Virus record (IMG/VR): IMGVR_UViG_3300021979_000003
Span: 1-64,000 of that record
DNA from: a virus
Taxonomy: Duplodnaviria; Caudoviricetes
Reading direction: 5' to 3' (one strand)
Length of the DNA: 64,000 nucleotides
Shown here: positions 1 through 64,000 of the stretch, one piece after another
How positions within the stretch are numbered: position 1 is the first letter of the stretch
Layout of the letters: each line of letters opens with the position of its first letter
The notes under the pieces: generated by a model
The model's database searches: none
Seen by the model: only the letters and a program-made list of their open reading frames with translations
What the model was told of the DNA's origin: nothing
Translations under genes and position numbers: made by a program

Positions 1-147
1 TGGGGGTCTTTGTATATTTGGAATGAGTTGGTTCAACAATGGATTTTCGAAAGGTCACTACATCGAAGTGATACAGCAGAAGGTGCAATTGACCAACTTC
101 TAAGGGATGGTTTCTTGCGGAAATAGAACTTACAAAGGTGAATACTT

Positions 148-579
148 ATGGAAGTAATTCATAGTCCTCATAGTCTAAGGGCAAGTTTTATTGAACATGT
201 AGTTAAGCCACTAAGAGTTAAAGAACCTTACAACAAACCTGAAGAGAGTATTATTGAAATCAGGTTGAAGAAAAAAGATAACCATTTTATCGAAAGAGTT
301 CTTGAGCGTGAAGTTGATCGAGGTCGTTTAGGAAGTTTGTTTAAGCTTCTTATCACACAGAAATATTGTGAACTTCTTTATTTGTTTCATACAGCTAGGA
401 AAGAATTCAAGATGTTCGAAGAGAAACCTTTTCTTCTGGTTACTTATAAAGACTTGAACATTGTTTTTATGATGGTTGATGGACATGATCATCCGAAGTA
501 TAAACGTTGGGAACTTGTACCCATTACAGTATTGAAAGATAATGACAAGTTTAGTTATGACTACAGGATCGATATATGA
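148..579 (+). CDS. hypothetical protein
   Basis: 143-aa ORF with upstream AAGGTG RBS; 4-nt overlap with next ORF. Confidence 0.75.
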   Translation: MEVIHSPHSLRASFIEHVVKPLRVKEPYNKPEESIIEIRLKKKDNHFIERVLEREVDRGRLGSLFKLLITQKYCELLYLFHTARKEFKMFEEKPFLLVTYKDLNIVFMMVDGHDHPKYKRWELVPITVLKDNDKFSYDYRIDI

Positions 580-785
580 GTATGTTTTTGTTGTTAAAGA
601 AATCCACATATTGCAATCCACCACCTTTTAAACAAAGGCTTAGGCGCTGGTACTTACATAATGTAGACAGTGGAAGGAATGCTCAAATCCCTTGGTATCA
701 ACATGTTAATTTTCTAATTGTGTTACTTTTACCAGTTATGTCTTTATTATTTGCATTGTATGGTGTTCCATACTTTCTATCTTAA
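576..785 (+). CDS. small membrane protein
   Basis: C-terminal hydrophobic segment FLIVLLLPVMSLLFALYGV. Confidence 0.65.
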   Translation: MSMFLLLKKSTYCNPPPFKQRLRRWYLHNVDSGRNAQIPWYQHVNFLIVLLLPVMSLLFALYGVPYFLS

Positions 786-951
786 GCCAACTTCGACTGA
801 AGGGTTGGGGAAGACTAGCGAGAGCTTACGGCCATGGAAACGTATCGTTCTTGTACTTGAGTCTCTTATTCAAAGTTTTTAATGGAATCGTTTGACTTCC
901 ATTTTTAACTACCCTATAATAGCTTATAAGTTAAATACTAAAGGTTTTAAT

Positions 952-1143
952 ATGTCATATGGCAGTTGGATTGGTCAAACCGTTGTGAAAAAATCACGTA
1001 AGCCGTTTAAGTCTGGTAAGAAAAAAGCCACTGTTAAGGGTGTTACAATTAACCCAAACTGTGATAAGCTTGCCTTTGAATTTTTTGAAGATGATTCGGT
1101 TGTCAACTGTGAAATCTGTAGGATTTCAACTGATAAGGAATAA
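952..1143 (+). CDS. small basic hypothetical protein (KKSRKPFKSG motif)
   Basis: ATG at 952 follows AAGG RBS; ORF track starts earlier at 892. Confidence 0.7.
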   Translation: MSYGSWIGQTVVKKSRKPFKSGKKKATVKGVTINPNCDKLAFEFFEDDSVVNCEICRISTDKE

Positions 1144-1144
1144 T

Positions 1145-1366
1145 ATGAGTAAGTTAAGTTTTAAACATAGAAGAATGATGGTAAGAGAACGTCAGCGTTT
1201 GAGATTTGTTTTTAGACGTGACGGATATGAAGCAATGAAAGCATTTGCTAAACGAGGGGTTGAACAATACAACAACTCATTAAGCTCAGGATACGGTAAA
1301 ATGTATTCTGACGAATTAAGAGCATCAATCTTAACATACTTAATTGTATTAAATAATAAAAGGTGA
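1145..1366 (+). CDS. small basic hypothetical protein
   Basis: ATG at 1145 directly after previous stop with AAGGA RBS. Confidence 0.7.
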   Translation: MSKLSFKHRRMMVRERQRLRFVFRRDGYEAMKAFAKRGVEQYNNSLSSGYGKMYSDELRASILTYLIVLNNKR

Positions 1367-1369
1367 TAT

Positions 1370-1549
1370 ATGTTTTATTGCAGTCATTGTGGTTCAGATA
1401 ATACAAAAGGGATCAATACAGGAAATGGTGGAACCATTTTTGTAGCAGAAGAATTGGATGGTTGTGAAGAGTGTTATGATCCGTTGATTGTTATTGTAGA
1501 GTGTAACAATTGTGGTAAACTTACATATCCATCAATCGATCCAGAATAA
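1370..1549 (+). CDS. Zn-ribbon protein (59 aa, not in ORF track)
   Basis: MFYCSHCGS...CEEC...CNNCG; AGGTG RBS. Confidence 0.7.
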   Translation: MFYCSHCGSDNTKGINTGNGGTIFVAEELDGCEECYDPLIVIVECNNCGKLTYPSIDPE

Positions 1550-1558
1550 AAAGTTTTT

Positions 1559-1634
1559 GGGGGTGTAGCTCAGTTGGGAGAGCGCCTGCCTTGCAAGCAG
1601 GGGGTCGGGAGTTCGAATCTCCCCACTTCCACCA
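1559..1634 (+). tRNA. tRNA-Ala(UGC)
   Basis: Cloverleaf, G3:U70, anticodon arm CCTGC-CTTGCAA-GCAGG, TTCGAAT T-loop, encoded CCA. Confidence 0.97.
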
Positions 1635-1642
1635 AATTTAAT

Positions 1643-1719
1643 GTCCCGTTCGTCTAGTCGGCCAAGGACTCCACCCTTTCACGGTGGCAACAGGGGTTCG
1701 AATCCCCTACGGGATACCA
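1643..1719 (+). tRNA. tRNA-Glu(UUC)
   Basis: Anticodon arm CCACC-CTTTCAC-GGTGG, T-loop TTCGAAT, encoded CCA. Confidence 0.97.
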
Positions 1720-1743
1720 AACACTTAAACATAAGGTGACTGT

Positions 1744-2052
1744 ATGTTTTCAAATCAACCAGATAAAAGTGATCTTGAAGATTCTATCAAAACCCTGTTC
1801 TTTGAACTAGAAGACAGTCGAGGTCCAATCAGAAATATTCAGGAATACATTAATGGAAAGCGTAAAGAGTTCCTTTCTTATCAAGAACAGTGCGACTTTG
1901 ATATTTCTAAAGAAACGTACATTGAACTTATGAAAATTGCGTGGTATCTAGGCGGTACTGTAATCACCTTAGATGATGAGTATTTTAGTGAATATCCTAT
2001 TATGTGGGGTCAACAACACAACATAGATACTTCGGATTATACATGGGACTGA
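1744..2052 (+). CDS. hypothetical protein
   Basis: 102-aa ORF with AAGGTG RBS. Confidence 0.75.
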   Translation: MFSNQPDKSDLEDSIKTLFFELEDSRGPIRNIQEYINGKRKEFLSYQEQCDFDISKETYIELMKIAWYLGGTVITLDDEYFSEYPIMWGQQHNIDTSDYTWD

Positions 2053-2058
2053 TTAATT

Positions 2059-2208
2059 ATGGCTAGAAGAAACCTACCAGAAAAGTACATGCTTAAGGAT
2101 CATGACTTTGCATTAGTTATGAAAGGTAATCCTAAAGCTAGAAGTGCCAGAAAGAAAATGCGTCGTGCTATGAAAAAACGTGAGCGTAAGTTTGATATCT
2201 ATGATTGA
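2059..2208 (+). CDS. small basic protein (49 aa, not in ORF track)
   Basis: MARRNLPEKYMLKDHDFALVMKGNPKARSARKKMRRAMKKRERKFDIYD. Confidence 0.6.
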   Translation: MARRNLPEKYMLKDHDFALVMKGNPKARSARKKMRRAMKKRERKFDIYD

Positions 2209-2566
2209 TCCCAATACTACAATCAGTGATATTTCATCACACGTATATCTTGGTGAATATGACCCAAACGGTATTATTGGGAAACTTCACGACATGGATA
2301 TATATATTGATTCTATGTTGAATCATAAAAATGTTACTGAACGTGGCATTCAGATATATTTCAATCGATATACTTTTGAAACATTGGTTAAAGAGGTAAT
2401 TGAAAAAAGCCACTACCCTAAAGTAACATTTAGTCGTTTTAGAACACTAGGACAAGGTATGTATGGGAAGATTGTATATTGTTCAAGTGATATGACGATT
2501 AAAGATGTTATCAAATTTCTAGAAGCCTTCCACTTAAGATTGACCCTCACAAAGCACAAAAGATAA
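2201..2566 (+). CDS. hypothetical protein
   Basis: ATG at 2201 overlaps previous stop; ORF track uses GTG at 2180. Confidence 0.65.
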   Translation: MIDPNTTISDISSHVYLGEYDPNGIIGKLHDMDIYIDSMLNHKNVTERGIQIYFNRYTFETLVKEVIEKSHYPKVTFSRFRTLGQGMYGKIVYCSSDMTIKDVIKFLEAFHLRLTLTKHKR

Positions 2567-2673
2567 CCCCCTCACAAATATAATAAGTGTAACTATGTTA
2601 CACTTTTTTACATGTTTTTAACATTTTTTCACATAGTGGTATAAATTATAATGTGATAGTTGTAAAATAACTA

Positions 2674-2702
2674 TTGACAGTATAAAATTTGTCCATCATA
2701 CT
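2674..2702 (+). promoter_or_regulatory. sigma70-type promoter
   Basis: TTGACA-17 nt-CATACT upstream of the YadA-like gene. Confidence 0.7.
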
Positions 2703-2773
2703 TACAAACAGTAACAGAACTGTTACTAAGTGAAATTTAATTGATGGAATAATACTTTGTGAGGAAACACAAA

Positions 2774-3760
2774 ATGAAAAGTACACATAAAAATTGTTTT
2801 ATAGCAGCCATTGCTGCAATCGCTTTATCTTTTAGTTTTAATGTTGATGCAAATGGAAATGATGTAAGTTGTATTGCGAAATATGGTTTAGACTATTGTC
2901 AAGGGCCGCAGGGAGAACAGGGAGAACAAGGACCACAAGGACCACAAGGACCACAAGGACCACAAGGACCACAAGGACCACAAGGACCACAAGGTGAGCA
3001 AGGACCACAAGGTGAACCGGGAATTGTTGATCAAGAAGTTATTAACAATATACACAATAAAATAGATCAAGTAGATAAAGAAGATATGCGTGTTAAAAGT
3101 GGTAATCTTCAAGATGGTACACTAACCTTGCGTGTAGAAGATATGGAAAAGACACGTGGACGTGATGAAATTTATGGTAAAGATGTTGAAATAGATTTAT
3201 CAGAACTAGATCAGTCAGAAGAGGTATCTGAAAACCGCACTGATATCAATACAAATACTACTAACATCACTACTAATAGCGAAAGCATCGAAACTAACAC
3301 AACTGAGATTAATAATCAAGGTGATCGTATTACTAAGAATGAAACCGATATTGCTAACATTCAAGGATACGACGGTAGTCAAGTTGAAACTAACACAGTA
3401 AATATCAACAAGAACACTACATCAATAAGTGAGCTATACGGCGCTACTAGCACTAACCGACAAGCTATTGTAGATACAAATGCCCGTATTGATAGTGTAA
3501 TAAGCGACATGAAATATCTAGATAAAAACCTATCTGCTGGTATTGCAAGTGCTATCGCTATCGGTCAACATCAGTTTGATCCTTCTTATAAGAGTGGGCA
3601 GATTAGTATTTCTGGTGGCTTCTATAACGGCCAGAATGCAGTAAGCTTAGCAGTTGGTGTTCCTCTTGGTGAACGTGCATTCTTTAACGCATCGATTGCT
3701 GCCGATTCTGGATCACGTGGTGAGAGTGGTGGCGTTGGCGTAACCTTCCTCTTAGAATAA
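2774..3760 (+). CDS. trimeric autotransporter-like protein (signal peptide, collagen repeat, stalk, YadA-type anchor)
   Basis: Hydrophobic signal peptide, 13 G-X-Y triplets, N/T-rich coiled stalk, C-terminal [10 protein letters not shown]...[15 protein letters not shown]...GVGVTF; GAGGA RBS before ATG 2774. Confidence 0.85.
2903..3019 (+). repeat. collagen-like G-X-Y repeat with 7 identical GGACCACAA units (2930-2992)
   Basis: Direct 9-nt tandem repeat visible in sequence. Confidence 0.95.
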
Positions 3761-3786
3761 TTCAGCCGTGATCTGTATAAAACTTT

Positions 3787-3815
3787 AATTATGGGCTTCA
3801 TGCCCATAATTTTTT
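3787..3815 (+). terminator. intrinsic terminator
   Basis: ATTATGGGC-TTCAT-GCCCATAAT followed by T run. Confidence 0.85.
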
Positions 3816-3869
3816 ATTGCATTCTTCAGTTAATACATTATAATAGAGTATCGTAAAAGAAGAATTATT

Positions 3870-4046
3870 ATGTCTAAACTAGTTTGTAAATGTGGGAAAG
3901 GATATGCTAGCGAATATGACAAGATGTGTAAGTTTTGTCGAGAAAATTCATGTGGCGTTAGACGAGCCGTATTAAAAGATTACGTGAAACATAGGGGTTA
4001 TGGATTGCCCCTAGATCAATACTTTCGCATGATGAAAAAATTATAG
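3870..4046 (+). CDS. small Cys-rich protein (58 aa, not in ORF track)
   Basis: MSKLVCKCGKGYASEYDKMCKFCRE..., downstream of TTGCAT-16-TATAAT promoter (3817-3844). Confidence 0.55.
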   Translation: MSKLVCKCGKGYASEYDKMCKFCRENSCGVRRAVLKDYVKHRGYGLPLDQYFRMMKKL

Positions 4047-4134
4047 AGAGGTGGCCGAGCGGTCGAAGGCAACGGCTTGGAAAGCCGTAGACTCCTAACG
4101 GGGTCCGGGGGTTCGAATCCCTTCCTCTCTGCCA
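4045..4134 (+). tRNA. tRNA-Ser(GGA)
   Basis: AGAGAGG/CCTCTCT acceptor, ACGGC-TTGGAAA-GCCGT, long variable arm, G73, CCA. Confidence 0.96.
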
Positions 4135-4162
4135 TTTTTATTTAATTGATAATGAGGTTGTT

Positions 4163-4552
4163 ATGTCTAATAGTAAAGAACTAAACTTTGATCAGAAATG
4201 CCGTATGATTACTAAAAATCTTGGTATGCACTATTATGATTGGGAATTTTTTGATGAAGAAAGTATGTGTGAAATGGTAGGCATTACTCATAAAGAGTAT
4301 TCTTCATGGTGTTCTGAGATTGGTCAAGACAAAGTGAGACAGATACGCAATTCTGGTGTTCCTGAAAAATACAAATGGACCCATCCTATTCCTAAACTTC
4401 ACAACAGGTTTTTGAAAGATCATCCCGGTATGTATTCTATACCTCAACTAGGGATGATCAAAGAGTCCGCTGAATATTGGAATAATTTTGAAGTGTTGAC
4501 TTGGTTAGACGAAGCACGTAAAATGTACGCGAATCAAAACATAACTATCTAG
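4163..4552 (+). CDS. hypothetical protein
   Basis: GAGG RBS, 129 aa. Confidence 0.75.
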   Translation: MSNSKELNFDQKCRMITKNLGMHYYDWEFFDEESMCEMVGITHKEYSSWCSEIGQDKVRQIRNSGVPEKYKWTHPIPKLHNRFLKDHPGMYSIPQLGMIKESAEYWNNFEVLTWLDEARKMYANQNITI

Positions 4553-4565
4553 GAGGTTTATTTTT

Positions 4566-4778
4566 ATGTCATCACCTGAAGAACTGAAAAGCTATTTTGA
4601 TGAAGCACTGATCGATCAGTTCAAGACTGAAGTATCTGATCGTGCAGAAGAAGTTGACGAATCAAATAATGAAGATTGGTTTTCTTTAACTATTGGTTGG
4701 GGTATTGCTAAAGGTCTTGAACCAGAAGCCTCGCATATGTTTGCAATTTATATTCGTTATCATACTGACTTAGGATAG
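4566..4778 (+). CDS. small acidic hypothetical protein
   Basis: AGGAGG RBS, 70 aa. Confidence 0.8.
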   Translation: MSSPEELKSYFDEALIDQFKTEVSDRAEEVDESNNEDWFSLTIGWGIAKGLEPEASHMFAIYIRYHTDLG

Positions 4779-4923
4779 GAAAGGTGTACACCTTTTCTTA
4801 CCAATATAGATACTTGGATTTGTTTTAAGAGTGTGCTACAATTCTAGGAGAAAAATTGTACATGAATGAAGTCATGGAACTGGAATAGGCTGGTCCTGAC
4901 TATTAATTGTTGAGGATATTGTT

Positions 4924-5754
4924 ATGAAAAATGATACACAAAAGTTTCATGTTGGTGACGAAGTTGAAGTTACTAACAAAAAGTTGAAGACCTATGGTAC
5001 TAAAGGTGTCGTGAAAGAGCTAGGTTATAATCCATTTTACCCCGATTTTGATGGCACGATTCGCGTCCATAATTTTAATGCAACTGGACATGATTGTATT
5101 GTAGCTCTACAAAGTGGCTCTACCGTTCGAATCAAAGATGATAACATTAAAGTAATTAAGAAAAATACTACCAAGGCCACCAACACAGTTGAGCTTGGAG
5201 AATATTACAATGTTACTCACCGTCATGGCGACATTGAACAGGTCTATATTATGGATTGTGAGTTCAACAAGTCGGCTGATGGTCCCTATGTTCTTGCTAT
5301 GAATCTCAATTCGGTTCCGACAATACACTATTCTGTATATAATGTTACAACCGTTAATATGGAAAAGGTAACTAATCAAGGTACACTTGAACGACTAAGG
5401 GATGTTAAGGATCGTATTGAAAAAGGCAACACCACATACACTGTTGTTATCGAAGGTCGCAAGATGTCTTCCTTTACCGACAAAGCTAATATGGAAAGTC
5501 ATGATCCATACTTCCACGAACGTACATTTTATGATCGTCGCACAATGGATGCTATGTTTGGTTCCCAACGTAAAGACTCTTTTAAGGAATTGCGTAGTAC
5601 TTACGACACTTCGTTTACGGTTCGTGGTGATCGTCTGGATGGTTTGATTCGCGAACTTATTCTTGAGCAAGGTGTAGCACAAGAAAGTATTAAAGTTTAT
5701 AAGCTTCAGTCTCCACAAAAGGTTGATGTTAAAGTAGATATTAACATTGGGTGA
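4924..5754 (+). CDS. hypothetical protein with N-terminal KOW/SH3-like segment
   Basis: FHVGDEVEVT...GTKGVVK pattern; GAGGA RBS. Confidence 0.7.
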   Translation: MKNDTQKFHVGDEVEVTNKKLKTYGTKGVVKELGYNPFYPDFDGTIRVHNFNATGHDCIVALQSGSTVRIKDDNIKVIKKNTTKATNTVELGEYYNVTHRHGDIEQVYIMDCEFNKSADGPYVLAMNLNSVPTIHYSVYNVTTVNMEKVTNQGTLERLRDVKDRIEKGNTTYTVVIEGRKMSSFTDKANMESHDPYFHERTFYDRRTMDAMFGSQRKDSFKELRSTYDTSFTVRGDRLDGLIRELILEQGVAQESIKVYKLQSPQKVDVKVDINIG

Positions 5755-5760
5755 GTAACT

Positions 5761-6051
5761 ATGAAACCAGTAAGACGCAATACATATATTCAACTTGGCA
5801 CTTACTCACACGGCCAGTGGTATCCACTCAGAAGGTTCCCTAGAACCTTCAATGAAAGGTGGGCGAATCCACAAAATAACTGTGAGTTAAAGTTTAGAAA
5901 GCCTCGCTTTGTCGATATGATTATTAAGCGTGACGGACGCAAGATGAAAAGAATCTACCGTGGAATGCTTTATAATCGTAGAGCCAATGATTACGTTATT
6001 ATGAGTATTGGCAACAGAAAGAACTTGGATTTCCATAGGGTACGTGTATGA
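5761..6051 (+). CDS. basic hypothetical protein
   Basis: In operon context; 4-nt overlap with next ORF. Confidence 0.65.
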   Translation: MKPVRRNTYIQLGTYSHGQWYPLRRFPRTFNERWANPQNNCELKFRKPRFVDMIIKRDGRKMKRIYRGMLYNRRANDYVIMSIGNRKNLDFHRVRV

Positions 6052-6245
6052 CACTTCCGATCATAGCCTATGTTTTGTTATTAATATTTTGGATCATCTT
6101 TCCTATATGGTTTTATAGGATGATGAAAAGCCCACCATCATTTTTTAAAGGTGGGTTAGATTTAAAACATAATACTAATGATAGACTATTGGTTATCTCT
6201 CTGGTAGTATGGGCTATACTAATGGGTATCGTAATCACAAGGTGA
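6048..6245 (+). CDS. two-TM membrane protein
   Basis: Two hydrophobic segments. Confidence 0.7.
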   Translation: MTLPIIAYVLLLIFWIIFPIWFYRMMKSPPSFFKGGLDLKHNTNDRLLVISLVVWAILMGIVITR

Positions 6246-6249
6246 CTAG

Positions 6250-6546
6250 ATGATTAATGACTATATGGTTCTTATGAACTTCGCTATGTATAAACTTTTT
6301 ACAAGAGTTTGTGATAGTGAAGATGAAACGTATAAAGGTAAAACTTTATTTTTCCACGGTTATAACTTTACTGTTGAAAAACCGGTTGAGGATAAAGATA
6401 TTTTACTTGATAAAATTGTTGATCAGTCGGTTGAATACTTTCGTATTATTCAAGGCGATGTAATTTTCATTAAGTCGGTAAATTATGTAGAGCGTAATGA
6501 CGATTATGAAGTAAATATTGTGTTTGCAACTAATGACAGAATGTAG
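6250..6546 (+). CDS. hypothetical protein
   Basis: AGGTG RBS, 98 aa. Confidence 0.7.
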   Translation: MINDYMVLMNFAMYKLFTRVCDSEDETYKGKTLFFHGYNFTVEKPVEDKDILLDKIVDQSVEYFRIIQGDVIFIKSVNYVERNDDYEVNIVFATNDRM

Positions 6547-6574
6547 ACAAAAATATATTTTATGTTAATATTAT

Positions 6575-6651
6575 AGTCGCTTAGCTCAGTTGGTTAGAGC
6601 GCCTGCCTTACACGCAGGAGGTCACTGGTTCGATTCCAGTAGCGACTACCA
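6575..6651 (+). tRNA. tRNA-Val(UAC)
   Basis: AGTCGCT/AGCGACT acceptor, CCTGC-CTTACAC-GCAGG, CCA. Confidence 0.97.
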
Positions 6652-6678
6652 TTTTTAATTAAACTAAAAGGAAAATAT

Positions 6679-7323
6679 ATGAGTACATACGCAGAAAGTT
6701 CTCGTTCTCTGACATTCGAAAAGGGTCGGAAAAATGTGGTTAACGGATTGATTGCTGTTGCCGCTATGTTCGGTACAACTGGAATCGGAGTGTGGATTGC
6801 TTCTCTCTTCAACATTGTTTTTACTGGTTGGGTGAGTGCGATTGTGTTTTTGGTACTAATGATCGGGCTTATCTTTCTTATTCAAGCTAATGCCAATAAT
6901 GCGTTGGGTCTTCCACTACTTCTACTCTTTGGTGGTTTACAAGGTATCTTTATGGGAGCCTACCTGACTATGTTCCCACTATCGTCAATCTTCTTGGCAA
7001 TTGGTGGAACTATTGCTATTACGTTTGCGTGTATGAGATATGCTGCAACGTTTAAAGTAGATACCTCTAATTGGGGCGGACCTTTGCTTATTATTTTGCT
7101 TGTAGCAATTGGTGTAATGATTGCTAACATCTGGATTGGCTCTGCCCTCCTATCTACTGCGTTGTCTGTTGGTATTGTTGTACTGTTTAGCGCATTCGTT
7201 CTATACGACACACAACAAGCATTGAAAAATCCTGATATGAGCTATATTGAATTTGCAATTAACATGTATCTGAACATGCTAAACATTTTCATTCATCTTC
7301 TATCTCTTATCGGAAACGATTAA
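6679..7323 (+). CDS. Bax inhibitor-1/YccA family membrane protein
   Basis: About 7 TM segments, LFSAFVLYDTQ and A..MYLNMLNIFIHLLSLIG C-terminal signature. Confidence 0.9.
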   Translation: MSTYAESSRSLTFEKGRKNVVNGLIAVAAMFGTTGIGVWIASLFNIVFTGWVSAIVFLVLMIGLIFLIQANANNALGLPLLLLFGGLQGIFMGAYLTMFPLSSIFLAIGGTIAITFACMRYAATFKVDTSNWGGPLLIILLVAIGVMIANIWIGSALLSTALSVGIVVLFSAFVLYDTQQALKNPDMSYIEFAINMYLNMLNIFIHLLSLIGND

Positions 7324-7335
7324 TGTTATAGGGTA

Positions 7336-7364
7336 TTGCAATTCAAAGTGATACCCCTTATAAT
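7336..7364 (+). promoter_or_regulatory. sigma70-type promoter for tRNA-Cys, overlapping a hairpin
   Basis: TTGCAA-17-TATAAT. Confidence 0.7.
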
Positions 7365-7378
7365 GTAAATATAAACTG

Positions 7379-7452
7379 GCCGGTTTAGCCAAGTGGTTAG
7401 GCAGCGGATTGCAAATCCGCCTACGGGGGTTCAAATCCCTCAACCGGCTCCA
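7379..7452 (+). tRNA. tRNA-Cys(GCA)
   Basis: GCCGGTT/AACCGGC acceptor, GCGGA-TTGCAAA-TCCGC, U73, CCA. Confidence 0.96.
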
Positions 7453-7471
7453 AACATTAAGAGGTGATAAC

Positions 7472-7648
7472 ATGGAAAAACAAATGGTCCAGAAGCTTCG
7501 TAACGGTAATAAAATTTACAAAGTTCAAGACAAACATGGCACACCTCGCTATCGTGTACTTCGTGGCAAACATTGGATTGGCAAGACGCTGGACGGTGGG
7601 TATATTTCTGCTCGTGCTGCACGACGTTTCGGTGAAGCGAATGGATGA
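7472..7648 (+). CDS. small basic hypothetical protein
   Basis: GAGGTG RBS then ATG 7472; ORF track start 7409 lies inside the tRNA. Confidence 0.7.
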   Translation: MEKQMVQKLRNGNKIYKVQDKHGTPRYRVLRGKHWIGKTLDGGYISARAARRFGEANG

Positions 7649-7790
7649 TAAAGAAAAAAATCGAACTAAGAGTTTCAATCGTACCCGTATGCAACGGGCA
7701 CTGAAGAGTGGCGATCCAATAACTATTCCGTTGGGATTGAGTCGTGAAGAGCTTAGACAGTTTATTATAAATTCTGGTAAGAAAAGGTGA
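7641..7790 (+). CDS. small hypothetical protein (TIPLGLSREELRQFI)
   Basis: ATG at 7641 overlaps previous stop. Confidence 0.6.
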   Translation: MDDKEKNRTKSFNRTRMQRALKSGDPITIPLGLSREELRQFIINSGKKR

Positions 7791-7805
7791 ATTGAGGATT
7801 AAGTT

Positions 7806-8000
7806 ATGCGTAATAAAGCAGTCGAACTAATGGTACGTTGTCAGTTTAATATTCCTGAAACTACAGAGGTTTCTGTGCGATGTCTTGGGCGAATCAACGA
7901 TCTTTATGAATATGAAATCGTACCTTTGTAGAAAGGTTGTGTGGTTGGTGACACTGGTGATCTCGTCTATGTAGAATACTCTAAATCAATGTGTATATGA
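7806..8000 (+). pseudogene. small ORF interrupted by in-frame TAG (7929-7931), or a 41-aa ORF
   Basis: GAGGA RBS; frame stays open for 22 codons after the TAG. Confidence 0.35.
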
Positions 8001-8048
8001 GAATTCCATATACCTGACTGAACAACTGTGTGACCCAACATGAAGAGT

Positions 8049-8846
8049 TTATGCACCCTTCATGTTATCTCCTAGTAACCCTTCTCTAGCCATACGTTTT
8101 CTAATACGCTTCTTCCAACGTTCTTTTGCCTCGTATGATAACCTTTTAAACGTTTGGCTTAAACTTGCGTTTTTTGAAAGCATTTCTTCGAAAGTTAGTT
8201 CGTTCCATATATCTGAAAATTCCTTTTTAAGTTGCTTTATGTTGTGAATCTGTGCTTCTATCTCTATGTGAGTTTCAAATGGATCGCCCTGTAGTGTCTT
8301 TTTAGTAAAAGTTCCTTGACTTAATGTTTTTGTAATATGTCTATTATGCATTATATCATCGTAATAGTGTGCTAATTCGTGATGTATCGATGCCTTGACT
8401 TTATGGCTCTTAAATTCATTTATAAATTCACCAACCCTATCATCGGATATCATGTCTTTTGCAAGACTTTCGATAGAATCATATCGATGTGCGTATTGTA
8501 CTAAAATGTCATATGCATCACTATTGATGTTTAGAAATATTCTTGCTGGATGTGTACCAGTTGAGGGACTGTAGGCGTTCCCTCTGGATGAATCAAAAAC
8601 ATGTATTTTCACAGGCTCCATTTCATTTGCTTGAATGAGTTCTTTAGATTGCACCACGCCGTTTTTGATCAACCCATTCATAGAGAACGTCCCTGAAGAA
8701 AATTGTTCCATCAATAAATTTGTTTTACGAATATTCATATCTTGAATATTTTCGATTACTTCTTTAAAGAAAAAATCATATATACGATCCACGTCATCGT
8801 CAATCTCTAATAGCTTTTCTTGTAAAATAATATCACTTATTCTCAT
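8049..8846 (-). CDS. late, probably virion-packaged protein with HExxH zinc-peptidase-like motif
   Basis: N-terminus MRISDIILQE; HHELAHYYD; ATAAATA at 8872-8878. Confidence 0.75.
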   Translation of the reverse strand: MRISDIILQEKLLEIDDDVDRIYDFFFKEVIENIQDMNIRKTNLLMEQFSSGTFSMNGLIKNGVVQSKELIQANEMEPVKIHVFDSSRGNAYSPSTGTHPARIFLNINSDAYDILVQYAHRYDSIESLAKDMISDDRVGEFINEFKSHKVKASIHHELAHYYDDIMHNRHITKTLSQGTFTKKTLQGDPFETHIEIEAQIHNIKQLKKEFSDIWNELTFEEMLSKNASLSQTFKRLSYEAKERWKKRIRKRMAREGLLGDNMKGA

Positions 8847-9058
8847 ATATTATGTCCTTAAAATACTATATTATTTATCCCAGAGAATATACAGATTTTG
8901 ATGGTAGAGGGGGTTGACATCAGTGAACAATCATGGTTTAATATACTTGTTTTAGGCATAGGCTGCCGCACCAAACTCCTTGGTGTATTTAACGAAGGGT
9001 CTGTTGCCGTAGACCCTTCGTTACTTTTCGAATAAAATTCTTTAATATAGGGGAGATC

Positions 9059-9313
9059 ATGGAACCTGTTGAAATAAAATTGATAGTTAATGATATTGAG
9101 TATGCAGTGACCATTAACCATATAGGTGAAATCATTGAAAATCCTGATGGTTCTGGTGATCTACCAATTGAGTATAGCAGTGTACCCGAATGTCCAGAGA
9201 AAGACAACGAAGCCATGCACGACGCGCTTACTGAATTTGTGACAATTGCTATTAAAAATGCCATTGAGGAAGCCAAGCTCAAAGAAGCACTGAAAGATAA
9301 GGACGATACATAA
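9059..9313 (+). CDS. acidic hypothetical protein
   Basis: GGGAG RBS. Confidence 0.7.
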   Translation: MEPVEIKLIVNDIEYAVTINHIGEIIENPDGSGDLPIEYSSVPECPEKDNEAMHDALTEFVTIAIKNAIEEAKLKEALKDKDDT

Positions 9314-9819
9314 TGTTTACAACTCAAAAAATTCCAGCACGAGTCGGGATGGTAAGTCTTGTTGGAATCATGATCAAAGATTATCCGGTAGGGTTCGGAA
9401 ACTACTTCAGTTTTTCTAATGGCCTACGTAGTATTAACATGTGGGCGGAAAATCTTTCACACGCCGCCCCATTGTACCTTGAAGACGGTTTAATTGAAGT
9501 TGATATATGGGAAGAAGGCAACGGCAAATGGGCGGTTGTAGTGGACCAGAGACTACCAGAAGGCTATACGTTTGACAATCCATGTTTCACTGGTTGTCGT
9601 CCACCTTCTAGAGAAATGCTTGTTAAAATGGGAGCTTATTACCGTTGGGATCAAAATGATGAGTACCGCAAGCACACTGACCCTGAAAATTGGTATGAGG
9701 AACGTGGATGGACATATCGTAATGGCATCATTAGCAAATCAACCAATACTCCATCTAGGAAACTTAAAGGGAAATGGACAATTCAAAGTTCTGATGATAT
9801 TGATGGTACGACACTATGA
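9313..9819 (+). CDS. hypothetical protein
   Basis: Stop/start overlap with neighbours. Confidence 0.75.
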   Translation: MFTTQKIPARVGMVSLVGIMIKDYPVGFGNYFSFSNGLRSINMWAENLSHAAPLYLEDGLIEVDIWEEGNGKWAVVVDQRLPEGYTFDNPCFTGCRPPSREMLVKMGAYYRWDQNDEYRKHTDPENWYEERGWTYRNGIISKSTNTPSRKLKGKWTIQSSDDIDGTTL

Positions 9820-10055
9820 ATGAGGATCATAAAATGACAATTCAAGAATCTGCTGATTTAATGAAAAGAATGTCTAAGCTATTGAAAGAGACATATTGTG
9901 ACCTTATGATTTTTGATAGCACTTATCAAATTACTGATATTGATAAGGAAGAATCGTATAATTTTAAAAGCCCTGAAAAAGCACTACAGTATCTAGAAAA
10001 CAAAAAAGAATATATTGAAAAACAATTTATGCTGATTAATGAACATTCTTCTTGA
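9816..10055 (+). CDS. hypothetical protein
   Basis: ATGA overlap, 79 aa. Confidence 0.65.
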   Translation: MNEDHKMTIQESADLMKRMSKLLKETYCDLMIFDSTYQITDIDKEESYNFKSPEKALQYLENKKEYIEKQFMLINEHSS

Positions 10056-10084
10056 CAAAGTATAAATAACATGTAGAATGAAGT

Positions 10085-10196
10085 TAAGTAGAGCTAATTA
10101 AGATCATCCTTCTATTAAACATACTATTGGCTGAGTGAAACGATCTTTAAACTTCTCTACGCCCTATTTCAAAAGACCGCATTAGCGGTCTTTTTT
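10085..10196 (+). ncRNA. candidate small RNA (long hairpin plus terminator)
   Basis: TTGACA-16-TAGAAT promoter (10052-10079); GTAGAG/CTCTAC and TTAAGATC/GATCTTTAA helices; no ORF; next gene has its own promoter (10206-10234). Confidence 0.55.
10171..10196 (+). terminator. intrinsic terminator
   Basis: AAAAGACCGC-ATTA-GCGGTCTTTTTT. Confidence 0.9.
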
Positions 10197-10258
10197 ATTT
10201 GTCTATTGTATTTCATAACACAACCTGTTAGAATGTTTTTAAATGGTAGGAGATTGAC

Positions 10259-10462
10259 ATGGTTAAACGTGATACTAGTCCCGAAACTGCAAAAGAACAT
10301 GCAATTCATGATGTAGTTAGTGATGCGGAATTCTGCGTTCTACACTCTCCTGAGTTCTACAAAGACAAATACAATCGAATCTGTGATGATCAAGACCTTT
10401 CCGACGATTTACGACAAGCCTATATGGAAGGAATTGATTTGGGGTTTGATGAAGCACTATAA
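10259..10462 (+). CDS. small acidic hypothetical protein
   Basis: AGGAG RBS. Confidence 0.75.
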   Translation: MVKRDTSPETAKEHAIHDVVSDAEFCVLHSPEFYKDKYNRICDDQDLSDDLRQAYMEGIDLGFDEAL

Positions 10463-10482
10463 CTTTAAACGAGGATAATAGA

Positions 10483-11106
10483 ATGCGATACGTATATACT
10501 GCTGACCGTCTCAAGGACATGCTGTCTTATTACAAAGACACTCTTGAAGATATTCGCAAAAGCCTAGCTGTTGATAAAGGCGATATTGATTGTGAAGAAA
10601 TTTTCAATACCGTAAAGGATATGGTCAAAAAGTTAGAAGACCAAGCACGATATGAATATGAATACGCCCTTGAGAATACTTCTGTACCTTTCTGGAAGAA
10701 AGCGGAAGATGTTGTACCAAAACCTGCTATCTGTATTGATAGTATTATTAAGTATGTTGAAGAAAATGGTCTAGAAATTTCTGGCGCATTTCCCTATGCA
10801 GTAAGTCAGTATGAAGAAAGCATTTTTATTGATTCATCTTTTAAAATCACATCATCTGGAAATAAACATACTATCTTTCCAATTGACTCTGAATTTGAAT
10901 CAAGATCGTTTATCGTTTATCATCCAGAATCAAACACGCAACAACTACAAAAAGTTAATCAGTTGATTCATCAAATCCATCGCTATTTCGAGAAAGTTCT
11001 TGATGAAAGTATCACGCCAGACAAGTATGATCTTAATCCTGACGAACAACATGTTTTAGATATTACTGCAAAATATATCAGAGAACATAACGACAAAGAA
11101 CAATGA
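10483..11106 (+). CDS. hypothetical protein
   Basis: GAGGA RBS, 207 aa. Confidence 0.75.
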   Translation: MRYVYTADRLKDMLSYYKDTLEDIRKSLAVDKGDIDCEEIFNTVKDMVKKLEDQARYEYEYALENTSVPFWKKAEDVVPKPAICIDSIIKYVEENGLEISGAFPYAVSQYEESIFIDSSFKITSSGNKHTIFPIDSEFESRSFIVYHPESNTQQLQKVNQLIHQIHRYFEKVLDESITPDKYDLNPDEQHVLDITAKYIREHNDKEQ

Positions 11107-11498
11107 GATTTTATTCAATCCGGTCTTCAAAGATATATGAGTTTTTGATGGAGTGTGAAGATTTGGGTATTCCTTGGAATTTCATGGATACCCTTTCTGA
11201 ATGTACAAATTCTGATGCAGTTATTGAAAAACTGAACGATGGTTATGGCGATCAGTTCTTCAGTGAATTGAAAAAAATTGCAGGAAATATAAGTTATCAC
11301 TACACTGATATTCATGCATACAAAGCAACGTTCTTTTCTGAGACTATTATAAGAAGAGTGGTTGTATTCGATATCGATACAAAAGATATTAACTTACTTA
11401 AGCTGTCCAAGCCCAAGACATATAGTAAGCTGTGTGATATAAAATTTTTCGAATATAGAGTTGAAGAAGATGACGACGAAGAGATTCACGCTGATTAA
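11103..11498 (+). CDS. KLxYP-motif paralogue family member
   Basis: RRVVVFDIDTKDINLLKLSKPKTY. Confidence 0.7.
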   Translation: MRFYSIRSSKIYEFLMECEDLGIPWNFMDTLSECTNSDAVIEKLNDGYGDQFFSELKKIAGNISYHYTDIHAYKATFFSETIIRRVVVFDIDTKDINLLKLSKPKTYSKLCDIKFFEYRVEEDDDEEIHAD

Positions 11499-11835
11499 GA
11501 AGCTAGACTATCATACCATCATGAAGTTCTTAGATGCTGTAGATGCACCAGAGATAGTATCAAGAATGATTGAACTTAATGGTATTGATGTTCTGGATAT
11601 ATGGTTTGAGCGAACAGACTACCATCAACAGATTGTTGATTGTATCGCCAAAACTATGCGAATTGATGAGTATGACAGAATTGAATTTTTACCTTGTGGT
11701 ACAACATCGTTTGCTGATGAGAAAGGTATTATGTTAGTCATTCTTGTTTCAAGTGAACATTACAATCCAAATTACCTGAAGATTAAAAATAGAAACCTCT
11801 ATAATTTTATAGAGGCTTTTGGAAGATGGCGATAA
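11461..11835 (+). CDS. KLxYP-motif paralogue family member (divergent; start uncertain)
   Basis: IMLVILVSSEHYNPNYLKIKNRNLYNFI. Confidence 0.6.
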   Translation: MKKMTTKRFTLIKKLDYHTIMKFLDAVDAPEIVSRMIELNGIDVLDIWFERTDYHQQIVDCIAKTMRIDEYDRIEFLPCGTTSFADEKGIMLVILVSSEHYNPNYLKIKNRNLYNFIEAFGRWR

Positions 11836-12690
11836 TTATTTGTTTTGAGCGTACCAGTCTCTGAATTCACGAGAACTTACGTTCTTAACAATGTCTCTCT
11901 TAGTTACAAACTTTTTGGCTTCACCTTTATCACCTTCAATATAATTGTTAATGGCTTTAGCATCATATTGTATTTCCAAGGTGTTTTTTATGTAACCATA
12001 CATCTTATGTGCAGGTGTTGGTTTATCGCCGGGAACACGTGCTTGGTTTTTAACCATACCAATCATGTCATTTAAAACTTCTTTATAGATATCTGAACCT
12101 TTTAATTCTTCAACTTGAGATTTAGAAAGTTTAAACTGCTTTTCCATTTGTGGTCGATATTTACTTTCCTTTTCCTTACGTTCTTGTTCTTTCTTTTTGA
12201 TAATCGCACTGTTAACTTCTTTCTTAATGTAAGGCAGTTCTTCGAACGATCCCATAGCAGATTTATATAACGCTTCTGCTATTTCTTCTGCACTGTACTT
12301 AGGATGATATAGATCAACCCATTTGTTTATAATCGCATAAACAGTACCTGCCTGATCCAACTCTTCATGTGTCACACCACGAAGCTCTAAATCTTGCTTA
12401 GGTTCAGGCTTAGGTTCTTCTTTAGGTGGCTCTGTGACACTCTGTGCGGACTTTTGTGTCTTACCCTTCTGGGACTTCAGGTAATTGAAGAATTCACCGG
12501 GAGACGCTTTCTTAACTGCCTCCTGCTCTTCACCTTCTAATTCATTCGCCAAAGCTTTTCTTACACTGTAAAACTTATGTGATGCATTGTTGAACTCACC
12601 AGTGGTTTTACGAAACTTATCTAAAAGCTTTTGTAAAAGTTGTTCGTCGGTTTCAGTAATAATGTTTTCAACCAAGTCTAAAATCTTCAT
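11836..12690 (-). CDS. probable virion-packaged protein, N-terminal tag family
   Basis: MKILDLVENIITE; EPPKEEPKPEPK linker. Confidence 0.75.
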   Translation of the reverse strand: MKILDLVENIITETDEQLLQKLLDKFRKTTGEFNNASHKFYSVRKALANELEGEEQEAVKKASPGEFFNYLKSQKGKTQKSAQSVTEPPKEEPKPEPKQDLELRGVTHEELDQAGTVYAIINKWVDLYHPKYSAEEIAEALYKSAMGSFEELPYIKKEVNSAIIKKKEQERKEKESKYRPQMEKQFKLSKSQVEELKGSDIYKEVLNDMIGMVKNQARVPGDKPTPAHKMYGYIKNTLEIQYDAKAINNYIEGDKGEAKKFVTKRDIVKNVSSREFRDWYAQNK

Positions 12691-12698
12691 AACAATCC

Positions 12699-12956
12699 TT
12701 AAAATTCTTTTTTATATGGGCGGTAAGTTGCTCGAATCATATTGACTGATTCACTGCGTTCCATTTCAAGCGGCTTTCCAGTATTCATATCATAATACGA
12801 AAAATAAACCCTACTATGCTCAACACGGTTTATTTTTATTTTCACTTCACTATCGTCTTTATAAACCCAAGTTTCACCTTCCTGTGGTTTACGTCCAGCA
12901 AGACCTACTGTTAATGATGATAGTTCCGCTTCTGACATTAAGTCGTATATATTCAT
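12699..12956 (-). CDS. small late protein, N-terminal tag family
   Basis: MNIYDLMSE (ATG 12956, GGAG RBS); ATAAATA on minus strand at 12978-12984. Confidence 0.7.
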   Translation of the reverse strand: MNIYDLMSEAELSSLTVGLAGRKPQEGETWVYKDDSEVKIKINRVEHSRVYFSYYDMNTGKPLEMERSESVNMIRATYRPYKKEF

Positions 12957-12970
12957 AATTCTCTCCATTA

Positions 12971-12984
12971 ATAAATATATTTAT
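12971..12984. promoter_or_regulatory. bidirectional T4-like late promoter
   Basis: Perfect palindrome ATAAATATATTTAT between divergent genes; identical 14-mer at 54683-54696. Confidence 0.7.
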
Positions 12985-13005
12985 GATTATAAAAAAGGAT
13001 TACTT

Positions 13006-13575
13006 ATGAAAATTAATGAACTGTTTTTAGAAAGTGTAAGAATACCTGTAAATCAAAAGTTCGACTTTGGTGGTATTCATTATGATAATGAAAATGGAAT
13101 GGGTGCTGTACCTTTCAACAGCAATGTACTTTATGTCGGTTTCGCTGCTACTATGAGCGCTGAAGATTTTATCAGGCTGGCGGCAGAAGCTGATAGAAGT
13201 GAAGATGCTAAGAAATTTGCTGATATGATTATTGATGAGGATGCTACAATTGCTTGTCCCTTTTTACAAATAGAAGTTGAAGAAGATGAGAACGCTTCTC
13301 CAAACAACCCACAAGGAATTCGTGTACGTGGTCATGAAGGTAGAGGTAGAGCCGCAGCAATTAAAATGCTAGCAGAAGGTTATAGAAAAGAAGATCAAAA
13401 AGAACCAGTGAGCGGCGATATTATTGTACACTTTTTCCTATCTATGGGTTTACGCTCTAGGCATTTAAAAGAAGGGTTTTTTGAATACTTACAAAACAAT
13501 CCTATAATGAACGAAGGTGGGAATCCTACTGAAGTTCATATCAAAGAAATATTCCACGATCCAAATTGGAGATAA
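13006..13575 (+). CDS. late protein, N-terminal tag family; possible ParB/Srx-like domain
   Basis: MKINELFLES; P.l.i...VRGHEGRGRAAAIKML resembles the ParB-N G.hR..A motif. Confidence 0.65.
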   Translation: MKINELFLESVRIPVNQKFDFGGIHYDNENGMGAVPFNSNVLYVGFAATMSAEDFIRLAAEADRSEDAKKFADMIIDEDATIACPFLQIEVEEDENASPNNPQGIRVRGHEGRGRAAAIKMLAEGYRKEDQKEPVSGDIIVHFFLSMGLRSRHLKEGFFEYLQNNPIMNEGGNPTEVHIKEIFHDPNWR

Positions 13576-13580
13576 GGGAC

Positions 13581-14612
13581 TTATTTAGTCCCTTTCTTTT
13601 TTATATAATATTTCAATAGTTTTAGAAGTTCGTCATCATCCTCTGACCAATCACCAACACCTAAAACCGCATATTCACCTTCAGGTAACATGATTTCGGT
13701 TTTATCTTTTATTTCATCTAAGTCTTCAGTAAACTCAATACTATCCACATACAGTTGGGCATTCTTAAATACCCATTGAGCTTTATAGTTGCCTAAGTAT
13801 TCAAAAAACATTTCAGTAAGAAGCATTAATTCTTCTTCGAAAGAATCATATTCTTTACCTTCTATATCAGAAATTTTATCCATACTATATGCCATCGACA
13901 TTACATTAAACATTTCACGGAAACCTTTCTTCAATACTTCAGGCGTAATAACTTTTTCATAATCTCTTAATTCTTCTATTTCACCCGATGTAAATACGCG
14001 AATAAAAATAGTATCAATATAATTATGCATATGTTTCTTAACATATGTAGAAAACTTTGGCTTTAAAAATCCACCAAAATGTCTATGAATTCTATCAGTA
14101 ACTTCTTCTGTTTCTCTTAACTCAAAAAACAATTCAATACGTTCTGATAATCCTTCTTTGTATTCTTTAAAGTTGAATAACTTAGGACTGGTAAACATAT
14201 CATCTACTATAGTACTATAGTAGAAAAGGTAATCTTCTTTCAATGGAATAACAATCGAAGGATTGCCATATTCACTTGCTAGCGATTCACTTTTTGAAGC
14301 AAACATCATAGCTCTTACACTTACTGCCAACTCTTTTTGAGAAACTTCGTTTATTGTATTATGTATAACAAGTTGAGTATCCATAGGACGCTCACGATAC
14401 ATTATATGGTTAACTTCACCTTCTTTTAGTTTACCACCGTGGTATAAAACTGGCATATGATCTTTTATGTTTTCATAATAAGCTTCAATATCATAAGGGT
14501 CTACTTTATTAAACCATGGTTTCCAATGCATATGGAAAAACTTACTTTTAATGATACTGTCATAAAGAGTAGTAATATCTTCTTTATCTTCAAATAAATC
14601 AATTATTTTCAT
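13581..14612 (-). CDS. late protein, N-terminal tag family; ADP-ribosyltransferase-like
   Basis: MKIIDLFED; LYHG...MFAS...ASEYG; clear paralogue of 18214..19161. Confidence 0.65.
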   Translation of the reverse strand: MKIIDLFEDKEDITTLYDSIIKSKFFHMHWKPWFNKVDPYDIEAYYENIKDHMPVLYHGGKLKEGEVNHIMYRERPMDTQLVIHNTINEVSQKELAVSVRAMMFASKSESLASEYGNPSIVIPLKEDYLFYYSTIVDDMFTSPKLFNFKEYKEGLSERIELFFELRETEEVTDRIHRHFGGFLKPKFSTYVKKHMHNYIDTIFIRVFTSGEIEELRDYEKVITPEVLKKGFREMFNVMSMAYSMDKISDIEGKEYDSFEEELMLLTEMFFEYLGNYKAQWVFKNAQLYVDSIEFTEDLDEIKDKTEIMLPEGEYAVLGVGDWSEDDDELLKLLKYYIKKKGTK

Positions 14613-15031
14613 TCTATTTCCTTATGTGAGCTTCGTATAACTTGTGCATTGTTATCTTTAGCCCATTTAATTAATGGTGATATATTACCCAATTCATTAG
14701 TTTTTATTGTTCTTAGATGAGTATCCCCAACCACAATTGCTATTACATTATAATCTTTATTAATCACAGAATTTAAATGTTCTATCATCGAGGATTCACG
14801 ACTTTTAAACTGTGTGATTAAATCATCAGTATCTTTAACTTCATCTTCTAAAGGAATAACATCTGTATTGGGAAGAACTTTGTTATAGAATTCTTTATCT
14901 TCCCAATATAATTCGTGAAGAATAACATCAGGATTTAATTTAATTATTTGTTCTCTGATGTTTTCAACTTCATCACGAACAGTGTGATTCTCTCCATAAA
15001 AAACAATTTTTTTGTTATGTTTTATTTTCAT
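14609..15031 (-). CDS. TraB/TIKI/ChaN/EreA-superfamily protein
   Basis: FYGENH, LHE, RESSM, VVGDTH motif order. Confidence 0.65.
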   Translation of the reverse strand: MKIKHNKKIVFYGENHTVRDEVENIREQIIKLNPDVILHELYWEDKEFYNKVLPNTDVIPLEDEVKDTDDLITQFKSRESSMIEHLNSVINKDYNVIAIVVGDTHLRTIKTNELGNISPLIKWAKDNNAQVIRSSHKEIE

Positions 15032-15570
15032 TCCATTATTTCCTTCTTAGGATTAAGTAAAAACCACTCACCCATACTTTCACTTAATCCATTACTCTCA
15101 TGATTGTGTATCATTTCATTAATATAAAACACGCTTCCCAACTCTACGCCCTGCACTTTACCGACTGTTTGATAAATGATATCACCAAAGTAACTTGCAA
15201 CCTTCACACTGGTTGCCCATGACTGTATAGGCATGATGTGTTTGTCATCTTGAGTTTCAGTTTCTACCCCACGGTAAAATGTTTTATCCATAGGCTCAAT
15301 TCTTTTCATAATAGATACTAATGCTTTTCCTGCCTTAACGGATAAGGGTGTGTTATCATAACGATACTGTAATATTTCTTCAGTAAGCCAATCGTGTGAA
15401 GCTATTAATATTTCTGCATCATACCTATCAATTGTTGATGCATTACGTATCCTATCAAAACCTGATAGGCGTTTTATGAAATTTCTATCGTACCAATCAG
15501 GAGGGCTTGCTAGGGAATTAATGGGATCGTCTGGATTCCATTTTGATTCTATTAAGTCTAAAATTTTCAC
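15028..15570 (-). CDS. late protein, N-terminal tag family; R-S-E type ADP-ribosyltransferase-like
   Basis: MKILDLIES (GTG start); FYRG, SWATS, distal GEW; ATAAATA at 15593-15599. Confidence 0.65.
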   Translation of the reverse strand: MKILDLIESKWNPDDPINSLASPPDWYDRNFIKRLSGFDRIRNASTIDRYDAEILIASHDWLTEEILQYRYDNTPLSVKAGKALVSIMKRIEPMDKTFYRGVETETQDDKHIMPIQSWATSVKVASYFGDIIYQTVGKVQGVELGSVFYINEMIHNHESNGLSESMGEWFLLNPKKEIME

Positions 15571-15640
15571 AGTTATATCCTTTCTTTTTAATTATTTATC
15601 TTCCTTGTGAAAGCACTTTCTTTATGGTATCATCCCCATT

Positions 15641-15874
15641 ATGAAAAATATATCTTTACGAAAAGAATACTACTGGTTAGAAGTAGACCACCGGGGTAAT
15701 GTTTCCGAGCCTAGACAGGCAGGACATTTTGATGGCGGCTACTTCTATTTGAATAAGTCTGGAATCATAGAAAAACATGAAGCGCTTGATCGGCTTGAAA
15801 AGTATTATGAATCTGGTGGGACAGGACAATACATTCTTGTTGAAAAATATATGAGAGACAATGGTGGTAGATAG
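15641..15874 (+). CDS. hypothetical protein
   Basis: First gene after TTGTGA-17-TATCAT promoter. Confidence 0.6.
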   Translation: MKNISLRKEYYWLEVDHRGNVSEPRQAGHFDGGYFYLNKSGIIEKHEALDRLEKYYESGGTGQYILVEKYMRDNGGR

Positions 15875-16247
15875 AACTTTCTGTGTATATAAATCTGTTA
15901 AGTCACGACATGAATTCGTGAAGTTTCTACATGATAATATACCAGCAACCGTTAACATAAACGCCTTACTTGATAGATTGTCATATGAAACTATGGATAT
16001 TGATTTTATGAATGATGATGAGATATTTTATCTCAATACATTGTCGGTCATGCTATATGAATTTTTCATCGAGGATTTTAGAGAGTTAGAAAAATTTATC
16101 GAAGTAAATGACTCAGATTTCTTTTATTTCTTTCCGGTAGGTTTTGCAACACGAGAAATTTTTATATACTTTTACTTTGAGAGTGAAAAGAATGTTAGAA
16201 TGCTTAAACTAAAACACCCAAAGTCTATGGAGAAACTAGGAATATGA
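15861..16247 (+). CDS. KLxYP-motif paralogue family member
   Basis: REIFIYFYFESEKNVRMLKLKHP. Confidence 0.8.
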   Translation: MVVDRTFCVYKSVKSRHEFVKFLHDNIPATVNINALLDRLSYETMDIDFMNDDEIFYLNTLSVMLYEFFIEDFRELEKFIEVNDSDFFYFFPVGFATREIFIYFYFESEKNVRMLKLKHPKSMEKLGI

Positions 16248-16663
16248 GTTGGATTTATGATCATTTAAAGGAAGATGGAAAATTTAGTATCACACTCAAA
16301 CATGTCATCTTTCGCAATGAGTTTTTAGACTTTATCGCAAAACACAAGCTTCCGTCTGATTATAGAAGATTAGCAAATAGAATCGTTACTCCATATGATA
16401 GCAAAGTCGAAACTTATGATGAAATATCTGGGATGCTTCGTAAATGTGTATTGTCGAACTACGAAGGTGTTGATTGTGAACGTATCCGATTGACTCTTAA
16501 TGAGTTCGAATATATTTTCAGACCTAAGTTTATTACTAGAGAGATAACAGTGATTCTATCTTTTGAAGATAAAAGTCAGTTTAATAAGATGAAACTAAAA
16601 CATCCAGAAGTTTTTAATAATATAAAAACATATATTGTAGGTGACTTAGATGGCAATGGTTAA
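16244..16663 (+). CDS. KLxYP-motif paralogue family member
   Basis: REITVILSFEDKSQFNKMKLKHPE. Confidence 0.8.
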   Translation: MSWIYDHLKEDGKFSITLKHVIFRNEFLDFIAKHKLPSDYRRLANRIVTPYDSKVETYDEISGMLRKCVLSNYEGVDCERIRLTLNEFEYIFRPKFITREITVILSFEDKSQFNKMKLKHPEVFNNIKTYIVGDLDGNG

Positions 16664-17045
16664 TAATCTTTCAACGGGCGAAGTATACGATGATTCTTTA
16701 CATCTACAAATGAACTTAACCTTTGTTATAAAAGTGCTAAGACGACGTTATGAATTCGTCCACTACGTACAGAAGTATGTCGGTTGTGATTTTGGTACAA
16801 TATACGATATGTGTACTAAACAGCATCCTAAAGAGCTACGTGAAATGCTCAAAGGTTATGTTAAAGAGCCATACGAAAAACTAGAAGCTGAGATAACGTT
16901 GGATGAAACTCAATACGAAGAACTGTTCCCAGAAAATGCACAAAATAGAATTTTCTATGTAATAATAAGATTTGAAGACCGTGCCACTATTAATAAAATG
17001 AAACTTAAGTATCCTGAACTTATGACACAGATAGGTGTAAAATGA
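16650..17045 (+). CDS. KLxYP-motif paralogue family member
   Basis: RIFYVIIRFEDRATINKMKLKYPE. Confidence 0.8.
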   Translation: MAMVNNLSTGEVYDDSLHLQMNLTFVIKVLRRRYEFVHYVQKYVGCDFGTIYDMCTKQHPKELREMLKGYVKEPYEKLEAEITLDETQYEELFPENAQNRIFYVIIRFEDRATINKMKLKYPELMTQIGVK

Positions 17046-17449
17046 TGCCTATAGAAAAGAATGTTGTTATAACCAAAACTCGTATAGACTTTTATCAGTA
17101 TGTAGATAATAACACGGATTGGGATCATGATACTATTCTAAAAAATGTTTCCCACCGAGTCTATCATGTAAAGAAAAGAAAAGTTTTGGTTGGACTATTA
17201 AGACAGTTTGTAAAGGAAGAGTATAAGACTCTTAGTGATGAAGAAGGTGTGAAGACCGTATTAGATGATGACGAATATGATCAAATCTTTCCACCCACGG
17301 CTGGCGTAAGGCCATTTCATATAAAGATTGTTTTTGAAAGCAAAGAAGTATTAAATAAAATGAAATTAAAGCATCCTGTTATGATGTCAAACCTTAAAGA
17401 TGTTCAAGATGAAATCATAGAACCCGATGATTTACCATGCTCATTTTAA
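17042..17449 (+). CDS. KLxYP-motif paralogue family member
   Basis: RPFHIKIVFESKEVLNKMKLKHP. Confidence 0.8.
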   Translation: MMPIEKNVVITKTRIDFYQYVDNNTDWDHDTILKNVSHRVYHVKKRKVLVGLLRQFVKEEYKTLSDEEGVKTVLDDDEYDQIFPPTAGVRPFHIKIVFESKEVLNKMKLKHPVMMSNLKDVQDEIIEPDDLPCSF

Positions 17450-17458
17450 GGATATTAT

Positions 17459-17836
17459 ATGAATTATATCTATGTCCACACAGTAAGATTATGTTATATT
17501 GATATCTTTGACGAAATTAATCGTTCTGTTAAAACTTGGTCTGAAAAAGAAAGATTGTTTGACCTTACAAAACATTATGATATCGATGATAACAATAAGG
17601 GTAAAAGAAAGATTCTTAATATTATCCGGCGGTGTGTATTGAATAATTTCCCGCCTTATGAAGATATAAAACACATGATAGAGCTTGTCGATTTAGAGTA
17701 CAAATATACGTTCGATGGTTCCGCATATAGAGATTTTACTGTCATTATTAATGTGGGTGATAAAAACGATGTACGTAAATTTAAATTAAAATATCCCAAA
17801 TGGCATGAGTACTTAAGTAATGATAGAACTATATGA
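17459..17836 (+). CDS. KLxYP-motif paralogue family member
   Basis: RDFTVIINVGDKNDVRKFKLKYP. Confidence 0.8.
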   Translation: MNYIYVHTVRLCYIDIFDEINRSVKTWSEKERLFDLTKHYDIDDNNKGKRKILNIIRRCVLNNFPPYEDIKHMIELVDLEYKYTFDGSAYRDFTVIINVGDKNDVRKFKLKYPKWHEYLSNDRTI

Positions 17837-18230
17837 AACTGAAATAGGTTTCTTTTGTGATAAACATACCTATAAAATAGAAACAAATGTTGTGTTTACA
17901 AAAGAGTTTCTTAAAGAGCATATCAATAACCTTCCTATCAGAGGGTATGATAAGCAAATGCTATTAAATGATATGATAACTACGAATCCATACGGTGGAG
18001 CGACACATACACCAATAGCTGATGTCATTAGAGAATTTATAGGTGATTATCTAGAATCTTATGATTTAGAATCCATCCATATAGATAATAAAGATTTAAA
18101 ATATATCTTTAGAGATATGGCTCAAAAGAGAAAATGTATACGGGTGAGTTTCCTTGTCTCGACCAAACATTTTAGATACCTAGCACTTAAGTACCCAGAA
18201 TTTCATCAACAGCTTAGATCAACTCAATAA
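17820..18230 (+). CDS. KLxYP-motif paralogue family member
   Basis: RKCIRVSFLVSTKHFRYLALKYPE. Confidence 0.75.
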   Translation: MIELYETEIGFFCDKHTYKIETNVVFTKEFLKEHINNLPIRGYDKQMLLNDMITTNPYGGATHTPIADVIREFIGDYLESYDLESIHIDNKDLKYIFRDMAQKRKCIRVSFLVSTKHFRYLALKYPEFHQQLRSTQ

Positions 18231-19161
18231 GCTCTAGGAATACATTAACAATAAATTCGGATTCCATATGGATTGCGTATGCATTTTTAAAAAATATCAT
18301 ACCTTCATTTTTATTCAATTCTAATGGGTCTTTAGTGTATTCTATTCTCTCTACATATCTTTCTATATCTGACATATAGTTATTAACGACAATACCAAGT
18401 GTTCGTTTAATACTATTTAAAACCCTATCAAACTTGTCATTATTTAATATAACTTCTTTTAAATGCTCTTCACTTTCTTCTATGACTCTTTGTTTAAAGG
18501 CTTTAAAAGTTTTAAACTGTTCGTCACCAAGTTCACCATCTACATGTCCAAAGAAGTCATTTGCACTACCTTCAATATTATTAGAGAACGTTCTATTTTC
18601 TTCCATTTCACCAATTAAGTGTCCAAGCATATAGCTGGTGAAGTGTGCACCAAATTCTCCGTGATTTGCAGTGCTGTATTCATCGGTGAAGTCCATTACC
18701 CCTTTTGAATAGAAAATCTTGTATTCACCTAATGGAAAAATCAAATAGGGTGATCCATACGATTTTGCACTTCTAACTTGTGCAGTAACAAACATACCGC
18801 TGCGAACATTAACGCCATACTTTTTCTTTGCTAAATGATTTACATAATTATGAATAAAAATATTAGTATCTTTCGGTTCATCCCTTTCTTGGAATTCTAA
18901 ATATTTTAACTCTCCCAAGTTTGAAGATGGAGAACCATGATACAGGAACCCATTATATATAAGCTTTCTTACAACATCACCTTTGCCTTCCACTTTTGCA
19001 TTATAATTTGAAACATCCGCATTTATCTTGTAAACTTTATCTTTTATCTGTTCAAAGTAAGGAGACTCATATATATTCTTTGCGACAATTTCAGGCGTAA
19101 ATGTACTCTTATCTTCATTTACTTGTCTATAAATTTCTGGAAAGATATCTTCTATATTCAT
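18214..19161 (-). CDS. late protein, N-terminal tag family; ADP-ribosyltransferase-like
   Basis: MNIEDIFPE; FLYHGS...GMFVT...AKSYG; TATAAATA at 19183-19190. Confidence 0.65.
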   Translation of the reverse strand: MNIEDIFPEIYRQVNEDKSTFTPEIVAKNIYESPYFEQIKDKVYKINADVSNYNAKVEGKGDVVRKLIYNGFLYHGSPSSNLGELKYLEFQERDEPKDTNIFIHNYVNHLAKKKYGVNVRSGMFVTAQVRSAKSYGSPYLIFPLGEYKIFYSKGVMDFTDEYSTANHGEFGAHFTSYMLGHLIGEMEENRTFSNNIEGSANDFFGHVDGELGDEQFKTFKAFKQRVIEESEEHLKEVILNNDKFDRVLNSIKRTLGIVVNNYMSDIERYVERIEYTKDPLELNKNEGMIFFKNAYAIHMESEFIVNVFLELIELI

Positions 19162-19244
19162 GGTTAATCCTATTGTTTATTATATTTATAAATATAGTAA
19201 AAGGATAAAGATTATGCAGAAGAGAACAACTTAGACTTACCTTC

Positions 19245-19637
19245 TTAAAGAAAAACGAAGGCGAGTGACCCAATACACAGTAGTCCAAGAATAGAATAGA
19301 GAAGAATCGTGTTAAACATTTGTCGCCTAACTCTTACTTTATTTTTGTGGGACTCTTGTTGAATTTTCAAAATAAGGTCTTGGCTACGATTAAGAAGGAC
19401 ATCAATTTTTTCGAAGTTATCTGGTTGTTCGCCCTTTTTATCTAAAAGCTTAATGTAGCTGATAACGTCTCCATCGCTAATAGCATTAATGTCAGATGGG
19501 TAACTCCAATTAAGGGGCGCGATCCAACGATTACCATCCCGAGTAACACCGAGTGCAAGAATAGAGCTTCCGCCACTTTTCCAGTAAAATCGATAGATTC
19601 CCACACCAAGGTTATTGATTTCGTCTTGAGTTATCAT
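19245..19637 (-). CDS. hypothetical protein with C-terminal TM helix
   Basis: 130 aa, hydrophobic C-terminus. Confidence 0.7.
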   Translation of the reverse strand: MITQDEINNLGVGIYRFYWKSGGSSILALGVTRDGNRWIAPLNWSYPSDINAISDGDVISYIKLLDKKGEQPDNFEKIDVLLNRSQDLILKIQQESHKNKVRVRRQMFNTILLYSILGLLCIGSLAFVFL

Positions 19638-20056
19638 AGCTTTGTCCTTATCTCTTCAACAACTTCATTTTCAAAATAAGCAATAGTTCTCATTTCTTTT
19701 TGATACAATCGGTTTTCAAGAAACCAAAAAATTTTACGCTTATTTTTAGGCCATGTGATGTTGCGTTCTTCAACTTCTTCGTCGTCATAGAAAAGTCGAG
19801 TTTGCAATGTCAATGCACTACACTTTCCAACATTAGTAATAAAGAAAAATGCTTCATTACTGAGTGTTGAAAATGTAATAGATAAGCCGCGTTCAATATC
19901 TTTTGGAACATAAGGATGTTCTTTTGGATTGTTGGACATGTATTTAATTTTATCTAGCTCTTCTGGACAGATATCTTTAAAATAGTCAGAAACAATATCA
20001 TAAAGGTATCGTGAATCCAGATCGTTATTTGTTTCTATTGTTACCGTGTATCCCAT
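19634..20056 (-). CDS. hypothetical protein
   Basis: Operon context. Confidence 0.7.
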   Translation of the reverse strand: MGYTVTIETNNDLDSRYLYDIVSDYFKDICPEELDKIKYMSNNPKEHPYVPKDIERGLSITFSTLSNEAFFFITNVGKCSALTLQTRLFYDDEEVEERNITWPKNKRKIFWFLENRLYQKEMRTIAYFENEVVEEIRTKL

Positions 20057-20058
20057 AA

Positions 20059-20415
20059 TTAACCTTCGCTTTTATAATATTCCTCGTCAGACTTCCAAGG
20101 AAACAATTCTGAAATATGAAAGTAGCACACCATACGATCAGGTACACCCATTTTACCATTTGAGTAAACTGGTTTGTAGAGTGTTGATTCGTCGTCGTAG
20201 TCCCGGTCAGGGTTTTCAACGATATAAACGTACTTGTATTTCCAAACACCCCAACGTTTGATATGTTTCTTTGCCCATTCATAACAACGCTGACGACGCT
20301 GTTCTTCCATCTTCCTACGGTTTTCTTCCCTTTCAAGTAGAATCGCTTCCCGCTCACGTTCTTCAAGGATGTGATTGGGGGTGAAGAATCTTTTAATACG
20401 TTGCAGCATAATCAC
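20059..20415 (-). CDS. hypothetical protein
   Basis: Operon context. Confidence 0.7.
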   Translation of the reverse strand: MIMLQRIKRFFTPNHILEEREREAILLEREENRRKMEEQRRQRCYEWAKKHIKRWGVWKYKYVYIVENPDRDYDDESTLYKPVYSNGKMGVPDRMVCYFHISELFPWKSDEEYYKSEG

Positions 20416-20590
20416 TACCCTCTTCGGCTACGATGTTGTCTTTGTTTACAATAACGACACCCATATACTGTGCGGCAGCAAGGATTAGGTTTGTTTCAAA
20501 TTCCTGTACATATGCCATGGGTACAATCTCATCATCTTCTACACGAACTTTGATGATGTCACCTTCTTTAAGATTATCTGTAATAGTCAT
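20393..20590 (-). CDS. small hypothetical protein
   Basis: Operon context. Confidence 0.65.
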   Translation of the reverse strand: MTITDNLKEGDIIKVRVEDDEIVPMAYVQEFETNLILAAAQYMGVVIVNKDNIVAEEGSDYAATY

Positions 20591-20850
20591 TATCGTACTC
20601 CGTTGAGGTATTTTTGAGCTAGACCATCGATCCAGTCATTGAGTTTAGTTTGTTGAACTTCAGTTACTTCAAACTTTTTTGTAGGAGTAGCCTTACCAGC
20701 TTCAACCATATCCCGTACTGCATTGCGCATGAAACCAATATGCTCTGAATTAATCCAGTAGGGATTATCGAGAGAAAGGTTTGTACCAGTACGCTGAACA
20801 TCAGTCATGGCTTTTACTTTCTTTTTCAGTTGCGGCATAGTTGCTTTCAT
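20590..20850 (-). CDS. hypothetical protein
   Basis: Likely start MKATMPQ at 20850 with GGAG RBS. Confidence 0.7.
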   Translation of the reverse strand: MKATMPQLKKKVKAMTDVQRTGTNLSLDNPYWINSEHIGFMRNAVRDMVEAGKATPTKKFEVTEVQQTKLNDWIDGLAQKYLNGVR

Positions 20851-20905
20851 AATTAATCTCCAATTCAGTAATACCATTATAGCAAAGGTAAAACTAAAAG
20901 TAAAA

Positions 20906-21100
20906 TTAGATTTTCTGTGTTCGATGTTCTTCCCAATCCAATACATCATACTTACGAGTAATAACACCCCACGCATGTTTGATTCTAGTCTTTAGAGAAA
21001 TAAATTTATAATTCTCAGGGCGATCAGGAATCCATTCATGGTGGCGCGTTTCAACTAAGTCTGACCAGTGTTTGACTTGATCGGCAGTATACTTAGACAT
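20906..21100 (-). CDS. small hypothetical protein
   Basis: WIPDRP...RIKHAWGVIT; operon context. Confidence 0.65.
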   Translation of the reverse strand: MSKYTADQVKHWSDLVETRHHEWIPDRPENYKFISLKTRIKHAWGVITRKYDVLDWEEHRTQKI

Positions 21101-21338
21101 TATTTTCCCTCTCTTTCAAATCATTAACAACCTTTTCAATAATATTATAGTCAACATAACCAACAGTATGATGTACACAATACTGAACCATATCCCTTGA
21201 GCGAATACCGTTAGTCGTTGTCAAAAGTCTACGATACATCAAGTAGGCTTTTGTTTCATAGTTTTTAACCCAAGGTGCTACTCCACGGACCATATAATCA
21301 CCCCCAATTATGATGTGTTGGTTTATAACATGACTCAC
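21093..21338 (-). CDS. hypothetical protein
   Basis: Operon context; start uncertain. Confidence 0.55.
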   Translation of the reverse strand: MSHVINQHIIIGGDYMVRGVAPWVKNYETKAYLMYRRLLTTTNGIRSRDMVQYCVHHTVGYVDYNIIEKVVNDLKERENNV

Positions 21339-21579
21339 TATTTACAAAGTCTGGATTACCAAGATAGTCTCCGTGATTAAACCAAGTCTCAGATACATCA
21401 CCGACTTTAACAGATGCCAATGGTGTCCCTCGACGGTGATTTGACTTTGCTTTATCTTTCTCACAGAACTTTGATCCATCTGAATGCACGTGTGAATATC
21501 CTACTGGAAAGATAGGACGAAAAATATATCCACCTTGTTTGATATACAAACTATAAGAATCTTTTTTAATAACAGGCAT
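21298..21579 (-). CDS. hypothetical protein
   Basis: GGAGG RBS, first gene of leftward operon. Confidence 0.7.
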   Translation of the reverse strand: MPVIKKDSYSLYIKQGGYIFRPIFPVGYSHVHSDGSKFCEKDKAKSNHRRGTPLASVKVGDVSETWFNHGDYLGNPDFVNSESCYKPTHHNWG

Positions 21580-21693
21580 TTACACCTCCCGAAAGCAGTT
21601 AAATGGTAATATAATGGGGTAATCATAGCATATAAATTATTGATCCACAAGTTTAAATACAAGTGGACATTCAAATTAATTAGGAGGATGAAT

Positions 21694-23565
21694 ATGCCAA
21701 CCATTAATAACTATGGTTTAGGTGGTGTTGGTGACAATATCCAGTTCGGTAAAAAAGGTACTAGAATAAAAAGCTTGAACGGTCAGTTCGAAGCTCGTGA
21801 TCTTAACGATTCTACGTATGTACCTATTGCTGCTGGTGATCCAGTCAACGACAATGACCTAGTAACCAAATCATATCTCGAAACAGTTCAACAAGCCGGT
21901 GACACTCTACGTACACCAGAAGATGGCGACTTGACTGATAACGGTGCGATTACTACATGGGAAGTTGGTACAACTACTTATACTAACGCACTCGATAATC
22001 TTAACGAGATTCTAGGACGTTTGGTGCCTGCACAGCCACCAGCGCTTTCAAGTTTCTCTATTTCACCAACTGGCGGTAACAATGAAATACTAGCTAGTGG
22101 TGCTACTGATAACACTGGCGGTAATATTCCTGCTGCTGGTACAACAGTATACACTATCTATGATGATAGTATTGTAACGACACAAGCTAACGGTGGCTCT
22201 GGTGCTACTGGTGGTGACGTTGAAGGCAATAACGGTAACCTATTCACCGATGGTGCAAGCGGTGACCTAACTGCATTCATCAACGGTGTGCAAGATGGTA
22301 CTATTACACTTACTGAAGCTTCTGAAGTTGGTAGCTACACTTCACTACAGGTTGTAAGTGATGTTGATTACCCTGCTTCTACTCCCGGCTTCTATAAAGC
22401 TATTAAAGCACGTATTAACAAGTCCAGCGGTGTTCCTGTTGGTTATAACAATGCACAGCTAACTCACTCTGATTCAGGTTCTACTAATACTATCGCTTGG
22501 GTACATGATGATGTTGCTGCTGCACCAACTATTTCTGGAACAGGATATAGTCTAGGAACTTCCACTACAGGGAAATACAGTTCTGGTATTAAACACTTAA
22601 CTAATGGTGACACAATCAACGTTGATGGTACTGTTTCTAACCTAACCGGTCAAACATACATCACATCTAACGTTCTAACTTATACCACTAGTCCAAGTGT
22701 TGGTACTCTAGCTATGGATGCTACTGAACTAGGTACTGGTCTAACATTCCCATTGGATGCGAACCTAGCACCACAGACTATCTCTGGTAAAAGTCTAACT
22801 ATTGGTACTACAGCACGTTTCGTACAGACAAACATGTTTGTTAGTGCTTACAACCCACGTGGTTCTGATACCAACAACTCTGTAGCTGGTGATAACATTC
22901 TTGTTTACACTACTGCATTGGAAGGTGGTAATAAGCCTCACGAAGTACAGGTTAACGGTTCCTCTGCTGATGCATACCGTCATTACCTTGGTTCTGGTTT
23001 TACTGGTGATACACCATCTGGTTCTATCACTGCACCTACTGCAAGTAATTGGGACTCAAGCCAACTTCTAAATGCTGCTGGTTACGAGCATGAAGCTGTT
23101 GTAGTTGCTGGTGCTATTAAGCACGATACTACTAACTATACTACTGGTCACATTCCTACCACTACTGGTGCTGATTATAGCACAAAAGATGCTTCTCAGT
23201 ATGTTACTTATGTATTCAACCAAGCGACACTATCCAGCATTAGTTTATCTATCTCTGGTAACTATTCTGGTCTATGGGTTTCTCTACCGGGAATCTCTGA
23301 TGACGCTGGTCAATCACCAAACGCTCTAGGTGGTAACTGGTGGGATGCTTTCGCGCTTTATAACGGCTCTGGCGTTCCCGGTCGTACTGGTGATACCAAT
23401 GCTGGTTGTGCTGTAGGTAGTGCTGCTTCTGGAAGTTCTGGAACAGTAGATATCACATTTGGTACTGCATCTAGTACTAACGCAACAAACAATGCTGTAA
23501 TCGTTCGAATTAAGTTAACTGCTGGACAGAGTATTTCTGCAATCAGCATAAGCAATACACCATAA
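21694..23565 (+). CDS. large Gly/Ser/Thr-rich virion structural protein (tail/baseplate-associated)
   Basis: AGGAGG RBS, ATG 21694; beta-rich composition; N-terminal domain paralogous to 57309..57830. Confidence 0.75.
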   Translation: MPTINNYGLGGVGDNIQFGKKGTRIKSLNGQFEARDLNDSTYVPIAAGDPVNDNDLVTKSYLETVQQAGDTLRTPEDGDLTDNGAITTWEVGTTTYTNALDNLNEILGRLVPAQPPALSSFSISPTGGNNEILASGATDNTGGNIPAAGTTVYTIYDDSIVTTQANGGSGATGGDVEGNNGNLFTDGASGDLTAFINGVQDGTITLTEASEVGSYTSLQVVSDVDYPASTPGFYKAIKARINKSSGVPVGYNNAQLTHSDSGSTNTIAWVHDDVAAAPTISGTGYSLGTSTTGKYSSGIKHLTNGDTINVDGTVSNLTGQTYITSNVLTYTTSPSVGTLAMDATELGTGLTFPLDANLAPQTISGKSLTIGTTARFVQTNMFVSAYNPRGSDTNNSVAGDNILVYTTALEGGNKPHEVQVNGSSADAYRHYLGSGFTGDTPSGSITAPTASNWDSSQLLNAAGYEHEAVVVAGAIKHDTTNYTTGHIPTTTGADYSTKDASQYVTYVFNQATLSSISLSISGNYSGLWVSLPGISDDAGQSPNALGGNWWDAFALYNGSGVPGRTGDTNAGCAVGSAASGSSGTVDITFGTASSTNATNNAVIVRIKLTAGQSISAISISNTP

Positions 23566-23579
23566 GGAGGAAATGAATA

Positions 23580-24644
23580 ATGGCTATCAATGATGAAAGT
23601 AAAGTAGATTTCCTCTGGAAGAAAGTACTTTTTGGTGTTTCTAATACCAGTGTAAACGGTAAGAAAGGCTATGAGGAAATTTATGGCTCTGAGGTTCCAA
23701 CCTACGCAAATAACATTTGGACACAAGCTGGAAGTGTAGAATCCCCCGCACCTAACGCAACAACTGGTGTTCATGAGTATTATGGTACAACTAGTGCTAT
23801 AGAATGTACTCCTGATCCTACTGTTCCAAATAACAGAACTTGGTTGGTTACCACAACTTATAACGATATTAATACACGAGTAGGAGACTGGATACCACCT
23901 ACCTTTGATCCAACATACCTAGTACAGGTTTACCAAGGTGATCCTAATAATGGCGGAACCCCACTAAACCAAGGTACAAATGGCGAGGAATGGGTATTCG
24001 ACTATGTGACTGGTGTACTAAGCTTTGTTAACAACGTGCCTTCTGGCGTGTCTGACAGTGCTTCTAGTAGCCGTATATTCGTAGTTGGTCATCGTTACGT
24101 TGGTTCCAAGGGATTGACTGGTGCTGGCGGTGCGGCTGCTTCTGAGGAAGTTGCTGATATCAATGAACGCGATGCGTTAGACCCACAGGTTGGTACGTTC
24201 GTGTACGTACAGGATGCATCTGGCGACACTGCAAACTCTGCACATATTGGTGCTGGTGAATCTGCAACATACTTCTACACCTCTGGTGGATGGAAGCTGA
24301 TTGCAACTGAAGATTCAAGCAAAGCCGATAGCGGTACTGTGAGCTTCGATATTGATACTTCTACCGTAGATGGTATTCTCTATCAAGCACCTTCAGGAAC
24401 GCGTGTGGACGACATCACAGTGGTTGTGAACACAGCCTTTGATGGCACACCTGTAATTAATGTTGGTGACTCTACGGTTACTGATCGTCTTCTAGAAGAT
24501 GCATTAGTTGACCTAAGTGAAACTTCTACCTTTATTGTAAATCCAAGGTATAACTACAGTTCTGCAACTGATATCTTGCTTGATTTCAGTGCTGGTGGAG
24601 CAACAACAGGCAATGCAACACTTATAATTAAGTGGTCATCCTAA
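23580..24644 (+). CDS. virion structural protein
   Basis: GGAGG RBS, co-transcribed; WVFDYVTGVL motif and beta-rich C-terminal domain. Confidence 0.75.
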   Translation: MAINDESKVDFLWKKVLFGVSNTSVNGKKGYEEIYGSEVPTYANNIWTQAGSVESPAPNATTGVHEYYGTTSAIECTPDPTVPNNRTWLVTTTYNDINTRVGDWIPPTFDPTYLVQVYQGDPNNGGTPLNQGTNGEEWVFDYVTGVLSFVNNVPSGVSDSASSSRIFVVGHRYVGSKGLTGAGGAAASEEVADINERDALDPQVGTFVYVQDASGDTANSAHIGAGESATYFYTSGGWKLIATEDSSKADSGTVSFDIDTSTVDGILYQAPSGTRVDDITVVVNTAFDGTPVINVGDSTVTDRLLEDALVDLSETSTFIVNPRYNYSSATDILLDFSAGGATTGNATLIIKWSS

Positions 24645-24661
24645 TAGTTGTACTATAAAAC

Positions 24662-24686
24662 AAAGGGCCTATAAAGGCCCTTTTTT
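24662..24686. terminator. bidirectional intrinsic terminator
   Basis: AAAGGGCC-TATAAA-GGCCCTTTTTT between convergent genes. Confidence 0.9.
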
Positions 24687-24687
24687 A

Positions 24688-24960
24688 TTAAATCCGTTCT
24701 GCCCATCCCATCGGCATAATGTTATATTTTGAGCCACACTGAGCGCACTTTACGTTTTGTGCTAACCCACCACTTGGTCCTTCAAGGAATTCATTACAGC
24801 CACAATCAAGGCAACCATTTTTTGTTAGCTCATCAAACATCTTTTCATTGTCGCTACGCTTATCTTTTTTTAAAGCTGACATTGCATATTTAAAATACCC
24901 TTTCTTTTTCTTTTGCATATCTTGATAATTTCGCTTAGGCCAAATGTTAAACATTTTCAA
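24688..24960 (-). CDS. Zn-finger protein
   Basis: CLDCG...GPSGGLAQNVKCAQCG. Confidence 0.75.
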   Translation of the reverse strand: MKMFNIWPKRNYQDMQKKKKGYFKYAMSALKKDKRSDNEKMFDELTKNGCLDCGCNEFLEGPSGGLAQNVKCAQCGSKYNIMPMGWAERI

Positions 24961-25241
24961 TCCTCTATTTCAAATTTTTTGGAAGCATAACAATATGGAT
25001 CACCAACTTCCAACCATTCCTGATTGACTTCCACTTTCATTCCATTTTCTAACAGAATAATTGCATCACGGTGTTTCAACGCAAGAATTTTTTCAACTTT
25101 ACTTTCACCGACACAACGATACTCATATTTTGTATCCCACCAAAATCCATAACCAATAAGACCAACAATTATGAGAATCATTAACCATCCGGCAACCTTT
25201 TCGCCGTTTCCATGTAGTACTTCAAGAATTTTTTCTTTCAT
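24957..25241 (-). CDS. single-TM protein
   Basis: N-terminal hydrophobic helix. Confidence 0.7.
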   Translation of the reverse strand: MKEKILEVLHGNGEKVAGWLMILIIVGLIGYGFWWDTKYEYRCVGESKVEKILALKHRDAIILLENGMKVEVNQEWLEVGDPYCYASKKFEIED

Positions 25242-25410
25242 GATATTCCCTTAGCTTTTTAGCAGCTTCTAAGTCACGTTTCATTTCATCACTATTCAAT
25301 AGTGCTTCCCCATCTTTTACACGAACACTTGGACCTGTCCATTCCACATTTGACTCAATATCATCTGGCATATAAAACAGACCTTTGAAAAACTTCATGA
25401 TGCAATTCAT
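25222..25410 (-). CDS. small hypothetical protein
   Basis: Operon context. Confidence 0.6.
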   Translation of the reverse strand: MNCIMKFFKGLFYMPDDIESNVEWTGPSVRVKDGEALLNSDEMKRDLEAAKKLREYHERKNS

Positions 25411-25622
25411 AGATTGCCACCAACTCTGATCACAGCAACCTTCATTTTCTTAAATCCTAGACTCTTCAACTCACGCTCTGCCTTTACGACCTCACGATCA
25501 TTTTCAAACTGTGAACTCGTAAGACCGGTTTGGATCAGTGAATCAAAATCCTGAGACATCCACGTCGAAACTGTCACTGGCATATCGAAGTCTGAATATT
25601 TTTCTAAGTTGACAATTAACAT
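25407..25622 (-). CDS. small hypothetical protein
   Basis: Operon context. Confidence 0.65.
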   Translation of the reverse strand: MLIVNLEKYSDFDMPVTVSTWMSQDFDSLIQTGLTSSQFENDREVVKAERELKSLGFKKMKVAVIRVGGNL

Positions 25623-25623
25623 T

Positions 25624-25836
25624 TTACGATTCCTTTTTAGGTTTAAAAATTTGAAACTCTACATCTTCAGTAGCAAACACAATAGTATTATTTGGGAAGT
25701 TCTGCCTTAAAGATTTTGCCAACGATGCAGTATAGTTTTGTGTACATTCCTTACTGATTTTAATCAAAAGAACTTCATCTTCAGATAACTCAAACTTCTC
25801 AATGTTTTTTATTTTAGCTTCGTCTTCTTTGTTCAT
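25624..25836 (-). CDS. small hypothetical protein
   Basis: AAGGGA RBS. Confidence 0.65.
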   Translation of the reverse strand: MNKEDEAKIKNIEKFELSEDEVLLIKISKECTQNYTASLAKSLRQNFPNNTIVFATEDVEFQIFKPKKES

Positions 25837-25936
25837 AACTTCCCTTAAATTAGGTCTGTGGTGCGATAATTACATCATCCCTACGCGATGGCTACTAACC
25901 CTGTTCCACAGAAAGCTGGTAGGACAGCTACACGTG

Positions 25937-26899
25937 TTACTTAAAAAACCCACCCATACCAAATGATCCTAGTGGATGTCCGCCACACATACCACCGTGT
26001 CTATTCGGAATGTTTTTCTTAGAGATTTTAAACTCATCGTTATTACGGTCAAGGATGCAGTAAGCCAGTTCACCCATTCCTACATCAGGAGGATATGTGC
26101 CTTTGGTAATATACTCAGATTCAAAGTACTTATCTTGGGACATAACATTGATAATATCTTTATAGTCTTTATCCTTTGAATCTATGATTCCTTTAACATT
26201 CATTTTACTTTTGTTTGCTGCTATAACAACCTGCTCATCATGACGGATAAGATTTTTCCGATAATCGTACCAAGCAAGTTTTTGGTATACATGTACGAAT
26301 TGATTTTCATAGCTTGGTGTATAAACACAACTGTCTTTATCTTCAGTACATTTAAACTTACCAAGATAAACATAGATGTCATCGAATGATCCAATAAAGG
26401 GCACACCAATATCTACTTTCGATGTAGTTTTCTTTTTCGCTTTCGGATTAAAAGATTTGGCAAATTCTTTAAATGAATCACTGTCTTTACGTACAAAAAA
26501 GTAATTTGAGCCTGCATAACGGAATGCCATTTCAGCTTTAATACTACCTTGTGATACTGAACCGTTTGTCAATAGTTCAATCAAACCGTCAGTACGAAAA
26601 TCGAATTTTAGATAACAATCATGCTCTTTGTTATACACAACTGCTGATGGAACTTTAGCACTTTGTCCACGACTGTCTACGTCATCATAGATAGTAGCAC
26701 TTGAAAAAGAGTTATCCATTTCAATGACAAGACATGGTAGACTTTTTCTATGCCATCCTTCTGCCCAACGGATTGCATTTTCACTATCATGATGAGGGAG
26801 TTTAGGCCAGCTTTCATACAAAGGCAAACCTCTGAATGTTTTATTAGTTTCAGCATCACAATAAAATACAATTTTATCACAAGTTTTTTGTACGCTCAC
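25937..26899 (-). CDS. hypothetical protein
   Basis: 320-aa ORF. Confidence 0.8.
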   Translation of the reverse strand: MSVQKTCDKIVFYCDAETNKTFRGLPLYESWPKLPHHDSENAIRWAEGWHRKSLPCLVIEMDNSFSSATIYDDVDSRGQSAKVPSAVVYNKEHDCYLKFDFRTDGLIELLTNGSVSQGSIKAEMAFRYAGSNYFFVRKDSDSFKEFAKSFNPKAKKKTTSKVDIGVPFIGSFDDIYVYLGKFKCTEDKDSCVYTPSYENQFVHVYQKLAWYDYRKNLIRHDEQVVIAANKSKMNVKGIIDSKDKDYKDIINVMSQDKYFESEYITKGTYPPDVGMGELAYCILDRNNDEFKISKKNIPNRHGGMCGGHPLGSFGMGGFFK

Positions 26900-26901
26900 A
26901 A

Positions 26902-27201
26902 TTAGTATCCTTTAATAATAGAAATAAATTCCAATGCTGTGTCTTCATCATACCCACGAGTAATAAGCTCTTGCGCCATTGATATGTAACGCTTTTTGGC
27001 ATGGGTGCTTTCAACAGTATTCCAACTTTCCCAATCCCATCCACATCCATCAGTATGATTTTGATTACAAAGGGTGTCATGAAGAACAGTAGCAAAACGT
27101 TGTTCTGGTGTCAAGTTCTCATATGACTTGAGAAGGTTTTTTCGCTCACGTTCCAGTTTTACCAATTCAGACTCAATTTGTGCAATACGTTTGAAAGACA
27201 T
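26902..27201 (-). CDS. hypothetical protein
   Basis: LHDTLCNQNHTDGCGWDWE motif; GGAG RBS. Confidence 0.75.
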   Translation of the reverse strand: MSFKRIAQIESELVKLERERKNLLKSYENLTPEQRFATVLHDTLCNQNHTDGCGWDWESWNTVESTHAKKRYISMAQELITRGYDEDTALEFISIIKGY

Positions 27202-27203
27202 AA

Positions 27204-27413
27204 TTATTCTCCCTTTGATTCATAGCGTGTCATAGAGTTTTTTGCAACAAACTGAATGGTTTCCTCTTTCAACTTTTTCAGTTCATCGTTAGTCATTGCT
27301 TCCTTGCGTGATTCAATCAGTCCCGCCATAACCATATCATCGATAGCATTATTATAAGCTTCGAGTGCAATAGTTTCAATCTCTGACTTTGCAAGCTTCT
27401 TTGTAAGTTGCAT
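27204..27413 (-). CDS. small hypothetical protein
   Basis: Likely start MQLTKKLAK at 27413. Confidence 0.65.
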   Translation of the reverse strand: MQLTKKLAKSEIETIALEAYNNAIDDMVMAGLIESRKEAMTNDELKKLKEETIQFVAKNSMTRYESKGE

Positions 27414-27414
27414 A

Positions 27415-27885
27415 CTATACCGCCTTACTCTTAATAGGTTGTGCACCTGCAACCGTGCTATGTGTGTAAAATACAAAGTTCTTATGTGCAGGGCCAATGC
27501 CTTTCAATTGAGTGTCCTTATAAGGGTCAATGGTGTTTCTGTGATTTAGCAACCCATCTTCCATAAGCTTTTGAATAGTACGTGCTTCAGAGTTAAGCAT
27601 ACTGACCATATGGGTAGTTCTGGTCTGAATCAGTTTAGCAATGTCAATCGCTTCAAATTTACGAACTGAAATGATTGAATCAGTGTGAGTACCACGGCGC
27701 TCTTTTTCAAGGATATAAACACGCATCAAACCCAAAGGGGCGAACTTGTCATCTTCTTCGTCAGTATAAACGTGAATGACGGTTTCTTTAGAAACAAGAA
27801 CCAGCATCGTTCCAGACTTTGCCATAGGATGCAAAATCTTTCTGATGTGAGAGTTGAACATGATTTCTGCTTCATGAAGGTTCAT
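27415..27885 (-). CDS. hypothetical protein
   Basis: 156-aa ORF. Confidence 0.7.
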   Translation of the reverse strand: MNLHEAEIMFNSHIRKILHPMAKSGTMLVLVSKETVIHVYTDEEDDKFAPLGLMRVYILEKERRGTHTDSIISVRKFEAIDIAKLIQTRTTHMVSMLNSEARTIQKLMEDGLLNHRNTIDPYKDTQLKGIGPAHKNFVFYTHSTVAGAQPIKSKAV

Positions 27886-27940
27886 ACGCTATCCCCTGAA
27901 TTAGTTTATACAATAATGATACAGGGGATGAAAATAAAAA

Positions 27941-36447: not shown

Positions 36448-36456
36448 TATACGCCC

Positions 36457-36867
36457 TTACTGATAAATTTCAAACGTTTTCTGATTACCGTTTGCAAAAT
36501 GAATAATTGATTTAACATTATCTGCTAATGCATGATCAGGTGCCATTACAATTTCTTCTTTAGAATAAACAGTAATCTTTTCATCTTCCATTGTAACGGC
36601 TTCATAGATATTGTCAACTACTGTTTTAAATACAAATACAGTGTAGTCTTCACCAAAAATATAACCAAATAACGTTGGCTCGATATCAAGATTGCATTCT
36701 TCTTTAGCTTCGCGGATCATTGCGGCGACAATGGTTTCATCTTGCTCAACTTTTCCACCCACGAAGGTAGTTTTACCTTTTAAAAACTCAGGGCGATTTT
36801 TACTAATCATCACGTATTCTTCATGTGTGGGATCAGTAATAACACTCATTACATAGCTTATAGACAT
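36457..36867 (-). CDS. Nudix hydrolase
   Basis: Intact Nudix box GGKVEQDETIVAAMIREAKEECNL. Confidence 0.92.
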   Translation of the reverse strand: MSISYVMSVITDPTHEEYVMISKNRPEFLKGKTTFVGGKVEQDETIVAAMIREAKEECNLDIEPTLFGYIFGEDYTVFVFKTVVDNIYEAVTMEDEKITVYSKEEIVMAPDHALADNVKSIIHFANGNQKTFEIYQ

Positions 36868-36877
36868 TTTATATTCC

Positions 36878-37243
36878 TTATGTTAGAAGCTTCAAGTTTT
36901 TCAAATCATCACCAATGTCATCTTCATGAATTGGACCAATACCCAAACAAGTAACAGTAGGCTCTTTAAAAACAGTAAATCCCGCATCTTTGATGAAAGC
37001 CACGCCACATACATGATAATACGATTTCAGAAGTTCCTCAAGCTCTTCTTCAGTATCTACGACTAAGGTTATCTTTTTAGCGTGTTTGCTATCTATATAG
37101 GCTTGTGCAGCTTCTGGGAAGCGGCGTTGTGCGTCCCACCATGCATGTAGATATGCGTGACCTGCTTGAGAACAAAGTTTACCACGGTTGCCGTTCATTT
37201 TTTTCAATGCTTCTTTACACACTATATCATAAATTTTATACAT
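36878..37243 (-). CDS. pth2: peptidyl-tRNA hydrolase type II
   Basis: GKLCSQAGHA, KKITL, IKDAGFT, TCLGIGP motifs. Confidence 0.92.
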   Translation of the reverse strand: MYKIYDIVCKEALKKMNGNRGKLCSQAGHAYLHAWWDAQRRFPEAAQAYIDSKHAKKITLVVDTEEELEELLKSYYHVCGVAFIKDAGFTVFKEPTVTCLGIGPIHEDDIGDDLKNLKLLT

Positions 37244-37255
37244 AATAGTTCCTAA

Positions 37256-37495
37256 TTAAAATGGTACAGGTATTACACCTGTAAATGCTAGTATCATACG
37301 AATAACGAGGGTAATTAAACCAATCATGAACATAAAGGCGAACCCAACCACTGCGTTACGTTTATAACCTTTATCATTGCCGTTATATGAGTCAATGATG
37401 CCGCACATAACCCATCCAATGGCAGGTGCGATAATAAAAATCAAGACTACCACAAAAATGATAAACATCAAGAACACATTTTCAAGAATAAACAT
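37256..37495 (-). CDS. two-TM membrane protein
   Basis: Two hydrophobic helices; similar layout to 37503..37739. Confidence 0.7.
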   Translation of the reverse strand: MFILENVFLMFIIFVVVLIFIIAPAIGWVMCGIIDSYNGNDKGYKRNAVVGFAFMFMIGLITLVIRMILAFTGVIPVPF

Positions 37496-37502
37496 AATTA
37501 CC

Positions 37503-37739
37503 TCAAACTGAAGCTATGGCTAAGCTAAGAACAATCCCGATACAATAAAACAAGAATATAAGACCCAATAGGAAAATGGTCATAGCAAAACCATTGAAAA
37601 GGTTTGCTCGATATTCATTTGTTTCAGTATTCGTGTTCACTAAAAATCTCATTGCTTTACCGATAATGGGAAAGACCCAAAAGATAGTAAACAGACCTAC
37701 AATAAGGAATGCTAGTACAGTTATGAATGAAAACTCCAT
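37503..37739 (-). CDS. two-TM membrane protein
   Basis: Two hydrophobic helices; GAGG region upstream. Confidence 0.7.
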   Translation of the reverse strand: MEFSFITVLAFLIVGLFTIFWVFPIIGKAMRFLVNTNTETNEYRANLFNGFAMTIFLLGLIFLFYCIGIVLSLAIASV

Positions 37740-38329
37740 TAGTCTTTCCCTCCAAAGAATCTTCTAACGGCCCTTGACATGATACCAATCGTAGTATCAC
37801 CTTTCTTACTACCAACATATTCAGTAGTAGGCGGTGGGGTTCGCTTTCCAGTATTCTCGTTAACGAAATCCAATGGTGGAGCTTCAACTGTCTTATCAGG
37901 CTCTTCATCTTTTCTCACAACATTGGGATCACAGATAAGTGGTGCTTTTTCCAGTACACGCCATCCAGCACCCCATTTTGCATCACAGTCCAGACAATGA
38001 TAAAGACCATCATATTCAAACACTCTCTTATGAGTGCCTACTGTTAGCTTACCATCAACAATTTTTTCTTCAGACTCTTTCACCGTTTCTTTCTTAGGTT
38101 CAGAAACTTGCGGTACAAACGATGGAGTCTGTGTATCTACACCATAAATCCATCCACCCTCAACGCGCATGACAGTGATGAATTTTTTAACCTCATCACA
38201 ACCAGTTTCGTGATGAATGAACTTATGGCCTACGTGGATACTCATAGTCTCATGTAGCTTCAGATCATAAATGGTTCTCTGTCGTTTTTGATTATAATCG
38301 GACGGTCCAAGACCGGGATTCTTACACAT
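37739..38329 (-). CDS. hypothetical protein
   Basis: 196 aa; HCLDCDAKW motif. Confidence 0.7.
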   Translation of the reverse strand: MCKNPGLGPSDYNQKRQRTIYDLKLHETMSIHVGHKFIHHETGCDEVKKFITVMRVEGGWIYGVDTQTPSFVPQVSEPKKETVKESEEKIVDGKLTVGTHKRVFEYDGLYHCLDCDAKWGAGWRVLEKAPLICDPNVVRKDEEPDKTVEAPPLDFVNENTGKRTPPPTTEYVGSKKGDTTIGIMSRAVRRFFGGKD

Positions 38330-38330
38330 A

Positions 38331-38939
38331 TTACGCCACCTTCTTTTGTTTCTTAAGGTCTTCCTTAAGCTTCTTCAAAGTATTCTTGTATTCGGCTTTC
38401 ACCTCATCAAAATCAAGGTTGCTGTCTTTAACAACATCCAGATCAATGTAAATTTCTGGCTCATGGTTCATGCGGTGGATCACAAGGTGTTGCATCATAG
38501 CCAAGGTTGCTGACATCGCTTCGAACCAGTTAGTATCCAATACAGTAGAACGCTTCAGGAAGTCTTGAAGTACTGTATTGTTTTTAGCTTTGTTTGCTTC
38601 TTTCTTGATTTGCTGACACAGAAAATCATACTCAGCAAAGTAACGTGCAGCGGCAAGGTATGACTTATTGTAGCAGGCATTCTCAAGTACAAACCCAAGA
38701 TTGATTTCAATTTGGGTCATACGAACTTGCATAGGATAGATTTCTTGACACACAGGAGTAACATCATCTACATTCCGCTTGTGTTGTTTCACAAGCTTCG
38801 CTCGAAGCTTGTGATCAGGCTCTTCGAGAGTTTTATCAAACTCATTGTCCATACGTGACAAAAGATTCTCACTAAGTTGCTCTTTGATAGTGTCCATCAG
38901 ATTTAGAGCGACAGAATAGTTTTTGATATCGTGTGTCAT
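38331..38939 (-). CDS. helical hypothetical protein
   Basis: GAGGA RBS, 202 aa. Confidence 0.8.
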   Translation of the reverse strand: MTHDIKNYSVALNLMDTIKEQLSENLLSRMDNEFDKTLEEPDHKLRAKLVKQHKRNVDDVTPVCQEIYPMQVRMTQIEINLGFVLENACYNKSYLAAARYFAEYDFLCQQIKKEANKAKNNTVLQDFLKRSTVLDTNWFEAMSATLAMMQHLVIHRMNHEPEIYIDLDVVKDSNLDFDEVKAEYKNTLKKLKEDLKKQKKVA

Positions 38940-39000
38940 TTCAATTCCTCAATAGTTATATGTTAAGTTAATTATACACATCATGTAATTAAAAGTCGAG

Positions 39001-39144
39001 GGCGGACGGAGGATTCGAACCCACTCATGCAAGATAATTATTCCATGACCGGCCTAGCCATTAGTAACACCTTACACTTATCATTGAAACATTACAATTG
39101 ACCGGTTTAATAATGTTTCTCAGACCAGCCCTAATGCATCCGCC
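39001..39144 (-). ncRNA. 144-nt tRNA-like RNA without canonical anticodon arm
   Basis: GGCGGAT/GTCCGCC acceptor, GG-TTCGAAT-CC T-loop, internal helices CATTAG/CTAATG, GAAACATTA/TAATGTTTC, TCATG/CATGA; no encoded CCA. Confidence 0.7.
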
Positions 39145-39152
39145 ATAATTCG

Positions 39153-39620
39153 TTAGCCTTTGATGAATGCTCCCACGACAATAACAGCAATTAAGATAAC
39201 ACCAAAGGTTGTTAGGAATGAAGGCTTTTGTTTCCCTCGCTTTCCATGTTGATCTTTTTTATTAGTAAACCAGTTTCTAGGCTTAATAACAAATTCTTTT
39301 TTAGAACTAAGTTCACCTTTATCTTCGACACGAACATTCCAGTTCATGGCAATAAGGCAATCCTTTACTTCTTTGATGTATTCCGAGTTTCTTGCCACCT
39401 CATCAGTCATAGGAATACCTACCGATAGAGCGACCCATCCGTTTTTGACATAAAACTCATCAATTTTCGCATTGATTCTAGCAATCATTTTAGAGATAGC
39501 TTCTTTTCTCTTCGCTTTCTCTTTGTCTTCCACTTCAGATACAACACTATCTGCGTCAGGCAATGATACATTGTATTGATCTTGCTGGTATACTGAATTT
39601 AAAAGTTCTTCTTGGCTCAT
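39153..39620 (-). CDS. C-terminally anchored membrane protein
   Basis: C-terminal TM helix; GAGG RBS. Confidence 0.75.
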   Translation of the reverse strand: MSQEELLNSVYQQDQYNVSLPDADSVVSEVEDKEKAKRKEAISKMIARINAKIDEFYVKNGWVALSVGIPMTDEVARNSEYIKEVKDCLIAMNWNVRVEDKGELSSKKEFVIKPRNWFTNKKDQHGKRGKQKPSFLTTFGVILIAVIVVGAFIKG

Positions 39621-39627
39621 TATGACC

Positions 39628-40104
39628 TCACATTATAGTGGTGAAAAAACCATACCGCAGACGAAACTTCTCGCCATAAGTATTTCTCAGCTTTTTAACA
39701 ATATCTGCAAATTCTTTGTTATTCATTGCATTTTCGATATCAGTTTCATAATCGATGCTGGTAACATCGAAGTAAATTTCATCAGTATCGAAAGATTCAA
39801 AACGAACACCTTCAAGCTTACGGTTCAGTCCGAAAAACTTTTGGTTGTCTCTAGATACTTCGCCAGCCTGAAGAAGGATATGATCAGGAAGACCAGCTTC
39901 CTCTTCAATATCCCAACCTGAAATATGAGTCCAACCGTCTTCGTATTCAACTTCTTCAACAGTCTCACCACACAACGGGCAGAAAGAATATCCTTTGTTT
40001 ACACCGAACTGATGTTCATTCTTACAACGATATTCATAGGTATATTGCGGCTCTTTGTGATCAATTTCAAAGTAAAATCCGAAGTAATGTGAAGTATCAA
40101 ACAT
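39628..40104 (-). CDS. Zn-ribbon-containing hypothetical protein
   Basis: CKNEH...FCPLCG. Confidence 0.75.
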   Translation of the reverse strand: MFDTSHYFGFYFEIDHKEPQYTYEYRCKNEHQFGVNKGYSFCPLCGETVEEVEYEDGWTHISGWDIEEEAGLPDHILLQAGEVSRDNQKFFGLNRKLEGVRFESFDTDEIYFDVTSIDYETDIENAMNNKEFADIVKKLRNTYGEKFRLRYGFFTTIM

Positions 40105-40110
40105 AATTTT

Positions 40111-40269
40111 TTACCTTCCTTTTTCTTGGCTAGTTAGGTGATAGCCGTTACAGTGTTTACAATAGTATAGTCGTTTTTCAATACGATGTCCACCACTTTT
40201 ATTTTTACAGGTAGCAAGTGCCAGTTGTGCACCTATTTTGTCATAACGTCTTTTCCTACAATTCATCAT
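40111..40269 (-). CDS. small Zn-binding protein (52 aa, not in ORF track)
   Basis: ...LYYCKHCNGYHLTSQ. Confidence 0.7.
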   Translation of the reverse strand: MMNCRKRRYDKIGAQLALATCKNKSGGHRIEKRLYYCKHCNGYHLTSQEKGR

Positions 40270-40577
40270 CTATTACCACTAGCATCTTTTATTCTTTCTT
40301 CAGACATATCATCCAAGAATGAAATAGCGTATAAGAACATAACAACAAATGAAATAAAAATAGAATACAAAACTGATACGACAATTGCCAATAACAAATG
40401 CCACTGAATTGATGTCAAAAACATACCCATTGAAAATATATTAGCCATAAAAAACAATATTAACACATACACACACGCGTTTACTAACTTATTTTCAAGA
40501 ACGTGTTTTCTTTCTACGACTTTCAAATCACGAGTTTCGCCGCTCTCATGATCAGCGAAAATATTATAACCCATCAA
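40266..40577 (-). CDS. two-TM membrane protein
   Basis: Hydrophobic segments. Confidence 0.7.
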   Translation of the reverse strand: MMGYNIFADHESGETRDLKVVERKHVLENKLVNACVYVLILFFMANIFSMGMFLTSIQWHLLLAIVVSVLYSIFISFVVMFLYAISFLDDMSEERIKDASGNR

Positions 40578-40836
40578 TAAAATCCATACGTGTCTTGTGG
40601 TTTACCATAACCCAGATACGTTCGATGATAGCCATAGGCACAATGAAACTGAAAAGGGTAACAGTCCAAATAACAAGGCCCATTGCTAATGAATGTTTAA
40701 CTCCAACTACAATTCCAGCAAGAGTACATCCAATAGCACAGATAACCATCAATGTGATGATCTTTTTTCGAACATCCATATAGAAATTATACTTTTTACG
40801 TGTTCGTTCATGCTTTGTTGCCATTGAATCTGTCAT
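40564..40836 (-). CDS. two-TM membrane protein
   Basis: AGGAG RBS; own promoter TTGCAT-17-TATAAT at 40860-40888. Confidence 0.75.
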   Translation of the reverse strand: MTDSMATKHERTRKKYNFYMDVRKKIITLMVICAIGCTLAGIVVGVKHSLAMGLVIWTVTLFSFIVPMAIIERIWVMVNHKTRMDFIDGL

Positions 40837-40887
40837 AAGGATGTCTCCTGTTTAACAATATTATAAAGCATGATTATTTTAAATGCA

Positions 40888-40912
40888 AGAAAAAGGCGGG
40901 ATAAACCCGCCT
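40888..40912 (-). terminator. intrinsic terminator of the large ncRNA
   Basis: AGGCGGG-TTTAT-CCCGCCT-TTTT on minus strand. Confidence 0.88.
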
Positions 40913-40934
40913 CATCTTTTTCTCTATTTTACTC

Positions 40935-40963
40935 TAAGTTTCTATTAAGTTTCTATTAAGTTT
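40935..40963. repeat. 11-nt tandem repeat TAAGTTTCTAT (about 2.6 copies)
   Basis: Direct repeat visible between ncRNA body and terminator. Confidence 0.85.
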
Positions 40964-40964
40964 T

Positions 40965-41225
40965 GCGGTAGTTACTTTCCACTACCAAGTCAGTCACGCA
41001 TTAGCTTCTAAGGCTTTTCAGCCTCCGCTGTCTCGTTGAGACTTGCGCTCCCCACTGACTCGTCTATGTATGAAAGGACCGTTGTGGGAATAACGACCTT
41101 CCCCATTCCCTTATCTCTAGTGTGTACGTTGTAAGCTATAAGGAATGGAAAACTCGCCTACACGCCCTTTCTTACTCTTAGTTTAAGGGAACTATAAGAA
41201 AGGTAATTCGTTTCCCTCAATCTTC
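40965..41225 (-). ncRNA. large structured ncRNA of unknown family
   Basis: ORF-free, GC-richer than flanks, at least 6 helices, own promoter and terminator. Confidence 0.75.
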
Positions 41226-41231
41226 ATATAC

Positions 41232-41260
41232 AGTATACTGCAATATTATTTAGGTTGCAA
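41232..41260 (-). promoter_or_regulatory. sigma70-type promoter of the large ncRNA
   Basis: TTGCAA-17-TATACT. Confidence 0.75.
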
Positions 41261-41770
41261 CCCCTTATCTCGAATTACTTCGTTCATTTTTTCTAACGCT
41301 GAACGAACTTCCTCAATACGATCATTAGGGTGTGTACCGTCATGGTGAAGCTCAGCCGAATAAGGTCTACGAGATAGAACATCTTCACAAAAGCTCAAAG
41401 CATTATATGCTTCAATTAGTGCGTGATCTTCATATTCCTGATCTACCATAACTTTTGGTGGCTCTTCGTCGTCATGTTCGACATCATCAGACCAACACTC
41501 ATCTTCAGTATCGACATAAAAAATATCGTCGTGAAGACCATTAACGATCCTTCCACCAGCACCAACTACCACATAATGATTTGGCATGTTACCGATTTCA
41601 GAAAGAATGGTACAGCTTTTAGCTTTAGTTTTAAGACTAAAACCTAGCATTCTATAATAGTTATCTCGATGGTGTTTATCATAATCATCAGCATCGCAGA
41701 TAACTGATACTGCTATGCCTTTCCTAAGAGCATGTAACGCTCTGTCATGTTCACACAATGGAACCAGCAT
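41246..41770 (-). CDS. hypothetical protein
   Basis: GGAGG RBS, 174 aa. Confidence 0.75.
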   Translation of the reverse strand: MLVPLCEHDRALHALRKGIAVSVICDADDYDKHHRDNYYRMLGFSLKTKAKSCTILSEIGNMPNHYVVVGAGGRIVNGLHDDIFYVDTEDECWSDDVEHDDEEPPKVMVDQEYEDHALIEAYNALSFCEDVLSRRPYSAELHHDGTHPNDRIEEVRSALEKMNEVIRDKGLQPK

Positions 41771-42108
41771 TATTTGTTTCCTCCAATAACCATAGAATAG
41801 TGCGTGTAAAATCCTTCAAGTTCTGGTACTGTAAACCAGAAGTTATGTTTAACAGTGGAAATACATTTACACTTTCCAGATTCTTCCCAATAAAGAATAT
41901 AAGTTTTTTCACGATCAATAGAGACAGCTTTCTTCTGTGCACTAATGAACGCAATCTCTTTATATCCTAATTCATCTTCACAACGCTTCTTCCAAATCTT
42001 CATACATTCTTTACATTGTGAGACTGGATACATCATAGCTTTGTAATCTTTGTGTTCTTTACAACGGTCTACACCATCGTATGAATACTCAGTATCAAAC
42101 AGTTTCAT
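41770..42108 (-). CDS. Cys-containing hypothetical protein
   Basis: AGGAG RBS. Confidence 0.75.
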   Translation of the reverse strand: MKLFDTEYSYDGVDRCKEHKDYKAMMYPVSQCKECMKIWKKRCEDELGYKEIAFISAQKKAVSIDREKTYILYWEESGKCKCISTVKHNFWFTVPELEGFYTHYSMVIGGNK

Positions 42109-42117
42109 ATAATTCTC

Positions 42118-42378
42118 CTAAGACGATACTTTCTGAAGGTTAAACCAAAGATCAGGACCAATACTGATCATATAATTTCCCCCCTCTATTTCTACAGTTC
42201 GGCCATTAAGCTCTACTGCTTCATCATAACAGAAATACGGGGAAAGACTCATCATGTGAACTCGGTAGAGTCCATCACTTTCAGTAATCCCCCTAAGCAT
42301 ACTTTTTCTACTTCCAGTAGCAGTAGTATACACTGCATACTGTAACATAGATTTCATTGTATTAATAGGAAGTGTCAT
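42118..42378 (-). CDS. hypothetical protein
   Basis: GAGGA RBS. Confidence 0.65.
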   Translation of the reverse strand: MTLPINTMKSMLQYAVYTTATGSRKSMLRGITESDGLYRVHMMSLSPYFCYDEAVELNGRTVEIEGGNYMISIGPDLWFNLQKVSS

Positions 42379-42380
42379 AC

Positions 42381-43607
42381 TTATTCCTCTTCGTCGTAAT
42401 CCTCATCATATATGTCTTCTTCATATCGCTTGATAGAGTCAAGGCAAGAATTGAAGAACAATTTATATGCCCGAGTATTGTAATCCTGTCCTGAGTAACG
42501 TGATGGGGTTACCGTACCATGAATGTAATTGTCGTACCAAAGCATAAAGCTATAAAAGTTCTTAAACTCGTCAATATCAATATCAGTATTAAAGAAAAAG
42601 TCTTGATAAAAATGCATGTACTCAGTGGTCTTTGCGCCAGAATCGTGCATACTAACCTTATTGATATACTCATAAACAACTCTACGATGAGAGCCAGATG
42701 TATCAATTGATTCTTTATTCCTATCAAAATAGTCAACAACGTCAAGAATCTTTCGTTCATCCTCTGCATCTTCTTCATCGGCAGATTCTACGACACGTTG
42801 GATAGACTTTCTAAGTGATTTCTCGCCCCCACCGTGTTCTATGCTCATACTTACAACCATGAAGGTTGTTCTTGGAATACCTTCTAAAATTTCAGTCAGT
42901 TCAGATAGTAGAGCATCTTTATTTTCAACGTCGTCTTTAAAAATAGATTCTTCAACTAGCTGTTCGTCACGATTCTTCATTTTTTCCATTAGATAGGTAA
43001 AAAATGAAAGCAATGTTGCTTTTGATGGATCACCAAAGACATTTGTTTTAAAATCTTCAAATGTAAGGTTTTCATATCGCATTTCACCATTTTCAAAGAC
43101 TGGACATTCAGGATCATAAGACCCAGATAGAATACTATCATAAATGTCTTTTTTAATAGTAAAAGGAAATACTTGTACTGGACGATCATACTTAATCGGT
43201 TGACTATATACGTCTTGAAATTCTACACTTTCACGAGCAATGTAATTATCGCCTTGCTTAAAGTAGAGTACGCCTTCATGAAGAAAGTGGTAAATGGTTT
43301 CGAGGCTAAGTGTATCTCGATTTAGTTTAGTGGATGTGTTTGGAATTGTTTCATCATTCTCTGCGATGATGGCATTCTTTTTAATAAACTCATCGATCAT
43401 TTGTCGAGTTTCATCACTGACATCAACTTTACATTCACCATAGTCATCGTACACACCGTCTAGTAGGAACGGAAACATAAATCGATACTTACTACAACTA
43501 CGAATCATATCATAATTTGGTGACTCTACAAGAAAGCCAACCTTTACTTTTTCATTCCATTGGATAGGAAGGTTGGTTACTGAACACGTTACATTAAAAC
43601 TACCCAT
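42381..43607 (-). CDS. hypothetical phage protein (MGSFNVTC N-terminus)
   Basis: 408-aa ORF, GGAG RBS. Confidence 0.85.
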   Translation of the reverse strand: MGSFNVTCSVTNLPIQWNEKVKVGFLVESPNYDMIRSCSKYRFMFPFLLDGVYDDYGECKVDVSDETRQMIDEFIKKNAIIAENDETIPNTSTKLNRDTLSLETIYHFLHEGVLYFKQGDNYIARESVEFQDVYSQPIKYDRPVQVFPFTIKKDIYDSILSGSYDPECPVFENGEMRYENLTFEDFKTNVFGDPSKATLLSFFTYLMEKMKNRDEQLVEESIFKDDVENKDALLSELTEILEGIPRTTFMVVSMSIEHGGGEKSLRKSIQRVVESADEEDAEDERKILDVVDYFDRNKESIDTSGSHRRVVYEYINKVSMHDSGAKTTEYMHFYQDFFFNTDIDIDEFKNFYSFMLWYDNYIHGTVTPSRYSGQDYNTRAYKLFFNSCLDSIKRYEEDIYDEDYDEEE

Positions 43608-43619
43608 ACAATTTCTCCA

Positions 43620-43817
43620 CTATTTTTTAGGTTTATCAAATGTTATACCATTCTGAAGTTTCATTCTGGCATAATCTCTACAAATTTCCCTGATGGTCGA
43701 TGCTTTTACATTACCCAACAAACGAACATCAGGTTCCCAACTGTTAGCACACTGTAATAGTTCTAGTGCGCTTTCATAAAGCTGGTGATCTGTTAGTTTA
43801 TCATTACTGTCGCTCAT
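43620..43817 (-). CDS. small hypothetical protein
   Basis: Operon context. Confidence 0.65.
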   Translation of the reverse strand: MSDSNDKLTDHQLYESALELLQCANSWEPDVRLLGNVKASTIREICRDYARMKLQNGITFDKPKK

Positions 43818-43819
43818 AC

Positions 43820-44260
43820 CTAGTCCAACATATCAAAACGTAATTGTTCGAGTATATCTATAACCCATTGTCCACCAGCTTCTTTTACTTCTCCATTGTA
43901 CACATAGTAGTGCTTTAATGGAAGCGTTAAGTCAGTCCACAATGAATTTTCTTTAAGCCAATCAGAATTATCATTTATCTTTTGCTGTAAAGCTTTTTTA
44001 AACTTATTCTTATTGACTGTTTGGTTTGCTACTGGAAGCTTTCTACCATATTCTTTTGCTTTGTATCCATGTAGATCACGCAGCATATCATCATAGGTTT
44101 TAAGCCAATACCAGTATCCCTCTAATGACTCAAAATGACCATCAGGAGTATTCACTGGTGTATGGGCAAAGTTTGAAAGAAACCTACCCAGAGAGGTCTT
44201 ACCACGTGAGTAAGCGTTAATATGTGTTATGCCATCTTCTTCTGGATCAATATCTAACAT
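43820..44260 (-). CDS. NADAR-like protein (T4 gp30.3-related)
   Basis: HINAYS...FLSNFAHTP...FESLEGYWYWLK resembles gp30.3 LSNFA...LEGF; likely start 44260. Confidence 0.6.
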   Translation of the reverse strand: MLDIDPEEDGITHINAYSRGKTSLGRFLSNFAHTPVNTPDGHFESLEGYWYWLKTYDDMLRDLHGYKAKEYGRKLPVANQTVNKNKFKKALQQKINDNSDWLKENSLWTDLTLPLKHYYVYNGEVKEAGGQWVIDILEQLRFDMLD

Positions 44261-44582
44261 AATGATGGTATACCGTAGTCCATCGATTGGACATTCCCAT
44301 ATTATAAATAATTTCTTCTGCAAGTTTTTCTGGTACTTTGTGGCGTTGTACACACTCTAGGTTACACAGCTTATCAATAATTTCATTTTTAGAAAACGTG
44401 TTACCAACTTCTAACAAGATAGAAAACTTTTCAAATACATCATGTATTTCATTAAACTCTTCTTGTGAAATATTATTTTCGTGGATTGTTCGGATAATAG
44501 GTAAACTACTATCCGAAACCAGCAAATCCACTGTATGCTCTAGGTGCTTGATACGCTCTTTTAGATCGTCTATTTCACTCAT
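44247..44582 (-). CDS. hypothetical protein
   Basis: ATGA overlap with upstream gene. Confidence 0.65.
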   Translation of the reverse strand: MSEIDDLKERIKHLEHTVDLLVSDSSLPIIRTIHENNISQEEFNEIHDVFEKFSILLEVGNTFSKNEIIDKLCNLECVQRHKVPEKLAEEIIYNMGMSNRWTTVYHHYVRY

Positions 44583-46792
44583 TTTAGCCACTCATTGTTG
44601 AATTCTTCTGTGTTCTGAATGAGGCTATTATCAATAACCACATCCGCCGACTCAGCATCATCAGTAACAACCATGTCATTTGCTTTCGCAAACAGGTCAA
44701 AGTAATCATACATTTTCATGAACGATGCATTGATATTCATGATATAGTTGAACTGATTTTCAATAGCACTCATTTGCGAACCGATATTTGATCCAGTCAT
44801 GTTATGGCTAGGCATATCAGCCCACAACATTGTTTTGTTTTCAATGTCGTAGATAAGTGCCAATACTGCCCTTGCGTCACACGTAAGGTCAAAACGATCT
44901 ACTACCTTCAATGGATCATATGTCTTATCGAATACACCATTGTCGCTGCACATAACGCCACAGAATGCATCAAAGCTATCTAGTGACTGATGACTAAATA
45001 CGTTTACATACATCACAACATAACGTGCATTACGGGACTTCAGTTTGTCTAGGTTAATATCAACAAACTCAGTAGCACCGTCAGGCGCTGACGTGAAGTC
45101 ACCAGAATGCTTCGAGTACTTACCATGTATATCATAATACGCACAAGTCTCAATTTGAGTAAAATTGTCATTAACAATAGTAGTAGACAAGTCTAGATCA
45201 ACACGACCACTTTCATCATTTTCCTTCCAATAGGTAAAGAAACGAAGATAGTTAGTATCCTCAGACACTTTCATACTAGAACCACGCTCAGCCTTAAACA
45301 TGCTGTTCTTCATGGAACGCATCTTCATCGGTAGAATACGTGTAGTCAATGAAGGATCGATGAAGATTGATTTACCTTCATACTCAGAGTCTTTAAGCTT
45401 TTCCTTAATGACTTCATCAATCACTGCAATAAGTTTCTTACAGTTTTCTTCGGAAATTTCTTCACGGTCTTTATCAATGACATTACTAAATCCACGCTTA
45501 TTAATATAAACACGAGAAACCGTATAGTTATTAAGACGTGAAGAAAAGTTATCACGTGCACCAACCAGAACCCTCATAGAGGCAGAAGAACCACAGTCCT
45601 TAAATGCATCTGTAATCAGGTCGATAGACTCAGGAAACTTACGAGAGAAGTTATCTAGGTTACGTGCAAAGATACCCGGACGTTGAGACGCCAGCTTTAC
45701 AACTTTACCAATGTTCTTCTCATCAACCAATGCAATTTGAAGTTTACCTTCAAACGTCTTAATTGTTTCCGGCTTGTTAAGGACAGTGTTTACAGCCTTG
45801 AATGAATCTTCGTACTTTTTCTTGAACACGCCAAAGTGAACCGCCATGTTAAGCTCAACCCACTTGTCACGTTCTTTGATCATATCTTCTAGTGGGTTTT
45901 TAATGTTATTCAAGTATGCAGCAACAAGCTTACGTTGGCTATTGGAAAGCTTGAACTTTCCATATTCCTCAGACTTGTTTACTTTTTCTGCTACACGCAT
46001 AACATCTTTAGCAGTTTTAACATTCTTAGAGGTCATATCGAAAACGGTTTTATAATCAAACCTGTCAAGCAGAAGATTGACAACCTTAGATACAGTTTCT
46101 TTAAACGGCATTTCACGATCAATAATCACTTTGATTTCGTCATCCGTTAGAACACTAACCATTTTTGTCAGGTCAAGTTCTTGTTGTGGAGACATACCAG
46201 TTTTGGATTCAACGCAAGAACCAACATAAGAGAAAAGTTGATCTTGTGTGATTAGACCGATTTCTTTCAGACGTGTGTTAACACTGAAGTTGCTTGTTTT
46301 ACCAATAGTCAACTCAACATCATACGCTGTGTATTCACAGATAGGACATTCTGATTGTGTCATGTAATCAGCAACACGATGACCACAGTCTAGAGTTTTC
46401 AATTCATTTACTTCGTCAGAAGCATCTGAAAACTGCTCAAGAAAGTCAACCAGTTCATTATTAACCAAGCGGCTATTTCGAATAACATCTGTTTTATCAA
46501 CAGCATGGTGCGGGAAACCTTCATACAAAGGCTTGAACACAACATAGGCACCTACCATTTCGGTAAGAGTTTTGAATGTAACATCTACCGTTTCTTCAAA
46601 CTCTTTCTTAGTAACATAACGAAGATGAGTCATGGCATCATCAGAAAGATAGAAGCCAAGGTTGATAAGCTCATGGTTAAATGCCTGAAGCATATGCTCT
46701 TCAACACGAACAGACTTTGTATTGTCTCCCGCTACTAACGACAGACGTGCTTCAATTGCGATTTCATTAAAAACTTTATTACGCTTAGACAT
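44579..46792 (-). CDS. prokaryotic RING-4 / TROVE-like / TerD multidomain protein
   Basis: LDCGH...ECPIC finger, helical repeats with RPGIFARNLD, C-terminal TerD (RVDLDLS, HSGDFTSAPDGATEFVDINL); likely start MSKRNK at 46792. Confidence 0.8.
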   Translation of the reverse strand: MSKRNKVFNEIAIEARLSLVAGDNTKSVRVEEHMLQAFNHELINLGFYLSDDAMTHLRYVTKKEFEETVDVTFKTLTEMVGAYVVFKPLYEGFPHHAVDKTDVIRNSRLVNNELVDFLEQFSDASDEVNELKTLDCGHRVADYMTQSECPICEYTAYDVELTIGKTSNFSVNTRLKEIGLITQDQLFSYVGSCVESKTGMSPQQELDLTKMVSVLTDDEIKVIIDREMPFKETVSKVVNLLLDRFDYKTVFDMTSKNVKTAKDVMRVAEKVNKSEEYGKFKLSNSQRKLVAAYLNNIKNPLEDMIKERDKWVELNMAVHFGVFKKKYEDSFKAVNTVLNKPETIKTFEGKLQIALVDEKNIGKVVKLASQRPGIFARNLDNFSRKFPESIDLITDAFKDCGSSASMRVLVGARDNFSSRLNNYTVSRVYINKRGFSNVIDKDREEISEENCKKLIAVIDEVIKEKLKDSEYEGKSIFIDPSLTTRILPMKMRSMKNSMFKAERGSSMKVSEDTNYLRFFTYWKENDESGRVDLDLSTTIVNDNFTQIETCAYYDIHGKYSKHSGDFTSAPDGATEFVDINLDKLKSRNARYVVMYVNVFSHQSLDSFDAFCGVMCSDNGVFDKTYDPLKVVDRFDLTCDARAVLALIYDIENKTMLWADMPSHNMTGSNIGSQMSAIENQFNYIMNINASFMKMYDYFDLFAKANDMVVTDDAESADVVIDNSLIQNTEEFNNEWLK

Positions 46793-47279
46793 TAGTAACT
46801 TCTCCGTTGACATATTCATATTCGCTCATTTTACCAGTAAGGAAAAGAAATGAACGCTGATACTTAATCATTCTGTTGATATCTTTTTGACTTACACCTT
46901 TCAGACGTGTGATGTTTGAGTTGTCCTTAAGGTCTGCCAGCTTAACCTTTCGACTATCTTCGTTTTCTTTAATGCCACGAATATAGTTGGTGTAACTGTC
47001 TTGTGGCATGTGAGTGAGGCGTACAAGAGCATCTACAACACGTGCACTGAATCCCATTTTAATAAGGTCTTCGAAAGTTATATCAGTGTCCTCTACCACA
47101 TCGTGGAGTACTGCGATTTGACGCAACTCAGGGTCATCATCTGGCATCGCGTTCATAACACGAAGGACATGAAGCACGTAAGGTCTACCACCTTTATCTA
47201 GAACGCCATCATGTTTTTCAGATGCGAGGGCGATAGCTTTGGATAGCATTTTCCATTGATTACGTGCTTGATCAGTCAT
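46785..47279 (-). CDS. HD-domain hydrolase, SpoT/MESH1-like
   Basis: AIALASEKHDG..DKGGRPYVLH...AVLHDVVEDT...VKLADLKDN. Confidence 0.9.
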   Translation of the reverse strand: MTDQARNQWKMLSKAIALASEKHDGVLDKGGRPYVLHVLRVMNAMPDDDPELRQIAVLHDVVEDTDITFEDLIKMGFSARVVDALVRLTHMPQDSYTNYIRGIKENEDSRKVKLADLKDNSNITRLKGVSQKDINRMIKYQRSFLFLTGKMSEYEYVNGEVTNV

Positions 47280-47341
47280 GTCTTTCTCCTAATTTATTTC
47301 GACTATAACTAATGGTATCACAGTTTAACTCAGTTGTGAAC

Positions 47342-48016
47342 CTAAATTTTTCCGTGTTTCTCTCTCCAATTCCCAGAGTTGGATTGCTTGCTTTTCTTAC
47401 GACGGTAGTTCCATGTTGCAAACGAGCGCGTACCAGTCAAGTAAAAGTACAGACCAGCACCAACTACTGCACCCAAGCCGTGCGCCAAGAAGCTCACATT
47501 TAAAGGTAGAGCGAGTAGTACAACATGAAAGATAATCAGATAACCAGCTAGGAACTTATAGCTTTTAATCTTATTCAAAATACCAAAAGTAATGAATGCC
47601 ATAATAACACCGGAGTAACCTACAGTTGGAACAGTACCAAAAAATATTAGAAGTGGTCCGATGATGAATGCACTTCCAATATACAAAAACCAGAGTACCC
47701 ACTGTTTGAAGTAATACTTATAGCGAAGTTCTTCAGCACCAACACTTAGGCATAGCATATTCATTACAAAATGAAGAAGTCCAATGTGTGTGAAGTTTGC
47801 AAACAACCACGATACACTTGAAATCTCTTCGGGGCTATTGACCGCAAACAGTCCAATTAAGTCAGGGTTAATAAAGGTACATATAAAGAACAGTGTGTTA
47901 ATCACAAGTGCAGTAATCAGGGGCCAATTTCTACCCCTCATATTACGACTGTAACCCTTTTTGAAAGGGTTACGGAAAGTTAGCTTACGTTCTGTTTTAA
48001 TATTAGTCTCATACAT
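47342..48016 (-). CDS. rhomboid intramembrane serine protease
   Basis: FTHIGLLHFVMNM, GYSG (Ser), AHGLG (His); likely start 48016. Confidence 0.88.
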   Translation of the reverse strand: MYETNIKTERKLTFRNPFKKGYSRNMRGRNWPLITALVINTLFFICTFINPDLIGLFAVNSPEEISSVSWLFANFTHIGLLHFVMNMLCLSVGAEELRYKYYFKQWVLWFLYIGSAFIIGPLLIFFGTVPTVGYSGVIMAFITFGILNKIKSYKFLAGYLIIFHVVLLALPLNVSFLAHGLGAVVGAGLYFYLTGTRSFATWNYRRKKSKQSNSGNWREKHGKI

Positions 48017-48020
48017 ACGA

Positions 48021-48533
48021 TCACCAGAGTTCAAATATATCGTGAATTTTATCCATGTGTTTCTCATTATACAGATTGTACACAGGAATATCAAACAAAC
48101 TCGCTAACTTAATAGCCGTTGCTGTACCACCTGTGTTTCTTGTACAACTATCAATATCATATGCACCATCAGGAGTCCAGCATATTACCATATCTGATTT
48201 TTCATTTGGGTCTAAGTTCTTACCAAATATCTGAAATACATTTCTGGCATGAAGCTTCTTAGAGCCTTGTGACAAATTATTGTATGCTGGATGAATAATA
48301 CTTATCATTTCATCAGCCAAATCTAAAAGGCGAGAATCTTTTATAACAATTCCATTATTACTAAACCCGCTCCATGGAATGAATATCTCTAAATTATTAG
48401 TGGTTTGTTCAAATGCGGTGTCACATCCTTTTGCTCCCCCACTTCTAACAATGTGATTTTGAAGTGGGAGGCGGGTTATGAAATCATACATTTCTTCTGG
48501 TACTTTTCTACTACCGATACCAGTCACTATCAT
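48021..48533 (-). CDS. SLOG-superfamily (DprA/YspA-like) protein
   Basis: TGIGSR, RSGGAKGCD, ARN, GGTATA motifs. Confidence 0.8.
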   Translation of the reverse strand: MIVTGIGSRKVPEEMYDFITRLPLQNHIVRSGGAKGCDTAFEQTTNNLEIFIPWSGFSNNGIVIKDSRLLDLADEMISIIHPAYNNLSQGSKKLHARNVFQIFGKNLDPNEKSDMVICWTPDGAYDIDSCTRNTGGTATAIKLASLFDIPVYNLYNEKHMDKIHDIFELW

Positions 48534-48859
48534 CGATAATATACTTCCTTGGCGACAAAGATTTTATAAGAACAGTTCCTTACCATAATGCCATCATTAA
48601 GTTCTGCCTGTTCGAGATAGTTCTTCACGTTTTCATCAGTACAATGATTCACAGTAAAAAATTCTTCTCCTGCTTCTTCAATCGCGTCAATGTTACGATC
48701 AATATCATCAAGGATAATTTTTTTCACTTTATAAGCATCGTCTTCTTTCTTGAATAGACCAATGCAATAGAATGAAACATCGTCTTCCGTGTCTTCGATT
48801 ACATACACGCCCCAAACATTTCTATAAGTTATAATCATATTGCTTTCTCCTACGTCCAA
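48530..48859 (-). CDS. acidic hypothetical protein
   Basis: Operon context; start uncertain. Confidence 0.65.
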   Translation of the reverse strand: MDVGESNMIITYRNVWGVYVIEDTEDDVSFYCIGLFKKEDDAYKVKKIILDDIDRNIDAIEEAGEEFFTVNHCTDENVKNYLEQAELNDGIMVRNCSYKIFVAKEVYYR

Positions 48860-49704
48860 AGTGTTGATCTTATATCGACCAACTTTTTGAGCATCTTGTT
48901 ATCTTCTTCATAGAAGTCTTGCTCTGAATCGTGCTTACTATTTATTTTATTTGAATACTCTCTGTATACATCTGGGTGATCTTTCTTAAACCTATCACTC
49001 AAGATGAAACACACACCGTATTCTTTTTCGTATTCTTCACGATCTTTAATCGACATAAACGCTTCAACTGAAATGTATTTTCGGTTGGGACGTAAATCGA
49101 CATACCAAACATAAAGCTCAAGTATTTCCTTGTACTTTTCTATCTGTCTGATTATGGAATTCTGCTCTGAAATACTGGATGCATCATATGGGTTCATGTC
49201 AATGTTTTTAGTTATATGCATGACACCAAGTTCTGGTGACCGGAACTTAGAACTTTGAATTCCAAGGAAATCAAAATGTTTCGAAATAATACGTTGCTTT
49301 TTATATGAGTCGTACAGTGGATGTGATTCATCCATGCAAATAAATTCCATCCATGCCAGTTCGCCTTCTACGAACTCTTTGAGAAGATTAAACATACCGT
49401 GAAACATACGGTCATCGACTTCATTGTAACCAACGCCCAGACCCGTATCAATCATGTGTGTTCTTTCAGTGATACGATGTGCAATTACATTACGTAAGTT
49501 GGGAATACGATCACTGATAAGGAATCGGTATGCACTATCAATCTTATCTGGAACTGTTTCTAAAAGAAAGTATCGAATCGGTGTATCTTCACGATATTTC
49601 TTGTAGAAATCGTTCCAACCATCATGAGAGAGTGCAAAGGGTTTCTCTGCACCGTACTTGTCTCTCAATTTTTCTACTACTTTACTCGAAATACTTCTAA
49701 TCAC
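48850..49704 (-). CDS. hypothetical protein
   Basis: 284-aa ORF ending in L..L..IR..LWT. Confidence 0.8.
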   Translation of the reverse strand: MIRSISSKVVEKLRDKYGAEKPFALSHDGWNDFYKKYREDTPIRYFLLETVPDKIDSAYRFLISDRIPNLRNVIAHRITERTHMIDTGLGVGYNEVDDRMFHGMFNLLKEFVEGELAWMEFICMDESHPLYDSYKKQRIISKHFDFLGIQSSKFRSPELGVMHITKNIDMNPYDASSISEQNSIIRQIEKYKEILELYVWYVDLRPNRKYISVEAFMSIKDREEYEKEYGVCFILSDRFKKDHPDVYREYSNKINSKHDSEQDFYEEDNKMLKKLVDIRSTLWT

Positions 49705-50477
49705 ACATCAACCCCTAGTGATATATTTTTAATATGTTCGAATGATGGGTTATCAAACGAATCCACAATGGTTACATTTCGTTGTGCTTCGCGAGATTCC
49801 GGTTTATTTTTATCGGGTATCTTGTCCCACACTTCATCTTCAATAGGCATTGTAACCTGTTTACGGTAGATGTAAACCCCATAACGAAACTCGTTAGGAT
49901 AGTCATACCAATTAACATCTTTACGAAGACCCAACATGCTAATGACTTCAGTAGTCTTCTTCTTATGCATGTCACTACGACTTAGGTAATAATGACCAAC
50001 CATAGACACTGAGTTTCGCACACAGTCAACTTGCCTCCAATAAATGGAATTAACCGCTTCATTGTAGTCTGGAACGTTGAATGCACGAGCATCAAAGTGT
50101 GGAGTGGTTTCAGACACATGCTCAGGCCATTTCTTCATCGCTTCAATGACGAATTTAGATGTTGCCATAGCAGCCAGAACACTAACCACTTTTTGTTTCT
50201 TAGCATTGAAGAAAACATCTTTGCGATCAATAAGAATAGAAATCTCATCGCTTTGAGTATAGGCCAAGCAACCGCCACACTTTTCCATGACGTGCTTAGC
50301 CGTTGCAACCATCACTTCCCGAAAGTCTTCATCATACGGACGCTTGAACGGTTTGGTAAATTTACTGAAACCACGTCCGTCTAGACGTACAACGATAGGA
50401 AGGTTTGGATTAAGCTTTTCACGAGTTTCTTTTTTCTCGTACATTTTCATTCTATGTGCAAAATCAGTACTATCCAT
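49701..50477 (-). CDS. thg1: tRNA(His) guanylyltransferase (Thg1-like) 3'-5' polymerase
   Basis: RMKMYE, VVRLDGRGFSKFT, YTQSDEIS, FDARAF, WRQVDCVRNS. Confidence 0.93.
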   Translation of the reverse strand: MDSTDFAHRMKMYEKKETREKLNPNLPIVVRLDGRGFSKFTKPFKRPYDEDFREVMVATAKHVMEKCGGCLAYTQSDEISILIDRKDVFFNAKKQKVVSVLAAMATSKFVIEAMKKWPEHVSETTPHFDARAFNVPDYNEAVNSIYWRQVDCVRNSVSMVGHYYLSRSDMHKKKTTEVISMLGLRKDVNWYDYPNEFRYGVYIYRKQVTMPIEDEVWDKIPDKNKPESREAQRNVTIVDSFDNPSFEHIKNISLGVDV

Positions 50478-50495
50478 AACAATTATCCTTACAAA

Positions 50496-50717
50496 TTAAA
50501 TGGTTACAAAAGACGCAGTAGACAAGAAATAGTCAAATACTGGCTCTGATACAAAGATCAGTGCGCGTTCACCATGGACGGTTTTACATACATAGTGTTC
50601 ATCTTCAAGAACATGTACAACATTTTCAGAAAATTCAATCTCAATGGTTTGACCGTGGAGACTTCCACCTGCTACACGAACTTCATCATTAGACACAACA
50701 ACACTCATATCAGTCAT
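50496..50717 (-). CDS. small hypothetical protein
   Basis: AAGGGG RBS; GGSLHG motif. Confidence 0.65.
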   Translation of the reverse strand: MTDMSVVVSNDEVRVAGGSLHGQTIEIEFSENVVHVLEDEHYVCKTVHGERALIFVSEPVFDYFLSTASFVTI

Positions 50718-50760
50718 AATATTTCCCCTTTTATGTTACGTTTATAGATTATACCAAAGA

Positions 50761-51825
50761 TTACTCAGAAAGCAAATCTTTAATGATATAATAGTGATCT
50801 TCAAAAAACATATCTCGCATGTTTTCGATTTCAAACAAAGAGAACCATCCTGCATGTTCTTTCTGGCTTTTTGTTTTACGCACCTTGGGGAATCCCTTAA
50901 GGCTTGTAACATTGTCCAGTTCTACCAGACCTGCATTAGTAATAATGCGTCCGCGTAGTGAACGGATAGGATCATCATATGTCTTAACTTTGCGTACATT
51001 AGAACTAAGAATGTTTTCATGTACTTGAATGTTGGTGTCTTTTTTCAAATTTTTAACAACACCTTCCTCAATAGTATCACCTTGAGAAAGAAAGCCTCCC
51101 GGCAAACAATAAAGGTCTTTACCAACAGCACCTTTGCGCTTTACGACCAAGACATAGCCTTTGTAATAAACCACTGCATCTGTAGTTACAAAGGTAGGAG
51201 GAAATGGTGCTGCTTCCCACTGTGACTTTTGAAATTTAACTGCCTCATATTCTTCCTTGAGGTCTTCAAAGTCATAACCCTTGCGAAAAGTATCATACCA
51301 CTCACCCTTCCTGAACTTATCATAAAGATTGGTCATGTTGGGAGCAATGTGTAATGAGATATCTTCCATACCATAGAAGTCTTCATAAAGTTCCTGACTG
51401 ATGCCCATATCAACTTTATTCACATTGAAGATTGGCTCAGGGAAAATGTTTTCATATCGGTGATTTGATTCACTCGATACATACACATTTAGTTCTAGAT
51501 TTTTTCGATCTACATACAAAGCATTAAGACGCTCATTCAATTTCGAATGAACATCTGTGATCCACTGACGCTTATTAACGGGGTTGTCTTTGACAAGGCA
51601 GATAGAAAAGTCTTCCTTTTCCAACCCATCATTGACTTCGAAGGTTTTTAGAATGTTGTCTGCACGATCATGCTTGTTGAAAGGCATTGTGTAATCTTTA
51701 GAACGATCAGCAGAACAAACAAAGATCAACACATGATCATTCTCATCTGATGCTTTTCTAAGAACATGGAAAATTTCTCGGGTTACAAACGAGAACTTAC
51801 CGACTACTACTCCAATCTTTGCCAT
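50761..51825 (-). CDS. NadM-Nudix homologue with both catalytic motifs degenerate
   Basis: APFPPTFVTTDAVV, LPGGF, RSLRGRIIT, FEDH retained; GRFQPFHxGH is GKFSFVTREI; RELxEE is KNLKKD. Confidence 0.85.
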   Translation of the reverse strand: MAKIGVVVGKFSFVTREIFHVLRKASDENDHVLIFVCSADRSKDYTMPFNKHDRADNILKTFEVNDGLEKEDFSICLVKDNPVNKRQWITDVHSKLNERLNALYVDRKNLELNVYVSSESNHRYENIFPEPIFNVNKVDMGISQELYEDFYGMEDISLHIAPNMTNLYDKFRKGEWYDTFRKGYDFEDLKEEYEAVKFQKSQWEAAPFPPTFVTTDAVVYYKGYVLVVKRKGAVGKDLYCLPGGFLSQGDTIEEGVVKNLKKDTNIQVHENILSSNVRKVKTYDDPIRSLRGRIITNAGLVELDNVTSLKGFPKVRKTKSQKEHAGWFSLFEIENMRDMFFEDHYYIIKDLLSE

Positions 51826-52039
51826 AGCGAGAACCCCTTAATTCGATACGCTTTTCTTTATGATAAAGATATGATACCACAGCTACATAGAAAATAGCAA
51901 CTATTTTATTAATGTATGGGATAGATGATAGTATAACAGAAAACAGTGCCTTCGAAATTATAAAGGCACCGCTATAGAATGCTATAATGTAAAAAGCTCC
52001 AAAAAAGGAGCAAATTATTAAAAGTCTCAGTCTTTCCAT
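51797..52039 (-). CDS. membrane protein
   Basis: Hydrophobic segments. Confidence 0.65.
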   Translation of the reverse strand: MERLRLLIICSFFGAFYIIAFYSGAFIISKALFSVILSSIPYINKIVAIFYVAVVSYLYHKEKRIELRGSRYGKDWSSSR

Positions 52040-52044
52040 CTTTG

Positions 52045-52560
52045 CTATCTCATAAAGGGGATTTGTCTTTTAAACTTATTTCTTGAAAAATCATTATTCA
52101 AATAATATCGTTCACCGAAGTGGTCATATACTCTAGAGAAAAATGAAGGGTGAATCTTTTTATGTAAACTCTCCATTGATATCTTAGGCATATCACTATA
52201 GTCTTCTCCGATATTATACTCATTAGACAAACCAACGGAAATCCTAAAAGAGTAATTATTTGTATACAAATAATCTTCGCTATTAAACACAGATACTGTT
52301 TTGTAACTTGAATCAATTTCAGGTTGGTTGATGGTAACCCTGAAGCTTGCAAACTCCAACACACCATCAATATATTCCATTTCAAATCGACGTATAGAGT
52401 CTAATGATCGGTGATCTAAAAGCAATATACGATGATCACGCACGTAGTCTTCAAATATTTCTTTTTGAACAGTGCGTATGTAATGTGTCAAATCATTAAG
52501 TATTGATATATCCCTTTGGTATGGAAGGTAAGGATATACAGCAACTGTTTTATTATTCAT
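52045..52560 (-). CDS. hypothetical protein
   Basis: Likely start MNNKTV at 52560. Confidence 0.7.
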   Translation of the reverse strand: MNNKTVAVYPYLPYQRDISILNDLTHYIRTVQKEIFEDYVRDHRILLLDHRSLDSIRRFEMEYIDGVLEFASFRVTINQPEIDSSYKTVSVFNSEDYLYTNNYSFRISVGLSNEYNIGEDYSDMPKISMESLHKKIHPSFFSRVYDHFGERYYLNNDFSRNKFKRQIPFMR

Positions 52561-53021
52561 AGGTATAGTCTGTTGCAATAATTAGGTAGTTTCGTATTTT
52601 TATTAATAATGGTGTTTACGATTGTTGCACTAGACAACATACTGTATTTATTAAGTTCAATTGCATCAGAAACAGTTGAGGTTATCAAATACGTATATCC
52701 TCTTACTGCACTTAGCATACGGTCATTTTTATTTAAAACATGAAGCTTATCATAATAAATTTCTTTTCTGTCTAGCCAATGTCTAACCAATTCACCATCA
52801 GGGTCACTAGACATTCTACGATTGTATATGTCTATTTGATAACCACGTTGACGTAGTTGGTATATCATAACTAGCAAATAGGCGTTAAAGTCCAGCTTAG
52901 ACATAGAAAAACTGTCCATGGTGTGGACAGTAGTTTTTTGACTACGATACCGATTTATCTTAGATAGCGTAGTCACTGTGTTGGCTAGTGTATTATCAAA
53001 TTCGATAAGAGCTACCGACAT
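52557..53021 (-). CDS. HAD-fold phosphatase-like protein, catalytic motifs degenerate
   Basis: LIEFDNTLA in place of DxDGTL; ..HWLDRKEIYYDKL typical of phage PNK/5'-nucleotidase HADs. Confidence 0.6.
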   Translation of the reverse strand: MSVALIEFDNTLANTVTTLSKINRYRSQKTTVHTMDSFSMSKLDFNAYLLVMIYQLRQRGYQIDIYNRRMSSDPDGELVRHWLDRKEIYYDKLHVLNKNDRMLSAVRGYTYLITSTVSDAIELNKYSMLSSATIVNTIINKNTKLPNYCNRLYL

Positions 53022-53022
53022 A

Positions 53023-53406
53023 TTAAATTAGAACTATACAGGCAATAATTGCATAGTGAGTTAGGTGATGAACCATTTGATCTAATCCCAAGCTCCACCA
53101 GAAACGTTTATCTTTAATGTCATAACGTCCTAGCATATTAGGACTAGCTTTTACACGATCCATAACAAAGTGCACAGCCATGTCGAACAATGCTAAGCAT
53201 ACTGATAGGAATAGCATTTGAGTGAATGAGATAGCAATGATAAAGGTTGCAAGTGCATGTACACCAGTATGTGCAAGTAGAGGCTTCACCCACCCGATAT
53301 CTTTGAACTTACCAAGCATATAAACATTCTGAAGTGGGTAATCACAAATAAAATGCTTAAGTTGGTACAAAACCAATAATACAAAAATACTAGTTACGAT
53401 TTCCAT
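53023..53406 (-). CDS. DUF3307 membrane protein
   Basis: KHFICDYPLQ, AHTGVH, HFVMD, GLDQMVH. Confidence 0.88.
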   Translation of the reverse strand: MEIVTSIFVLLVLYQLKHFICDYPLQNVYMLGKFKDIGWVKPLLAHTGVHALATFIIAISFTQMLFLSVCLALFDMAVHFVMDRVKASPNMLGRYDIKDKRFWWSLGLDQMVHHLTHYAIIACIVLI

Positions 53407-53572
53407 TTATAGCTCCTGTAATGTTCATGTTTATTAAATAACGATAAGGGACGTGAATACCATGTTCTATATTCTGGTCCCTTGTCTGATTATCATAATT
53501 CCAATTTCGATAGTTATAGTATTCCACACTAAGATTTTTAGTGTAGTCGTTTTTATTACTGCTCATAACACC

Positions 53573-53932
53573 TCAGTTTAATATATCGGAGTTTATGATA
53601 TTAATTTCGATATTATACTTACTTCGCATAACTGCTCTCGCACCCATGATGTGGCGCACGGCAGCGACATTTGAAGAATGAACATAGATTCTTTTAAGCT
53701 TAGAAAGCTCGATATCTTTCCAATAAAGACGTTCTTCAATCCATTTGAAAATATCTTTCCCTTCAATCTCTTCGCCTAAATCATTGTCCAAGCTGACAAC
53801 TTCAAACGTGTTTGTTTGAAGAGCTTTAAAAGCATCGGCAGAATTCTTAACCCATACCCATTCCCCTTTAACGAACTCTTCTGGGTTTCGTAAATCATCG
53901 ACCCATAACATATTTGACATAACAACCTCCAA
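53573..53932 (-). CDS. cyclic-phosphate-processing receiver-domain protein
   Basis: LWVDDLR, SLDNDLG, IYVHSSN. Confidence 0.85.
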   Translation of the reverse strand: MEVVMSNMLWVDDLRNPEEFVKGEWVWVKNSADAFKALQTNTFEVVSLDNDLGEEIEGKDIFKWIEERLYWKDIELSKLKRIYVHSSNVAAVRHIMGARAVMRSKYNIEINIINSDILN

Positions 53933-54068
53933 CGTACAATGGTACGTATATTATTTTTCTTCTGAATCCTTATCGGCTTTCAGAACATTAGCATCATCTT
54001 CTGCTAATTGGTCTTCACGCCAAATTTCATAAATTTCCTGTGAATTGCTAACTGTTTCATACTGAGTA

Positions 54069-54533
54069 TCATTCGTGTTTGGCATATAACTCACTCCGTT
54101 TTAAATGATGTTTGATATCATAAAGATATTTTGTATCTTTTCGGTAAAACAAATATGCAAATACAGGAAAGGCTAGACCTAATCCCACTGATAGTATTAT
54201 GGCACATTTGAAGAATATTGCAAGGGCAACATACGATAAAATAGAAACTAGGTAAAAAGTAATAAAGCGCACCGGCTGTTTGAAAAATGAAAGATATTCG
54301 GCAAGATACCTATCGTCAGGATGCGTCATGTTTTTTATAGAATTGACTCGTCTGGCTTCAATAAAAACCAGTAGTCCATAATATAGATTGAAACTAGCAC
54401 CAACTATAGCCAATGCTTTAAAGGAAGGAAAGATAGCCAAAACAATTATTAGCACGATATTAATAATGAAAAATATCGAACGATAAAGAGAAGCATTGTT
54501 CAAAATCTCATAGAAATGCTTACTTATGACCAC
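54069..54533 (-). CDS. multi-TM membrane protein
   Basis: About 4 hydrophobic segments. Confidence 0.65.
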   Translation of the reverse strand: MVISKHFYEILNNASLYRSIFFIINIVLIIVLAIFPSFKALAIVGASFNLYYGLLVFIEARRVNSIKNMTHPDDRYLAEYLSFFKQPVRFITFYLVSILSYVALAIFFKCAIILSVGLGLAFPVFAYLFYRKDTKYLYDIKHHLKRSELYAKHE

Positions 54534-54667
54534 TATTTTTGCACCTCATGATATCTATATTCGCGTCCACATTTTTTACATTTGTGAATAAATTTGGGAG
54601 GAACAGTCATTACGGCAGTTCCAGTATATACTAATTTCTGATCAGGACAATCCACACAGTATTTCAT
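54533..54667 (-). CDS. small Zn-ribbon protein (44 aa, not in ORF track)
   Basis: MKYCVDCP...HKCKKCG; GAGGA RBS. Confidence 0.65.
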   Translation of the reverse strand: MKYCVDCPDQKLVYTGTAVMTVPPKFIHKCKKCGREYRYHEVQK

Positions 54668-54712
54668 ATCATTTCCTCACATATAAATATATTTATTAAG
54701 GAGTATACATTT

Positions 54713-55060
54713 ATGAAAGCTGGTGACATTATACCACAGAAAGAAAAGATGGGTAAAATAATATCTCATATTGTTAAAAACATAGACAAGGATGGGAAAA
54801 CTGTCTTTACTGGTCAGGAATTGAAAGAGAAGTATGACTATGACTTTATTCATAGTGGGCTTATAGTTACAGTCGATAAGAACATTGATCCATCGCCTGA
54901 CAGAGAATATAAGGTAGATGAGTTCTGGGGTAATGAAATTAGAATTGATATCGCATCAAAGGGTCTATCCAACTCCCAGATCAAAGAGATATTGAAAAAA
55001 GCTTTTGATGAGTATGTAGAAGTTATAAATCGAAAAAGTCAGAAATACGAACAGTTATAA
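54713..55060 (+). CDS. late protein (MKAGDII N-terminus)
   Basis: TATAAATA at 54682-54689, AAGGAG RBS, terminator hairpin AATCCCC/GGGGATT after stop. Confidence 0.75.
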   Translation: MKAGDIIPQKEKMGKIISHIVKNIDKDGKTVFTGQELKEKYDYDFIHSGLIVTVDKNIDPSPDREYKVDEFWGNEIRIDIASKGLSNSQIKEILKKAFDEYVEVINRKSQKYEQL

Positions 55061-55173
55061 AAAATCCCCCATAGGTGGGGGATTCGACATTATAGAACAC
55101 ACTTTGGCAGGCATCAAGCATTCTAATATTATTTATATAGCAATGAGTATCTTTATATAGTAAGTTTAAATTT

Positions 55174-55404
55174 TTATACTAAAGCATAGTTCAAAAAGAC
55201 ATAAAAAAAGTCTCTAAACTTGTCGTCTAAAGACTTTTTATGCTTCACCTTACGGCTATAGTTTTTGTCTCGCCCTTTCTTAGGCTCTTCGACTTTATGC
55301 TTAAACATCGGTGATGTTACTAAAGCTGCGTAATAATTATCTTTTATTGTACCTCTCCCAATATCATGCTTGTGTTTGGGAGTATTCTTTTTTCTCTTAC
55401 TCAT
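55174..55404 (-). CDS. arfA: alternative ribosome-rescue factor A homologue
   Basis: GTIKDNYYAALVTSPMFKHKVEEPKKGRDKNYSRKVKH aligns with E. coli ArfA [37 protein letters not shown]; AGGAG RBS before ATG 55404. Confidence 0.88.
   Translation of the reverse strand: MSKRKKNTPKHKHDIGRGTIKDNYYAALVTSPMFKHKVEEPKKGRDKNYSRKVKHKKSLDDKFRDFFYVFLNYALV
55199..55243 (-). terminator. long hairpin with U-tract inside arfA CDS (terminator or RNase III site)
   Basis: CATAAAAAGTCTTTAGAC-GACAA-GTTTAGAGACTTTTTTTATG, upstream of the stop codon. Confidence 0.75.
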
Positions 55405-55417
55405 TGCATTTCTCCTA

Positions 55418-55789
55418 TTACATTTTAAATCTGGCTCCCTCAATAAATTCTTCAAGTCTCTCAGGGTCCATTGAATTCAAGATACTTTCCAATGATTCAA
55501 AAGTTAGGTCGCCTGCATCATGAATGATAATAGTATCACCCATTGCAAACCTAGCTCTTAAGGTCATTGCATAACAAGTTCTTGTGTCGTTATTTATGGT
55601 TCCCTCTGGCATACCAAACTTTTTTTCTACCTTTTCAAAGTCTTTTGCCAAAAGCTTAAATATACCGTTGAGTTTACTACGTTCTTTAACATAGTCCATG
55701 TACGCAATTCTATGTAAAGAATCTACTTCCACCGACGTATTACTACCATAGCTACGAACCGGCCTGACAATTGCGATATATGATGCCAT
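55418..55789 (-). CDS. hypothetical protein
   Basis: AGGAG RBS, 123 aa. Confidence 0.75.
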   Translation of the reverse strand: MASYIAIVRPVRSYGSNTSVEVDSLHRIAYMDYVKERSKLNGIFKLLAKDFEKVEKKFGMPEGTINNDTRTCYAMTLRARFAMGDTIIIHDAGDLTFESLESILNSMDPERLEEFIEGARFKM

Positions 55790-55845
55790 ATAATTCTCCT
55801 AAAATATTGGTATAAATATTACCATAGTATGCAAAGGGAGTCAAC

Positions 55846-56427
55846 ATGAGCAACTTTTTTGATAAATTTATGGAACTATTTAAACCCAAAAAGGAAGTTG
55901 AGATTCCATATCGTAAAATACATGGGGAACCAATTATGAACATTAATGAAATTAGAAGAACTGACAAATTGTCTGACAATTTTAGACTAAGCGAGTTTCT
56001 AAAATCTCAGACTGCATCACGTAGAGGTATTTCCAACTCTCCAACAGATGAACACCTAAAGAACATGAAAATACTCGTTGACAACGTTTTACAGCCATTG
56101 AGGGAAGATATTGGGAAGCCTCTAGTGATAACAAGCGGATATCGCTCAAAAGAGCTTAATGATGCCATTGGCGGCTCTGAAAACTCACAACACTCTAAGG
56201 GACAAGCTGCTGACATAGAGTGTTTCGGAATGTCTAACCGTGAATTGGCTATATTCATCAGAGATAATTACGAATTTGATCAACTAATTCTAGAGTTCTA
56301 TAATCCTGACGAAGGTGAAAACTCTGGATGGGTTCACGTGTCATTTAATGAAGACCATAACCGCAAGGAAGTTATGACTGCTCTTTCGCAAAATGGTAGC
56401 GTTAACTACCAGTATGGAATTTACTGA
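55846..56427 (+). CDS. peptidase M15 family (probable endolysin)
   Basis: ITSGYRS, SQHSKGQAADI, WVHVS zinc motifs; TATAAATA at 55811-55818. Confidence 0.92.
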   Translation: MSNFFDKFMELFKPKKEVEIPYRKIHGEPIMNINEIRRTDKLSDNFRLSEFLKSQTASRRGISNSPTDEHLKNMKILVDNVLQPLREDIGKPLVITSGYRSKELNDAIGGSENSQHSKGQAADIECFGMSNRELAIFIRDNYEFDQLILEFYNPDEGENSGWVHVSFNEDHNRKEVMTALSQNGSVNYQYGIY

Positions 56428-56846
56428 TAGTAACTGTCCCACTCAGATTCTAAATCAAAAGTATCCAATTCAGATTCTGTCATTGCCTCTATTTTAGAGG
56501 CAATTTTATTTTCAGTGCTGAAAGATTTTTCGATATGCATAGAAACTGTAGTTGCTATCCCAATCATTTGTTCGTAACCAACATCGGTAATCCATCCATT
56601 GTGGCCTTTCCAGTCTATAGACTGCATCATGCCAGATTGCAATGCCATTACAGTTGATGTTATTTTCGCAATAGAACCTTCATCAGTTTTTAATATTATT
56701 CCGTTATAGTCAACGCCACCCGATTCAACTTTTCTTCTAAGGTTTGATAACTTTTTAAGCATAATCTTATGTTTGGTAGTAATAACTTCTTCACTGCCAT
56801 CATATATGTTTATTGTATGACCTTGTGTTTTATATATCTCTTTCAT
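56421..56846 (-). CDS. DUF4376 tail-fibre-associated protein
   Basis: GGVDYNGIILKTDEGS...IDWKGHNGW...IATTVSMHIEKSFSTE. Confidence 0.75.
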   Translation of the reverse strand: MKEIYKTQGHTINIYDGSEEVITTKHKIMLKKLSNLRRKVESGGVDYNGIILKTDEGSIAKITSTVMALQSGMMQSIDWKGHNGWITDVGYEQMIGIATTVSMHIEKSFSTENKIASKIEAMTESELDTFDLESEWDSYYQ

Positions 56847-56848
56847 AA

Positions 56849-57316
56849 TTATTCAATTGGAACAAGTGAAATGAAAATTGTTTCATTTGTTCCCCACCAT
56901 CCTCTATTTCTATTATTGTTTGTAGCGTAAATCTCAATGAACTCATTCACTAAGTAAGGTGGTGTATTACCAGCAATACTACCTATAGTTGTATCCGAAT
57001 GAGCAAAAACGTTTTTTAGAACACCACCAGCCAAATCACTATCAAAAACAACAATGTCATCAATTATGATCTTAGTAATTGAAACACCGTCATCCGAAGT
57101 TTCTATACCGCCGAAATTAAAAACACCCGTTCCTTTCGCAATAAGAACAGGACTGTACGTCTCATTTGGTATTGTAACCTCTAAAACACCTGCGTTTTGG
57201 TCATCATTATTGTAAATATTAAGAGCATTCTCTGGAAGTCTGGGTACTGTGAGTATTCTTCTCAATAGGCTAGATTTTATGTTTTGTTTGTTTCCTCTAA
57301 AATTAATATCAGGCAT
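56849..57316 (-). CDS. probable tail-fibre/structural protein
   Basis: Between structural gene and DUF4376. Confidence 0.6.
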   Translation of the reverse strand: MPDINFRGNKQNIKSSLLRRILTVPRLPENALNIYNNDDQNAGVLEVTIPNETYSPVLIAKGTGVFNFGGIETSDDGVSITKIIIDDIVVFDSDLAGGVLKNVFAHSDTTIGSIAGNTPPYLVNEFIEIYATNNNRNRGWWGTNETIFISLVPIE

Positions 57317-57830
57317 TGATCAATAACTCCCAATCACCACTCCCAGAATATACAATAGTTATCTCAGTCATCGTGTCTAGTGTAAAAGACGATGATGATC
57401 CAGCGGTAGTAATTATCGCTTCAGTTACACTATCGTCTACGTTTAACGTTGATGATGTTATTGCATTAGAACTTCTAATTGTCAACGACTCGCCAACCGA
57501 AACATTACTTGTGGCAGGCAACGTTAATGTCTGGTTACTTGTCAAATAATACTTGACTCCCGTACTTAATGTGATAGATGTTGAAATAACATTATATGAA
57601 CCAACACTAGATACTGCTTTTAATGATTCCGATAATTGCCCTTTGGTCAATGCTTCATCATTATTAACAGCATCACCTATTTGAATTGGTGCAAGTGTGG
57701 TCTTATCACTTTCATAAAAAGTGAACTTACTATTAACGAAGTCATATTTGATCATGCCTCCGCGCTTGCCTAGCTCAAGGTTACTATTGACACTAGACAG
57801 GTTGTAGCTTTTCAATGTTAGAGTACTCAT
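57309..57830 (-). CDS. virion structural protein
   Basis: N-terminal YNLSSVNSNLELGKRG...D.V..D.L.TK paralogous to 21694 protein. Confidence 0.75.
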   Translation of the reverse strand: MSTLTLKSYNLSSVNSNLELGKRGGMIKYDFVNSKFTFYESDKTTLAPIQIGDAVNNDEALTKGQLSESLKAVSSVGSYNVISTSITLSTGVKYYLTSNQTLTLPATSNVSVGESLTIRSSNAITSSTLNVDDSVTEAIITTAGSSSSFTLDTMTEITIVYSGSGDWELLINA

Positions 57831-57948
57831 TTAATTCCCTTAATTTTAATTATTATTCTTGCATAATATTTAGGCTATCACAATGTAACGATTTGTCAAC
57901 GGCAATAAATACTTTAAAGCGCTATCTATTTTAAGGAGAAACATCGTC

Positions 57949-58440
57949 ATGGCTAACATCATAGTCAATGCTAATGGTACTATTAGTGACTCTTTTTCTA
58001 TCGGTAAGTCCGGTAAAGGCATTGTAATATATCAGGGGGATACAATACCATCAAACCTTTTAGGAAATACCGGTGACGTATTCATAAAGAGAACCACTGA
58101 ACCCTTAATTTTAAAAAAGAAGTCAAGTGGTTGGGTCAATATTAGTAACAAAGAAGTAATAACTGTCGCATCAACCACAACTATTTCGCCTACACAATCA
58201 TCTACTTTGTACCTAGCAGATAGCTCATCAAGTAGTCTAACACTAACCTTATCTACGTCAAGCCTAGAAGTTGGTAAAGAAGTAATAATTAAAGACTCCA
58301 CCGGATCATCCTCAATTAATTCAATAACGGTTAATACAGAAGGCTCTGAAACAATAGATGGTCAAGCATCATTTACAATATCTTCGAATTACACTTCCAT
58401 ATCTATCATATCGGATGGTAGTAACTGGTTTATTATTTAA
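57949..58440 (+). CDS. virion structural protein
   Basis: ATAAATA at 57905-57911; GNTGDVFIK and IIKDSTG...ETIDG...SDGSNWF motifs. Confidence 0.75.
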   Translation: MANIIVNANGTISDSFSIGKSGKGIVIYQGDTIPSNLLGNTGDVFIKRTTEPLILKKKSSGWVNISNKEVITVASTTTISPTQSSTLYLADSSSSSLTLTLSTSSLEVGKEVIIKDSTGSSSINSITVNTEGSETIDGQASFTISSNYTSISIISDGSNWFII

Positions 58441-58449
58441 GGAACACAC

Positions 58450-59649
58450 ATGAGCTATATATTTGATAATCAAATAACATTTGAAAGAAATGAACAACTT
58501 GACGCATTTGGAAGACTAAGAATATCAAGTCTACAAACATACTTTGATTCCCCACTAAAACATCACGAAGAAATATACATTTGGGATACCCTAACTATTG
58601 GCAGTGGAACATGGAATTATTCTTTTTCGCAAAATCTTTTAGACGCTTCCGTGACAGGAAATGGGGATAGAGTATTACGTCAGACAAAAGAATATTTTCA
58701 GCTACAAAATGGTAAGTCACATTTTGGTTTTATTGGTGTTGTATTCGGAACTACTACAACTGGTGTCACAAAAAACACAGGTGTCTATGACGATGATAAC
58801 GGATTTATGGTTAGGCAAAGTGGTGATGGTTCTATGAGCTTCGTTATAAGGTCTAGTGCATCAGGAAGCGTACAGGAGTCTGTAATACCACAGGCTTCAT
58901 GGAATATAGATACATTGGATGGCAATGGTCCTAGTGGGATAAATGTGGACTTTGAGAAGCTTCAAATCCTAGCATTTGATATGTCTTATAGTGGGAATGG
59001 TTCTGTGAGATTTGGTGTTATGGTTGAAAACAAAATGATCATTGCTCATCAATCATCCGCTTTCAATCTATATGCAGTAAATAACTTCACCACACCGAGT
59101 CTACCTATTAGCTATGAAATTGAATCAACAAGTGGGGCCTCAACTCTTAAACAACAATCATGTTGTATTATGATAGAAGGAAACTACGAAGAGCGCGGTG
59201 TACAACGCAGTGTGAACACTGGAACAACAGCTAAGAATGTAGGTTCAACGTTAACACCAGTTTTAAGTATAAAACTAAAATCACAATACAGAAAAGGCGT
59301 GATACATCCAGAATCCTTCAACATACTACAGACATCAAATAATAAAACACTTTATTATGCAATATATATGTACACATCATTAACTGGCGCAAGCTGGTCA
59401 GAGTCCCAATCCGGCACAAATTGTATTGCTGAAGTAGACACATCAGCAACTGCGTTTTCTGGCGGAATATTAGTTGATTCTGGATATCTACCAGCAAAAG
59501 CTACTACAACGATTTCTGAAAAATTTAACAATATACTAAGTTTGGCTGGTGATATAGCAGGAAATACAGATATTCTAACAATTGCAATTGCGGGTGTAGG
59601 TGGATCAGTACCATGTTTCGCATCATTAAATTATTATGAAGTTTATTAA
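58450..59649 (+). CDS. virion structural protein
   Basis: DAFGRLRIS...F...GVYDDDNGF...LPISYEI pattern typical of large myovirus structural proteins. Confidence 0.75.
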   Translation: MSYIFDNQITFERNEQLDAFGRLRISSLQTYFDSPLKHHEEIYIWDTLTIGSGTWNYSFSQNLLDASVTGNGDRVLRQTKEYFQLQNGKSHFGFIGVVFGTTTTGVTKNTGVYDDDNGFMVRQSGDGSMSFVIRSSASGSVQESVIPQASWNIDTLDGNGPSGINVDFEKLQILAFDMSYSGNGSVRFGVMVENKMIIAHQSSAFNLYAVNNFTTPSLPISYEIESTSGASTLKQQSCCIMIEGNYEERGVQRSVNTGTTAKNVGSTLTPVLSIKLKSQYRKGVIHPESFNILQTSNNKTLYYAIYMYTSLTGASWSESQSGTNCIAEVDTSATAFSGGILVDSGYLPAKATTTISEKFNNILSLAGDIAGNTDILTIAIAGVGGSVPCFASLNYYEVY

Positions 59650-59660
59650 GGTAAAATAGT

Positions 59661-60467
59661 ATGGCTATAAAAAGAAAAATTACAGCACAACCAATCCCAG
59701 ATGTAGACGCATCACCTGACTATAAAGATCAGGATAGAGTATTTGATGCACTAGCGCCAGAAGGCGTAGGTTGGAAGTTGGAAAACAGCTTTCGAGGTGA
59801 ATATAACATATTCCATGTATGGAAGAAAGGCGATATAAATTACGACGATGGTATGGAAAACTATTGGACAAGTAAAGGTGATGACTTAATAAATGGAACG
59901 GTTGGTGACGGTCAGAAGTTTTCTATATCTATGGGAACTGGTGAAACTACTAAGAGTGTTGAAGGGTCTTTCTTACCTTATGAATCTTTTATCTACGGCG
60001 GTACTATTTTCTGGGAAGGCGATAGTAATAAGAAAACTGTAACTTTGGATGTTGTTGCAACTGCTGCATCGCTAACAACAGGTGATAGTGTTATTGTGGA
60101 GTCTGGGACTAACAAGGTGGTTCCAAAATCAGATAACTCAGGGACAAATGCACTTGATGGTATACCGACATTGGTTGATAATAAAACCTCAACTGGTTGG
60201 TGGGACTTCATCGACAATGAATTGGTTCCTAACTTTAACATGGAAGGTAGCTTTGATATATACACAGTGGATAAAACTGTTGCTAGACTTTTAAACGATT
60301 TCGATTTAATGCCTAAAGCATCGGGTGAGAGTTGTATAAAGGCCGATAATGCTTGGAAAGTATTTCCCGGTTATAAATTTAAACTTATTGCCAACAATAT
60401 AGAAGATGGTAATTGGGATGTTAGTTTAGTATTCCATATGATCAAAAGAAAAACAGTGAGTTATTAA
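59661..60467 (+). CDS. probable structural protein
   Basis: Co-transcribed with structural genes. Confidence 0.65.
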   Translation: MAIKRKITAQPIPDVDASPDYKDQDRVFDALAPEGVGWKLENSFRGEYNIFHVWKKGDINYDDGMENYWTSKGDDLINGTVGDGQKFSISMGTGETTKSVEGSFLPYESFIYGGTIFWEGDSNKKTVTLDVVATAASLTTGDSVIVESGTNKVVPKSDNSGTNALDGIPTLVDNKTSTGWWDFIDNELVPNFNMEGSFDIYTVDKTVARLLNDFDLMPKASGESCIKADNAWKVFPGYKFKLIANNIEDGNWDVSLVFHMIKRKTVSY

Positions 60468-60469
60468 GC

Positions 60470-60958
60470 TCACTGTTTTTGAAATATCACAAGGTTTACA
60501 CCTTTTGCTTTAATATTTTCCACAAATTCAAACTTTTTCATTTCGAGATATCTTAGCATTTTCGGATGCTCCAAGAATTTCTCTAGTTTTTTAAGATCAG
60601 CGTCAGTCACTGCTACGAACTTGAGTTGATCAATTCTGGTATAGAACTTGCTAATAACAACTTCCAACATCTTCTCCAACTCATCTTTATGGCTATAAGC
60701 CTTGTTTACGTTGACAGGATTCATTAACTGCTCAATAGAACCTACTACGATACTGAACACATCCGGGTTATTGGTAGTACTAAAAAGAATTCTACCATCA
60801 GTATAAAGTAAAACAACTAGATAAAGATTATTTCCGACTTCTGACGCTATCGCAAATGTTTTCTTTTCGGGAAGGTATTTTACTTTACCGTCATTGAATT
60901 CTTCGTTTGATCCATATGAAGCTTCATATAAGTCTGACTCTCGCATTATTAGCTCCAA
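60470..60958 (-). CDS. hypothetical protein (N-terminal MRESDLYE)
   Basis: 162-aa ORF in leftward operon. Confidence 0.7.
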   Translation of the reverse strand: MELIMRESDLYEASYGSNEEFNDGKVKYLPEKKTFAIASEVGNNLYLVVLLYTDGRILFSTTNNPDVFSIVVGSIEQLMNPVNVNKAYSHKDELEKMLEVVISKFYTRIDQLKFVAVTDADLKKLEKFLEHPKMLRYLEMKKFEFVENIKAKGVNLVIFQKQ

Positions 60959-61431
60959 TCGTCATCTATTGCTTGTGAATATTCCCCACTAAAGGACATC
61001 ATACCAATATCCTTTAGCCTCTCACTATCAGGCAATTCACCTTCGTAGTCATAGCTTAAGGTTACATGTGGCGAATAATCATCATATGAATGTATAAACC
61101 CGCTTGCTAAGAGTTCATCATGACGCGCTTGTAAATCTTTTGACTCAAGCTTTACCACCAGACAATTCTTTTCTGGACCAAACAGTGCAAACCCAACAGG
61201 CTTTGCTTCGTAAGTAAGATCACTCGGTGGAATAAGAGGATTACCTTTATCTTCTGAATACATTAATGTTACATGTATTTTCTCATCTTCAATAGGATTC
61301 TTAAGCTTTAAGCTCTTAATTAAGTCTTTAATTTTTTCCATTCCATCTTCGTCAGGAACAACACCAAAATATGTTCCATTTTTAAAAGACTTATAGTAAT
61401 ACTCAAATTTACTTTTATCAAAATAACTCAT
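60949..61431 (-). CDS. acb1: 2H phosphoesterase, T4 57B / anti-CBASS Acb1 homologue
   Basis: NPIEDEKIHVTLMYS and HSYDDYSPHVTLSY match T4 57B NPVPREKIHSTICYS and HDFDDYTPHITLSY. Confidence 0.9.
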   Translation of the reverse strand: MSYFDKSKFEYYYKSFKNGTYFGVVPDEDGMEKIKDLIKSLKLKNPIEDEKIHVTLMYSEDKGNPLIPPSDLTYEAKPVGFALFGPEKNCLVVKLESKDLQARHDELLASGFIHSYDDYSPHVTLSYDYEGELPDSERLKDIGMMSFSGEYSQAIDDDWS

Positions 61432-62357
61432 CGTTTGCCCTCAATATACTGTTTAAATATTGAGTCATGTTCTTCCTCAATATCATCACTCCAATCGAAA
61501 TTATCATCATCGTCTCTATTTCTCTCCAAGCTTTCCATGATTGCGTTGTTATGATGGTTGTACATACTTTCAACCATAGTTTCTACTTGAGAATTAAATA
61601 GGATGTCGTTTATATCTTCATCTAAATTTATTTCATTTGATTCTTTAAACTTTGCAGGGTTTCTTTTAAAGAAGTCTGCAATACCAACTGCGGCAGCAAA
61701 ACCAATAATGCTACCCACCAAATAGTTATAATCATCAGCCACTTTTCTCTTAAGCTTCTTAGGTAGGTAAGAATATACTTTTTTGGGCTTGGCGTTTGGT
61801 GCGTCAGGGTTATCTTTTTGATACTCTTTATACAAAGAGTTCATAGACTTGTACATCTTGATATACTTACCACGATACTCTTCAAATATTTCCTTTTCGG
61901 CTTCAGGGCTTAATCCAAAAGATGATATTAGCTCTTCAAAAAACTTGGAACTGTAAAGCATACCATTCTTTTCATACTTCTGAATCATTAGATTATAATC
62001 AAAGTACATCTTATCTTTAAGCTTCTTAGTCATTACCTTTACTTGCTTCTTCATTTGTTTAGACATAGAAGCATTGTTACGTGTGGTGACCTTACGCATA
62101 GCTTTCTTATAAGCATCTTCCGTTCCAGATTTAAGATCACCCATAAGGTTCTTTGCACCTTTGAAAAGAGAGCCTAGACTATCTTTCAATCCTTCGTCTA
62201 GGTTCTCTTTGTCCATGTACATAAACATGAAAGTCATTCCATTTTGATCTTCAAAAATCATGTCACATGGTATTTTATTTAATTCTGAAACAAGTTCACT
62301 TTCATTTTCCTTTGATGCTTCAGATATAACGTTTCTTAGTTTCTTAATGTCAGCCAT
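61428..62357 (-). CDS. probable head core/internal protein
   Basis: Repeated (I/L/V/M)xE sites (ISE, VSE, LDE, MVES, IMES) and acidic C-terminus. Confidence 0.55.
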   Translation of the reverse strand: MADIKKLRNVISEASKENESELVSELNKIPCDMIFEDQNGMTFMFMYMDKENLDEGLKDSLGSLFKGAKNLMGDLKSGTEDAYKKAMRKVTTRNNASMSKQMKKQVKVMTKKLKDKMYFDYNLMIQKYEKNGMLYSSKFFEELISSFGLSPEAEKEIFEEYRGKYIKMYKSMNSLYKEYQKDNPDAPNAKPKKVYSYLPKKLKRKVADDYNYLVGSIIGFAAAVGIADFFKRNPAKFKESNEINLDEDINDILFNSQVETMVESMYNHHNNAIMESLERNRDDDDNFDWSDDIEEEHDSIFKQYIEGKR

Positions 62358-62362
62358 TTAAT

Positions 62363-62596
62363 TTACCTTTTTGTAAACCTGAATTTTTGAGGGTTACGAT
62401 TTTTAATAGCAGACAGTAGACGCTTTTCCAACAAAGCAGCCGCTTCTTCCCCGTACTTTTCTTCAATCTCTTCAATTAAATTAATACTAGAATTAATTAC
62501 GTGATCTGCTCGTGTTTTAATAACAGCTTCCGAAAGTCGGCTACGGCCATTATCCATTAAGCAATCTAAGATTCCGCTACTCATGTTTCTTCCCAA
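62363..62596 (-). CDS. conserved large-phage hypothetical protein
   Basis: TRADHVINSSINLIE...LEKRLLSAIKNRNPQKF, downstream of helicase. Confidence 0.7.
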   Translation of the reverse strand: MGRNMSSGILDCLMDNGRSRLSEAVIKTRADHVINSSINLIEEIEEKYGEEAAALLEKRLLSAIKNRNPQKFRFTKR

Positions 62597-64000
62597 TCCT
62601 CATCGTCGCCGCTTATAAATCCTCGTAGTCTGGCAAGCTTATTGCTTCCCATTCCTGCTGCAAGTTCGTTAGGTAGTTTAGCACCTGTCTCGATATCAAC
62701 AGCTTCGTATTCTTCATCGTCGGCGTTTAACGCATTTTGTATTTCGTTATATTGTTTCTCAGTCCCACTCATCTGAGTTTTAGACGAGTTTGAACTACTC
62801 ATGTATGTATTTATGTTCGCTAAGAAATCTGGGTCATCCTTAATCCTCATACACTCACTGAGGAACTTCAATCGTACACGTCTTCCTGTACCACTACTGT
62901 TACGTGTTTTAAGTACTTGAAGCTCATAAGCACCTTTCTCTCGCATTGCATCAGTTACAATAATACCTAGTACCAAGTCTGCGGTATTGATCTTTGAGAT
63001 ACCACCAGCAATATGACTATGATCAAGGTCATCGTTACCAACTGCGGTACGGTTAAGCTGTGATGCAGTTAAACACAATATATTAAATTCTTGCATCATA
63101 TTACGTAGTTCTTCACTCACGGCTTTATCTTTTCCAAAGGTGTCACCAACTGATACTTTCTGTGCTGGCGATAACAGGTCCAAATAGTCAATAGCAATAA
63201 CGTCTGGTTTAATACCTTTTGTTTGAATATAATCTTTAATGTAAGCCTTCACTTCCGTTGTTGGTGTGCCACTAGGCATGAACTTGATATTCATTTGACC
63301 GCCATATTTCTCACCAGCATTGCGAATTGCCATGTCAACCGAATCTAGGTTGTCATATAGACTACTGGTTGTTTTCTCAAGATACATAGCGTCCATACGT
63401 CTCGCACACAATTCAGGGTGTAGCTCCAACGTGATATAAAGAACGTTCTTACCTAGCTTCCAGTGATCAATACAATTGTTCTGAAGCATTAGTGACTTAC
63501 CAGTACCAGAGCCACCAGCATAGATAACAAGATCGCCATAGTTGAGCTTACCAACAACTCTATCTAGAGCATCAAAGCATGTGGTGATATTACCACTTCT
63601 ATCAAGAATATTTTGTAGGCGCTGCTTCACGTTCTCGTGATATGGTAAGCCATGGTCTTCAATCAATCGTGTCTGCATAGCTTCTTTAATAAGGTTCTCG
63701 ATTGCACCATAGTCTTCGGAGCCTAGATACTCGGAGCTTTTCACAACTGCATTCTCCAAAGCCTTGTGTAGACAAAACTTTGGGTATTCTTCCATAAACC
63801 ATTTTTCAATAGCAAAATCTGTTTTTGATGGAACTTTTATTTCAATACCCGTTTTGGATTTCAAATACTCTGGGTCAGGCAGTCCACTATACTTGTCGCT
63901 ATAGTCAATGATTTCATTTACAGCTTTTCTAATTCTTGGATCAAAATGTTCTGGTTTGGTGACACTTCTTACACGAGTGAAAATATCACTATTAGAAAGT
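62581..64000 (-). CDS. 41: T4 gp41-like replicative DNA helicase (5' end outside window)
   Basis: Walker A GGSGTGKS, YITLE, IAIDYLDL, TASQLNR, IAGGISKINTAD, KTR; frame open to position 64000. Confidence 0.95.
   Translation of the reverse strand, partial: LSNSDIFTRVRSVTKPEHFDPRIRKAVNEIIDYSDKYSGLPDPEYLKSKTGIEIKVPSKTDFAIEKWFMEEYPKFCLHKALENAVVKSSEYLGSEDYGAIENLIKEAMQTRLIEDHGLPYHENVKQRLQNILDRSGNITTCFDALDRVVGKLNYGDLVIYAGGSGTGKSLMLQNNCIDHWKLGKNVLYITLELHPELCARRMDAMYLEKTTSSLYDNLDSVDMAIRNAGEKYGGQMNIKFMPSGTPTTEVKAYIKDYIQTKGIKPDVIAIDYLDLLSPAQKVSVGDTFGKDKAVSEELRNMMQEFNILCLTASQLNRTAVGNDDLDHSHIAGGISKINTADLVLGIIVTDAMREKGAYELQVLKTRNSSGTGRRVRLKFLSECMRIKDDPDFLANINTYMSSSNSSKTQMSGTEKQYNEIQNALNADDEEYEAVDIETGAKLPNELAAGMGSNKLARLRGFISGDDEDWEET

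Follow-up and report, generated by a model that had tools for sequence, protein, structure and literature searches.

What does a peptide of eight to ten residues do when it recurs at the start of late genes whose products otherwise fall into different sequence families? The question arises from the window analyzed here, which spans the initial 64 kb of a viral contig of 239 kb from an uncultured giant T4-related marine phage related to Salicola phage SCTP-2. In T4, the capsid-targeting sequence (CTS) is a propeptide of 10 to 19 residues; it guides proteins to the core, and gp21 cleaves it off (PMC9026906, PMC3012670, PMC5694885). [quoted passage not shown] An earlier note on this DNA had read the recurrent peptide as a packaging tag that loads varied cargo into the head. 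Support for this reading now comes from a T4-like protease, late promoters, a flexible N-terminal tag on at least eight families, likeness to T4 gp24, and the virion proteome of a relative, Agrobacterium phage Atu_ph07. In our judgment, the tag is probably the capsid-targeting propeptide of this phage lineage, cleaved after Glu. As the packaging principle is already established for T-even phages, this finding extends a known T-even mechanism to a phage group and a cargo set that are both new and does not introduce a new mechanism.

The N-terminal tag and its distribution

The tag has the consensus M-[KRN]-I-x-[DE]-[LI]-x(1-3)-E and occupies the 8 to 10 N-terminal residues. Its frequency was assessed on our own gene calls over the whole contig (n = 293 genes), which covers about 54% of the genome. 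The pattern ^M[KRN]I.[DE][LI], close to the expression that the earlier note had proposed to search for together with late-promoter co-occurrence, matched 12 of the 293 genes, compared with 0.15 to 0.37 expected from position-specific N-terminal residue frequencies. At most 4 genes matched in any of 5000 column shuffles, and the interior of the proteins contained a single occurrence in 74,100 residues. In all 12 genes a Glu follows 1 to 3 residues past the pattern. An [LI]xE ending with Glu at residues 8 to 10 was found in 9 of the 12 tagged genes versus 16 of the 281 others, an enrichment that is partly circular because the expression demands [LI] at position 6; the remaining 3 tags carry M or F instead of L/I at P3. 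All eight strong N-termini that had been listed for the window were found at their starts (Table 1), the one at 15570 being a GTG start (VKILDLIE). The three weaker cases stay weak: MAELNE and MRESDLYE do end in [LI]xE, MKAGDII lacks the motif, and the Met of MRESDLYE lies at 60946 and not at 60958.

Table 1. Tagged genes, weak cases, and late-promoter-like motifs in the window
Feature	Position	Strand	Remarks
Tagged late gene, 265 aa	8049-8846	-	Tag MRISDIILQE at 8817-8846
Late-promoter-like GATAAATA	8872-8879	-	25 nt upstream of gene 8049-8846
Tagged gene, 284 aa, Lys/Glu-rich	11836-12690	-	Tag MKILDLVE at 12667-12690; behind tagged 12699-12956
Tagged small gene, 85 aa	12699-12956	-	Tag MNIYDLMSE at 12930-12956
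Overlapping divergent late-promoter-like palindrome AATAAATATATTTATG	12970-12985		Serves 13006-13575 (+) and 12699-12956 (-)
Tagged gene, 189 aa	13006-13575	+	Tag MKINELFLE at 13006-13032
Tagged gene, 343 aa, A3 family (probably ART-like fold)	13581-14612	-	Tag MKIIDLFE at 14589-14612
Operon gene between two tagged genes, 140 aa	14609-15031	-	Start MKIKHNKK
Tagged gene, 180 aa, GTG start	15028-15570	-	Tag VKILDLIE at 15547-15570
Late-promoter-like GATAAATA	15593-15600	-	Heads 15570-13581 operon
Tagged gene, 315 aa, A3 family	18214-19161	-	Tag MNIEDIFPE at 19135-19161
Exact TATAAATA	19183-19190		Upstream of gene 18214-19161 (-)
Exact TATAAATA	28478-28485		Upstream of 28511-29449 (+); overlaps divergent TATAAATA at 28472-28479
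Tagged gene, 312 aa, divergent A3 member	28511-29449	+	Tag MKINDILNE at 28511-28537
Weak case, SAM lyase family protein, MAELNE start	32261-32815	-	LNE at residues 4-6; CATAAATA at 32836-32843
Weak case, start MKAGDIIPQKE	54713-55060	+	TATAAATA at 54682-54689; late gene without [LI]xE ending
Weak case, start MRESDLYE	60470-60946	-	LYE at residues 6-8; without late promoter of its own

The codons of the tag vary synonymously (ATA/ATT/ATC, GAT/GAC, TTA/TTG/CTG/CTA), which indicates conservation at the protein level. This bears on the reading that the shared N-terminus has no role in packaging and is either a site for another partner (a modifying enzyme, a chaperone or unfoldase, a degradation system) or a feature of translation initiation. 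AT-rich codons after the start codon are indeed common in such genomes, but synonymous variation combined with a fixed acidic/hydrophobic pattern speaks against a signal at the RNA level. A radical-SAM gene was looked for in the contig, which is a fragment of the genome, and none was found. The tag is also absent from the capsid protein and from the other head-module and large structural proteins of the contig that were inspected, and the tag-bearers of Atu_ph07 discussed below are virion proteins; we regard a non-packaging role as improbable.

Tagged proteins span at least eight sequence families, and 7 of the 12 have no match to the profile of the largest family, here called A3, or, by BLASTP, to each other. 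Orthologues in relatives retain the tag: that of 11836-12690 in L022 does so, those of 12699-12956 in L021 and L022 begin with MNIYDLM, and that of 13006-13575 in L022 begins with MMKINELILE. Among relatives, gene content at the tagged locus varies, and some genes that are restricted to them bear both tag and promoter. Gene 14609-15031, which begins with MKIKHNKK here, starts with MKIKDLNK and MRISDVDQ in relatives, so its tag is decayed or partial.

Late promoters, prohead protease, and comparison with T4

ATAAATA was found 15 to 35 nt upstream of 7 of the 12 tagged genes versus 32 of the 281 others (p = 2e-4), and with operon context counted in, about 10 of the 12 lie behind a late-promoter-like motif. 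An exact TATAAATA lies 20 to 47 nt upstream of 23 genes, some of which match virion structural PHROG families, suggesting that the phage uses T4-type TATAAATA late promoters before virion genes. The exact form precedes only 2 of the 12 tagged genes, and the 7-mer is common in AT-rich spacers. Of the eight strong cases in the window, six have NATAAATA 21 to 28 nt upstream; one has TATAAAAA and follows a tagged gene, and 13581-14612 lies inside an operon headed by GATAAATA.

A gp21-type prohead protease (Peptidase_S77) is encoded at contig positions 127018-127665 (PF03420, 86.6 bits), in the same contig as a gp23-type capsid protein (PF07068, 264.5 bits). It shares about 60% identity with thousands of T4-like proteases, and its N-terminus has an invariant L7..E9, like that of T4 gp21 (LIE-9; PMC9026906). 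A 66-aa gene starting with MKLGDLTE occupies the spot where T4 has the prohead-core gene 67.

The tag shares with the CTS of T4 internal proteins its nature as a short N-terminal peptide on otherwise unrelated, non-essential-looking proteins, the hydrophobic-x-Glu end, an encoded gp21-type protease, loci that vary between relatives, and the i, i+3 spacing of hydrophobic residues (Y4/F7 in T4, I3/L6 here). At the level of residues, little likeness to MKTYQEFIAE was found beyond the general pattern of M-K, spaced hydrophobics, and a terminal Glu. The tag, MKIxDLxE, is often 8 to 9 residues long, compared with 10 in T4, and at least 12 tagged genes occur in half a genome, compared with three T4 internal proteins. 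Whereas the T4 cargo consists of small basic proteins, the putative cargo here is larger (85 to 343 aa) and appears enzyme-like. The nearest T4 sequence is the cleaved propeptide of the vertex protein gp24, MAKINELLRE, which is close to MKINELFLE and MKINDILNE; gp24, however, is a shell protein and capsid-protein paralogue and not internal cargo, and a search of the contig yielded no gp24 paralogue. Ejection proteins of phiKZ and SPN3US are packaged in the head and cut after Glu by a gp21-related protease, but their propeptides mostly exceed 100 residues and end in an A/S/G-x-E motif (PMC5694885), whereas the leaders here are short and T4-like.

The course of events that we infer, from core binding and cleavage through a location in the head interior to ejection into the host and enzymatic activity there, would be as follows. 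T4-type (N)ATAAATA promoters would drive synthesis of the tagged proteins late in infection. With hydrophobic side chains at residues 3 and 6/7 and acidic ones at 5 and 8 to 10, the short amphipathic tag would bind the scaffolding core, and the core-bound protein would be enclosed as the prohead shell forms. The gp21-type protease would then cut after the Glu of [LI]-x-E, and the mature cargo, freed within the head, would accompany the DNA out of the virion when a cell is infected. The tag might also serve to load foreign proteins into giant-phage capsids, as the T4 targeting sequence does in T4.

Virion association in Atu_ph07 and leaders in other lineages

The strongest support for the tag reading is experimental and comes from Atu_ph07. 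The version of the tag in this phage, M[KR]W.QL.E, matched 13 of its proteins versus 0 in the control, and all 13 (gp53-62, gp381, gp408, and gp482), identified by exact molecular-weight match to entries of Table S5 of PMC6102473, belong to the published virion proteome, which comprises 131 of 714 proteins (PMC6102473). Since 10 of the 13 are clustered paralogues, these are not 13 independent events. Like the tag in the window, that of Atu_ph07 is a short N-terminal peptide (8 residues) ending in L-x-E. It differs in its sequence, and PMC6102473 mentions neither tag nor paralogy and reports no N-termini or N-terminal processing.

These data show association with the virion. They would also accommodate a tag that brings proteins into the virion without being a cleaved propeptide of the head interior, by docking on the capsid surface, on whiskers or hairs, or on the tail, or by staying uncleaved. 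Atu_ph07 carries hair-like appendages, and most of its 131 virion proteins have no assigned function; the three tags that lack L/I at P3 fit such docking as well. On the other hand, the cargo looks enzymatic (ART-like, ParB-like, HExxH) and not fibrous, the tag ends in a protease motif and resembles the cleaved gp24 propeptide, it is predicted to be flexible and outside the fold, and MKLGDLTE marks the gene at the position of T4 gene 67. We consider this alternative unlikely, though less so than a tag that plays no part in packaging.

Cargo homologues from other lineages begin with short leaders of another sequence, and a hydrophobic-x-Glu motif is present in most of these. In schizoT4 vibriophages, for example, the leader is MITFNEHLVE, beside genes starting with MKFSEYQ..E. 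A short N-terminal tag that has been checked against a published virion proteome provides a sequence-only listing of candidate injected effectors in this phage group.

The A3 family and the predicted cargo

The cargo appears to be a changeable set that includes A3 proteins, a second ART-like protein, ParB-like and HExxH proteins, and several of unassigned function. The 8049-8846 product has a HELAH motif, with LPD23/SprT-like matches that are leads only, and for 13006-13575 a ParB_N/DUF6551-like match is likewise only a lead. That the downstream domains are largely unrelated, as the earlier note had it, holds only roughly: 13581-14612, 18214-19161, and 28511-29449 belong to a single diverged family, A3, whose profile the other five strong window proteins miss. 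With four more, this family has 7 members in the contig, 5 with strict tags and 7 counting variant starts, and only these 7 genes match the A3 profile, with the tag columns in or out. SCTP-2 has 12 copies and Atu_ph07 has 14 profile matches, and at 50% identity the relatives fall into at least 3,954 clusters.

Such numbers raise the question of whether there is a portable tag at all, or whether the motif is just an N-terminus conserved within a single large, diverged family of paralogues. A3 accounts for five of the 12 strict cases (7 with variant starts), M[KR]xxx[YLI][LI]xE opens almost every one of the 150 top-ranking relatives among the 3,954 clusters, and at least 11 of the 13 Atu_ph07 tags, including those of gp53-62 and gp408, sit on A3 proteins. 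This reading is contradicted by the 7 strict-tag genes that miss the A3 profile, by about 9 tag matches outside A3 in SCTP-2, and by profile-profile comparison of the 15028-15570 family (A2) with A3, in which hhalign indicated no relation (probability 1.5%). Homologues of 8049-8846 share a core of their own, from ..EKL.[ND][VI]DDDVD onward, preceded by leaders that vary by lineage. In addition, the tag is unstructured in the structure model of 13581-14612: pLDDT is 91.8 overall and averages 53 over residues 1 to 10, so that this confident model shows a flexible tag external to the fold. We hold a one-family origin to be very improbable, the least probable of the alternatives considered, and retain the portable packaging tag.

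No Pfam or PDB sequence match was found for A3, and a Foldseek search of the model against the PDB was also empty. The best fold matches of its beta-core were weak (Arr, Z 5.7; diphtheria toxin, Z 5.0), as were those of a structural search of the atlas (ART-PolyVal, TM 0.50; Tse2 ART, TM 0.44). Conserved residues include LYHG, H84, R100, and E306. Judged from the model, the family probably has an ADP-ribosyltransferase-like fold. A precedent is T4 Alt, a head-packaged ADP-ribosyltransferase cut at ITE-6 (PMC5694885). This member of the ART superfamily has a short propeptide, is carried in the head, and is ejected together with the DNA; A3 and 15028-15570 both have ART-like leads. Sequence homology to Alt was not detectable, the ART assignment here is based on weak structural matches (Z 5 to 5.7, TM 0.44 to 0.50), and the A3 family is multicopy. 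Another parallel is offered by polyvalent proteins with ART-PolyVal domains (PF18760), which have been predicted to act as effectors after injection and comprise ART domains (Iyer et al. 2017, PMC5512222). The A3 relative P0015 (2645 aa), with 7 stretches matching the A3 profile, and the placement of the A3 model near ART-PolyVal recall these proteins, but here each putative effector is encoded by a single-domain gene of its own that carries a separate tag and, in many cases, a separate late promoter. It is tempting to speculate, though we would put the chance at somewhat below even, that the main cargo consists of NAD-using (ADP-ribosyltransferase-like) enzymes packaged in the head, a very large and so far undescribed family with 7 to 14 copies per genome, which would reach the host along with the DNA and modify targets there or neutralize defences, and that the tag makes the injected set of SCTP-2/Atu_ph07-type phages readable. 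In any case, the tag draws attention to a single very large, unannotated family of enzyme-like proteins as a subject for biochemistry.

The second ART-like candidate, 15028-15570, has the motifs FYRG, QSWATS, and GEWLLL(N)P (GEWLLLNP here), invariant or nearly so in 9 homologues. They resemble those of R-S-E ADP-ribosyltransferases, which we take as a lead only; a language model pointed to DRAT (0.91). In the structure model, pLDDT is below 50 at residues 1 to 7 and across the catalytic region 100 to 136, which is too poor for a fold search. The tag opens seven of the eight further homologues; in P0009, the eighth, it follows a probably mis-called start. One homologue (P0008) has an extra domain of about 100 aa inserted after the tag, which stays at the extreme N-terminus.

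The N-terminal tag and its genomic setting

The eight strong tag-bearing N-termini listed in the earlier note were each recovered where it had placed them. Gene calling on the full contig (239,090 bp, 36% G+C; about 54% complete by CheckV), whose first 64 kb are the window, yielded 293 genes, and the genome-wide pattern search that the earlier note had proposed, run as ^M[KRN]I.[DE][LI], fits 12 of these, 8 of them within the first 30 kb (Table). Position-specific residue frequencies predict 0.15-0.37 such strict-tag genes, and column shuffles (n = 5000) gave 4 at most; inside proteins, the pattern occurred once in 74,100 residues. All 12 genes encode a Glu 1-3 residues beyond the pattern. Synonymous codons vary at the conserved tag residues, and the constraint therefore acts on the peptide and not on the RNA; on this ground an RNA-level or translation signal was rejected. 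We consider it quite improbable that the tag serves expression or is recognized by some other partner; against a radical-SAM enzyme as such a partner, no radical-SAM gene was found in the contig, which covers about half of the genome.

Looser candidates from a position-weight scan start with MRESDLYE, MKINEVVD, MKTEDIGTE, and MKVLQLFE, and a further one is a 66-aa gene starting with MKLGDLTE that overlaps the end of the putative portal gene (766 aa). It occupies the same position as the prohead-core gene 67 in T4, but its product is not similar to T4 gp67 in composition. Between two tagged genes, gene 14609-15031 (-) starts with MKIKHNKK, while its orthologs in two syntenic relatives (L021:1664-2095 and L022:10540-10971) start with MKIKDLNK and MRISDVDQ, with no Glu after; this start may represent a tag that has decayed or varied.

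The contig has 35 copies of the motif TATAAATA. In 23 genes a copy precedes the start codon by 20-47 nt; these include three matching PHROG families annotated as virion structural protein, as well as genes for fiber-like proteins. Given this placement before virion-type genes, the phage appears to use T4-type late promoters. The co-occurrence of tag and late promoter anticipated in the earlier note was borne out: ATAAATA precedes the gene by 15-35 nt in 7 of the 12 tagged cases versus 32 of the 281 others (Fisher p = 2e-4), and a further three tagged genes belong to operons headed by such a motif. A location directly behind ATAAATA holds in the window for six of the eight strong tagged genes, which have NATAAATA 21-28 nt upstream. 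As described, tagged genes are single genes or short units, often oriented against their neighbors. Overlapping palindromic late-promoter-like motifs were seen at window positions 12970-12985, 28472-28485, and 54680-54697 (AATAAATATATTTATG, TATTTATATAAATA, and TATAAATATATTTATT). In the first two cases, divergent copies overlap within an intergenic spacer, and either short spacer may serve as promoter for late genes that diverge from it on the two strands.

A3 family members, tagged and candidate genes, and tag-bearing virion proteins
Feature	Position or gene	Strand	Basis or remark
A3 members in the window	13581-14612, 18214-19161, 28511-29449		profile match
A3 members elsewhere in the contig	154228-155028, 231843-232571, 233305-234216, 235717-236490		profile match
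Strict-tag genes beyond the first 30 kb	92876-93217, 154228-155028, 216440-217066, 233305-234216		regex match
66-aa basic protein starting with MKLGDLTE	126143-126343	+	between putative portal gene and protease gene
Atu_ph07 virion proteins	gp53-gp62		in virion list; 87.07, 56.49, 29.65, 30.93, 30.16, 29.20, 31.19, 29.55, 29.96, 29.61 kDa
Atu_ph07 virion protein	gp381		in virion list; 20.00 kDa
Atu_ph07 virion protein	gp408		in virion list; 30.60 kDa
Atu_ph07 virion protein	gp482		in virion list; 31.68 kDa

Relatedness of the tagged proteins and separability of the tag

The sequences downstream of the tag had been regarded as largely unrelated. BLASTP among the tagged proteins joins only 13581-14612 with 18214-19161; alignment and profile analysis united seven genes in one diverged family, A3. 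The view thus has to be given up for 13581, 18214, and 28511, but it stands for the other tagged proteins in the window, which do not match the family profile. The same seven genes were found with or without the tag columns in the profile, and the seven other strict-tag genes (8049, 11836, 12699, 13006, 15028, 92876, and 216440) gave no match. Inclusion of the 15028 family (A2) in A3 was rejected at an hhalign probability of 1.5%, and the two were treated as separate families. With no profile match beyond A3 and this negative profile-profile result, the tag is carried by at least eight sequence families. Mere paralogy is, in our judgment, a highly improbable explanation of the shared N-terminus.

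In the A3 structure model, residues 1-10 have a mean pLDDT of 53 and later ten-residue blocks through residue 180 each average at least 89; residues 1-7 of the 15028 model fall below 50. Seven of the eight other 15028 homologs start with the tag (MKIIDLIKE, MKINDIIKE, MNINDLICE, and similar). In the homolog P0009 the tag lies downstream of a probably miscalled start, and in P0008 about 100 extra residues follow a tag that is still at the extreme N-terminus. Gene content at the locus varies in the two syntenic relatives, and some genes unique to L022 start with MKINDLLE or MKIIELICE behind (T/G)ATAAATA.

Homologs of 8049 share a core from ..EKL.[ND][VI]DDDVD onward, preceded by leaders that vary by lineage (MRISDIILQE, MKISELFKGVFLTE, MKINEILNE, MKDYIKKLLKE, and others), most of which contain a hydrophobic-x-Glu motif. 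In schizoT4 vibriophages the homolog starts with MITFNEHLVE, and genes nearby start with MKFSEYQ..E, near the T4 targeting sequence. Beside the 8049-8846 homolog in PVA8 (L005:3607-5381) and F86 (L007:3561-4412), adjacent genes start with MKFSEYQRINE, MKFSEYQNELTE, and MKFSEYQAQLDE, likewise near MKTYQEFIAE of T4.

Virion proteins of Atu_ph07 and the T4 precedent

The version of the tag in the Agrobacterium phage Atu_ph07, M[KR]W.[QD]L.E, occurs 13 times versus 0 in the control. Ten of the 13 tag-bearers are adjacent genes (AUZ94865-74), and the A3 profile matches all ten. In the published virion proteome, 131 of 714 proteins are listed (PMC6102473, Table S5). When genes were matched to its entries by their order and exact molecular weight, all 13 tag-bearers were found in the virion list (PMC6102473), most with 7-31 unique peptides; the paper remarks on neither the tag nor the paralogy (PMC6102473). 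Because ten are clustered paralogs, the 13 detections do not count as independent; the other three tag genes, which are scattered, were virion-detected too. Neighbors of tagged Atu_ph07 genes, gp407 (L036:1-1029) and gp483 (L037:839-1723), are also virion proteins. MKLINLLE occurs inside gp407, 12 residues past the annotated start, which may be misannotated, so that gp407 may carry a tag variant.

In T4, IPI-III, Alt, and gp24 carry N-terminal propeptides of 10-19 residues that direct them to the scaffolding core and that gp21 cuts off at hydrophobic-x-Glu; in the IPIII targeting sequence, residues 4 and 7 matter in targeting and 8 and 10 in processing, and reviewers have suggested the propeptide route as a general means by which T4-like phages load varied proteins (PMC9026906, PMC3012670, PMC5694885). 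MKTYQEFIAE is present twice in T4, and the start of gp24, MAKINELLRE, bears a striking likeness to MKINELFLE and MKINDILNE of this phage. Both a prohead protease of T4 type (Peptidase_S77, 86.6 bits; contig 127018-127665) and a major capsid protein of gp23 type (264.5 bits) are encoded in the contig; BLASTP alignment of the capsid protein with T4 gp23 starts only downstream of the T4 cleavage site. Near the N-terminus of the protease, L7 and E9 are invariant, resembling LIE-9 of T4 gp21.

Among named phages, the cultured Salicola phage SCTP-2 is nearest (440 kb; 77% DNA identity in the capsid gene), followed by giant phages that are Rak2-like and PA5oct-like. Marine and other metagenomes contain close relatives, with contigs reaching 460 kb, and megablast of window positions 8-20 kb gave no matches to named phages. 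SCTP-2 holds A3 genes in a tandem array, starting with MKINDILKE, and about 17 tag matches versus 2 in controls, about nine of them outside A3.

In the most likely reading, the tag is probably a lineage-specific capsid-targeting propeptide that the prohead protease cuts after the Glu. The tag would bind the core and be cleaved, and the tagged proteins would come to lie inside the head and be ejected into the host; a changeable set of enzyme-like proteins would be loaded. That the tag is a virion address but is not cleaved, or its bearers not internal, seems unlikely. Our literature search found no description of the tag in the SCTP-2/Atu_ph07 group; the tag system would be a known type of mechanism, newly found in these phages. 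Its value lies in the cross-check of the tag with a real virion proteome and in the very large unannotated family of apparently ART-like cargo thereby exposed.

Candidate cargo

A3 comprises 3,954 clusters at 50% identity (E<=1e-3) and is without a Pfam match. Its profile matches 12 proteins in SCTP-2, 14 in Atu_ph07, and 5 in RsoM2USA, versus 0 in T4 and in one schizoT4 vibriophage; XacN1 was absent among the homologs. In RsoM2USA, the proteome is limited to 10 gel bands, with no A3 member among them. The confident structure model (pLDDT 91.8) consists of a beta-core plus a long helical insert (residues ~145-290). Foldseek returned no match in the PDB at E<=0.001 and only uncharacterized proteins among AFDB clusters. 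The best structural matches of the beta-core are ADP-ribosyltransferases (Arr, Z 5.7; diphtheria toxin, Z 5.0), and a structural search of the atlas gave ART-PolyVal (TM 0.50) and Tse2 (TM 0.44). An LYHG motif is conserved, and H84, R100, and E306 are near-invariant. An ART-like fold is fairly likely, as a lead and not a result. Seven stretches of the 2645-aa A3 relative P0015 match the profile, a repetition as in polyvalent proteins.

For 9 of 10 candidates, Pfam searches with a cutoff as loose as E<=5 produced no credible family, PHROGs gave only unknown-function families, and sequence searches of the PDB yielded no useful match for A1, 15028, or 8049. In 15028-15570, FYRG, QSWATS, and GEW motifs are invariant or nearly so and DRAT is a lead; its structure model is poor (pLDDT 68), and an atlas search gave only unrelated folds (TM<=0.35). 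Leads for 13006-13575 are ParB_N/DUF6551, and 8049-8846 has a HELAH motif with sub-threshold LPD23/SprT leads only. Gene 32261-32815 (-) encodes a SAM lyase family protein (PF23780, E = 4e-12) behind CATAAATA, with a weak tag-like start, MAELNE, resembling MELITE of T4 Alt; if packaged, it could destroy S-adenosylmethionine upon entry.

The 333-aa product of 2759-3760 (+) in the window, with its collagen triple-helix repeats and a match to a YadA-like anchor that stayed below threshold, is probably a fiber or whisker protein. Over their N-terminal ~70 residues, the products of 21640-23565 (+) (623 aa, starting with MPTINNYGLGG) and 57309-57830 (-) (173 aa) share 33% identity, suggestive of a fiber-like N-terminal module common to both.

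Follow-up and report, generated by a model that had tools for sequence, protein, structure and literature searches.

It is rare to meet a large, intricately folded RNA whose function is not known, and earlier cases have opened up new biology. HEARO, for instance, proved to be IscB's guide RNA, and the large orphan RNAs of bacteria and phages that have been resolved so far are components of ribonucleoproteins (RNPs), guides or assemblies; we know of none that proved catalytic. Large phages also encode stable RNAs such as RNAs C and D of T4. GOLLD, ROOL, raiA, OLE and HEARO are all long, multi-helix and pseudoknot-rich RNAs that were found by conservation and whose function was not evident from sequence. 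Two of them, ROOL and GOLLD, are large and phage-associated, assemble into cages made solely of RNA and lie near tRNA or tRNA-like genes (PMC12286853), and the tmRNAs of huge phages (PMC7162821) offer a further comparison for phage-encoded stable RNAs. The ncRNAs of jumbo phages have barely been described, and a 2026 review of jumbo-phage biology mentions ncRNAs once (PMC13282480).

Here we analysed a locus in a 64,000-nt stretch of phage DNA (the window), located on the minus strand at about 40887-41260, in a 410-base gap free of protein genes. Judged by comparison with its relatives, this locus is the gene for a new family of structured ncRNA, found in a single lineage of marine jumbo phages whose genomes measure about 440-460 kb. 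The RNA resembles GOLLD, ROOL, raiA, OLE and HEARO in the traits named above, and GOLLD and ROOL also in being phage-borne and near tRNA-like genes, yet it matches none of the five in sequence or structure, is much smaller than GOLLD or ROOL and is restricted to its one lineage. With the tmRNAs of huge phages it shares pseudoknots and a place among translation-related, tRNA-like genes of a phage; unlike a tmRNA, it has neither an acceptor/T-arm module nor a conserved tag frame. Literature searches found no published description of this RNA.

The locus, its transcription signals and its neighbours

An earlier note, made from the window's sequence, had described an independently transcribed, multi-helix ncRNA with probable pseudoknots and an ORF-free body. 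The gap holds no ORF of 60 aa or longer; its sole ORFs are of 32 aa, and their start codons are lost in the aligned relatives, in agreement with the note. Indels between homologues are not multiples of three and a conserved ORF is absent. By size, the gap ranks third among those free of ORFs of at least 70 aa in the 239-kb record, which comprises about 54% of the phage genome and contains no second copy of the RNA. The fold predicted from the single sequence has an energy of -99.9 kcal/mol (z = -3.8).

Promoter-like hexamers, the ORF-free body and an intrinsic terminator all lie on the minus strand of the locus. The promoter read by the note, TTGCAA-17-TATACT, was listed by a promoter scan and is conserved in relatives, with an invariant -10 and a -35 of TTGCAA or TTGCAG in 8 of the 9 aligned copies; this -35 overlaps the last codons of the upstream gene, which encodes a 174-aa protein. 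In the most divergent lineage, L011, a new TTGATA-17-TATACT stands directly before helix P2 of a shortened RNA. Motifs of this class occur 21 times in the genome, compared to about 9 in shuffles; one stands immediately before tRNA-Cys and others at further gaps without ORFs. The terminator, too, was found by a scan as had been claimed, and is conserved with three compensatory pairs (GCGAGG/CCUCGC in L011). Between these two signals the predicted transcript measures ~335 nt; the ~255 nt given by the note thus holds for the structured body and falls short of the whole transcript. The gene that follows encodes a 90-aa membrane protein and was correctly said to have a promoter of its own: TTGCAT-17-TATAAT lies after the terminator, with CTTG and TATAAT blocks conserved in the alignment, though its -35 has three of the six consensus bases and is absent from the promoter scan list.

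Since a conserved ORF is lacking, indels are not multiples of three and both promoter and terminator are conserved, and since L011 has rebuilt its promoter at a new place while the next gene has its own, we take this to be an independent gene, from which a discrete RNA would accumulate. The occurrence of the same promoter type before tRNA-Cys and other RNA-like gaps points the same way.

Pfam assigned a family to none of the 10 neighbouring proteins, and PHROGs returned for them only families of unknown function. The model of the adjacent 174-aa protein (pLDDT 80) has an SH3-like barrel plus helices and gave no structural match at E ≤0.001, and neither a Pfam family (E ≤0.01) nor a PDB sequence match (E ≤1) was obtained for a 746-aa protein nearby. 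ARAGORN detected six tRNAs in the window, and the RNA gene is located in a block with tRNA-like RNA genes, one of which lies at 39001-39144.

Conservation and covariation among homologues

Using the upstream 174-aa protein as a query, we retrieved six further distinct lineages from marine metagenome contigs (protein identity 60-93%), each of which keeps the gene order and has a gap of about 345-415 nt. A scan of JGI metagenomes with a degenerate core motif gave 10 matches, and only two of these, L017 and L021, were real by covariance model; they are near-identical to L003 and L013, respectively. Beyond these, an isolate-phage DNA search produced no match, and IMG/VR yielded nothing when scanned with the two flanking proteins, with a protein alignment or with an exact 23-mer. 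The degenerate core motif matched IMG/VR once, in a GC-rich sequence unlike the RNA family that had no model match at E ≤1, and matched 185,579 prokaryote genomes three times, none of them confirmed. Covariance model R1 had no real match in Salicola phage SCTP-2, the uncultured 485-kb phage LR745208 or Yersinia phage fHe-Yen9-04; its single hit among them scored 18.7 bits within a 269-aa ORF and was attributed to chance. A search of E. coli genomes, bearing on mimicry of rRNA or tRNA at the sequence level, gave no match at E ≤10.

The comparative test was based on seven distinct lineages, the window and the six further ones, and used a structure-blind MAFFT alignment as well as a second, model-fitted one. 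In the structure-blind alignment 95.4% of 562 pair cells were standard, compared to 43-56% when the partners were slid, and 31 of 85 pairs had changed on both sides, compared to 1-7 in the slid controls; the observed values for pairing and covariation were reached by none of 500 shuffles, though all seven lineages come from one phage clade and some of the conservation is inflated by shared ancestry. In the model-fitted alignment, the core was 97.3% paired with 15 compensatory pairs. Pairing also identified the strand, being 97.1% on the window's minus strand and 84.4% on the opposite one, with 34 G.U cells. Two natural deletion variants, L011, which is without P1 and P8, and L015, which is without P6, define a minimal core of roughly 190 nt. 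Throughout the alignment, helices that covary freely adjoin numerous unpaired positions that do not vary.

Secondary structure and the 3' tail

Table 1. Features of the RNA locus, in window coordinates and in 5' to 3' order of the transcript.
Feature	Position	Strand	Description
Promoter	41232-41260	-	-35 TTGCAA at 41255-41260, 17-nt spacer, -10 TATACT at 41232-41237; promoter scan
5' domain	41166-41219	-	hairpin P1 plus pseudoknot PK1
P1	41195-41203 with 41166-41174	-	CCUUUCUUA/UAAGAAAGG; 98% paired, 1 compensatory pair
PK1	41210-41219 with 41184-41192	-	leader UGAGGGAAAC with P1 loop GUUCCCUUA
P2	41103-41148	-	long hairpin with one bulge (41138-41148 with 41103-41114); CCAUUCCUUAU/AUAAGGGAAUGG
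P3	41072-41102	-	hairpin GGUCGUU/AACGG-UCC
P3 loop	41084-41091	-	8 nt, AUUCCCAC
J3/4	41060-41071	-	single-stranded linker AUACAUAGACGA; conserved
Junction domain	40987-41059	-	P4, P5, P6, P7 and strand GUGGGGA
P4	41057-41059 with 40993-40995	-	GUC/GAC; 1/3 pairs compensatory, 100% paired
PK2 strand (candidate)	41049-41055	-	GUGGGGA
P5	41044-41048 with 40996-41000	-	GCGCA/UGCGU; 3/5 pairs compensatory, 100% paired
P6	41030-41042	-	hairpin GUCUC/GAGAC; kept in most lineages
P7 arm	41003-41029	-	kink-turn-like internal loop and apical A-rich loop
P8	40967-40986	-	peripheral hairpin GGUAGU/ACUACC, loop GGAAAGUA; 97.6% paired, 2 compensatory pairs
Tail	40914-40966	-	single-stranded, A-rich, between P8 and terminator
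Tail repeat	40935-40963	-	2.6 tandem 11-nt copies of AAUAGAAACUUA
Terminator	40887-40913	-	GAGGCGGG-UUUAU-CCCGCC and U run; terminator scan (40913-40893)
Next gene's promoter	40860-40888	-	TTGCAT-17-TATAAT, outside the RNA; read from sequence

The helices P1, P2, P3 and P8 had all been proposed in the note, and each has compensatory pairs (Table 1). In P2, which was predicted independently in each of the seven homologues, compensatory changes affect 7 of 9 pairs, and 98.4% of cells are paired; its apical loop measures 23 nt, of which the 3' half, UACACACUAGAGAUAA, is conserved. P3 has 6 of 11 compensatory pairs in the MAFFT alignment and 7 of 11 in the model-fitted one, and its loop is invariant but for one base in L010. 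The linker J3/4 that follows contains a nearly invariant ACAUAGA.

The 5' pseudoknot suggested by the note (UGAGGGA with loop UCCCUUA) corresponds to PK1 and covaries, 4 of its 10 pairs having changed on both sides. Its duplex energy ranges from -10.6 to -13.9 kcal/mol, compared to about -5 to -7 in shuffles, and beats the shuffles in all six lineages having the 5' domain, which L011 is without. A second candidate, PK2, would join the GUGGGGA strand to UUCCCAC of the P3 loop. It can pair in all seven lineages, and since both strands are invariant it yields no covariation signal; through these 6-7 bp, the invariant P3 loop is probably held against the equally invariant strand that separates P4 from P5.

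The junction domain differs in part from what had been proposed. Instead of the AGUCA/UGACU closure, the alignment supports GUC/GAC (P4) followed by a GCGCA/UGCGU helix (P5) that had been overlooked. GUCUC/GAGAC (P6) persists in most lineages, as the note had it, but reads GUUC/GAAC in L011 and has been lost from L015, whereas the AGGCU/AGCCU stem (P7a) is borne out by three compensatory pairs of four and complete pairing. The GNRA loop assigned to that stem is not conserved (GAAA in four lineages, GAAGAA in two and UAAA in one), and the inner UAGUU/AACUA helix that the note had added to its first stem exists solely in the window and L003. Two pairings offered by RNAalifold were also discarded: a long-range helix between the P1-P2 linker (J1/2) and the tail, which was no better than shuffles, and GUGGGG with CUGAC, whose partner is deleted in L011. 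With no Rfam family and abundant covariation, the claim of a novel multi-helix phage ncRNA with pseudoknots is well supported overall.

The internal loop of P7 fits the kink-turn consensus, which we took to be a C helix, a 3-nt bulge and tandem sheared G.A/A.G pairs opening an NC helix, with the G.A conserved and the bulge variable. The bulged strand reads CC-[UUA/GUA/AUA/AUC]-GAA-GCU and the opposite one AG(C/U)-GGA-GG (AGA in L011), so that positions G1b, A2b, A3b, A1n and G2n are invariant in all seven lineages while the bulge varies (UUA, GUA, AUA or AUC). P7 therefore matches the motif by consensus, and a kinked geometry would be expected of it. Compared with the consensus of Kt-7 of 23S rRNA, P7 is alike in a C helix that ends in C-G, in the variable 3-nt bulge and in the G.A and A.G positions, and its third position is A.G as in Kt-7, or A.A in L011. 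Kink-turns also occur in the SAM-I and lysine riboswitches and in T-box stem I, and these riboswitches share with the phage RNA the combination of a kink-turn and a pseudoknot. In SAM-I, the loop of the kinked arm itself forms the pseudoknot, whereas in the phage RNA the apical loop of that arm is variable. The likeness to these riboswitches and to rRNA is at the level of the motif, with no model match, and the phage RNA is a separate gene rather than a leader. L7Ae or YbxF bind kink-turns in known RNPs; a search for an L7Ae-family gene (PF01248), to which the controls responded, found none at E ≤1 in the 239-kb record, about 54% of the genome.

As the note had stated, the body is followed by a tail with an 11-nt tandem repeat, which Tandem Repeats Finder detected. 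The core of the motif is invariant in all seven lineages, while the number of copies varies from one to about three and drops to about one in close relatives. The motif can be read as three consecutive A-R-N triplets (AAU AGA AAC) before the intrinsic terminator.

Known RNA families and possible functions

Rfam 15, whose 4227 models include GOLLD, ROOL, raiA, OLE, HEARO, IMES, RNase P, group I and II introns, riboswitches and small ribozymes, returned nothing at gathering score in the window, so that the check proposed in the note, large motifs included, came out in favour of novelty. The best permissive match over the locus was sroD (E 0.046, 22.6 bits against a cut-off of 50), driven by the terminator, and five homologues likewise gave only sub-threshold matches of tail and terminator. 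ARAGORN found no tmRNA in the window, and a tail deletion that is not divisible by three breaks any tag frame; the note's failure to recognize tmRNA, RNase P, group I or riboswitch hallmarks agrees with both programs. By these searches the RNA is a new family that matches no described one.

Several specific memberships were considered and rejected. CsrB/RsmZ RNAs (RF00166, clan CL00106) likewise carry repeated short single-stranded motifs before an intrinsic terminator, in copy numbers that vary between relatives. Matches of the P8-tail-terminator part to PrrB_RsmZ in three lineages scored 15.9, 19.9 and 19.3 bits, far below the gathering score of 44; moreover, the repeat is AAUAGAAACUUA and not GGA in hairpin loops, and neither CsrB nor RsmZ has anything comparable to the pseudoknotted 250-nt body, which speaks against a protein sponge of this type. 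A Y RNA of a Ro (TROVE) RNP would have a terminal stem joining its two ends and a TROVE-domain protein encoded beside it; here the ends are unpaired (the J1/2-tail helix being no better than shuffles), no Y-RNA family matched, and Pfam and PDB gave no match for the nearby 746-aa protein. In a ToxI-like type III antitoxin, tandem repeats of ~36 nt are expected immediately before a gene for a ToxN-type endoribonuclease; here the 2.6 repeats are of 11 nt and the flanking proteins have no Pfam family. Membership among riboswitches or cis-acting leaders was set aside because no anti-terminator pairing is conserved and a conserved promoter follows the terminator.

Our best explanation as a whole, which we hold tentatively and at somewhat less than even odds, is a new ncRNA family that acts in trans as a protein-binding scaffold or decoy. 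Transcription would run from a sigma-70-type promoter, which overlaps the final codons of the upstream gene, to the intrinsic terminator. The RNA comprises a dispensable 5' hairpin locked by an H-type pseudoknot (P1/PK1), a conserved core of P2, P3, the conserved linker and the junction domain P4-P7, with a P7 arm that the kink-turn would bend, and a single-stranded A-rich tail in which AAUAGAAACUUA is present one to three times shortly ahead of the terminator. Such a stable, compact RNA would bind protein, either scaffolding one of the phage or acting as a decoy for one of the host, its invariant unpaired nucleotides and kink-turn forming a recognition surface and the repeated tail motif a second, multivalent binding platform. 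We favour protein binding because invariant unpaired positions stand beside covarying helices, because the kink-turn retains its consensus around a variable bulge, because the tail copy number varies among close relatives, and because the large orphan RNAs resolved so far are RNPs, guides or assemblies and not ribozymes. Counting against it are the lack of Pfam families among the 10 neighbours, of a fold match for the 174-aa protein and of L7Ae in the record. A pseudoknotted core rich in conserved unpaired nucleotides would be no less in keeping with a ribozyme or with an RNA that binds a ligand.

Many of the conserved nucleotides occupy junctions or loops (the P2 loop, J3/4, GUGGGGAGC and GAAGCU), and together with two pseudoknots (one of them the candidate PK2), the kink-turn consensus and the location among tRNA-like RNA genes they could suggest a ribozyme, either self-cleaving or acting on a tRNA or tRNA-like transcript nearby. 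We consider this quite unlikely: no Rfam 15 ribozyme family matched even at E ≤10, no cleavage site or substrate is evident, and catalysis would be without precedent among the resolved large orphan RNAs known to us. Base pairing by a regulatory sRNA, in which the tail motif and the terminator's U tail would form an Hfq-type module and a seed for mRNAs of host or phage while the body only stabilized the RNA, is unlikely as well. A single-stranded ARN motif next to a terminator is the layout typical of Hfq-dependent sRNAs; the module is present here, and no single-stranded stretch outside the core other than the tail motif is both long and invariant. Nevertheless, a covarying body of ~250 nt with pseudoknots far exceeds what an sRNA needs, and the phage genome offered no convincing antisense site. 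No exact 10- or 12-nt complement of the motif lies on minus-strand transcripts (two 10-nt complements lie on the plus strand), the nine 9-nt minus-strand sites, against roughly three expected by our own estimate from base composition, lie in ordinary sequence with no extended pairing, and complementarity to the region around the downstream gene's start, as a type I antitoxin would show, does not exceed shuffles. An 8-nt complement of GUGGGGAG in the phage's tRNA-Ala was at chance level.

A cis-acting element, that is, a 3' UTR of the upstream operon that serves stability or processing, or a ligand- or protein-sensing leader controlling read-through into the two small membrane-protein genes downstream, we regard as improbable. 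Kink-turns and pseudoknots are common in riboswitch aptamers, transcripts of the operon must enter the RNA as no terminator separates it from the 174-aa gene, and the RNA's own terminator lies directly upstream of the next genes. Against this, the RNA and the downstream gene each have a conserved promoter, the former rebuilt in L011 and the latter placed after the terminator; the sole anti-terminator candidate, AGGCGAG in J1/2, is not conserved; and about 50 nt of unstructured tail part the core from the terminator. Self-assembly into an RNA-only homo-oligomer through loop-loop contacts, in the manner of the phage-associated cages of ROOL and GOLLD (PMC12286853), is very improbable. The invariant UUCCCAC/GUGGGGA could in principle pair between molecules, and a 2026 preprint reports assemblies formed by RNAs under 200 nt (10.64898/2026.07.01.735769); yet neither sequence nor model similarity links this RNA to ROOL or GOLLD, of whose size it falls far short at ~335 nt, and no palindromic loop is conserved, CUAG in the P2 loop being UUAG in the L005 lineage.

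That the RNA represents a new functional class, be it a new ribozyme, an RNA-only assembly or a decoy against host defences that target RNA or translation, working with the nearby tRNA-like RNAs, appears unlikely to us; if it were a decoy, a ribozyme or an RNP component, giant marine phages would have a new way to manipulate host RNA biology. Its compactness, a structure strongly supported by homologues and the ~190-nt core suit it to probing, cryo-EM and activity assays. Finally, the restriction of the element to one phage lineage and the near-identity of some copies could reflect recent common ancestry or an element acting as DNA, such as an origin, a packaging site or a protein-binding array, with no function as RNA. 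We deem this extremely improbable, given that helices are kept through two-sided compensatory changes while their sequences diverge, that the G.U cells would give A.C mismatches in a DNA hairpin or in RNA of the opposite strand, and that variable helices with invariant loops are the signature of RNA structure.

The gap and its relatives

The RNA, of about 335 nt, lies on the minus strand in a gap between the genes of a 174-aa protein and a 90-aa membrane protein. The source record (239 kb in IMG/VR, estimated completeness 54%) is tightly packed, with 94.7% covered by ORFs of at least 70 aa, and this is the third largest of its gaps lacking such ORFs; two gaps of similar size contain tRNA genes. 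The earlier note described the body as ORF-free, and indeed the sole ORFs in the gap are of 32 aa. Since their start codons are absent in two homologous marine metagenome contigs (L010 and L013) and the indels among lineages have lengths that are not multiples of three, we regard the gap as not coding. The signals that the earlier note had placed around the body were recovered as well: a promoter scan listed TTGCAA-17-TATACT, a terminator scan listed the hairpin, Tandem Repeats Finder detected the 11-nt repeat, and the next gene keeps its separate promoter, TTGCAT-17-TATAAT, after the terminator.

Coordinates of the RNA locus and of other features (window numbering unless stated)
Feature	Position	Strand	Remark
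174-aa gene	41246-41770	minus	upstream flank of RNA gap
Promoter of the RNA	41260-41232	minus
RNA gap	40837-41245		409 nt
Core modelled by R1	40986-41104
11-nt tandem repeat	40935-40963		2.6 copies
Terminator hairpin	40913-40893
90-aa membrane-protein gene	40564-40836	minus	downstream flank of RNA gap
746-aa gene	44579-46819	minus
Next ORF-free gap downstream	38940-39152	minus	L003:5594-5804; L010:4835-5059
Gaps with tRNA genes	1367-1743; 3761-4162
Further gaps, window	10056-10482; 36127-36456
Further gaps, 239-kb record	116838-117183; 126157-126438; 220576-220884
Promoter-like site	from 7336	plus
tRNA-Cys	7379-7452
Barrel half alone	L027:381-677; L028:732-1022

DNA and protein searches found no close relatives among isolate phages and IMG/VR. 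In a collection of 5.8 billion proteins, eight clusters proved to be relatives of the upstream 174-aa protein (57-93% identity). Their contigs stem from Tara Oceans and further public assemblies of metagenomes, and one cluster is represented on a 461,710-bp contig too. The related contigs share the gene order and have an ORF-free gap of ~345-415 nt at the same place. Two more copies, both near-identical (L017 and L021), came from scanning JGI metagenomes with a degenerate motif. These make up seven distinct lineages: the window, L003 (with L017), L010, L013 (with L021), L015, L005 (with identical copies in L006-L009) and L011 (with L012). Searches of prokaryote genomes and of the genomes of three large jumbo phages found no homologue of the RNA, nor was a second copy found in the phage's own genome. 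At the end of L017 (OJDD01004401.1, nt 1-30), directly after the RNA core, stands CTGTCTCTTATACACATCTCCGAGCCCA, which we take to be a Nextera adapter; this end sequence is an assembly artefact.

Pairing, pseudoknots and the P7 arm

The single-sequence fold reached -99.9 kcal/mol (z = -3.8 versus dinucleotide shuffles), and RNAalifold predicted 71 pairs from the seven lineages, 26 with compensatory changes. Our curated model has 85 pairs including both pseudoknots, PK1 and PK2, counted on the same structure-blind MAFFT alignment. Covariation among the seven lineages upheld the proposed fold: 31 pairs change on both sides, compared to 1-7 in controls whose 3' partners were slid by 1-3 columns, and standard pairs fill 95.4% of 562 cells, compared to 43-56% when slid. 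None of 500 column shuffles reached the observed pairing, covariation score or compensatory count. The alignment by R1, a covariance model of the core, has 97.3% of its cells paired and compensatory changes in 15 of 38 pairs. On the opposite strand the helices pair less well (84.4% versus 97.1%) because of 34 G.U cells, and the RNA is therefore that of the window's minus strand.

Compensatory changes by helix
Helix	Compensatory pairs	Remark
P1	1/10	other pairs invariant
PK1	4/10	5' leader with P1 loop
P2	7/9
P3	6/11
P4	1/3	GUC/GAC
P5	3/5	GCGCA/UGCGU; overlooked by the earlier note
P6		unscored; retained by most lineages; reads GUUC/GAAC in L011
P7		one-sided changes only
P7a	3/4
P8	2/7
Terminator helix	3/8

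P2 was predicted independently in 7/7 sequences. The 5' pseudoknot suspected earlier, PK1, held up without an alignment, its best leader-loop duplex being at -10.6 to -13.9 kcal/mol in all six lineages that have the domain, versus about -5 to -7 kcal/mol for shuffled loops; the sequences that pair are not the same from lineage to lineage. The candidate PK2, in which UUCCCAC of the P3 loop would pair with the GUGGGGA that lies between P4 and P5, is formable in 7/7 lineages. Six of its seven pairs are invariant, which leaves covariation neutral on it; in its favour, no other stretches of the RNA are as conserved as its two strands. We rejected RNAalifold's competing pairing, whose partner is lost in L011, as well as a long-range helix pairing the tail to the P1-P2 linker, which did no better than chance.

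The internal loop of the P7 arm, a feature that the earlier note did not mention, fits by sequence the kink-turn consensus. In the alignments, the bulged strand of this putative kink-turn consists of a C helix ending in C, a 3-nt bulge (UUA, GUA, AUA or AUC), an invariant G-A-A and GCU; the other has AGC or AGU, G-G-A (A-G-A in L011) and a C helix starting with G. A kink-turn is expected to keep its G.A positions while the bulge is free to vary, as is seen here, and we take the arrangement to parallel Kt-7 of 23S rRNA. The arm ends in an A-rich loop (GAAA, GAAGAA or UAAA). No gene of the kink-turn-binding L7Ae family was found in the phage record, which is incomplete.

Parts of the RNA are naturally missing from two lineages. 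The most distant one, L011, with 60% identity in the neighbouring protein, has neither P1/PK1 nor P8, and its TTGATA-17-TATACT promoter stands directly before P2; L015 lacks P6. Thus, the minimal conserved RNA, of roughly 190 nt, comprises P2, P3, the linker J3/4, P4 and P5 together with the kinked P7 arm and the tail motif. That L011 has its promoter at a new place argues well for independent transcription. The RNA's promoter class is about twice as frequent in the genome as in shuffles and also lies directly upstream of tRNA-Cys and at several further ORF-free gaps. Altogether, we consider independent transcription likely.

Family and possible function

Searched with cmscan against Rfam 15, the window as a whole returned six tRNAs only, and ARAGORN, in line with the earlier note, found no tmRNA. 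With permissive filters over 40800-41350 there was no credible match over the structured body, the best being sroD over the terminator (22.6 bits versus a cut-off of 50). Five homologous loci gave sub-threshold matches confined to the tail and terminator (PrrB_RsmZ, 19-20 bits versus 44; L20_leader, 30 bits versus 58.7). Literature searches found no description of the RNA, and in a 2026 jumbo-phage review non-coding RNAs come up just once (PMC13282480). We are highly confident that the locus is a real and conserved gene for a structured RNA, whose family Rfam does not contain.

We ranked its possible roles by anatomy, namely invariant unpaired nucleotides round a pseudoknotted, kinked core and a single-stranded tail, whose conserved motif occurs in variable copy number ahead of the terminator. 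On these grounds a trans-acting scaffold or decoy that binds protein ranks top, as a tentative reading. A base-pairing RNA of the Hfq type is unlikely; the antisense search of the phage genome gave no convincing target. A ribozyme ranks below it in probability and a cis-acting element lower again, an RNA-only assembly is improbable, and that the RNA has no function at all is very hard to credit. Compared with E. coli, the RNA resembled neither rRNA nor tRNA. None of ten neighbouring proteins has a Pfam family, and the predicted structure of the 174-aa neighbour gave no significant fold match. A Ro/Y-RNA-type particle formed through a TROVE-like 746-aa protein found no support, as searches gave this protein neither a Pfam family (E 0.01 or better) nor a match by sequence in the PDB; moreover, Y RNAs have a terminal stem, whereas the RNA here does not.

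Neighbouring genes and other gaps

The 746-aa protein is a member of phrog_33734; distantly related proteins, of 21-29% identity, occur in Salicola phage SCTP-2 (440 kb) as well as in phages of Rhodobacter, Ruegeria, Rhodococcus and Campylobacter. The 174-aa protein has an N-terminal SH3-like barrel of ~95 aa, which occurs alone in L027 and L028, where neither gap nor RNA adjoins. Only at loci followed by the RNA does the protein also have an acidic linker and a helical C-terminal half, whose final codons contain the -35 box of the RNA.

Downstream, at a distance of 2 kb, the next gap free of ORFs holds another conserved, structured RNA, called by neither ARAGORN nor Rfam, with a tRNA-like acceptor stem GGCGGAUG/CGUCCGCC and a T arm GGGUUCGAAUCC that enclose a large insert; 8 of its 54 predicted pairs are compensatory, from three sequences only. 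The 335-nt RNA therefore belongs to a cluster of unusual RNA genes in a jumbo phage. Five further gaps of 280-430 nt without ORFs of at least 70 aa may hold more RNA genes, and in those starting at 36127, 116838 and 220576 a promoter-like site of the form TTGNNN-17-TATA(A/C)T lies at or close to an edge. The promoter-like site of this class at tRNA-Cys ends a few bases before that gene, which may therefore be transcribed almost leaderless.

Follow-up and report, generated by a model that had tools for sequence, protein, structure and literature searches.

Nudix enzymes hold their catalytic metals with the glutamates of an REUxEE box. Nudix folds that are dead as enzymes also exist: the NUDT9-H domain of TRPM2 and the Nudix-like domain of DBC1 bind ADP-ribose or an NAD metabolite. 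The closest described systems to the gene considered here are the bifunctional NadM-Nudix proteins, which carry an NMN adenylyltransferase (NMNAT) domain and a Nudix domain of the ADP-ribose pyrophosphatase type, and are represented by slr0787 of Synechocystis (PDB 2qjo), NadM of Francisella tularensis (2qjt) and NatV of Vibrio phage KVP40. According to Iyer et al. (2022), NadV is present in every phage that contains NadM; an inactive form of NadM is not mentioned there. In the same study, cREC and SLOG domains are predicted to process ADP-ribose derivatives or to sense them, and linkages between Nudix and cREC are described in phage RNA-repair neighbourhoods. The Nudix domains of NrtR, which are closest to those of NadM, lose catalysis when their signature is perturbed yet respond to ADP-ribose (PMC2330246). 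NARP2 pairs an NMNAT, such as NatV, with NadV. NadR and PnuC together form a two-gene pathway of NAD+ synthesis, NARP3 (PMC13464706, 2026).

Here we analyse a gene within a 64,000-nucleotide stretch of a Caudoviricetes virus (positions 1 to 64,000 of IMG/VR record IMGVR_UViG_3300021979_000003), which we refer to as the window. The gene encodes a NadM-Nudix homologue that has lost the catalytic signatures of both domains. Literature searches found no paper on a doubly dead NadM-Nudix, and a form of this kind that is kept under strong selection with an invariant motif in place of the old one seems not to have been described. We propose, with a probability of about one half, that the window protein has been exapted to bind ligands of the ADP-ribose type without catalysis.

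Fold and catalytic signatures of the window protein

The reading frame is intact, as a preliminary description of the sequence had stated, and an AAGGGG ribosome-binding site lies 7 nt ahead of its ATG (Table 1). That description had also claimed homology to NadM-Nudix enzymes over the full length of the protein, and this is borne out. NCBIfam PRK05379 models match residues 6-352 (E 2.8e-53), 2qjt aligns with residues 3-354 (E 2e-29), 2qjo aligns over the Nudix half, and PHROG 395 also matches (E 5e-30). An AlphaFold2 model built with 60 homologues (pLDDT 92.2, pTM 0.89) superposes on 2qjo and 2qjt with TM scores of 0.85-0.91. Behind NadM-Nudix itself, the best structural matches include NrtR, through its Nudix domain with ADP-ribose bound (3gz8), and archaeal NMNATs; fold searches of the PDB and of viral proteins brought up nothing outside the NadM, Nudix and NMNAT types. 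The protein ends with its Nudix domain, and neither the domain search nor the model places anything beyond it. The best PRK05379 score is 181 bits, below the curated equivalog cut-off of 397 bits. A search of a phage collection found no DNA near-identical to the window locus.

Table 1. Features of the dead NadM-Nudix gene and its conserved neighbours (positions in the window)
Feature	Positions	Strand	Basis
NadM-Nudix homologue, doubly motif-dead, 354 aa, intact ORF	50761..51825	minus	homology, fold, AlphaFold2 model
N-terminal NMNAT-like domain (HIGH nucleotidyltransferase fold), residues 1-175; catalytic and ATP-site residues lost	51301..51825	minus	domain search, model, column comparison
GKFSFVTREI, residues 9-18, replacing GRFQPxHxGH (R10K, Q12S, P13F, H15T, H18I)	51772..51801	minus	comparison with 87 canonical homologues
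ISQELY, residues 142-147, replacing IS(A/S)TxxR (T144Q, R147Y)	51385..51402	minus	comparison with canonical homologues
C-terminal Nudix-fold domain, NadM ADP-ribose pyrophosphatase type, residues 206-354	50764..51210	minus	domain search, PDB match, structure match
PTFVTTDAV, residues 210-218, retained NadM-type Nudix pocket strand	51172..51198	minus	family conservation
Degenerate Nudix box, residues 244-266; Gx5E glutamate is D250; KNLKKD is 258-263 (bases 51037-51054)	51028..51096	minus	comparison with canonical homologues
RSLRGR, residues 288-293, retained	50947..50964	minus	family conservation
Lysine-rich loop, residues 313-324, where canonical homologues have the acidic G-x-D-D-A loop (317-322)	50854..50889	minus	comparison with canonical homologues
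FEDH, residues 341-344, retained	50794..50805	minus	family conservation
p73, small orphan protein directly downstream of the NadM-Nudix gene; predicted small beta-barrel and helix	50496..50717	minus	locus comparison, model
Thg1-like 3'-5' nucleotidyltransferase, conserved neighbour	49701..50477	minus	domain search, locus comparison
SLOG/DprA-like protein (phrog_768), conserved neighbour	48021..48533	minus	profile match
cREC (cyclic-phosphate processing receiver) domain protein, conserved neighbour	53573..53932	minus	domain search

Motifs were called by column-by-column comparison with 87 canonical homologues. The preliminary description had read HxGH as TREI, SSTxIR as lost and RELxEE as KNLKKD, and all three readings hold against these columns (H15T and H18I; T144Q and R147Y; R258K, E259N, E262K and E263D). 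The positions of H15, H18 and R147 are 100% conserved across the canonical set, and the archaeal equivalents of two lost residues appear as site-directed mutants in the titles of PDB entries 1m8k (H19A) and 1m8j (R136A). Also altered in the N-terminal domain are G116, N47 and W131, and the Nudix box GX5EX7REUXEEXGU further carries E250D. Loss of the acidic G-x-D-D-A loop comes in addition to the changes listed in the preliminary description. Taken against the canonical set, the motif losses are far beyond chance.

Both catalytic activities have probably been lost. Since every ATP-site signature is gone, NMN adenylyl transfer is very unlikely. For the Nudix half the argument is one of analogy: the perturbed signature of Slr1690, an NrtR protein, gives a kcat of ~1e-4 per second, and the rate rises 600-fold once the canonical residues are put back (PMC2330246). 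Because perturbation cuts kcat so deeply there, canonical Nudix hydrolysis would be very unlikely in the window protein too. Annotation as an NMN adenylyltransferase or an ADP-ribose pyrophosphatase is unwarranted.

Nearly all other conserved residues of the Nudix domain are kept, including LPGGF, DxPxRSxRGR and W327. PTFVTTDAV, RSLRGR and FEDH, which the preliminary description had reported as retained, are indeed in place. Judged from the alignment, the substrate-pocket residues of this domain are conserved, and D263, E342, D343 and H344 are still present. The N-terminal domain keeps A25, S38, P48, R54, D80, W88, F128 and P129. A similar Asp/Trp pair in KVP40 NatV has been named as NAD+-recognition residues (PMC13464706), and D80 and W88 may be its equivalents, recognising the NMN moiety.

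Selection, descent and NAD+ synthesis

Relatives of the window protein (99, 83, 82, 78, 65 and 42-45% identity) all come from marine metagenomes, and all are intact. Comparison of the window gene with its closest relative gives pN 0.043 and pS 0.69, with constraint on both domains. Within the subclade pN is 0.04-0.13, while pS stands at ~0.7, near saturation in every comparison. The gene's pN/pS does not exceed that of its neighbours, among them the gene for the Thg1-like enzyme. The N-domain diverges ~1.9 times as fast as the Nudix domain (ratio 1.75-1.94 in the dead clades), in agreement with the ratio of 1.5-2.2 in catalytically intact relatives. Further, the tree of the family has long stem branches and short crown branches, a pattern that fits a functional shift followed by renewed constraint.

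What is unusual in this clade is that the metal-binding acids have given way to an invariant, lysine-containing motif and have not degraded at random. N259, L260, K261, K262, D263 and T264 are invariant in 15 aligned sequences that share 32-84% identity with the window protein. When 1.84 billion representatives clustered at 50% identity were searched exhaustively with a profile, the NLKKD clan came to only four clusters (478-523 bits), and the next match scores 369 bits. N-L-K-K-D occurs in none of the 143 other representatives whose motifs were checked. A few representatives with a canonical NMNAT carry other, sporadic Nudix changes, and five of those checked have threonine at the first HxGH position and are otherwise intact. 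Whether the degenerate motifs are held by purifying selection was a check put forward in the preliminary description; pN is low relative to pS in both domains, and the degenerate Nudix motif N-L-K-K-D-T is itself invariant within the clan.

The nearest protein from a cultured phage is gp103 of Salicola phage SCTP-2 (ASV44118.1), at 36% identity. Its GRFQP, HNSH and SATxxR motifs are intact and its Nudix box reads TNLKKD. NadV (gp104, unannotated) is encoded directly downstream, and no NadR was found in SCTP-2. We predict that gp103 combines a working NMNAT with a dead Nudix domain and represents an evolutionary intermediate. Clade A, which includes the window protein, clade B and SCTP-2 fall on one side of a branch with 99/95 support, a grouping compatible with one origin of NLKKD. 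As read from the motifs on the tree, the family has lost its NMNAT signatures at least two times, with lineage C losing them independently of the NLKKD clan. If the weakly supported grouping of SCTP-2 with clade B is real, clades A and B would have lost them separately.

At nearly all of 80 IMG/VR NadM-Nudix loci the motifs are canonical and NadV is no more than a few kb away, and one canonical relative has NadV directly downstream. A separate lineage in which HxGH is lost and RELKEE kept lies beside NadV and a NadR-type enzyme. In a deeper member of clade A, with the motif TNSH, NadV is 9.6 kb from the NadM-Nudix gene. The family may preserve a natural three-step series from enzyme to pseudoenzyme: fully active, Nudix-dead (SCTP-2) and doubly dead (window).

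The source record is a 239-kb IMG/VR contig with a CheckV completeness of ~54%. The preliminary description had suggested looking for NadV elsewhere in the genome; HMM and tblastn searches found none in the record, though it could lie in the 46% of the genome that the record lacks. It had also suggested looking for a second active copy, and here the outcome is divided: the 239-kb record holds no second NadM, and it does hold an intact NMNAT of the NadR type together with PnuC. This 347-aa NadR-type NMNAT/RNK has no HTH domain; its motifs are TTGH, ISATxxR and Walker A, and its PRK08099 score of 279 bits clears the cut-off of 201. The gene for the PnuC transporter follows immediately, its start overlapping the stop codon of NadR. 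By their sequences, the two constitute a NARP3 pair. On the simplest reading, NARP3 took the place of NARP2 and so released NadM-Nudix from its work as an enzyme. This reading carries caveats because the record is 54% complete and because the deeper clade-A member still has NadV at 9.6 kb. A 458-kb relative contig is not listed as the longest contig for either NadV or NadR clusters, a comparison in which NadR, the intended positive control, failed too.

Gene neighbourhood and competing explanations

The neighbours of the dead gene recur around it in all examined clade A and B loci, down to 35% identity, wherever the contig reaches; some contigs are without single members. The fullest cluster runs in the order cREC, DUF3307, HAD/PNK-phosphatase-like, p177, dead NadM-Nudix, p73, Thg1-like, p284, p109, SLOG/DprA-like, rhomboid, HD hydrolase and a 737-aa protein. 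ArfA, an Acb1-type 2H phosphoesterase and Pth2 are encoded near it. In all loci examined from clades A and B, the gene directly after the dead one encodes a p73 homologue; a fold search with p73 gave no significant match. In SCTP-2, the position of p73 is occupied by NadV, there is no p73 homologue, and Thg1 lies 240 kb from gp103, outside such a cluster. The cREC, SLOG, Thg1-like and HAD-like neighbours fit an ADP-ribose-type ligand, and a gene neighbourhood alone is no proof of functional linkage.

Pfam and PHROGs searches with ten further cluster genes, among them the ORF at 43823-44260 claimed to be NADAR-like, found only PTH2 and families of unknown function. A promoter scan gave counts equal to chance. 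The 239-kb record has no match to ART (PF03496), Macro (PF01661) or Tpt1/KptA (PF01885). A KptA-based source of ADPR>p is unsupported here because PF01885 was not found. The preliminary description had read the protein as a pseudoenzyme kept for ligand binding, perhaps of ADP-ribosylated targets of an ART cargo. This reading is partly supported, in that both motif sets are dead, purifying selection acts and the pocket residues are conserved; the link to an ART cargo is unsupported, given the lack of a PF03496 match in the record.

We propose that the window protein originated as a phage NAD+ reconstitution enzyme, a NadM-Nudix of the NatV type that served as the NMNAT of NARP2. In marine jumbo phages resembling SCTP-2, the metal-binding acids of the Nudix domain would first have been replaced by the invariant N-L-K-K-D, while the NMNAT and the adjacent NadV were retained. 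In lineages that include the window, the nucleotidyltransferase motifs would subsequently have been lost, and NadV would have gone from the adjoining position. NAD+ synthesis in the window phage would now be carried out by the intact NadR-PnuC pair (NARP3). The two-domain fold would have been retained along with the non-catalytic residues of the ADP-ribose site and D80/W88. A conserved NadM-type pocket in which several acids have been exchanged for invariant or recurrent lysines suggests that a ligand of the ADP-ribose type, with a diphosphate and possibly a further phosphate, is bound without metal. We infer from this both that a ligand is bound and what it may be: ADP-ribose or a more anionic derivative, on whose diphosphate the lysines would stand in for Mg2+ ions. 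The protein might then act as a ligand-holding module, sequestering a signal, sensing a metabolite or offering a substrate to the enzymes next to it, in a cluster devoted to counter-defence and RNA repair.

A bolder version of this proposal is doubtful. It holds that the protein is a metal-free, lysine-lined trap, part of a new phage counter-defence family that sequesters immune signals derived from ADP-ribose, or toxic derivatives, for instance gcADPR, His-ADPR, ADPR-1''-phosphate or ADPR>p, and that it was exapted after the change from NARP2 to NARP3. If ADP-ribose-derived signals are in fact bound, the protein would be an anti-defence binder of a new type and could serve as it stands as an affinity reagent for the ADPR family.

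Two other explanations deserve consideration, and we regard each as unlikely. According to the first, the protein serves as a scaffold or as a subunit that binds other proteins; its fold would be kept for dimerisation or for a partner such as p73 or the Thg1-like enzyme, and binding of nucleotides would not matter. Co-conservation of p73 in all examined clade A/B loci and its absence from SCTP-2 would be expected of such a subunit, and the dead NadM-Nudix allele behaves as one unit, whether conserved or exchanged. The N-terminal domain, devoid of its ATP-site residues, is nonetheless as constrained as in active enzymes. However, a scaffolding role leaves unexplained why PTFVTTDAV, DxPxRSxRGR and FEDH of the ADP-ribose pocket, and NLKKD within the former active site, should be invariant.

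In the second explanation, the protein is an enzyme of a new kind. It would use K261/K262, D263 and E342-D343-H344 to catalyse a new reaction, perhaps with a single metal or none, on a derivative of ADP-ribose or on the NAD-capped or ADP-ribosylated end of an RNA. Acid and histidine residues remain in the site, and the neighbouring genes process RNA ends and ADP-ribose derivatives. However, E250, R258, E259, E262 and the acidic GDDA loop are all non-canonical, and we know of no Nudix enzyme that functions with an N-L-K-K-D box. The replaced residues are invariant and have not been randomly degraded as in NrtR (PMC2330246), and the Nudix clan has evolved non-hydrolase chemistries (PMC5389931). 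Against this, the perturbed signatures of the nearest family bring kcat to ~1e-4 per second (PMC2330246).

Residual NMNAT or ADP-ribose pyrophosphatase activity, or both, in an ordinary NARP2 component is highly improbable. Threonine at the first HxGH position does occur in otherwise canonical homologues and in the phage's own NadR (TTGH). However, the second histidine, the GRFQP arginine, G116 and the SxTxxR arginine are lost as well, the score falls far under the equivalog cut-offs, and no NadV was found in the 239 kb. An ordinary active NARP2 enzyme is rejected on the loss of all catalytic signatures. As for a decaying, functionless remnant, the missing catalytic motifs and the absence of NadV from the record might suggest one, but the intact ORF in all relatives, conservation across lineages down to 32% identity and strong purifying selection (pN 0.04-0.13 against pS ~0.7) lead us to reject a pseudogene and leave this reading next to no probability.

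Comparison with known systems

The window protein shares the two-domain architecture and fold of the bifunctional NadM-Nudix enzymes, together with their family-specific non-catalytic residues, and the gene is clearly of phage NadM-Nudix descent. In contrast to those enzymes, it has no GRFQPxHxGH, SxTxxR, REUxEE or acidic GDDA loop, and it scores under the equivalog cut-offs. The gene also has no adjacent NadV, and lies in a cluster for RNA repair and ADP-ribose processing instead of a nadV operon. With SCTP-2 gp103 it has N-L-K-K-D-T and the clan in common, whereas only gp103 keeps HNSH, GRFQP, SATxxR and an adjacent NadV. A match to NadM-Nudix may consequently mark a non-enzyme, and annotation pipelines, as well as censuses in which NadM is read as NARP2, would miscount the clade.

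Tad1, Tad2 and Acb2 are small oligomeric proteins. These sponges offer a possible functional analogy in the sequestering of ADPR-derived or cyclic-nucleotide signals, and have no sequence or fold relationship to the window protein. A two-domain protein of 354 aa is unlike the known phage sponges in size and build, which is a counterpoint to a sponge role.

The best mechanistic precedent for the window protein is NrtR (for example that of Shewanella oneidensis, 3gz5/3gz8), which likewise has a Nudix domain of the NadM ADP-ribose pyrophosphatase type with a perturbed signature. The two differ in their second domain: NrtR has a C-terminal winged-helix DNA-binding domain and no NMNAT-like domain, and the window protein the reverse. 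They differ also in that the NrtR signature has degraded 'more or less randomly', whereas the replacement in the window clan is invariant. TRPM2 NUDT9-H and DBC1 illustrate the same principle in unrelated proteins and unrelated contexts. By analogy, the window protein probably functions most like the dead Nudix sensor domains of NrtR or TRPM2.

NadM* and its adjoining small genes

Between the window and another phage contig (L006, IMGVR_UViG_3300009194_000006), NadM*, the NadM-Nudix homologue that is motif-dead in both domains (50761-51825), is 91% identical, whereas the eleven flanking genes compared, whose order is conserved, share only 37-73% identity. The pattern is reversed when the window is compared with two further loci (L003 and L008). 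This contrast suggests either an old allele exchange limited to NadM* or exceptional constraint on the gene.

Two small ORFs adjoin NadM* (see table). The first, p73, has a predicted fold comprising a small beta-barrel and a C-terminal helix (pLDDT 80), and comes after the dead gene at all examined loci of clade A, to which the window belongs, and clade B. It returned no family match and no fold match, and no homologue was found in Salicola phage SCTP-2, whose relative of NadM* (gp103) is dead only in its Nudix motif. The hydrophobic ORF likewise had no family match; a gene of 80 aa is called at the equivalent place in the three contigs that carry protein P0005 (L008-L010).

Features around NadM* and in related phage loci
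Feature	Location	Strand	Remarks
p73, orphan, 73 aa	window 50496-50717	-	directly 3' of NadM*
Hydrophobic ORF, 80 aa	window 51797-52039	-	overlaps NadM* start by 29 nt
HAD/PNK-like protein, 154 aa	window 52557-53021	-	FDNTL motif; weak PHROG match
SLOG/DprA-like protein, 170 aa	window 48021-48533	-	phrog_768
Small Nudix protein 1	window 36457-36867	-	REAKEE box
Small Nudix protein 2	G000 (whole phage record) 172701-173156	+	
NadR-PnuC (NARP3), two genes, intact	G000:C1:236544-238291 = L099:6545-8292		outside window
NadV/Nampt, SCTP-2 gp104	L002:9099-10469 = MF360958.1 97847-99217		PF04095, 178 bits
NadM-Nudix + NadV + NadR-type enzyme	L016:5948-10282		separate phage lineage

Other genes of the repair cluster

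The 170-aa protein is of the SLOG-superfamily type, for which sensing or processing of ADP-ribose derivatives has been predicted (Iyer et al. 2022). It matches the 'DprA-like' PHROG family (E 2e-46), and searches of Pfam and NCBIfam were without match. The 154-aa protein begins with its DxDxT-like motif and matches polynucleotide kinase at E 1.7e-4; it may be a HAD-type RNA 3'-phosphatase belonging to the cluster.

Nudix and NAD+ synthesis genes beyond NadM*

The box of small Nudix protein 1 is fully canonical, and the phage thus does possess catalytic-looking Nudix enzymes. In SCTP-2, gp104 is labelled 'hypothetical protein', yet is clearly a NadV/Nampt by its Pfam match. As it lies directly downstream of gp103, SCTP-2 has an unannotated NARP2 pair (NadV and NMNAT) with a motif-dead Nudix domain. 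The L016 lineage presents the mirror-image half-dead state: here, adjoined by NadV and a NadR-type enzyme, the NadM-Nudix protein has a dead NMNAT motif and an intact RELKEE box.

The phage of the window carries NARP3, a two-gene NAD+ synthesis pathway. Its NadR-type NMNAT/ribosylnicotinamide kinase has the TTGH, ISATxxR and Walker A motifs, is without an HTH domain, and has a stop codon overlapped by the start of the PnuC transporter gene. While the published setting of NARP3 is Enterobacteriaceae phages (PMC13464706), its carrier here is a marine SCTP-2-like jumbo phage.

Follow-up and report, generated by a model that had tools for sequence, protein, structure and literature searches.

A phage arfA gene and its neighbours

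The window analysed here, a stretch of 64,000 nucleotides, covers positions 1 to 64,000 of IMGVR_UViG_3300021979_000003, an IMG/VR virus record of 239 kb whose completeness is estimated at 54%. It includes six tRNA genes, genes for virion proteins and T4-type late-promoter motifs, and the contig is that of a T4-like marine jumbo phage. Among cultured phages, Salicola phage SCTP-2 (440 kb) comes closest, with only 40% identity for a virion protein; an HMM search found no ArfA in this phage. The features of the arfA locus are listed in Table 1, together with the bacterial loci used for comparison.

Table 1 Features of the arfA locus (positions in the window unless a locus is named) and examples of bacterial arfA loci.
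Feature	Position	Strand	Basis
arfA ORF, 76 codons including a tail that is probably never translated	55174..55404	-	ATG 55404, TAA 55176-55174
Shine-Dalgarno AGGAGA, ATG 6 nt further on	55411..55416	-	read from the sequence
ArfA domain, residues 12-56	55237..55371	-	Pfam match and alignment to E. coli ArfA chains
ORF-internal hairpin, codons 56-67	55205..55239	-	folding, conservation, synonymous-site and recoding tests
U7 tract (F66, F67, first base of Y68), predicted transcript 3' end	55203..55209	-	sequence; adjoins core stem
Post-terminator tail codons (YVFLNYALV)	55177..55202	-	unrelated tails in relatives
Sigma-70-like promoter (TTGACT, 17 nt, TAATAT, with TG), probably early	55816..55844	-	consensus scan; putative function
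123-aa orphan gene immediately upstream of arfA, probably co-transcribed	55418..55789	-	synteny
Downstream block: TATAAATA (55137-55130), 8-bp hairpin, CCCCC/GGGGG terminator with U6 (55082-55060)	55060..55137	-	
Bacterial arfA loci among L005-L021	e.g. L005:601-801, L009:592-774, L018:553-756		

The product of the arfA ORF matched the whole Pfam ArfA model (PF03889, positions 1-44 of 44) with 53.6 bits (E 1.5e-14; the cut-off of this family is 25.5 bits), and phmmer aligned it at E ~1e-5 with E. coli ArfA chains in the PDB (5u4i, 7oj0, also 5h5u and 5mdv), which come from ribosome-RF2 cryo-EM structures. The original prediction of a clear ArfA homologue is confirmed by these comparisons: 55404-55174 encodes a true ArfA carried by a phage. 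Ala27 of the phage protein lies opposite E. coli A18 (NYYAALV versus NAIEALL), a residue of a short helix whose change to threonine (A18T) blocks RF2 activation (PMC8012679). The basic mRNA-channel stretch (KKGRDKNYSRKVKH) contains the KH motif (K54-H55, opposite E. coli K44-H45), which in ArfA docks in the mRNA entry channel (PMC8012679). Relative to the E. coli protein, the phage ArfA has a one-residue insertion in the KGKGS stretch and a basic N-terminal extension of 8-11 residues. A longer, TTG-started ORF of 93 aa (55455) was set aside, as it would run into the upstream gene and translation in the relatives starts at MSK, behind a good Shine-Dalgarno sequence.

Three other contigs with a phage-like context show synteny at this locus, the shared gene order being DUF4376, M15 peptidase, 123-aa orphan, arfA, a convergent 115-aa gene, cREC_REC and DUF3307. 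The relatives compared with the window were L003 (a Logan contig), L004 and L023; L004 is the same as L002 and L024 (222-kb JGI contig, 109-kb IMG/VR contig). The 123-aa orphan, syntenic in L003 (86% identity) and L004 (50%), always stands directly before arfA in the relatives. There were no matches to it in Pfam, PHROGs or the Atlas, its AlphaFold model, a confident one (pLDDT 79.6), gave no match below E 0.4 when searched with Foldseek against the PDB and AFDB clusters, and nothing in these sequence and fold searches connected it with ribosome rescue.

In L003 and L004 the promoter that precedes this unit retains both its -35 hexamer and its extended -10. The promoter type suggests early transcription by the host polymerase, which recognises intrinsic terminators. 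An exact copy of TATAAATA was observed at 55811-55818 (+), 28 nt ahead of the M15-peptidase (endolysin-like) gene (55846-56427); this copy and the -10 region of the arfA-unit promoter, which points the other way, overlap, so that a single intergenic spacer of 56 bp appears to serve both an early and a late promoter. The block downstream of arfA is nearly invariant in L003 and L004 and is conserved above the level of the arfA third-codon positions. It is a candidate back-stop terminator for read-through transcripts, or else a candidate separate late small RNA of about 65 nt; Rfam, searched with a permissive threshold over 54500-56000, returned sub-threshold noise only.

The same arm carries, within 19 kb, genes for Pth2 (64 bits), for a Thg1-like enzyme (130 bits), for a Nudix protein and for a protein with a cyclic-phosphate receiver domain. 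Neither tmRNA, SmpB, an RF-1/RF-2 domain nor RNase III was found on the contig, which is about 54% complete; the phage ArfA would therefore use the RF2 of the host and be policed by the host tmRNA.

The internal hairpin, the U tract and the tail

The hairpin inside the arfA ORF is formed by a 5' arm (55239-55225), a GACAA loop (55224-55220) and a 3' arm (55219-55205), with 15 pairs, two of them G·U, and is encoded by codons 56-65 (KKSLDDKFRD) plus the first five bases of F66-F67. The U7 tract (55209-55203) comes directly after the 10-bp core (55234-55225 paired with 55219-55210), and the stop codon starts 26 nt past it, in agreement with the claim that a hairpin and a U7 tract precede the stop codon of this gene. 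The folding energy is -15.9 kcal/mol for the 15-bp hairpin and -10.6 kcal/mol for the core alone. A 51-nt segment around it folds at -18.8 kcal/mol (z = -5.45 versus shuffles), compared with only -9.8 kcal/mol on the antisense strand, where the fold is weaker because the G·U pairs turn into A·C mismatches.

The element has the stable stem-loop followed by at least six U that characterises intrinsic terminators (10-bp core, 5-nt loop, U7); as for the G+C-rich stem that is also expected of them, G-C pairs make up 3 of 10 in the core stem of the window and 5 of 9 in that of L004. The helix counts 15 continuous pairs, or about 19 if flanking bases and a 2-nt bulge are included, and is shorter than classical RNase III substrates. 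Overall, the geometry points to intrinsic termination rather than to RNase III cleavage of the E. coli type. A scan of the whole 239 kb for hairpins of -8 kcal/mol or better adjoining at least six T gave 20 sites. Seventeen of them were outside same-strand ORFs of at least 90 aa and resembled ordinary terminators (-9.2 to -14.1 kcal/mol, T6-T7); the arfA element is one of the three sites located inside such ORFs. It matches the usual terminators of this genome in strength, and its intragenic position is unusual. Ribosomal frameshifting or transcriptional slippage on U7 was also considered and rejected: the base preceding the tract is C and not U, the hairpin lies upstream, and there is no conserved alternative frame in the relatives.

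Four relatives (window included) were compared. In the ArfA core, pN was 0.01-0.12 versus pS of 0.43-0.76 (pN/pS 0.02-0.15), which indicates strong purifying selection on the phage protein. Synonymous divergence between the window, L003 and L023 was 0.43-0.63 in the core and 0-0.09 in the hairpin codons, the sole difference in the latter being a loop change (K to R) in L023. The hairpin of L004, the most distant of these relatives, has five synonymous changes (A-U to G-C on both sides, which is compensatory; U·G to C-G; one in the loop; and one that opens the loop-closing pair), and 14 of the 15 pairs survive together with a U6 tract. A tract of U6-U7 is retained in all four relatives. The covariation count across the four sequences found one compensatory pair, not significant versus shuffles (132/500); formal covariation being weak, we relied on the synonymous-site comparison and on a recoding test. 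All the 110,592 synonymous recodings of KKSLDDKFRDFF were folded and weighted by the codon usage of the phage: the window hairpin (-15.9 kcal/mol) ranked in the most stable 0.9% and that of L004 (-15.5 kcal/mol) in the most stable 1.1%, the mean of the recodings being -6.5 kcal/mol, with the peptide itself hairpin-prone. The hairpin therefore shows signs of selection at the RNA level, as far as comparison of these sequences can tell. The L004 hairpin is almost strand-symmetric (-15.9 versus -14.4 kcal/mol) and could stop antisense transcription as well. A further homologue, P0003 (L025, a 1.9-kb contig), is 60% identical and has only a weak hairpin ahead of a U8 run, which makes it uninformative for this comparison.

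The sequence past the U tract behaves in the opposite way to the part before it. Indels of 11 and 22 nt located directly after the tract scramble the frame among the relatives, and the resulting tails (YVFLNYALV, YASLRTFSTILYS, NAYSLMFRTS) are unrelated, versus 76-100% identity in the 59 residues preceding them. A scrambled tail behind a conserved upstream part is the pattern that would be expected if translation normally ended at the U tract. The hydrophobic tail of about 20 codons described originally has to be shortened: only the last nine codons (YVFLNYALV) are past the U tract. The 3' arm together with the U tract encodes FRDFF, which is conserved; what follows is unconserved.

The predicted end of the message, at F66/F67, corresponds approximately to E. 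coli residue 56-57 (an offset of 9-10 residues). The natural product of E. coli arfA has 53-55 residues, and constructs of 55-60 residues are active (PMC3989591, PMC8012679). The predicted phage product of 66-67 aa retains the whole basic stretch and the KH motif, and has a core of more than 40 residues. An internal hairpin of the terminator type is thus found at the place that E. coli ArfA predicts, with signs of selection and an unconserved tail behind it.

ArfA genes of other phages and of Alteromonadales

Searches of 50,697 GenBank phages with megablast (4 kb) and tblastn (ArfA) at E 1e-3 gave no match, and PHROGs holds no family for ArfA. Relaxing the GenBank phage search to E 10 recovered weak but real homologues. 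ArfA is annotated in GenBank in Pseudoalteromonas phage J2-1; in Pseudomonas phage pf16 (L030) there is an unannotated ORF of the ArfA family between gp199 and gp198; and in Salmonella phage Arash an ArfA-family ORF (gp99c, L031:917-1141) is labelled 'ribosomal protein L2'. The annotation of these cultured phages is corrected accordingly, from unannotated (pf16) or misnamed (Arash gp99c) to ArfA family. All three genes have an ordinary stop codon that closes the ORF near the length of active ArfA, and their products are predicted from this layout to be tmRNA-independent. Gating is therefore not needed by phages.

Two further phage genes have been described. Gene g10 of Citromicrobium phage RXM is annotated as ArfA (PMC8953757), and gp30 of pelagiphage HTVC027P is annotated as ArfA and reported to be highly expressed in infection (PMC12753301); as far as term searches of these two papers show, neither mentions non-stop control. 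RXM g10 (L032:4308-4490, -) has an 11-bp GC-rich hairpin in the ORF right after SYTRKGR, followed by a tail of 20 codons with no clear U tract, and it may be a second gated phage arfA of the same design. As a separate observation, L022:2977-3117 (IMGVR_UViG_3300013132_000026) encodes a 46-aa peptide (KRGKGSYNRKVKHKK) with only the C-terminal, channel-binding half of ArfA; a small hairpin has the stop codon of this ORF in its loop, and the peptide scores 20.2 bits with Pfam, below the cut-off.

The nearest bacterial ArfAs found were chromosomal genes of Paraglaciecola, Colwellia and Pseudoalteromonas (45-59% identity over the core), in a search driven by motifs of the phage alignment and hence biased towards such relatives. 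Alteromonadales being closest, a marine alteromonad host is likely. These genes resemble the phage gene in their N-terminal lead and in having a hairpin and a U tract at the 3' end; they differ in that their stop codon is near the apex of a larger hairpin, whereas in the phage the entire hairpin and the U tract are located 26 nt ahead of the stop. Since the bacterial 3' ends differ, the phage layout is not a simple copy. The proposal that the phage has kept the bacterial circuit is consequently too simple, given that the nearest bacterial arfA genes have their stop inside a different, larger hairpin.

A side observation was made on these bacterial genes. The Alteromonadales ArfA ORFs end ...E[SP]YL[IKM]AA, the stop being placed towards the apex of a hairpin of 15-20 bp that has a U tract behind it, and the tmRNA tags of the same genomes end ...ENYALAA, ...DSYALAA and ...DTFALAA. 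Full-length Alteromonadales ArfA seems to bear a built-in ssrA-tag-like C-terminus, which might render read-through ArfA as unstable as the tagged product. We found no description of an ssrA-tag-like ArfA C-terminus.

Proposed non-stop control, its alternatives and known systems

We consider it probable (about 0.6) that the locus is a functional phage arfA in which intrinsic termination within the ORF produces an mRNA without a stop codon and tmRNA thereby gates the synthesis of the protein. The homology, the hairpin geometry and conservation, and the lack of conservation in the tail are observations; from them we infer termination, tagging and RF2-dependent rescue in the following way. The unit would be transcribed early from the sigma-70-type promoter, the upstream orphan gene included, and host RNA polymerase would stop at the hairpin and U7 within the arfA ORF, so that the message would finish at about codon 66-67 without a stop codon. 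Ribosomes on this stop-less mRNA would stall at its 3' end. As long as tmRNA-SmpB has spare capacity, the peptide of about 66-67 residues would be tagged and degraded; once trans-translation is saturated, by mass mRNA decay in infection or by nuclease-based defences, the peptide would be freed by ArfA/RF2 and accumulate. Phage ArfA would then bind the empty mRNA channel of ribosomes stalled on stop-less mRNA and bring in RF2, which must be that of the host because the contig encodes no release factor, and the peptide would be released. The stem is AU-rich (3 G-C among the 10 core pairs), and termination may therefore be partial. A counterpoint to the proposed gating is the strong canonical terminator at 55082-55060, 120 nt downstream, which would catch read-through transcripts that carry the stop codon.

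That terminator, located past the stop, also speaks for the principal rival explanation. Here the hairpin would have no sensing role and would serve as a leaky terminator, as an insulator or to stabilise the mRNA; enough transcripts would read through to the downstream terminator for the working form to be the 76-aa protein with a normal stop, made independently of tmRNA. The AU-rich stem and the ordinary stops of the other phage ArfAs fit this explanation, as does the near-symmetric L004 hairpin, which could halt late transcripts that arrive in antisense from the convergent 115-aa gene. However, a functional 76-aa form agrees poorly with a tail that is unconserved and frame-shifted among relatives past the U tract, behind an upstream part with 76-88% identity; the window structure is strongly biased to the sense strand; and the full-length E. 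coli form with its hydrophobic tail is unstable (PMC8012679). We regard this explanation, with its full-length product, as unlikely. A minor alternative is that host RNase III cuts the hairpin, yielding the same non-stop mRNA with no termination involved. This is what happens to E. coli arfA (PMC8012679, PMC3989591), and with its flanks and the 2-nt bulge the helix reaches about 19 bp; but the U7 tract directly adjoins the stem, as is characteristic of intrinsic terminators, typical substrates have a longer helix, and the contig encodes no RNase III, though the host enzyme would suffice. Cleavage by RNase III is thus rated as quite unlikely here.

The gene might instead be an evolutionary passenger, captured recently from a marine gammaproteobacterial host with its hairpin included and bringing no benefit, as could be suggested by the closest bacterial ArfAs (Alteromonadales, 45-59% identity, with a similar N-terminal MSK..KK...HD.GRG lead) and by the absence of ArfA from Salicola phage SCTP-2, the closest cultured phage. 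A passenger role is very improbable, considering that at least three phage lineages, diverged from one another, have kept arfA in one and the same syntenic position, that synonymous change approaches saturation (pS up to 0.76) with pN only 0.01-0.12, and that the hairpin is unlike those of the bacterial relatives in sequence and layout.

If the gating of the phage arfA works, a lytic phage would read the trans-translation load of its host and supply rescue on demand, and ribosome rescue would be tied to phage takeover and to RNA-cutting defences. In a more speculative extension, which we consider rather improbable, the tmRNA-gated arfA would be a conditional counter-measure: silent in a healthy infection and switched on only when non-stop ribosomes accumulate (through destruction of host mRNA by the phage or through a host abortive-infection nuclease cutting mRNAs or tRNAs). 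Together with its neighbours, the Pth2, Thg1-like and cyclic-phosphate RNA-repair genes, it would make up a kit that senses damage and repairs translation. Were this reading true, there would be two classes of phages, those with gated ArfA (the clade of the window and perhaps RXM) and those in which it is always on (J2-1, pf16, Arash). The gated arfA of the window's clade and the ordinary-stop ArfA of other phages form a natural contrast, and the question of interest is what a lytic phage gains from keeping a gate that others dropped.

Non-stop control of bacterial arfA and brfA, and the existence of phage ArfA genes, were already known, so the novelty is modest. In bacteria, the arfA stem-loop leads to premature termination or to RNase III cleavage, both yielding non-stop mRNA (PMC8012679). 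The phage protein resembles proteobacterial ArfA (YhdL) in its small size, in the alanine equivalent to A18 and in the basic KGxxxY-RK-KH stretch, and its gene resembles proteobacterial arfA in having the hairpin in the ORF just past the KH motif, followed by an unconserved hydrophobic tail; it differs in being carried by a lytic-type jumbo phage and in a hairpin sequence unrelated to that of the closest bacterial genes. In Bacillus subtilis, BrfA (YqkK) is an RF2-dependent rescue factor whose gene has a rho-independent terminator in the ORF before the stop and is repressed by tmRNA (PMC8012679). ArfA was the sole Pfam-A family found for the phage protein at E values up to 0.1; the phage gene is like brfA only in its proposed gating logic, the two proteins have no sequence homology except for the KH motif, and by Pfam the phage protein is an ArfA.
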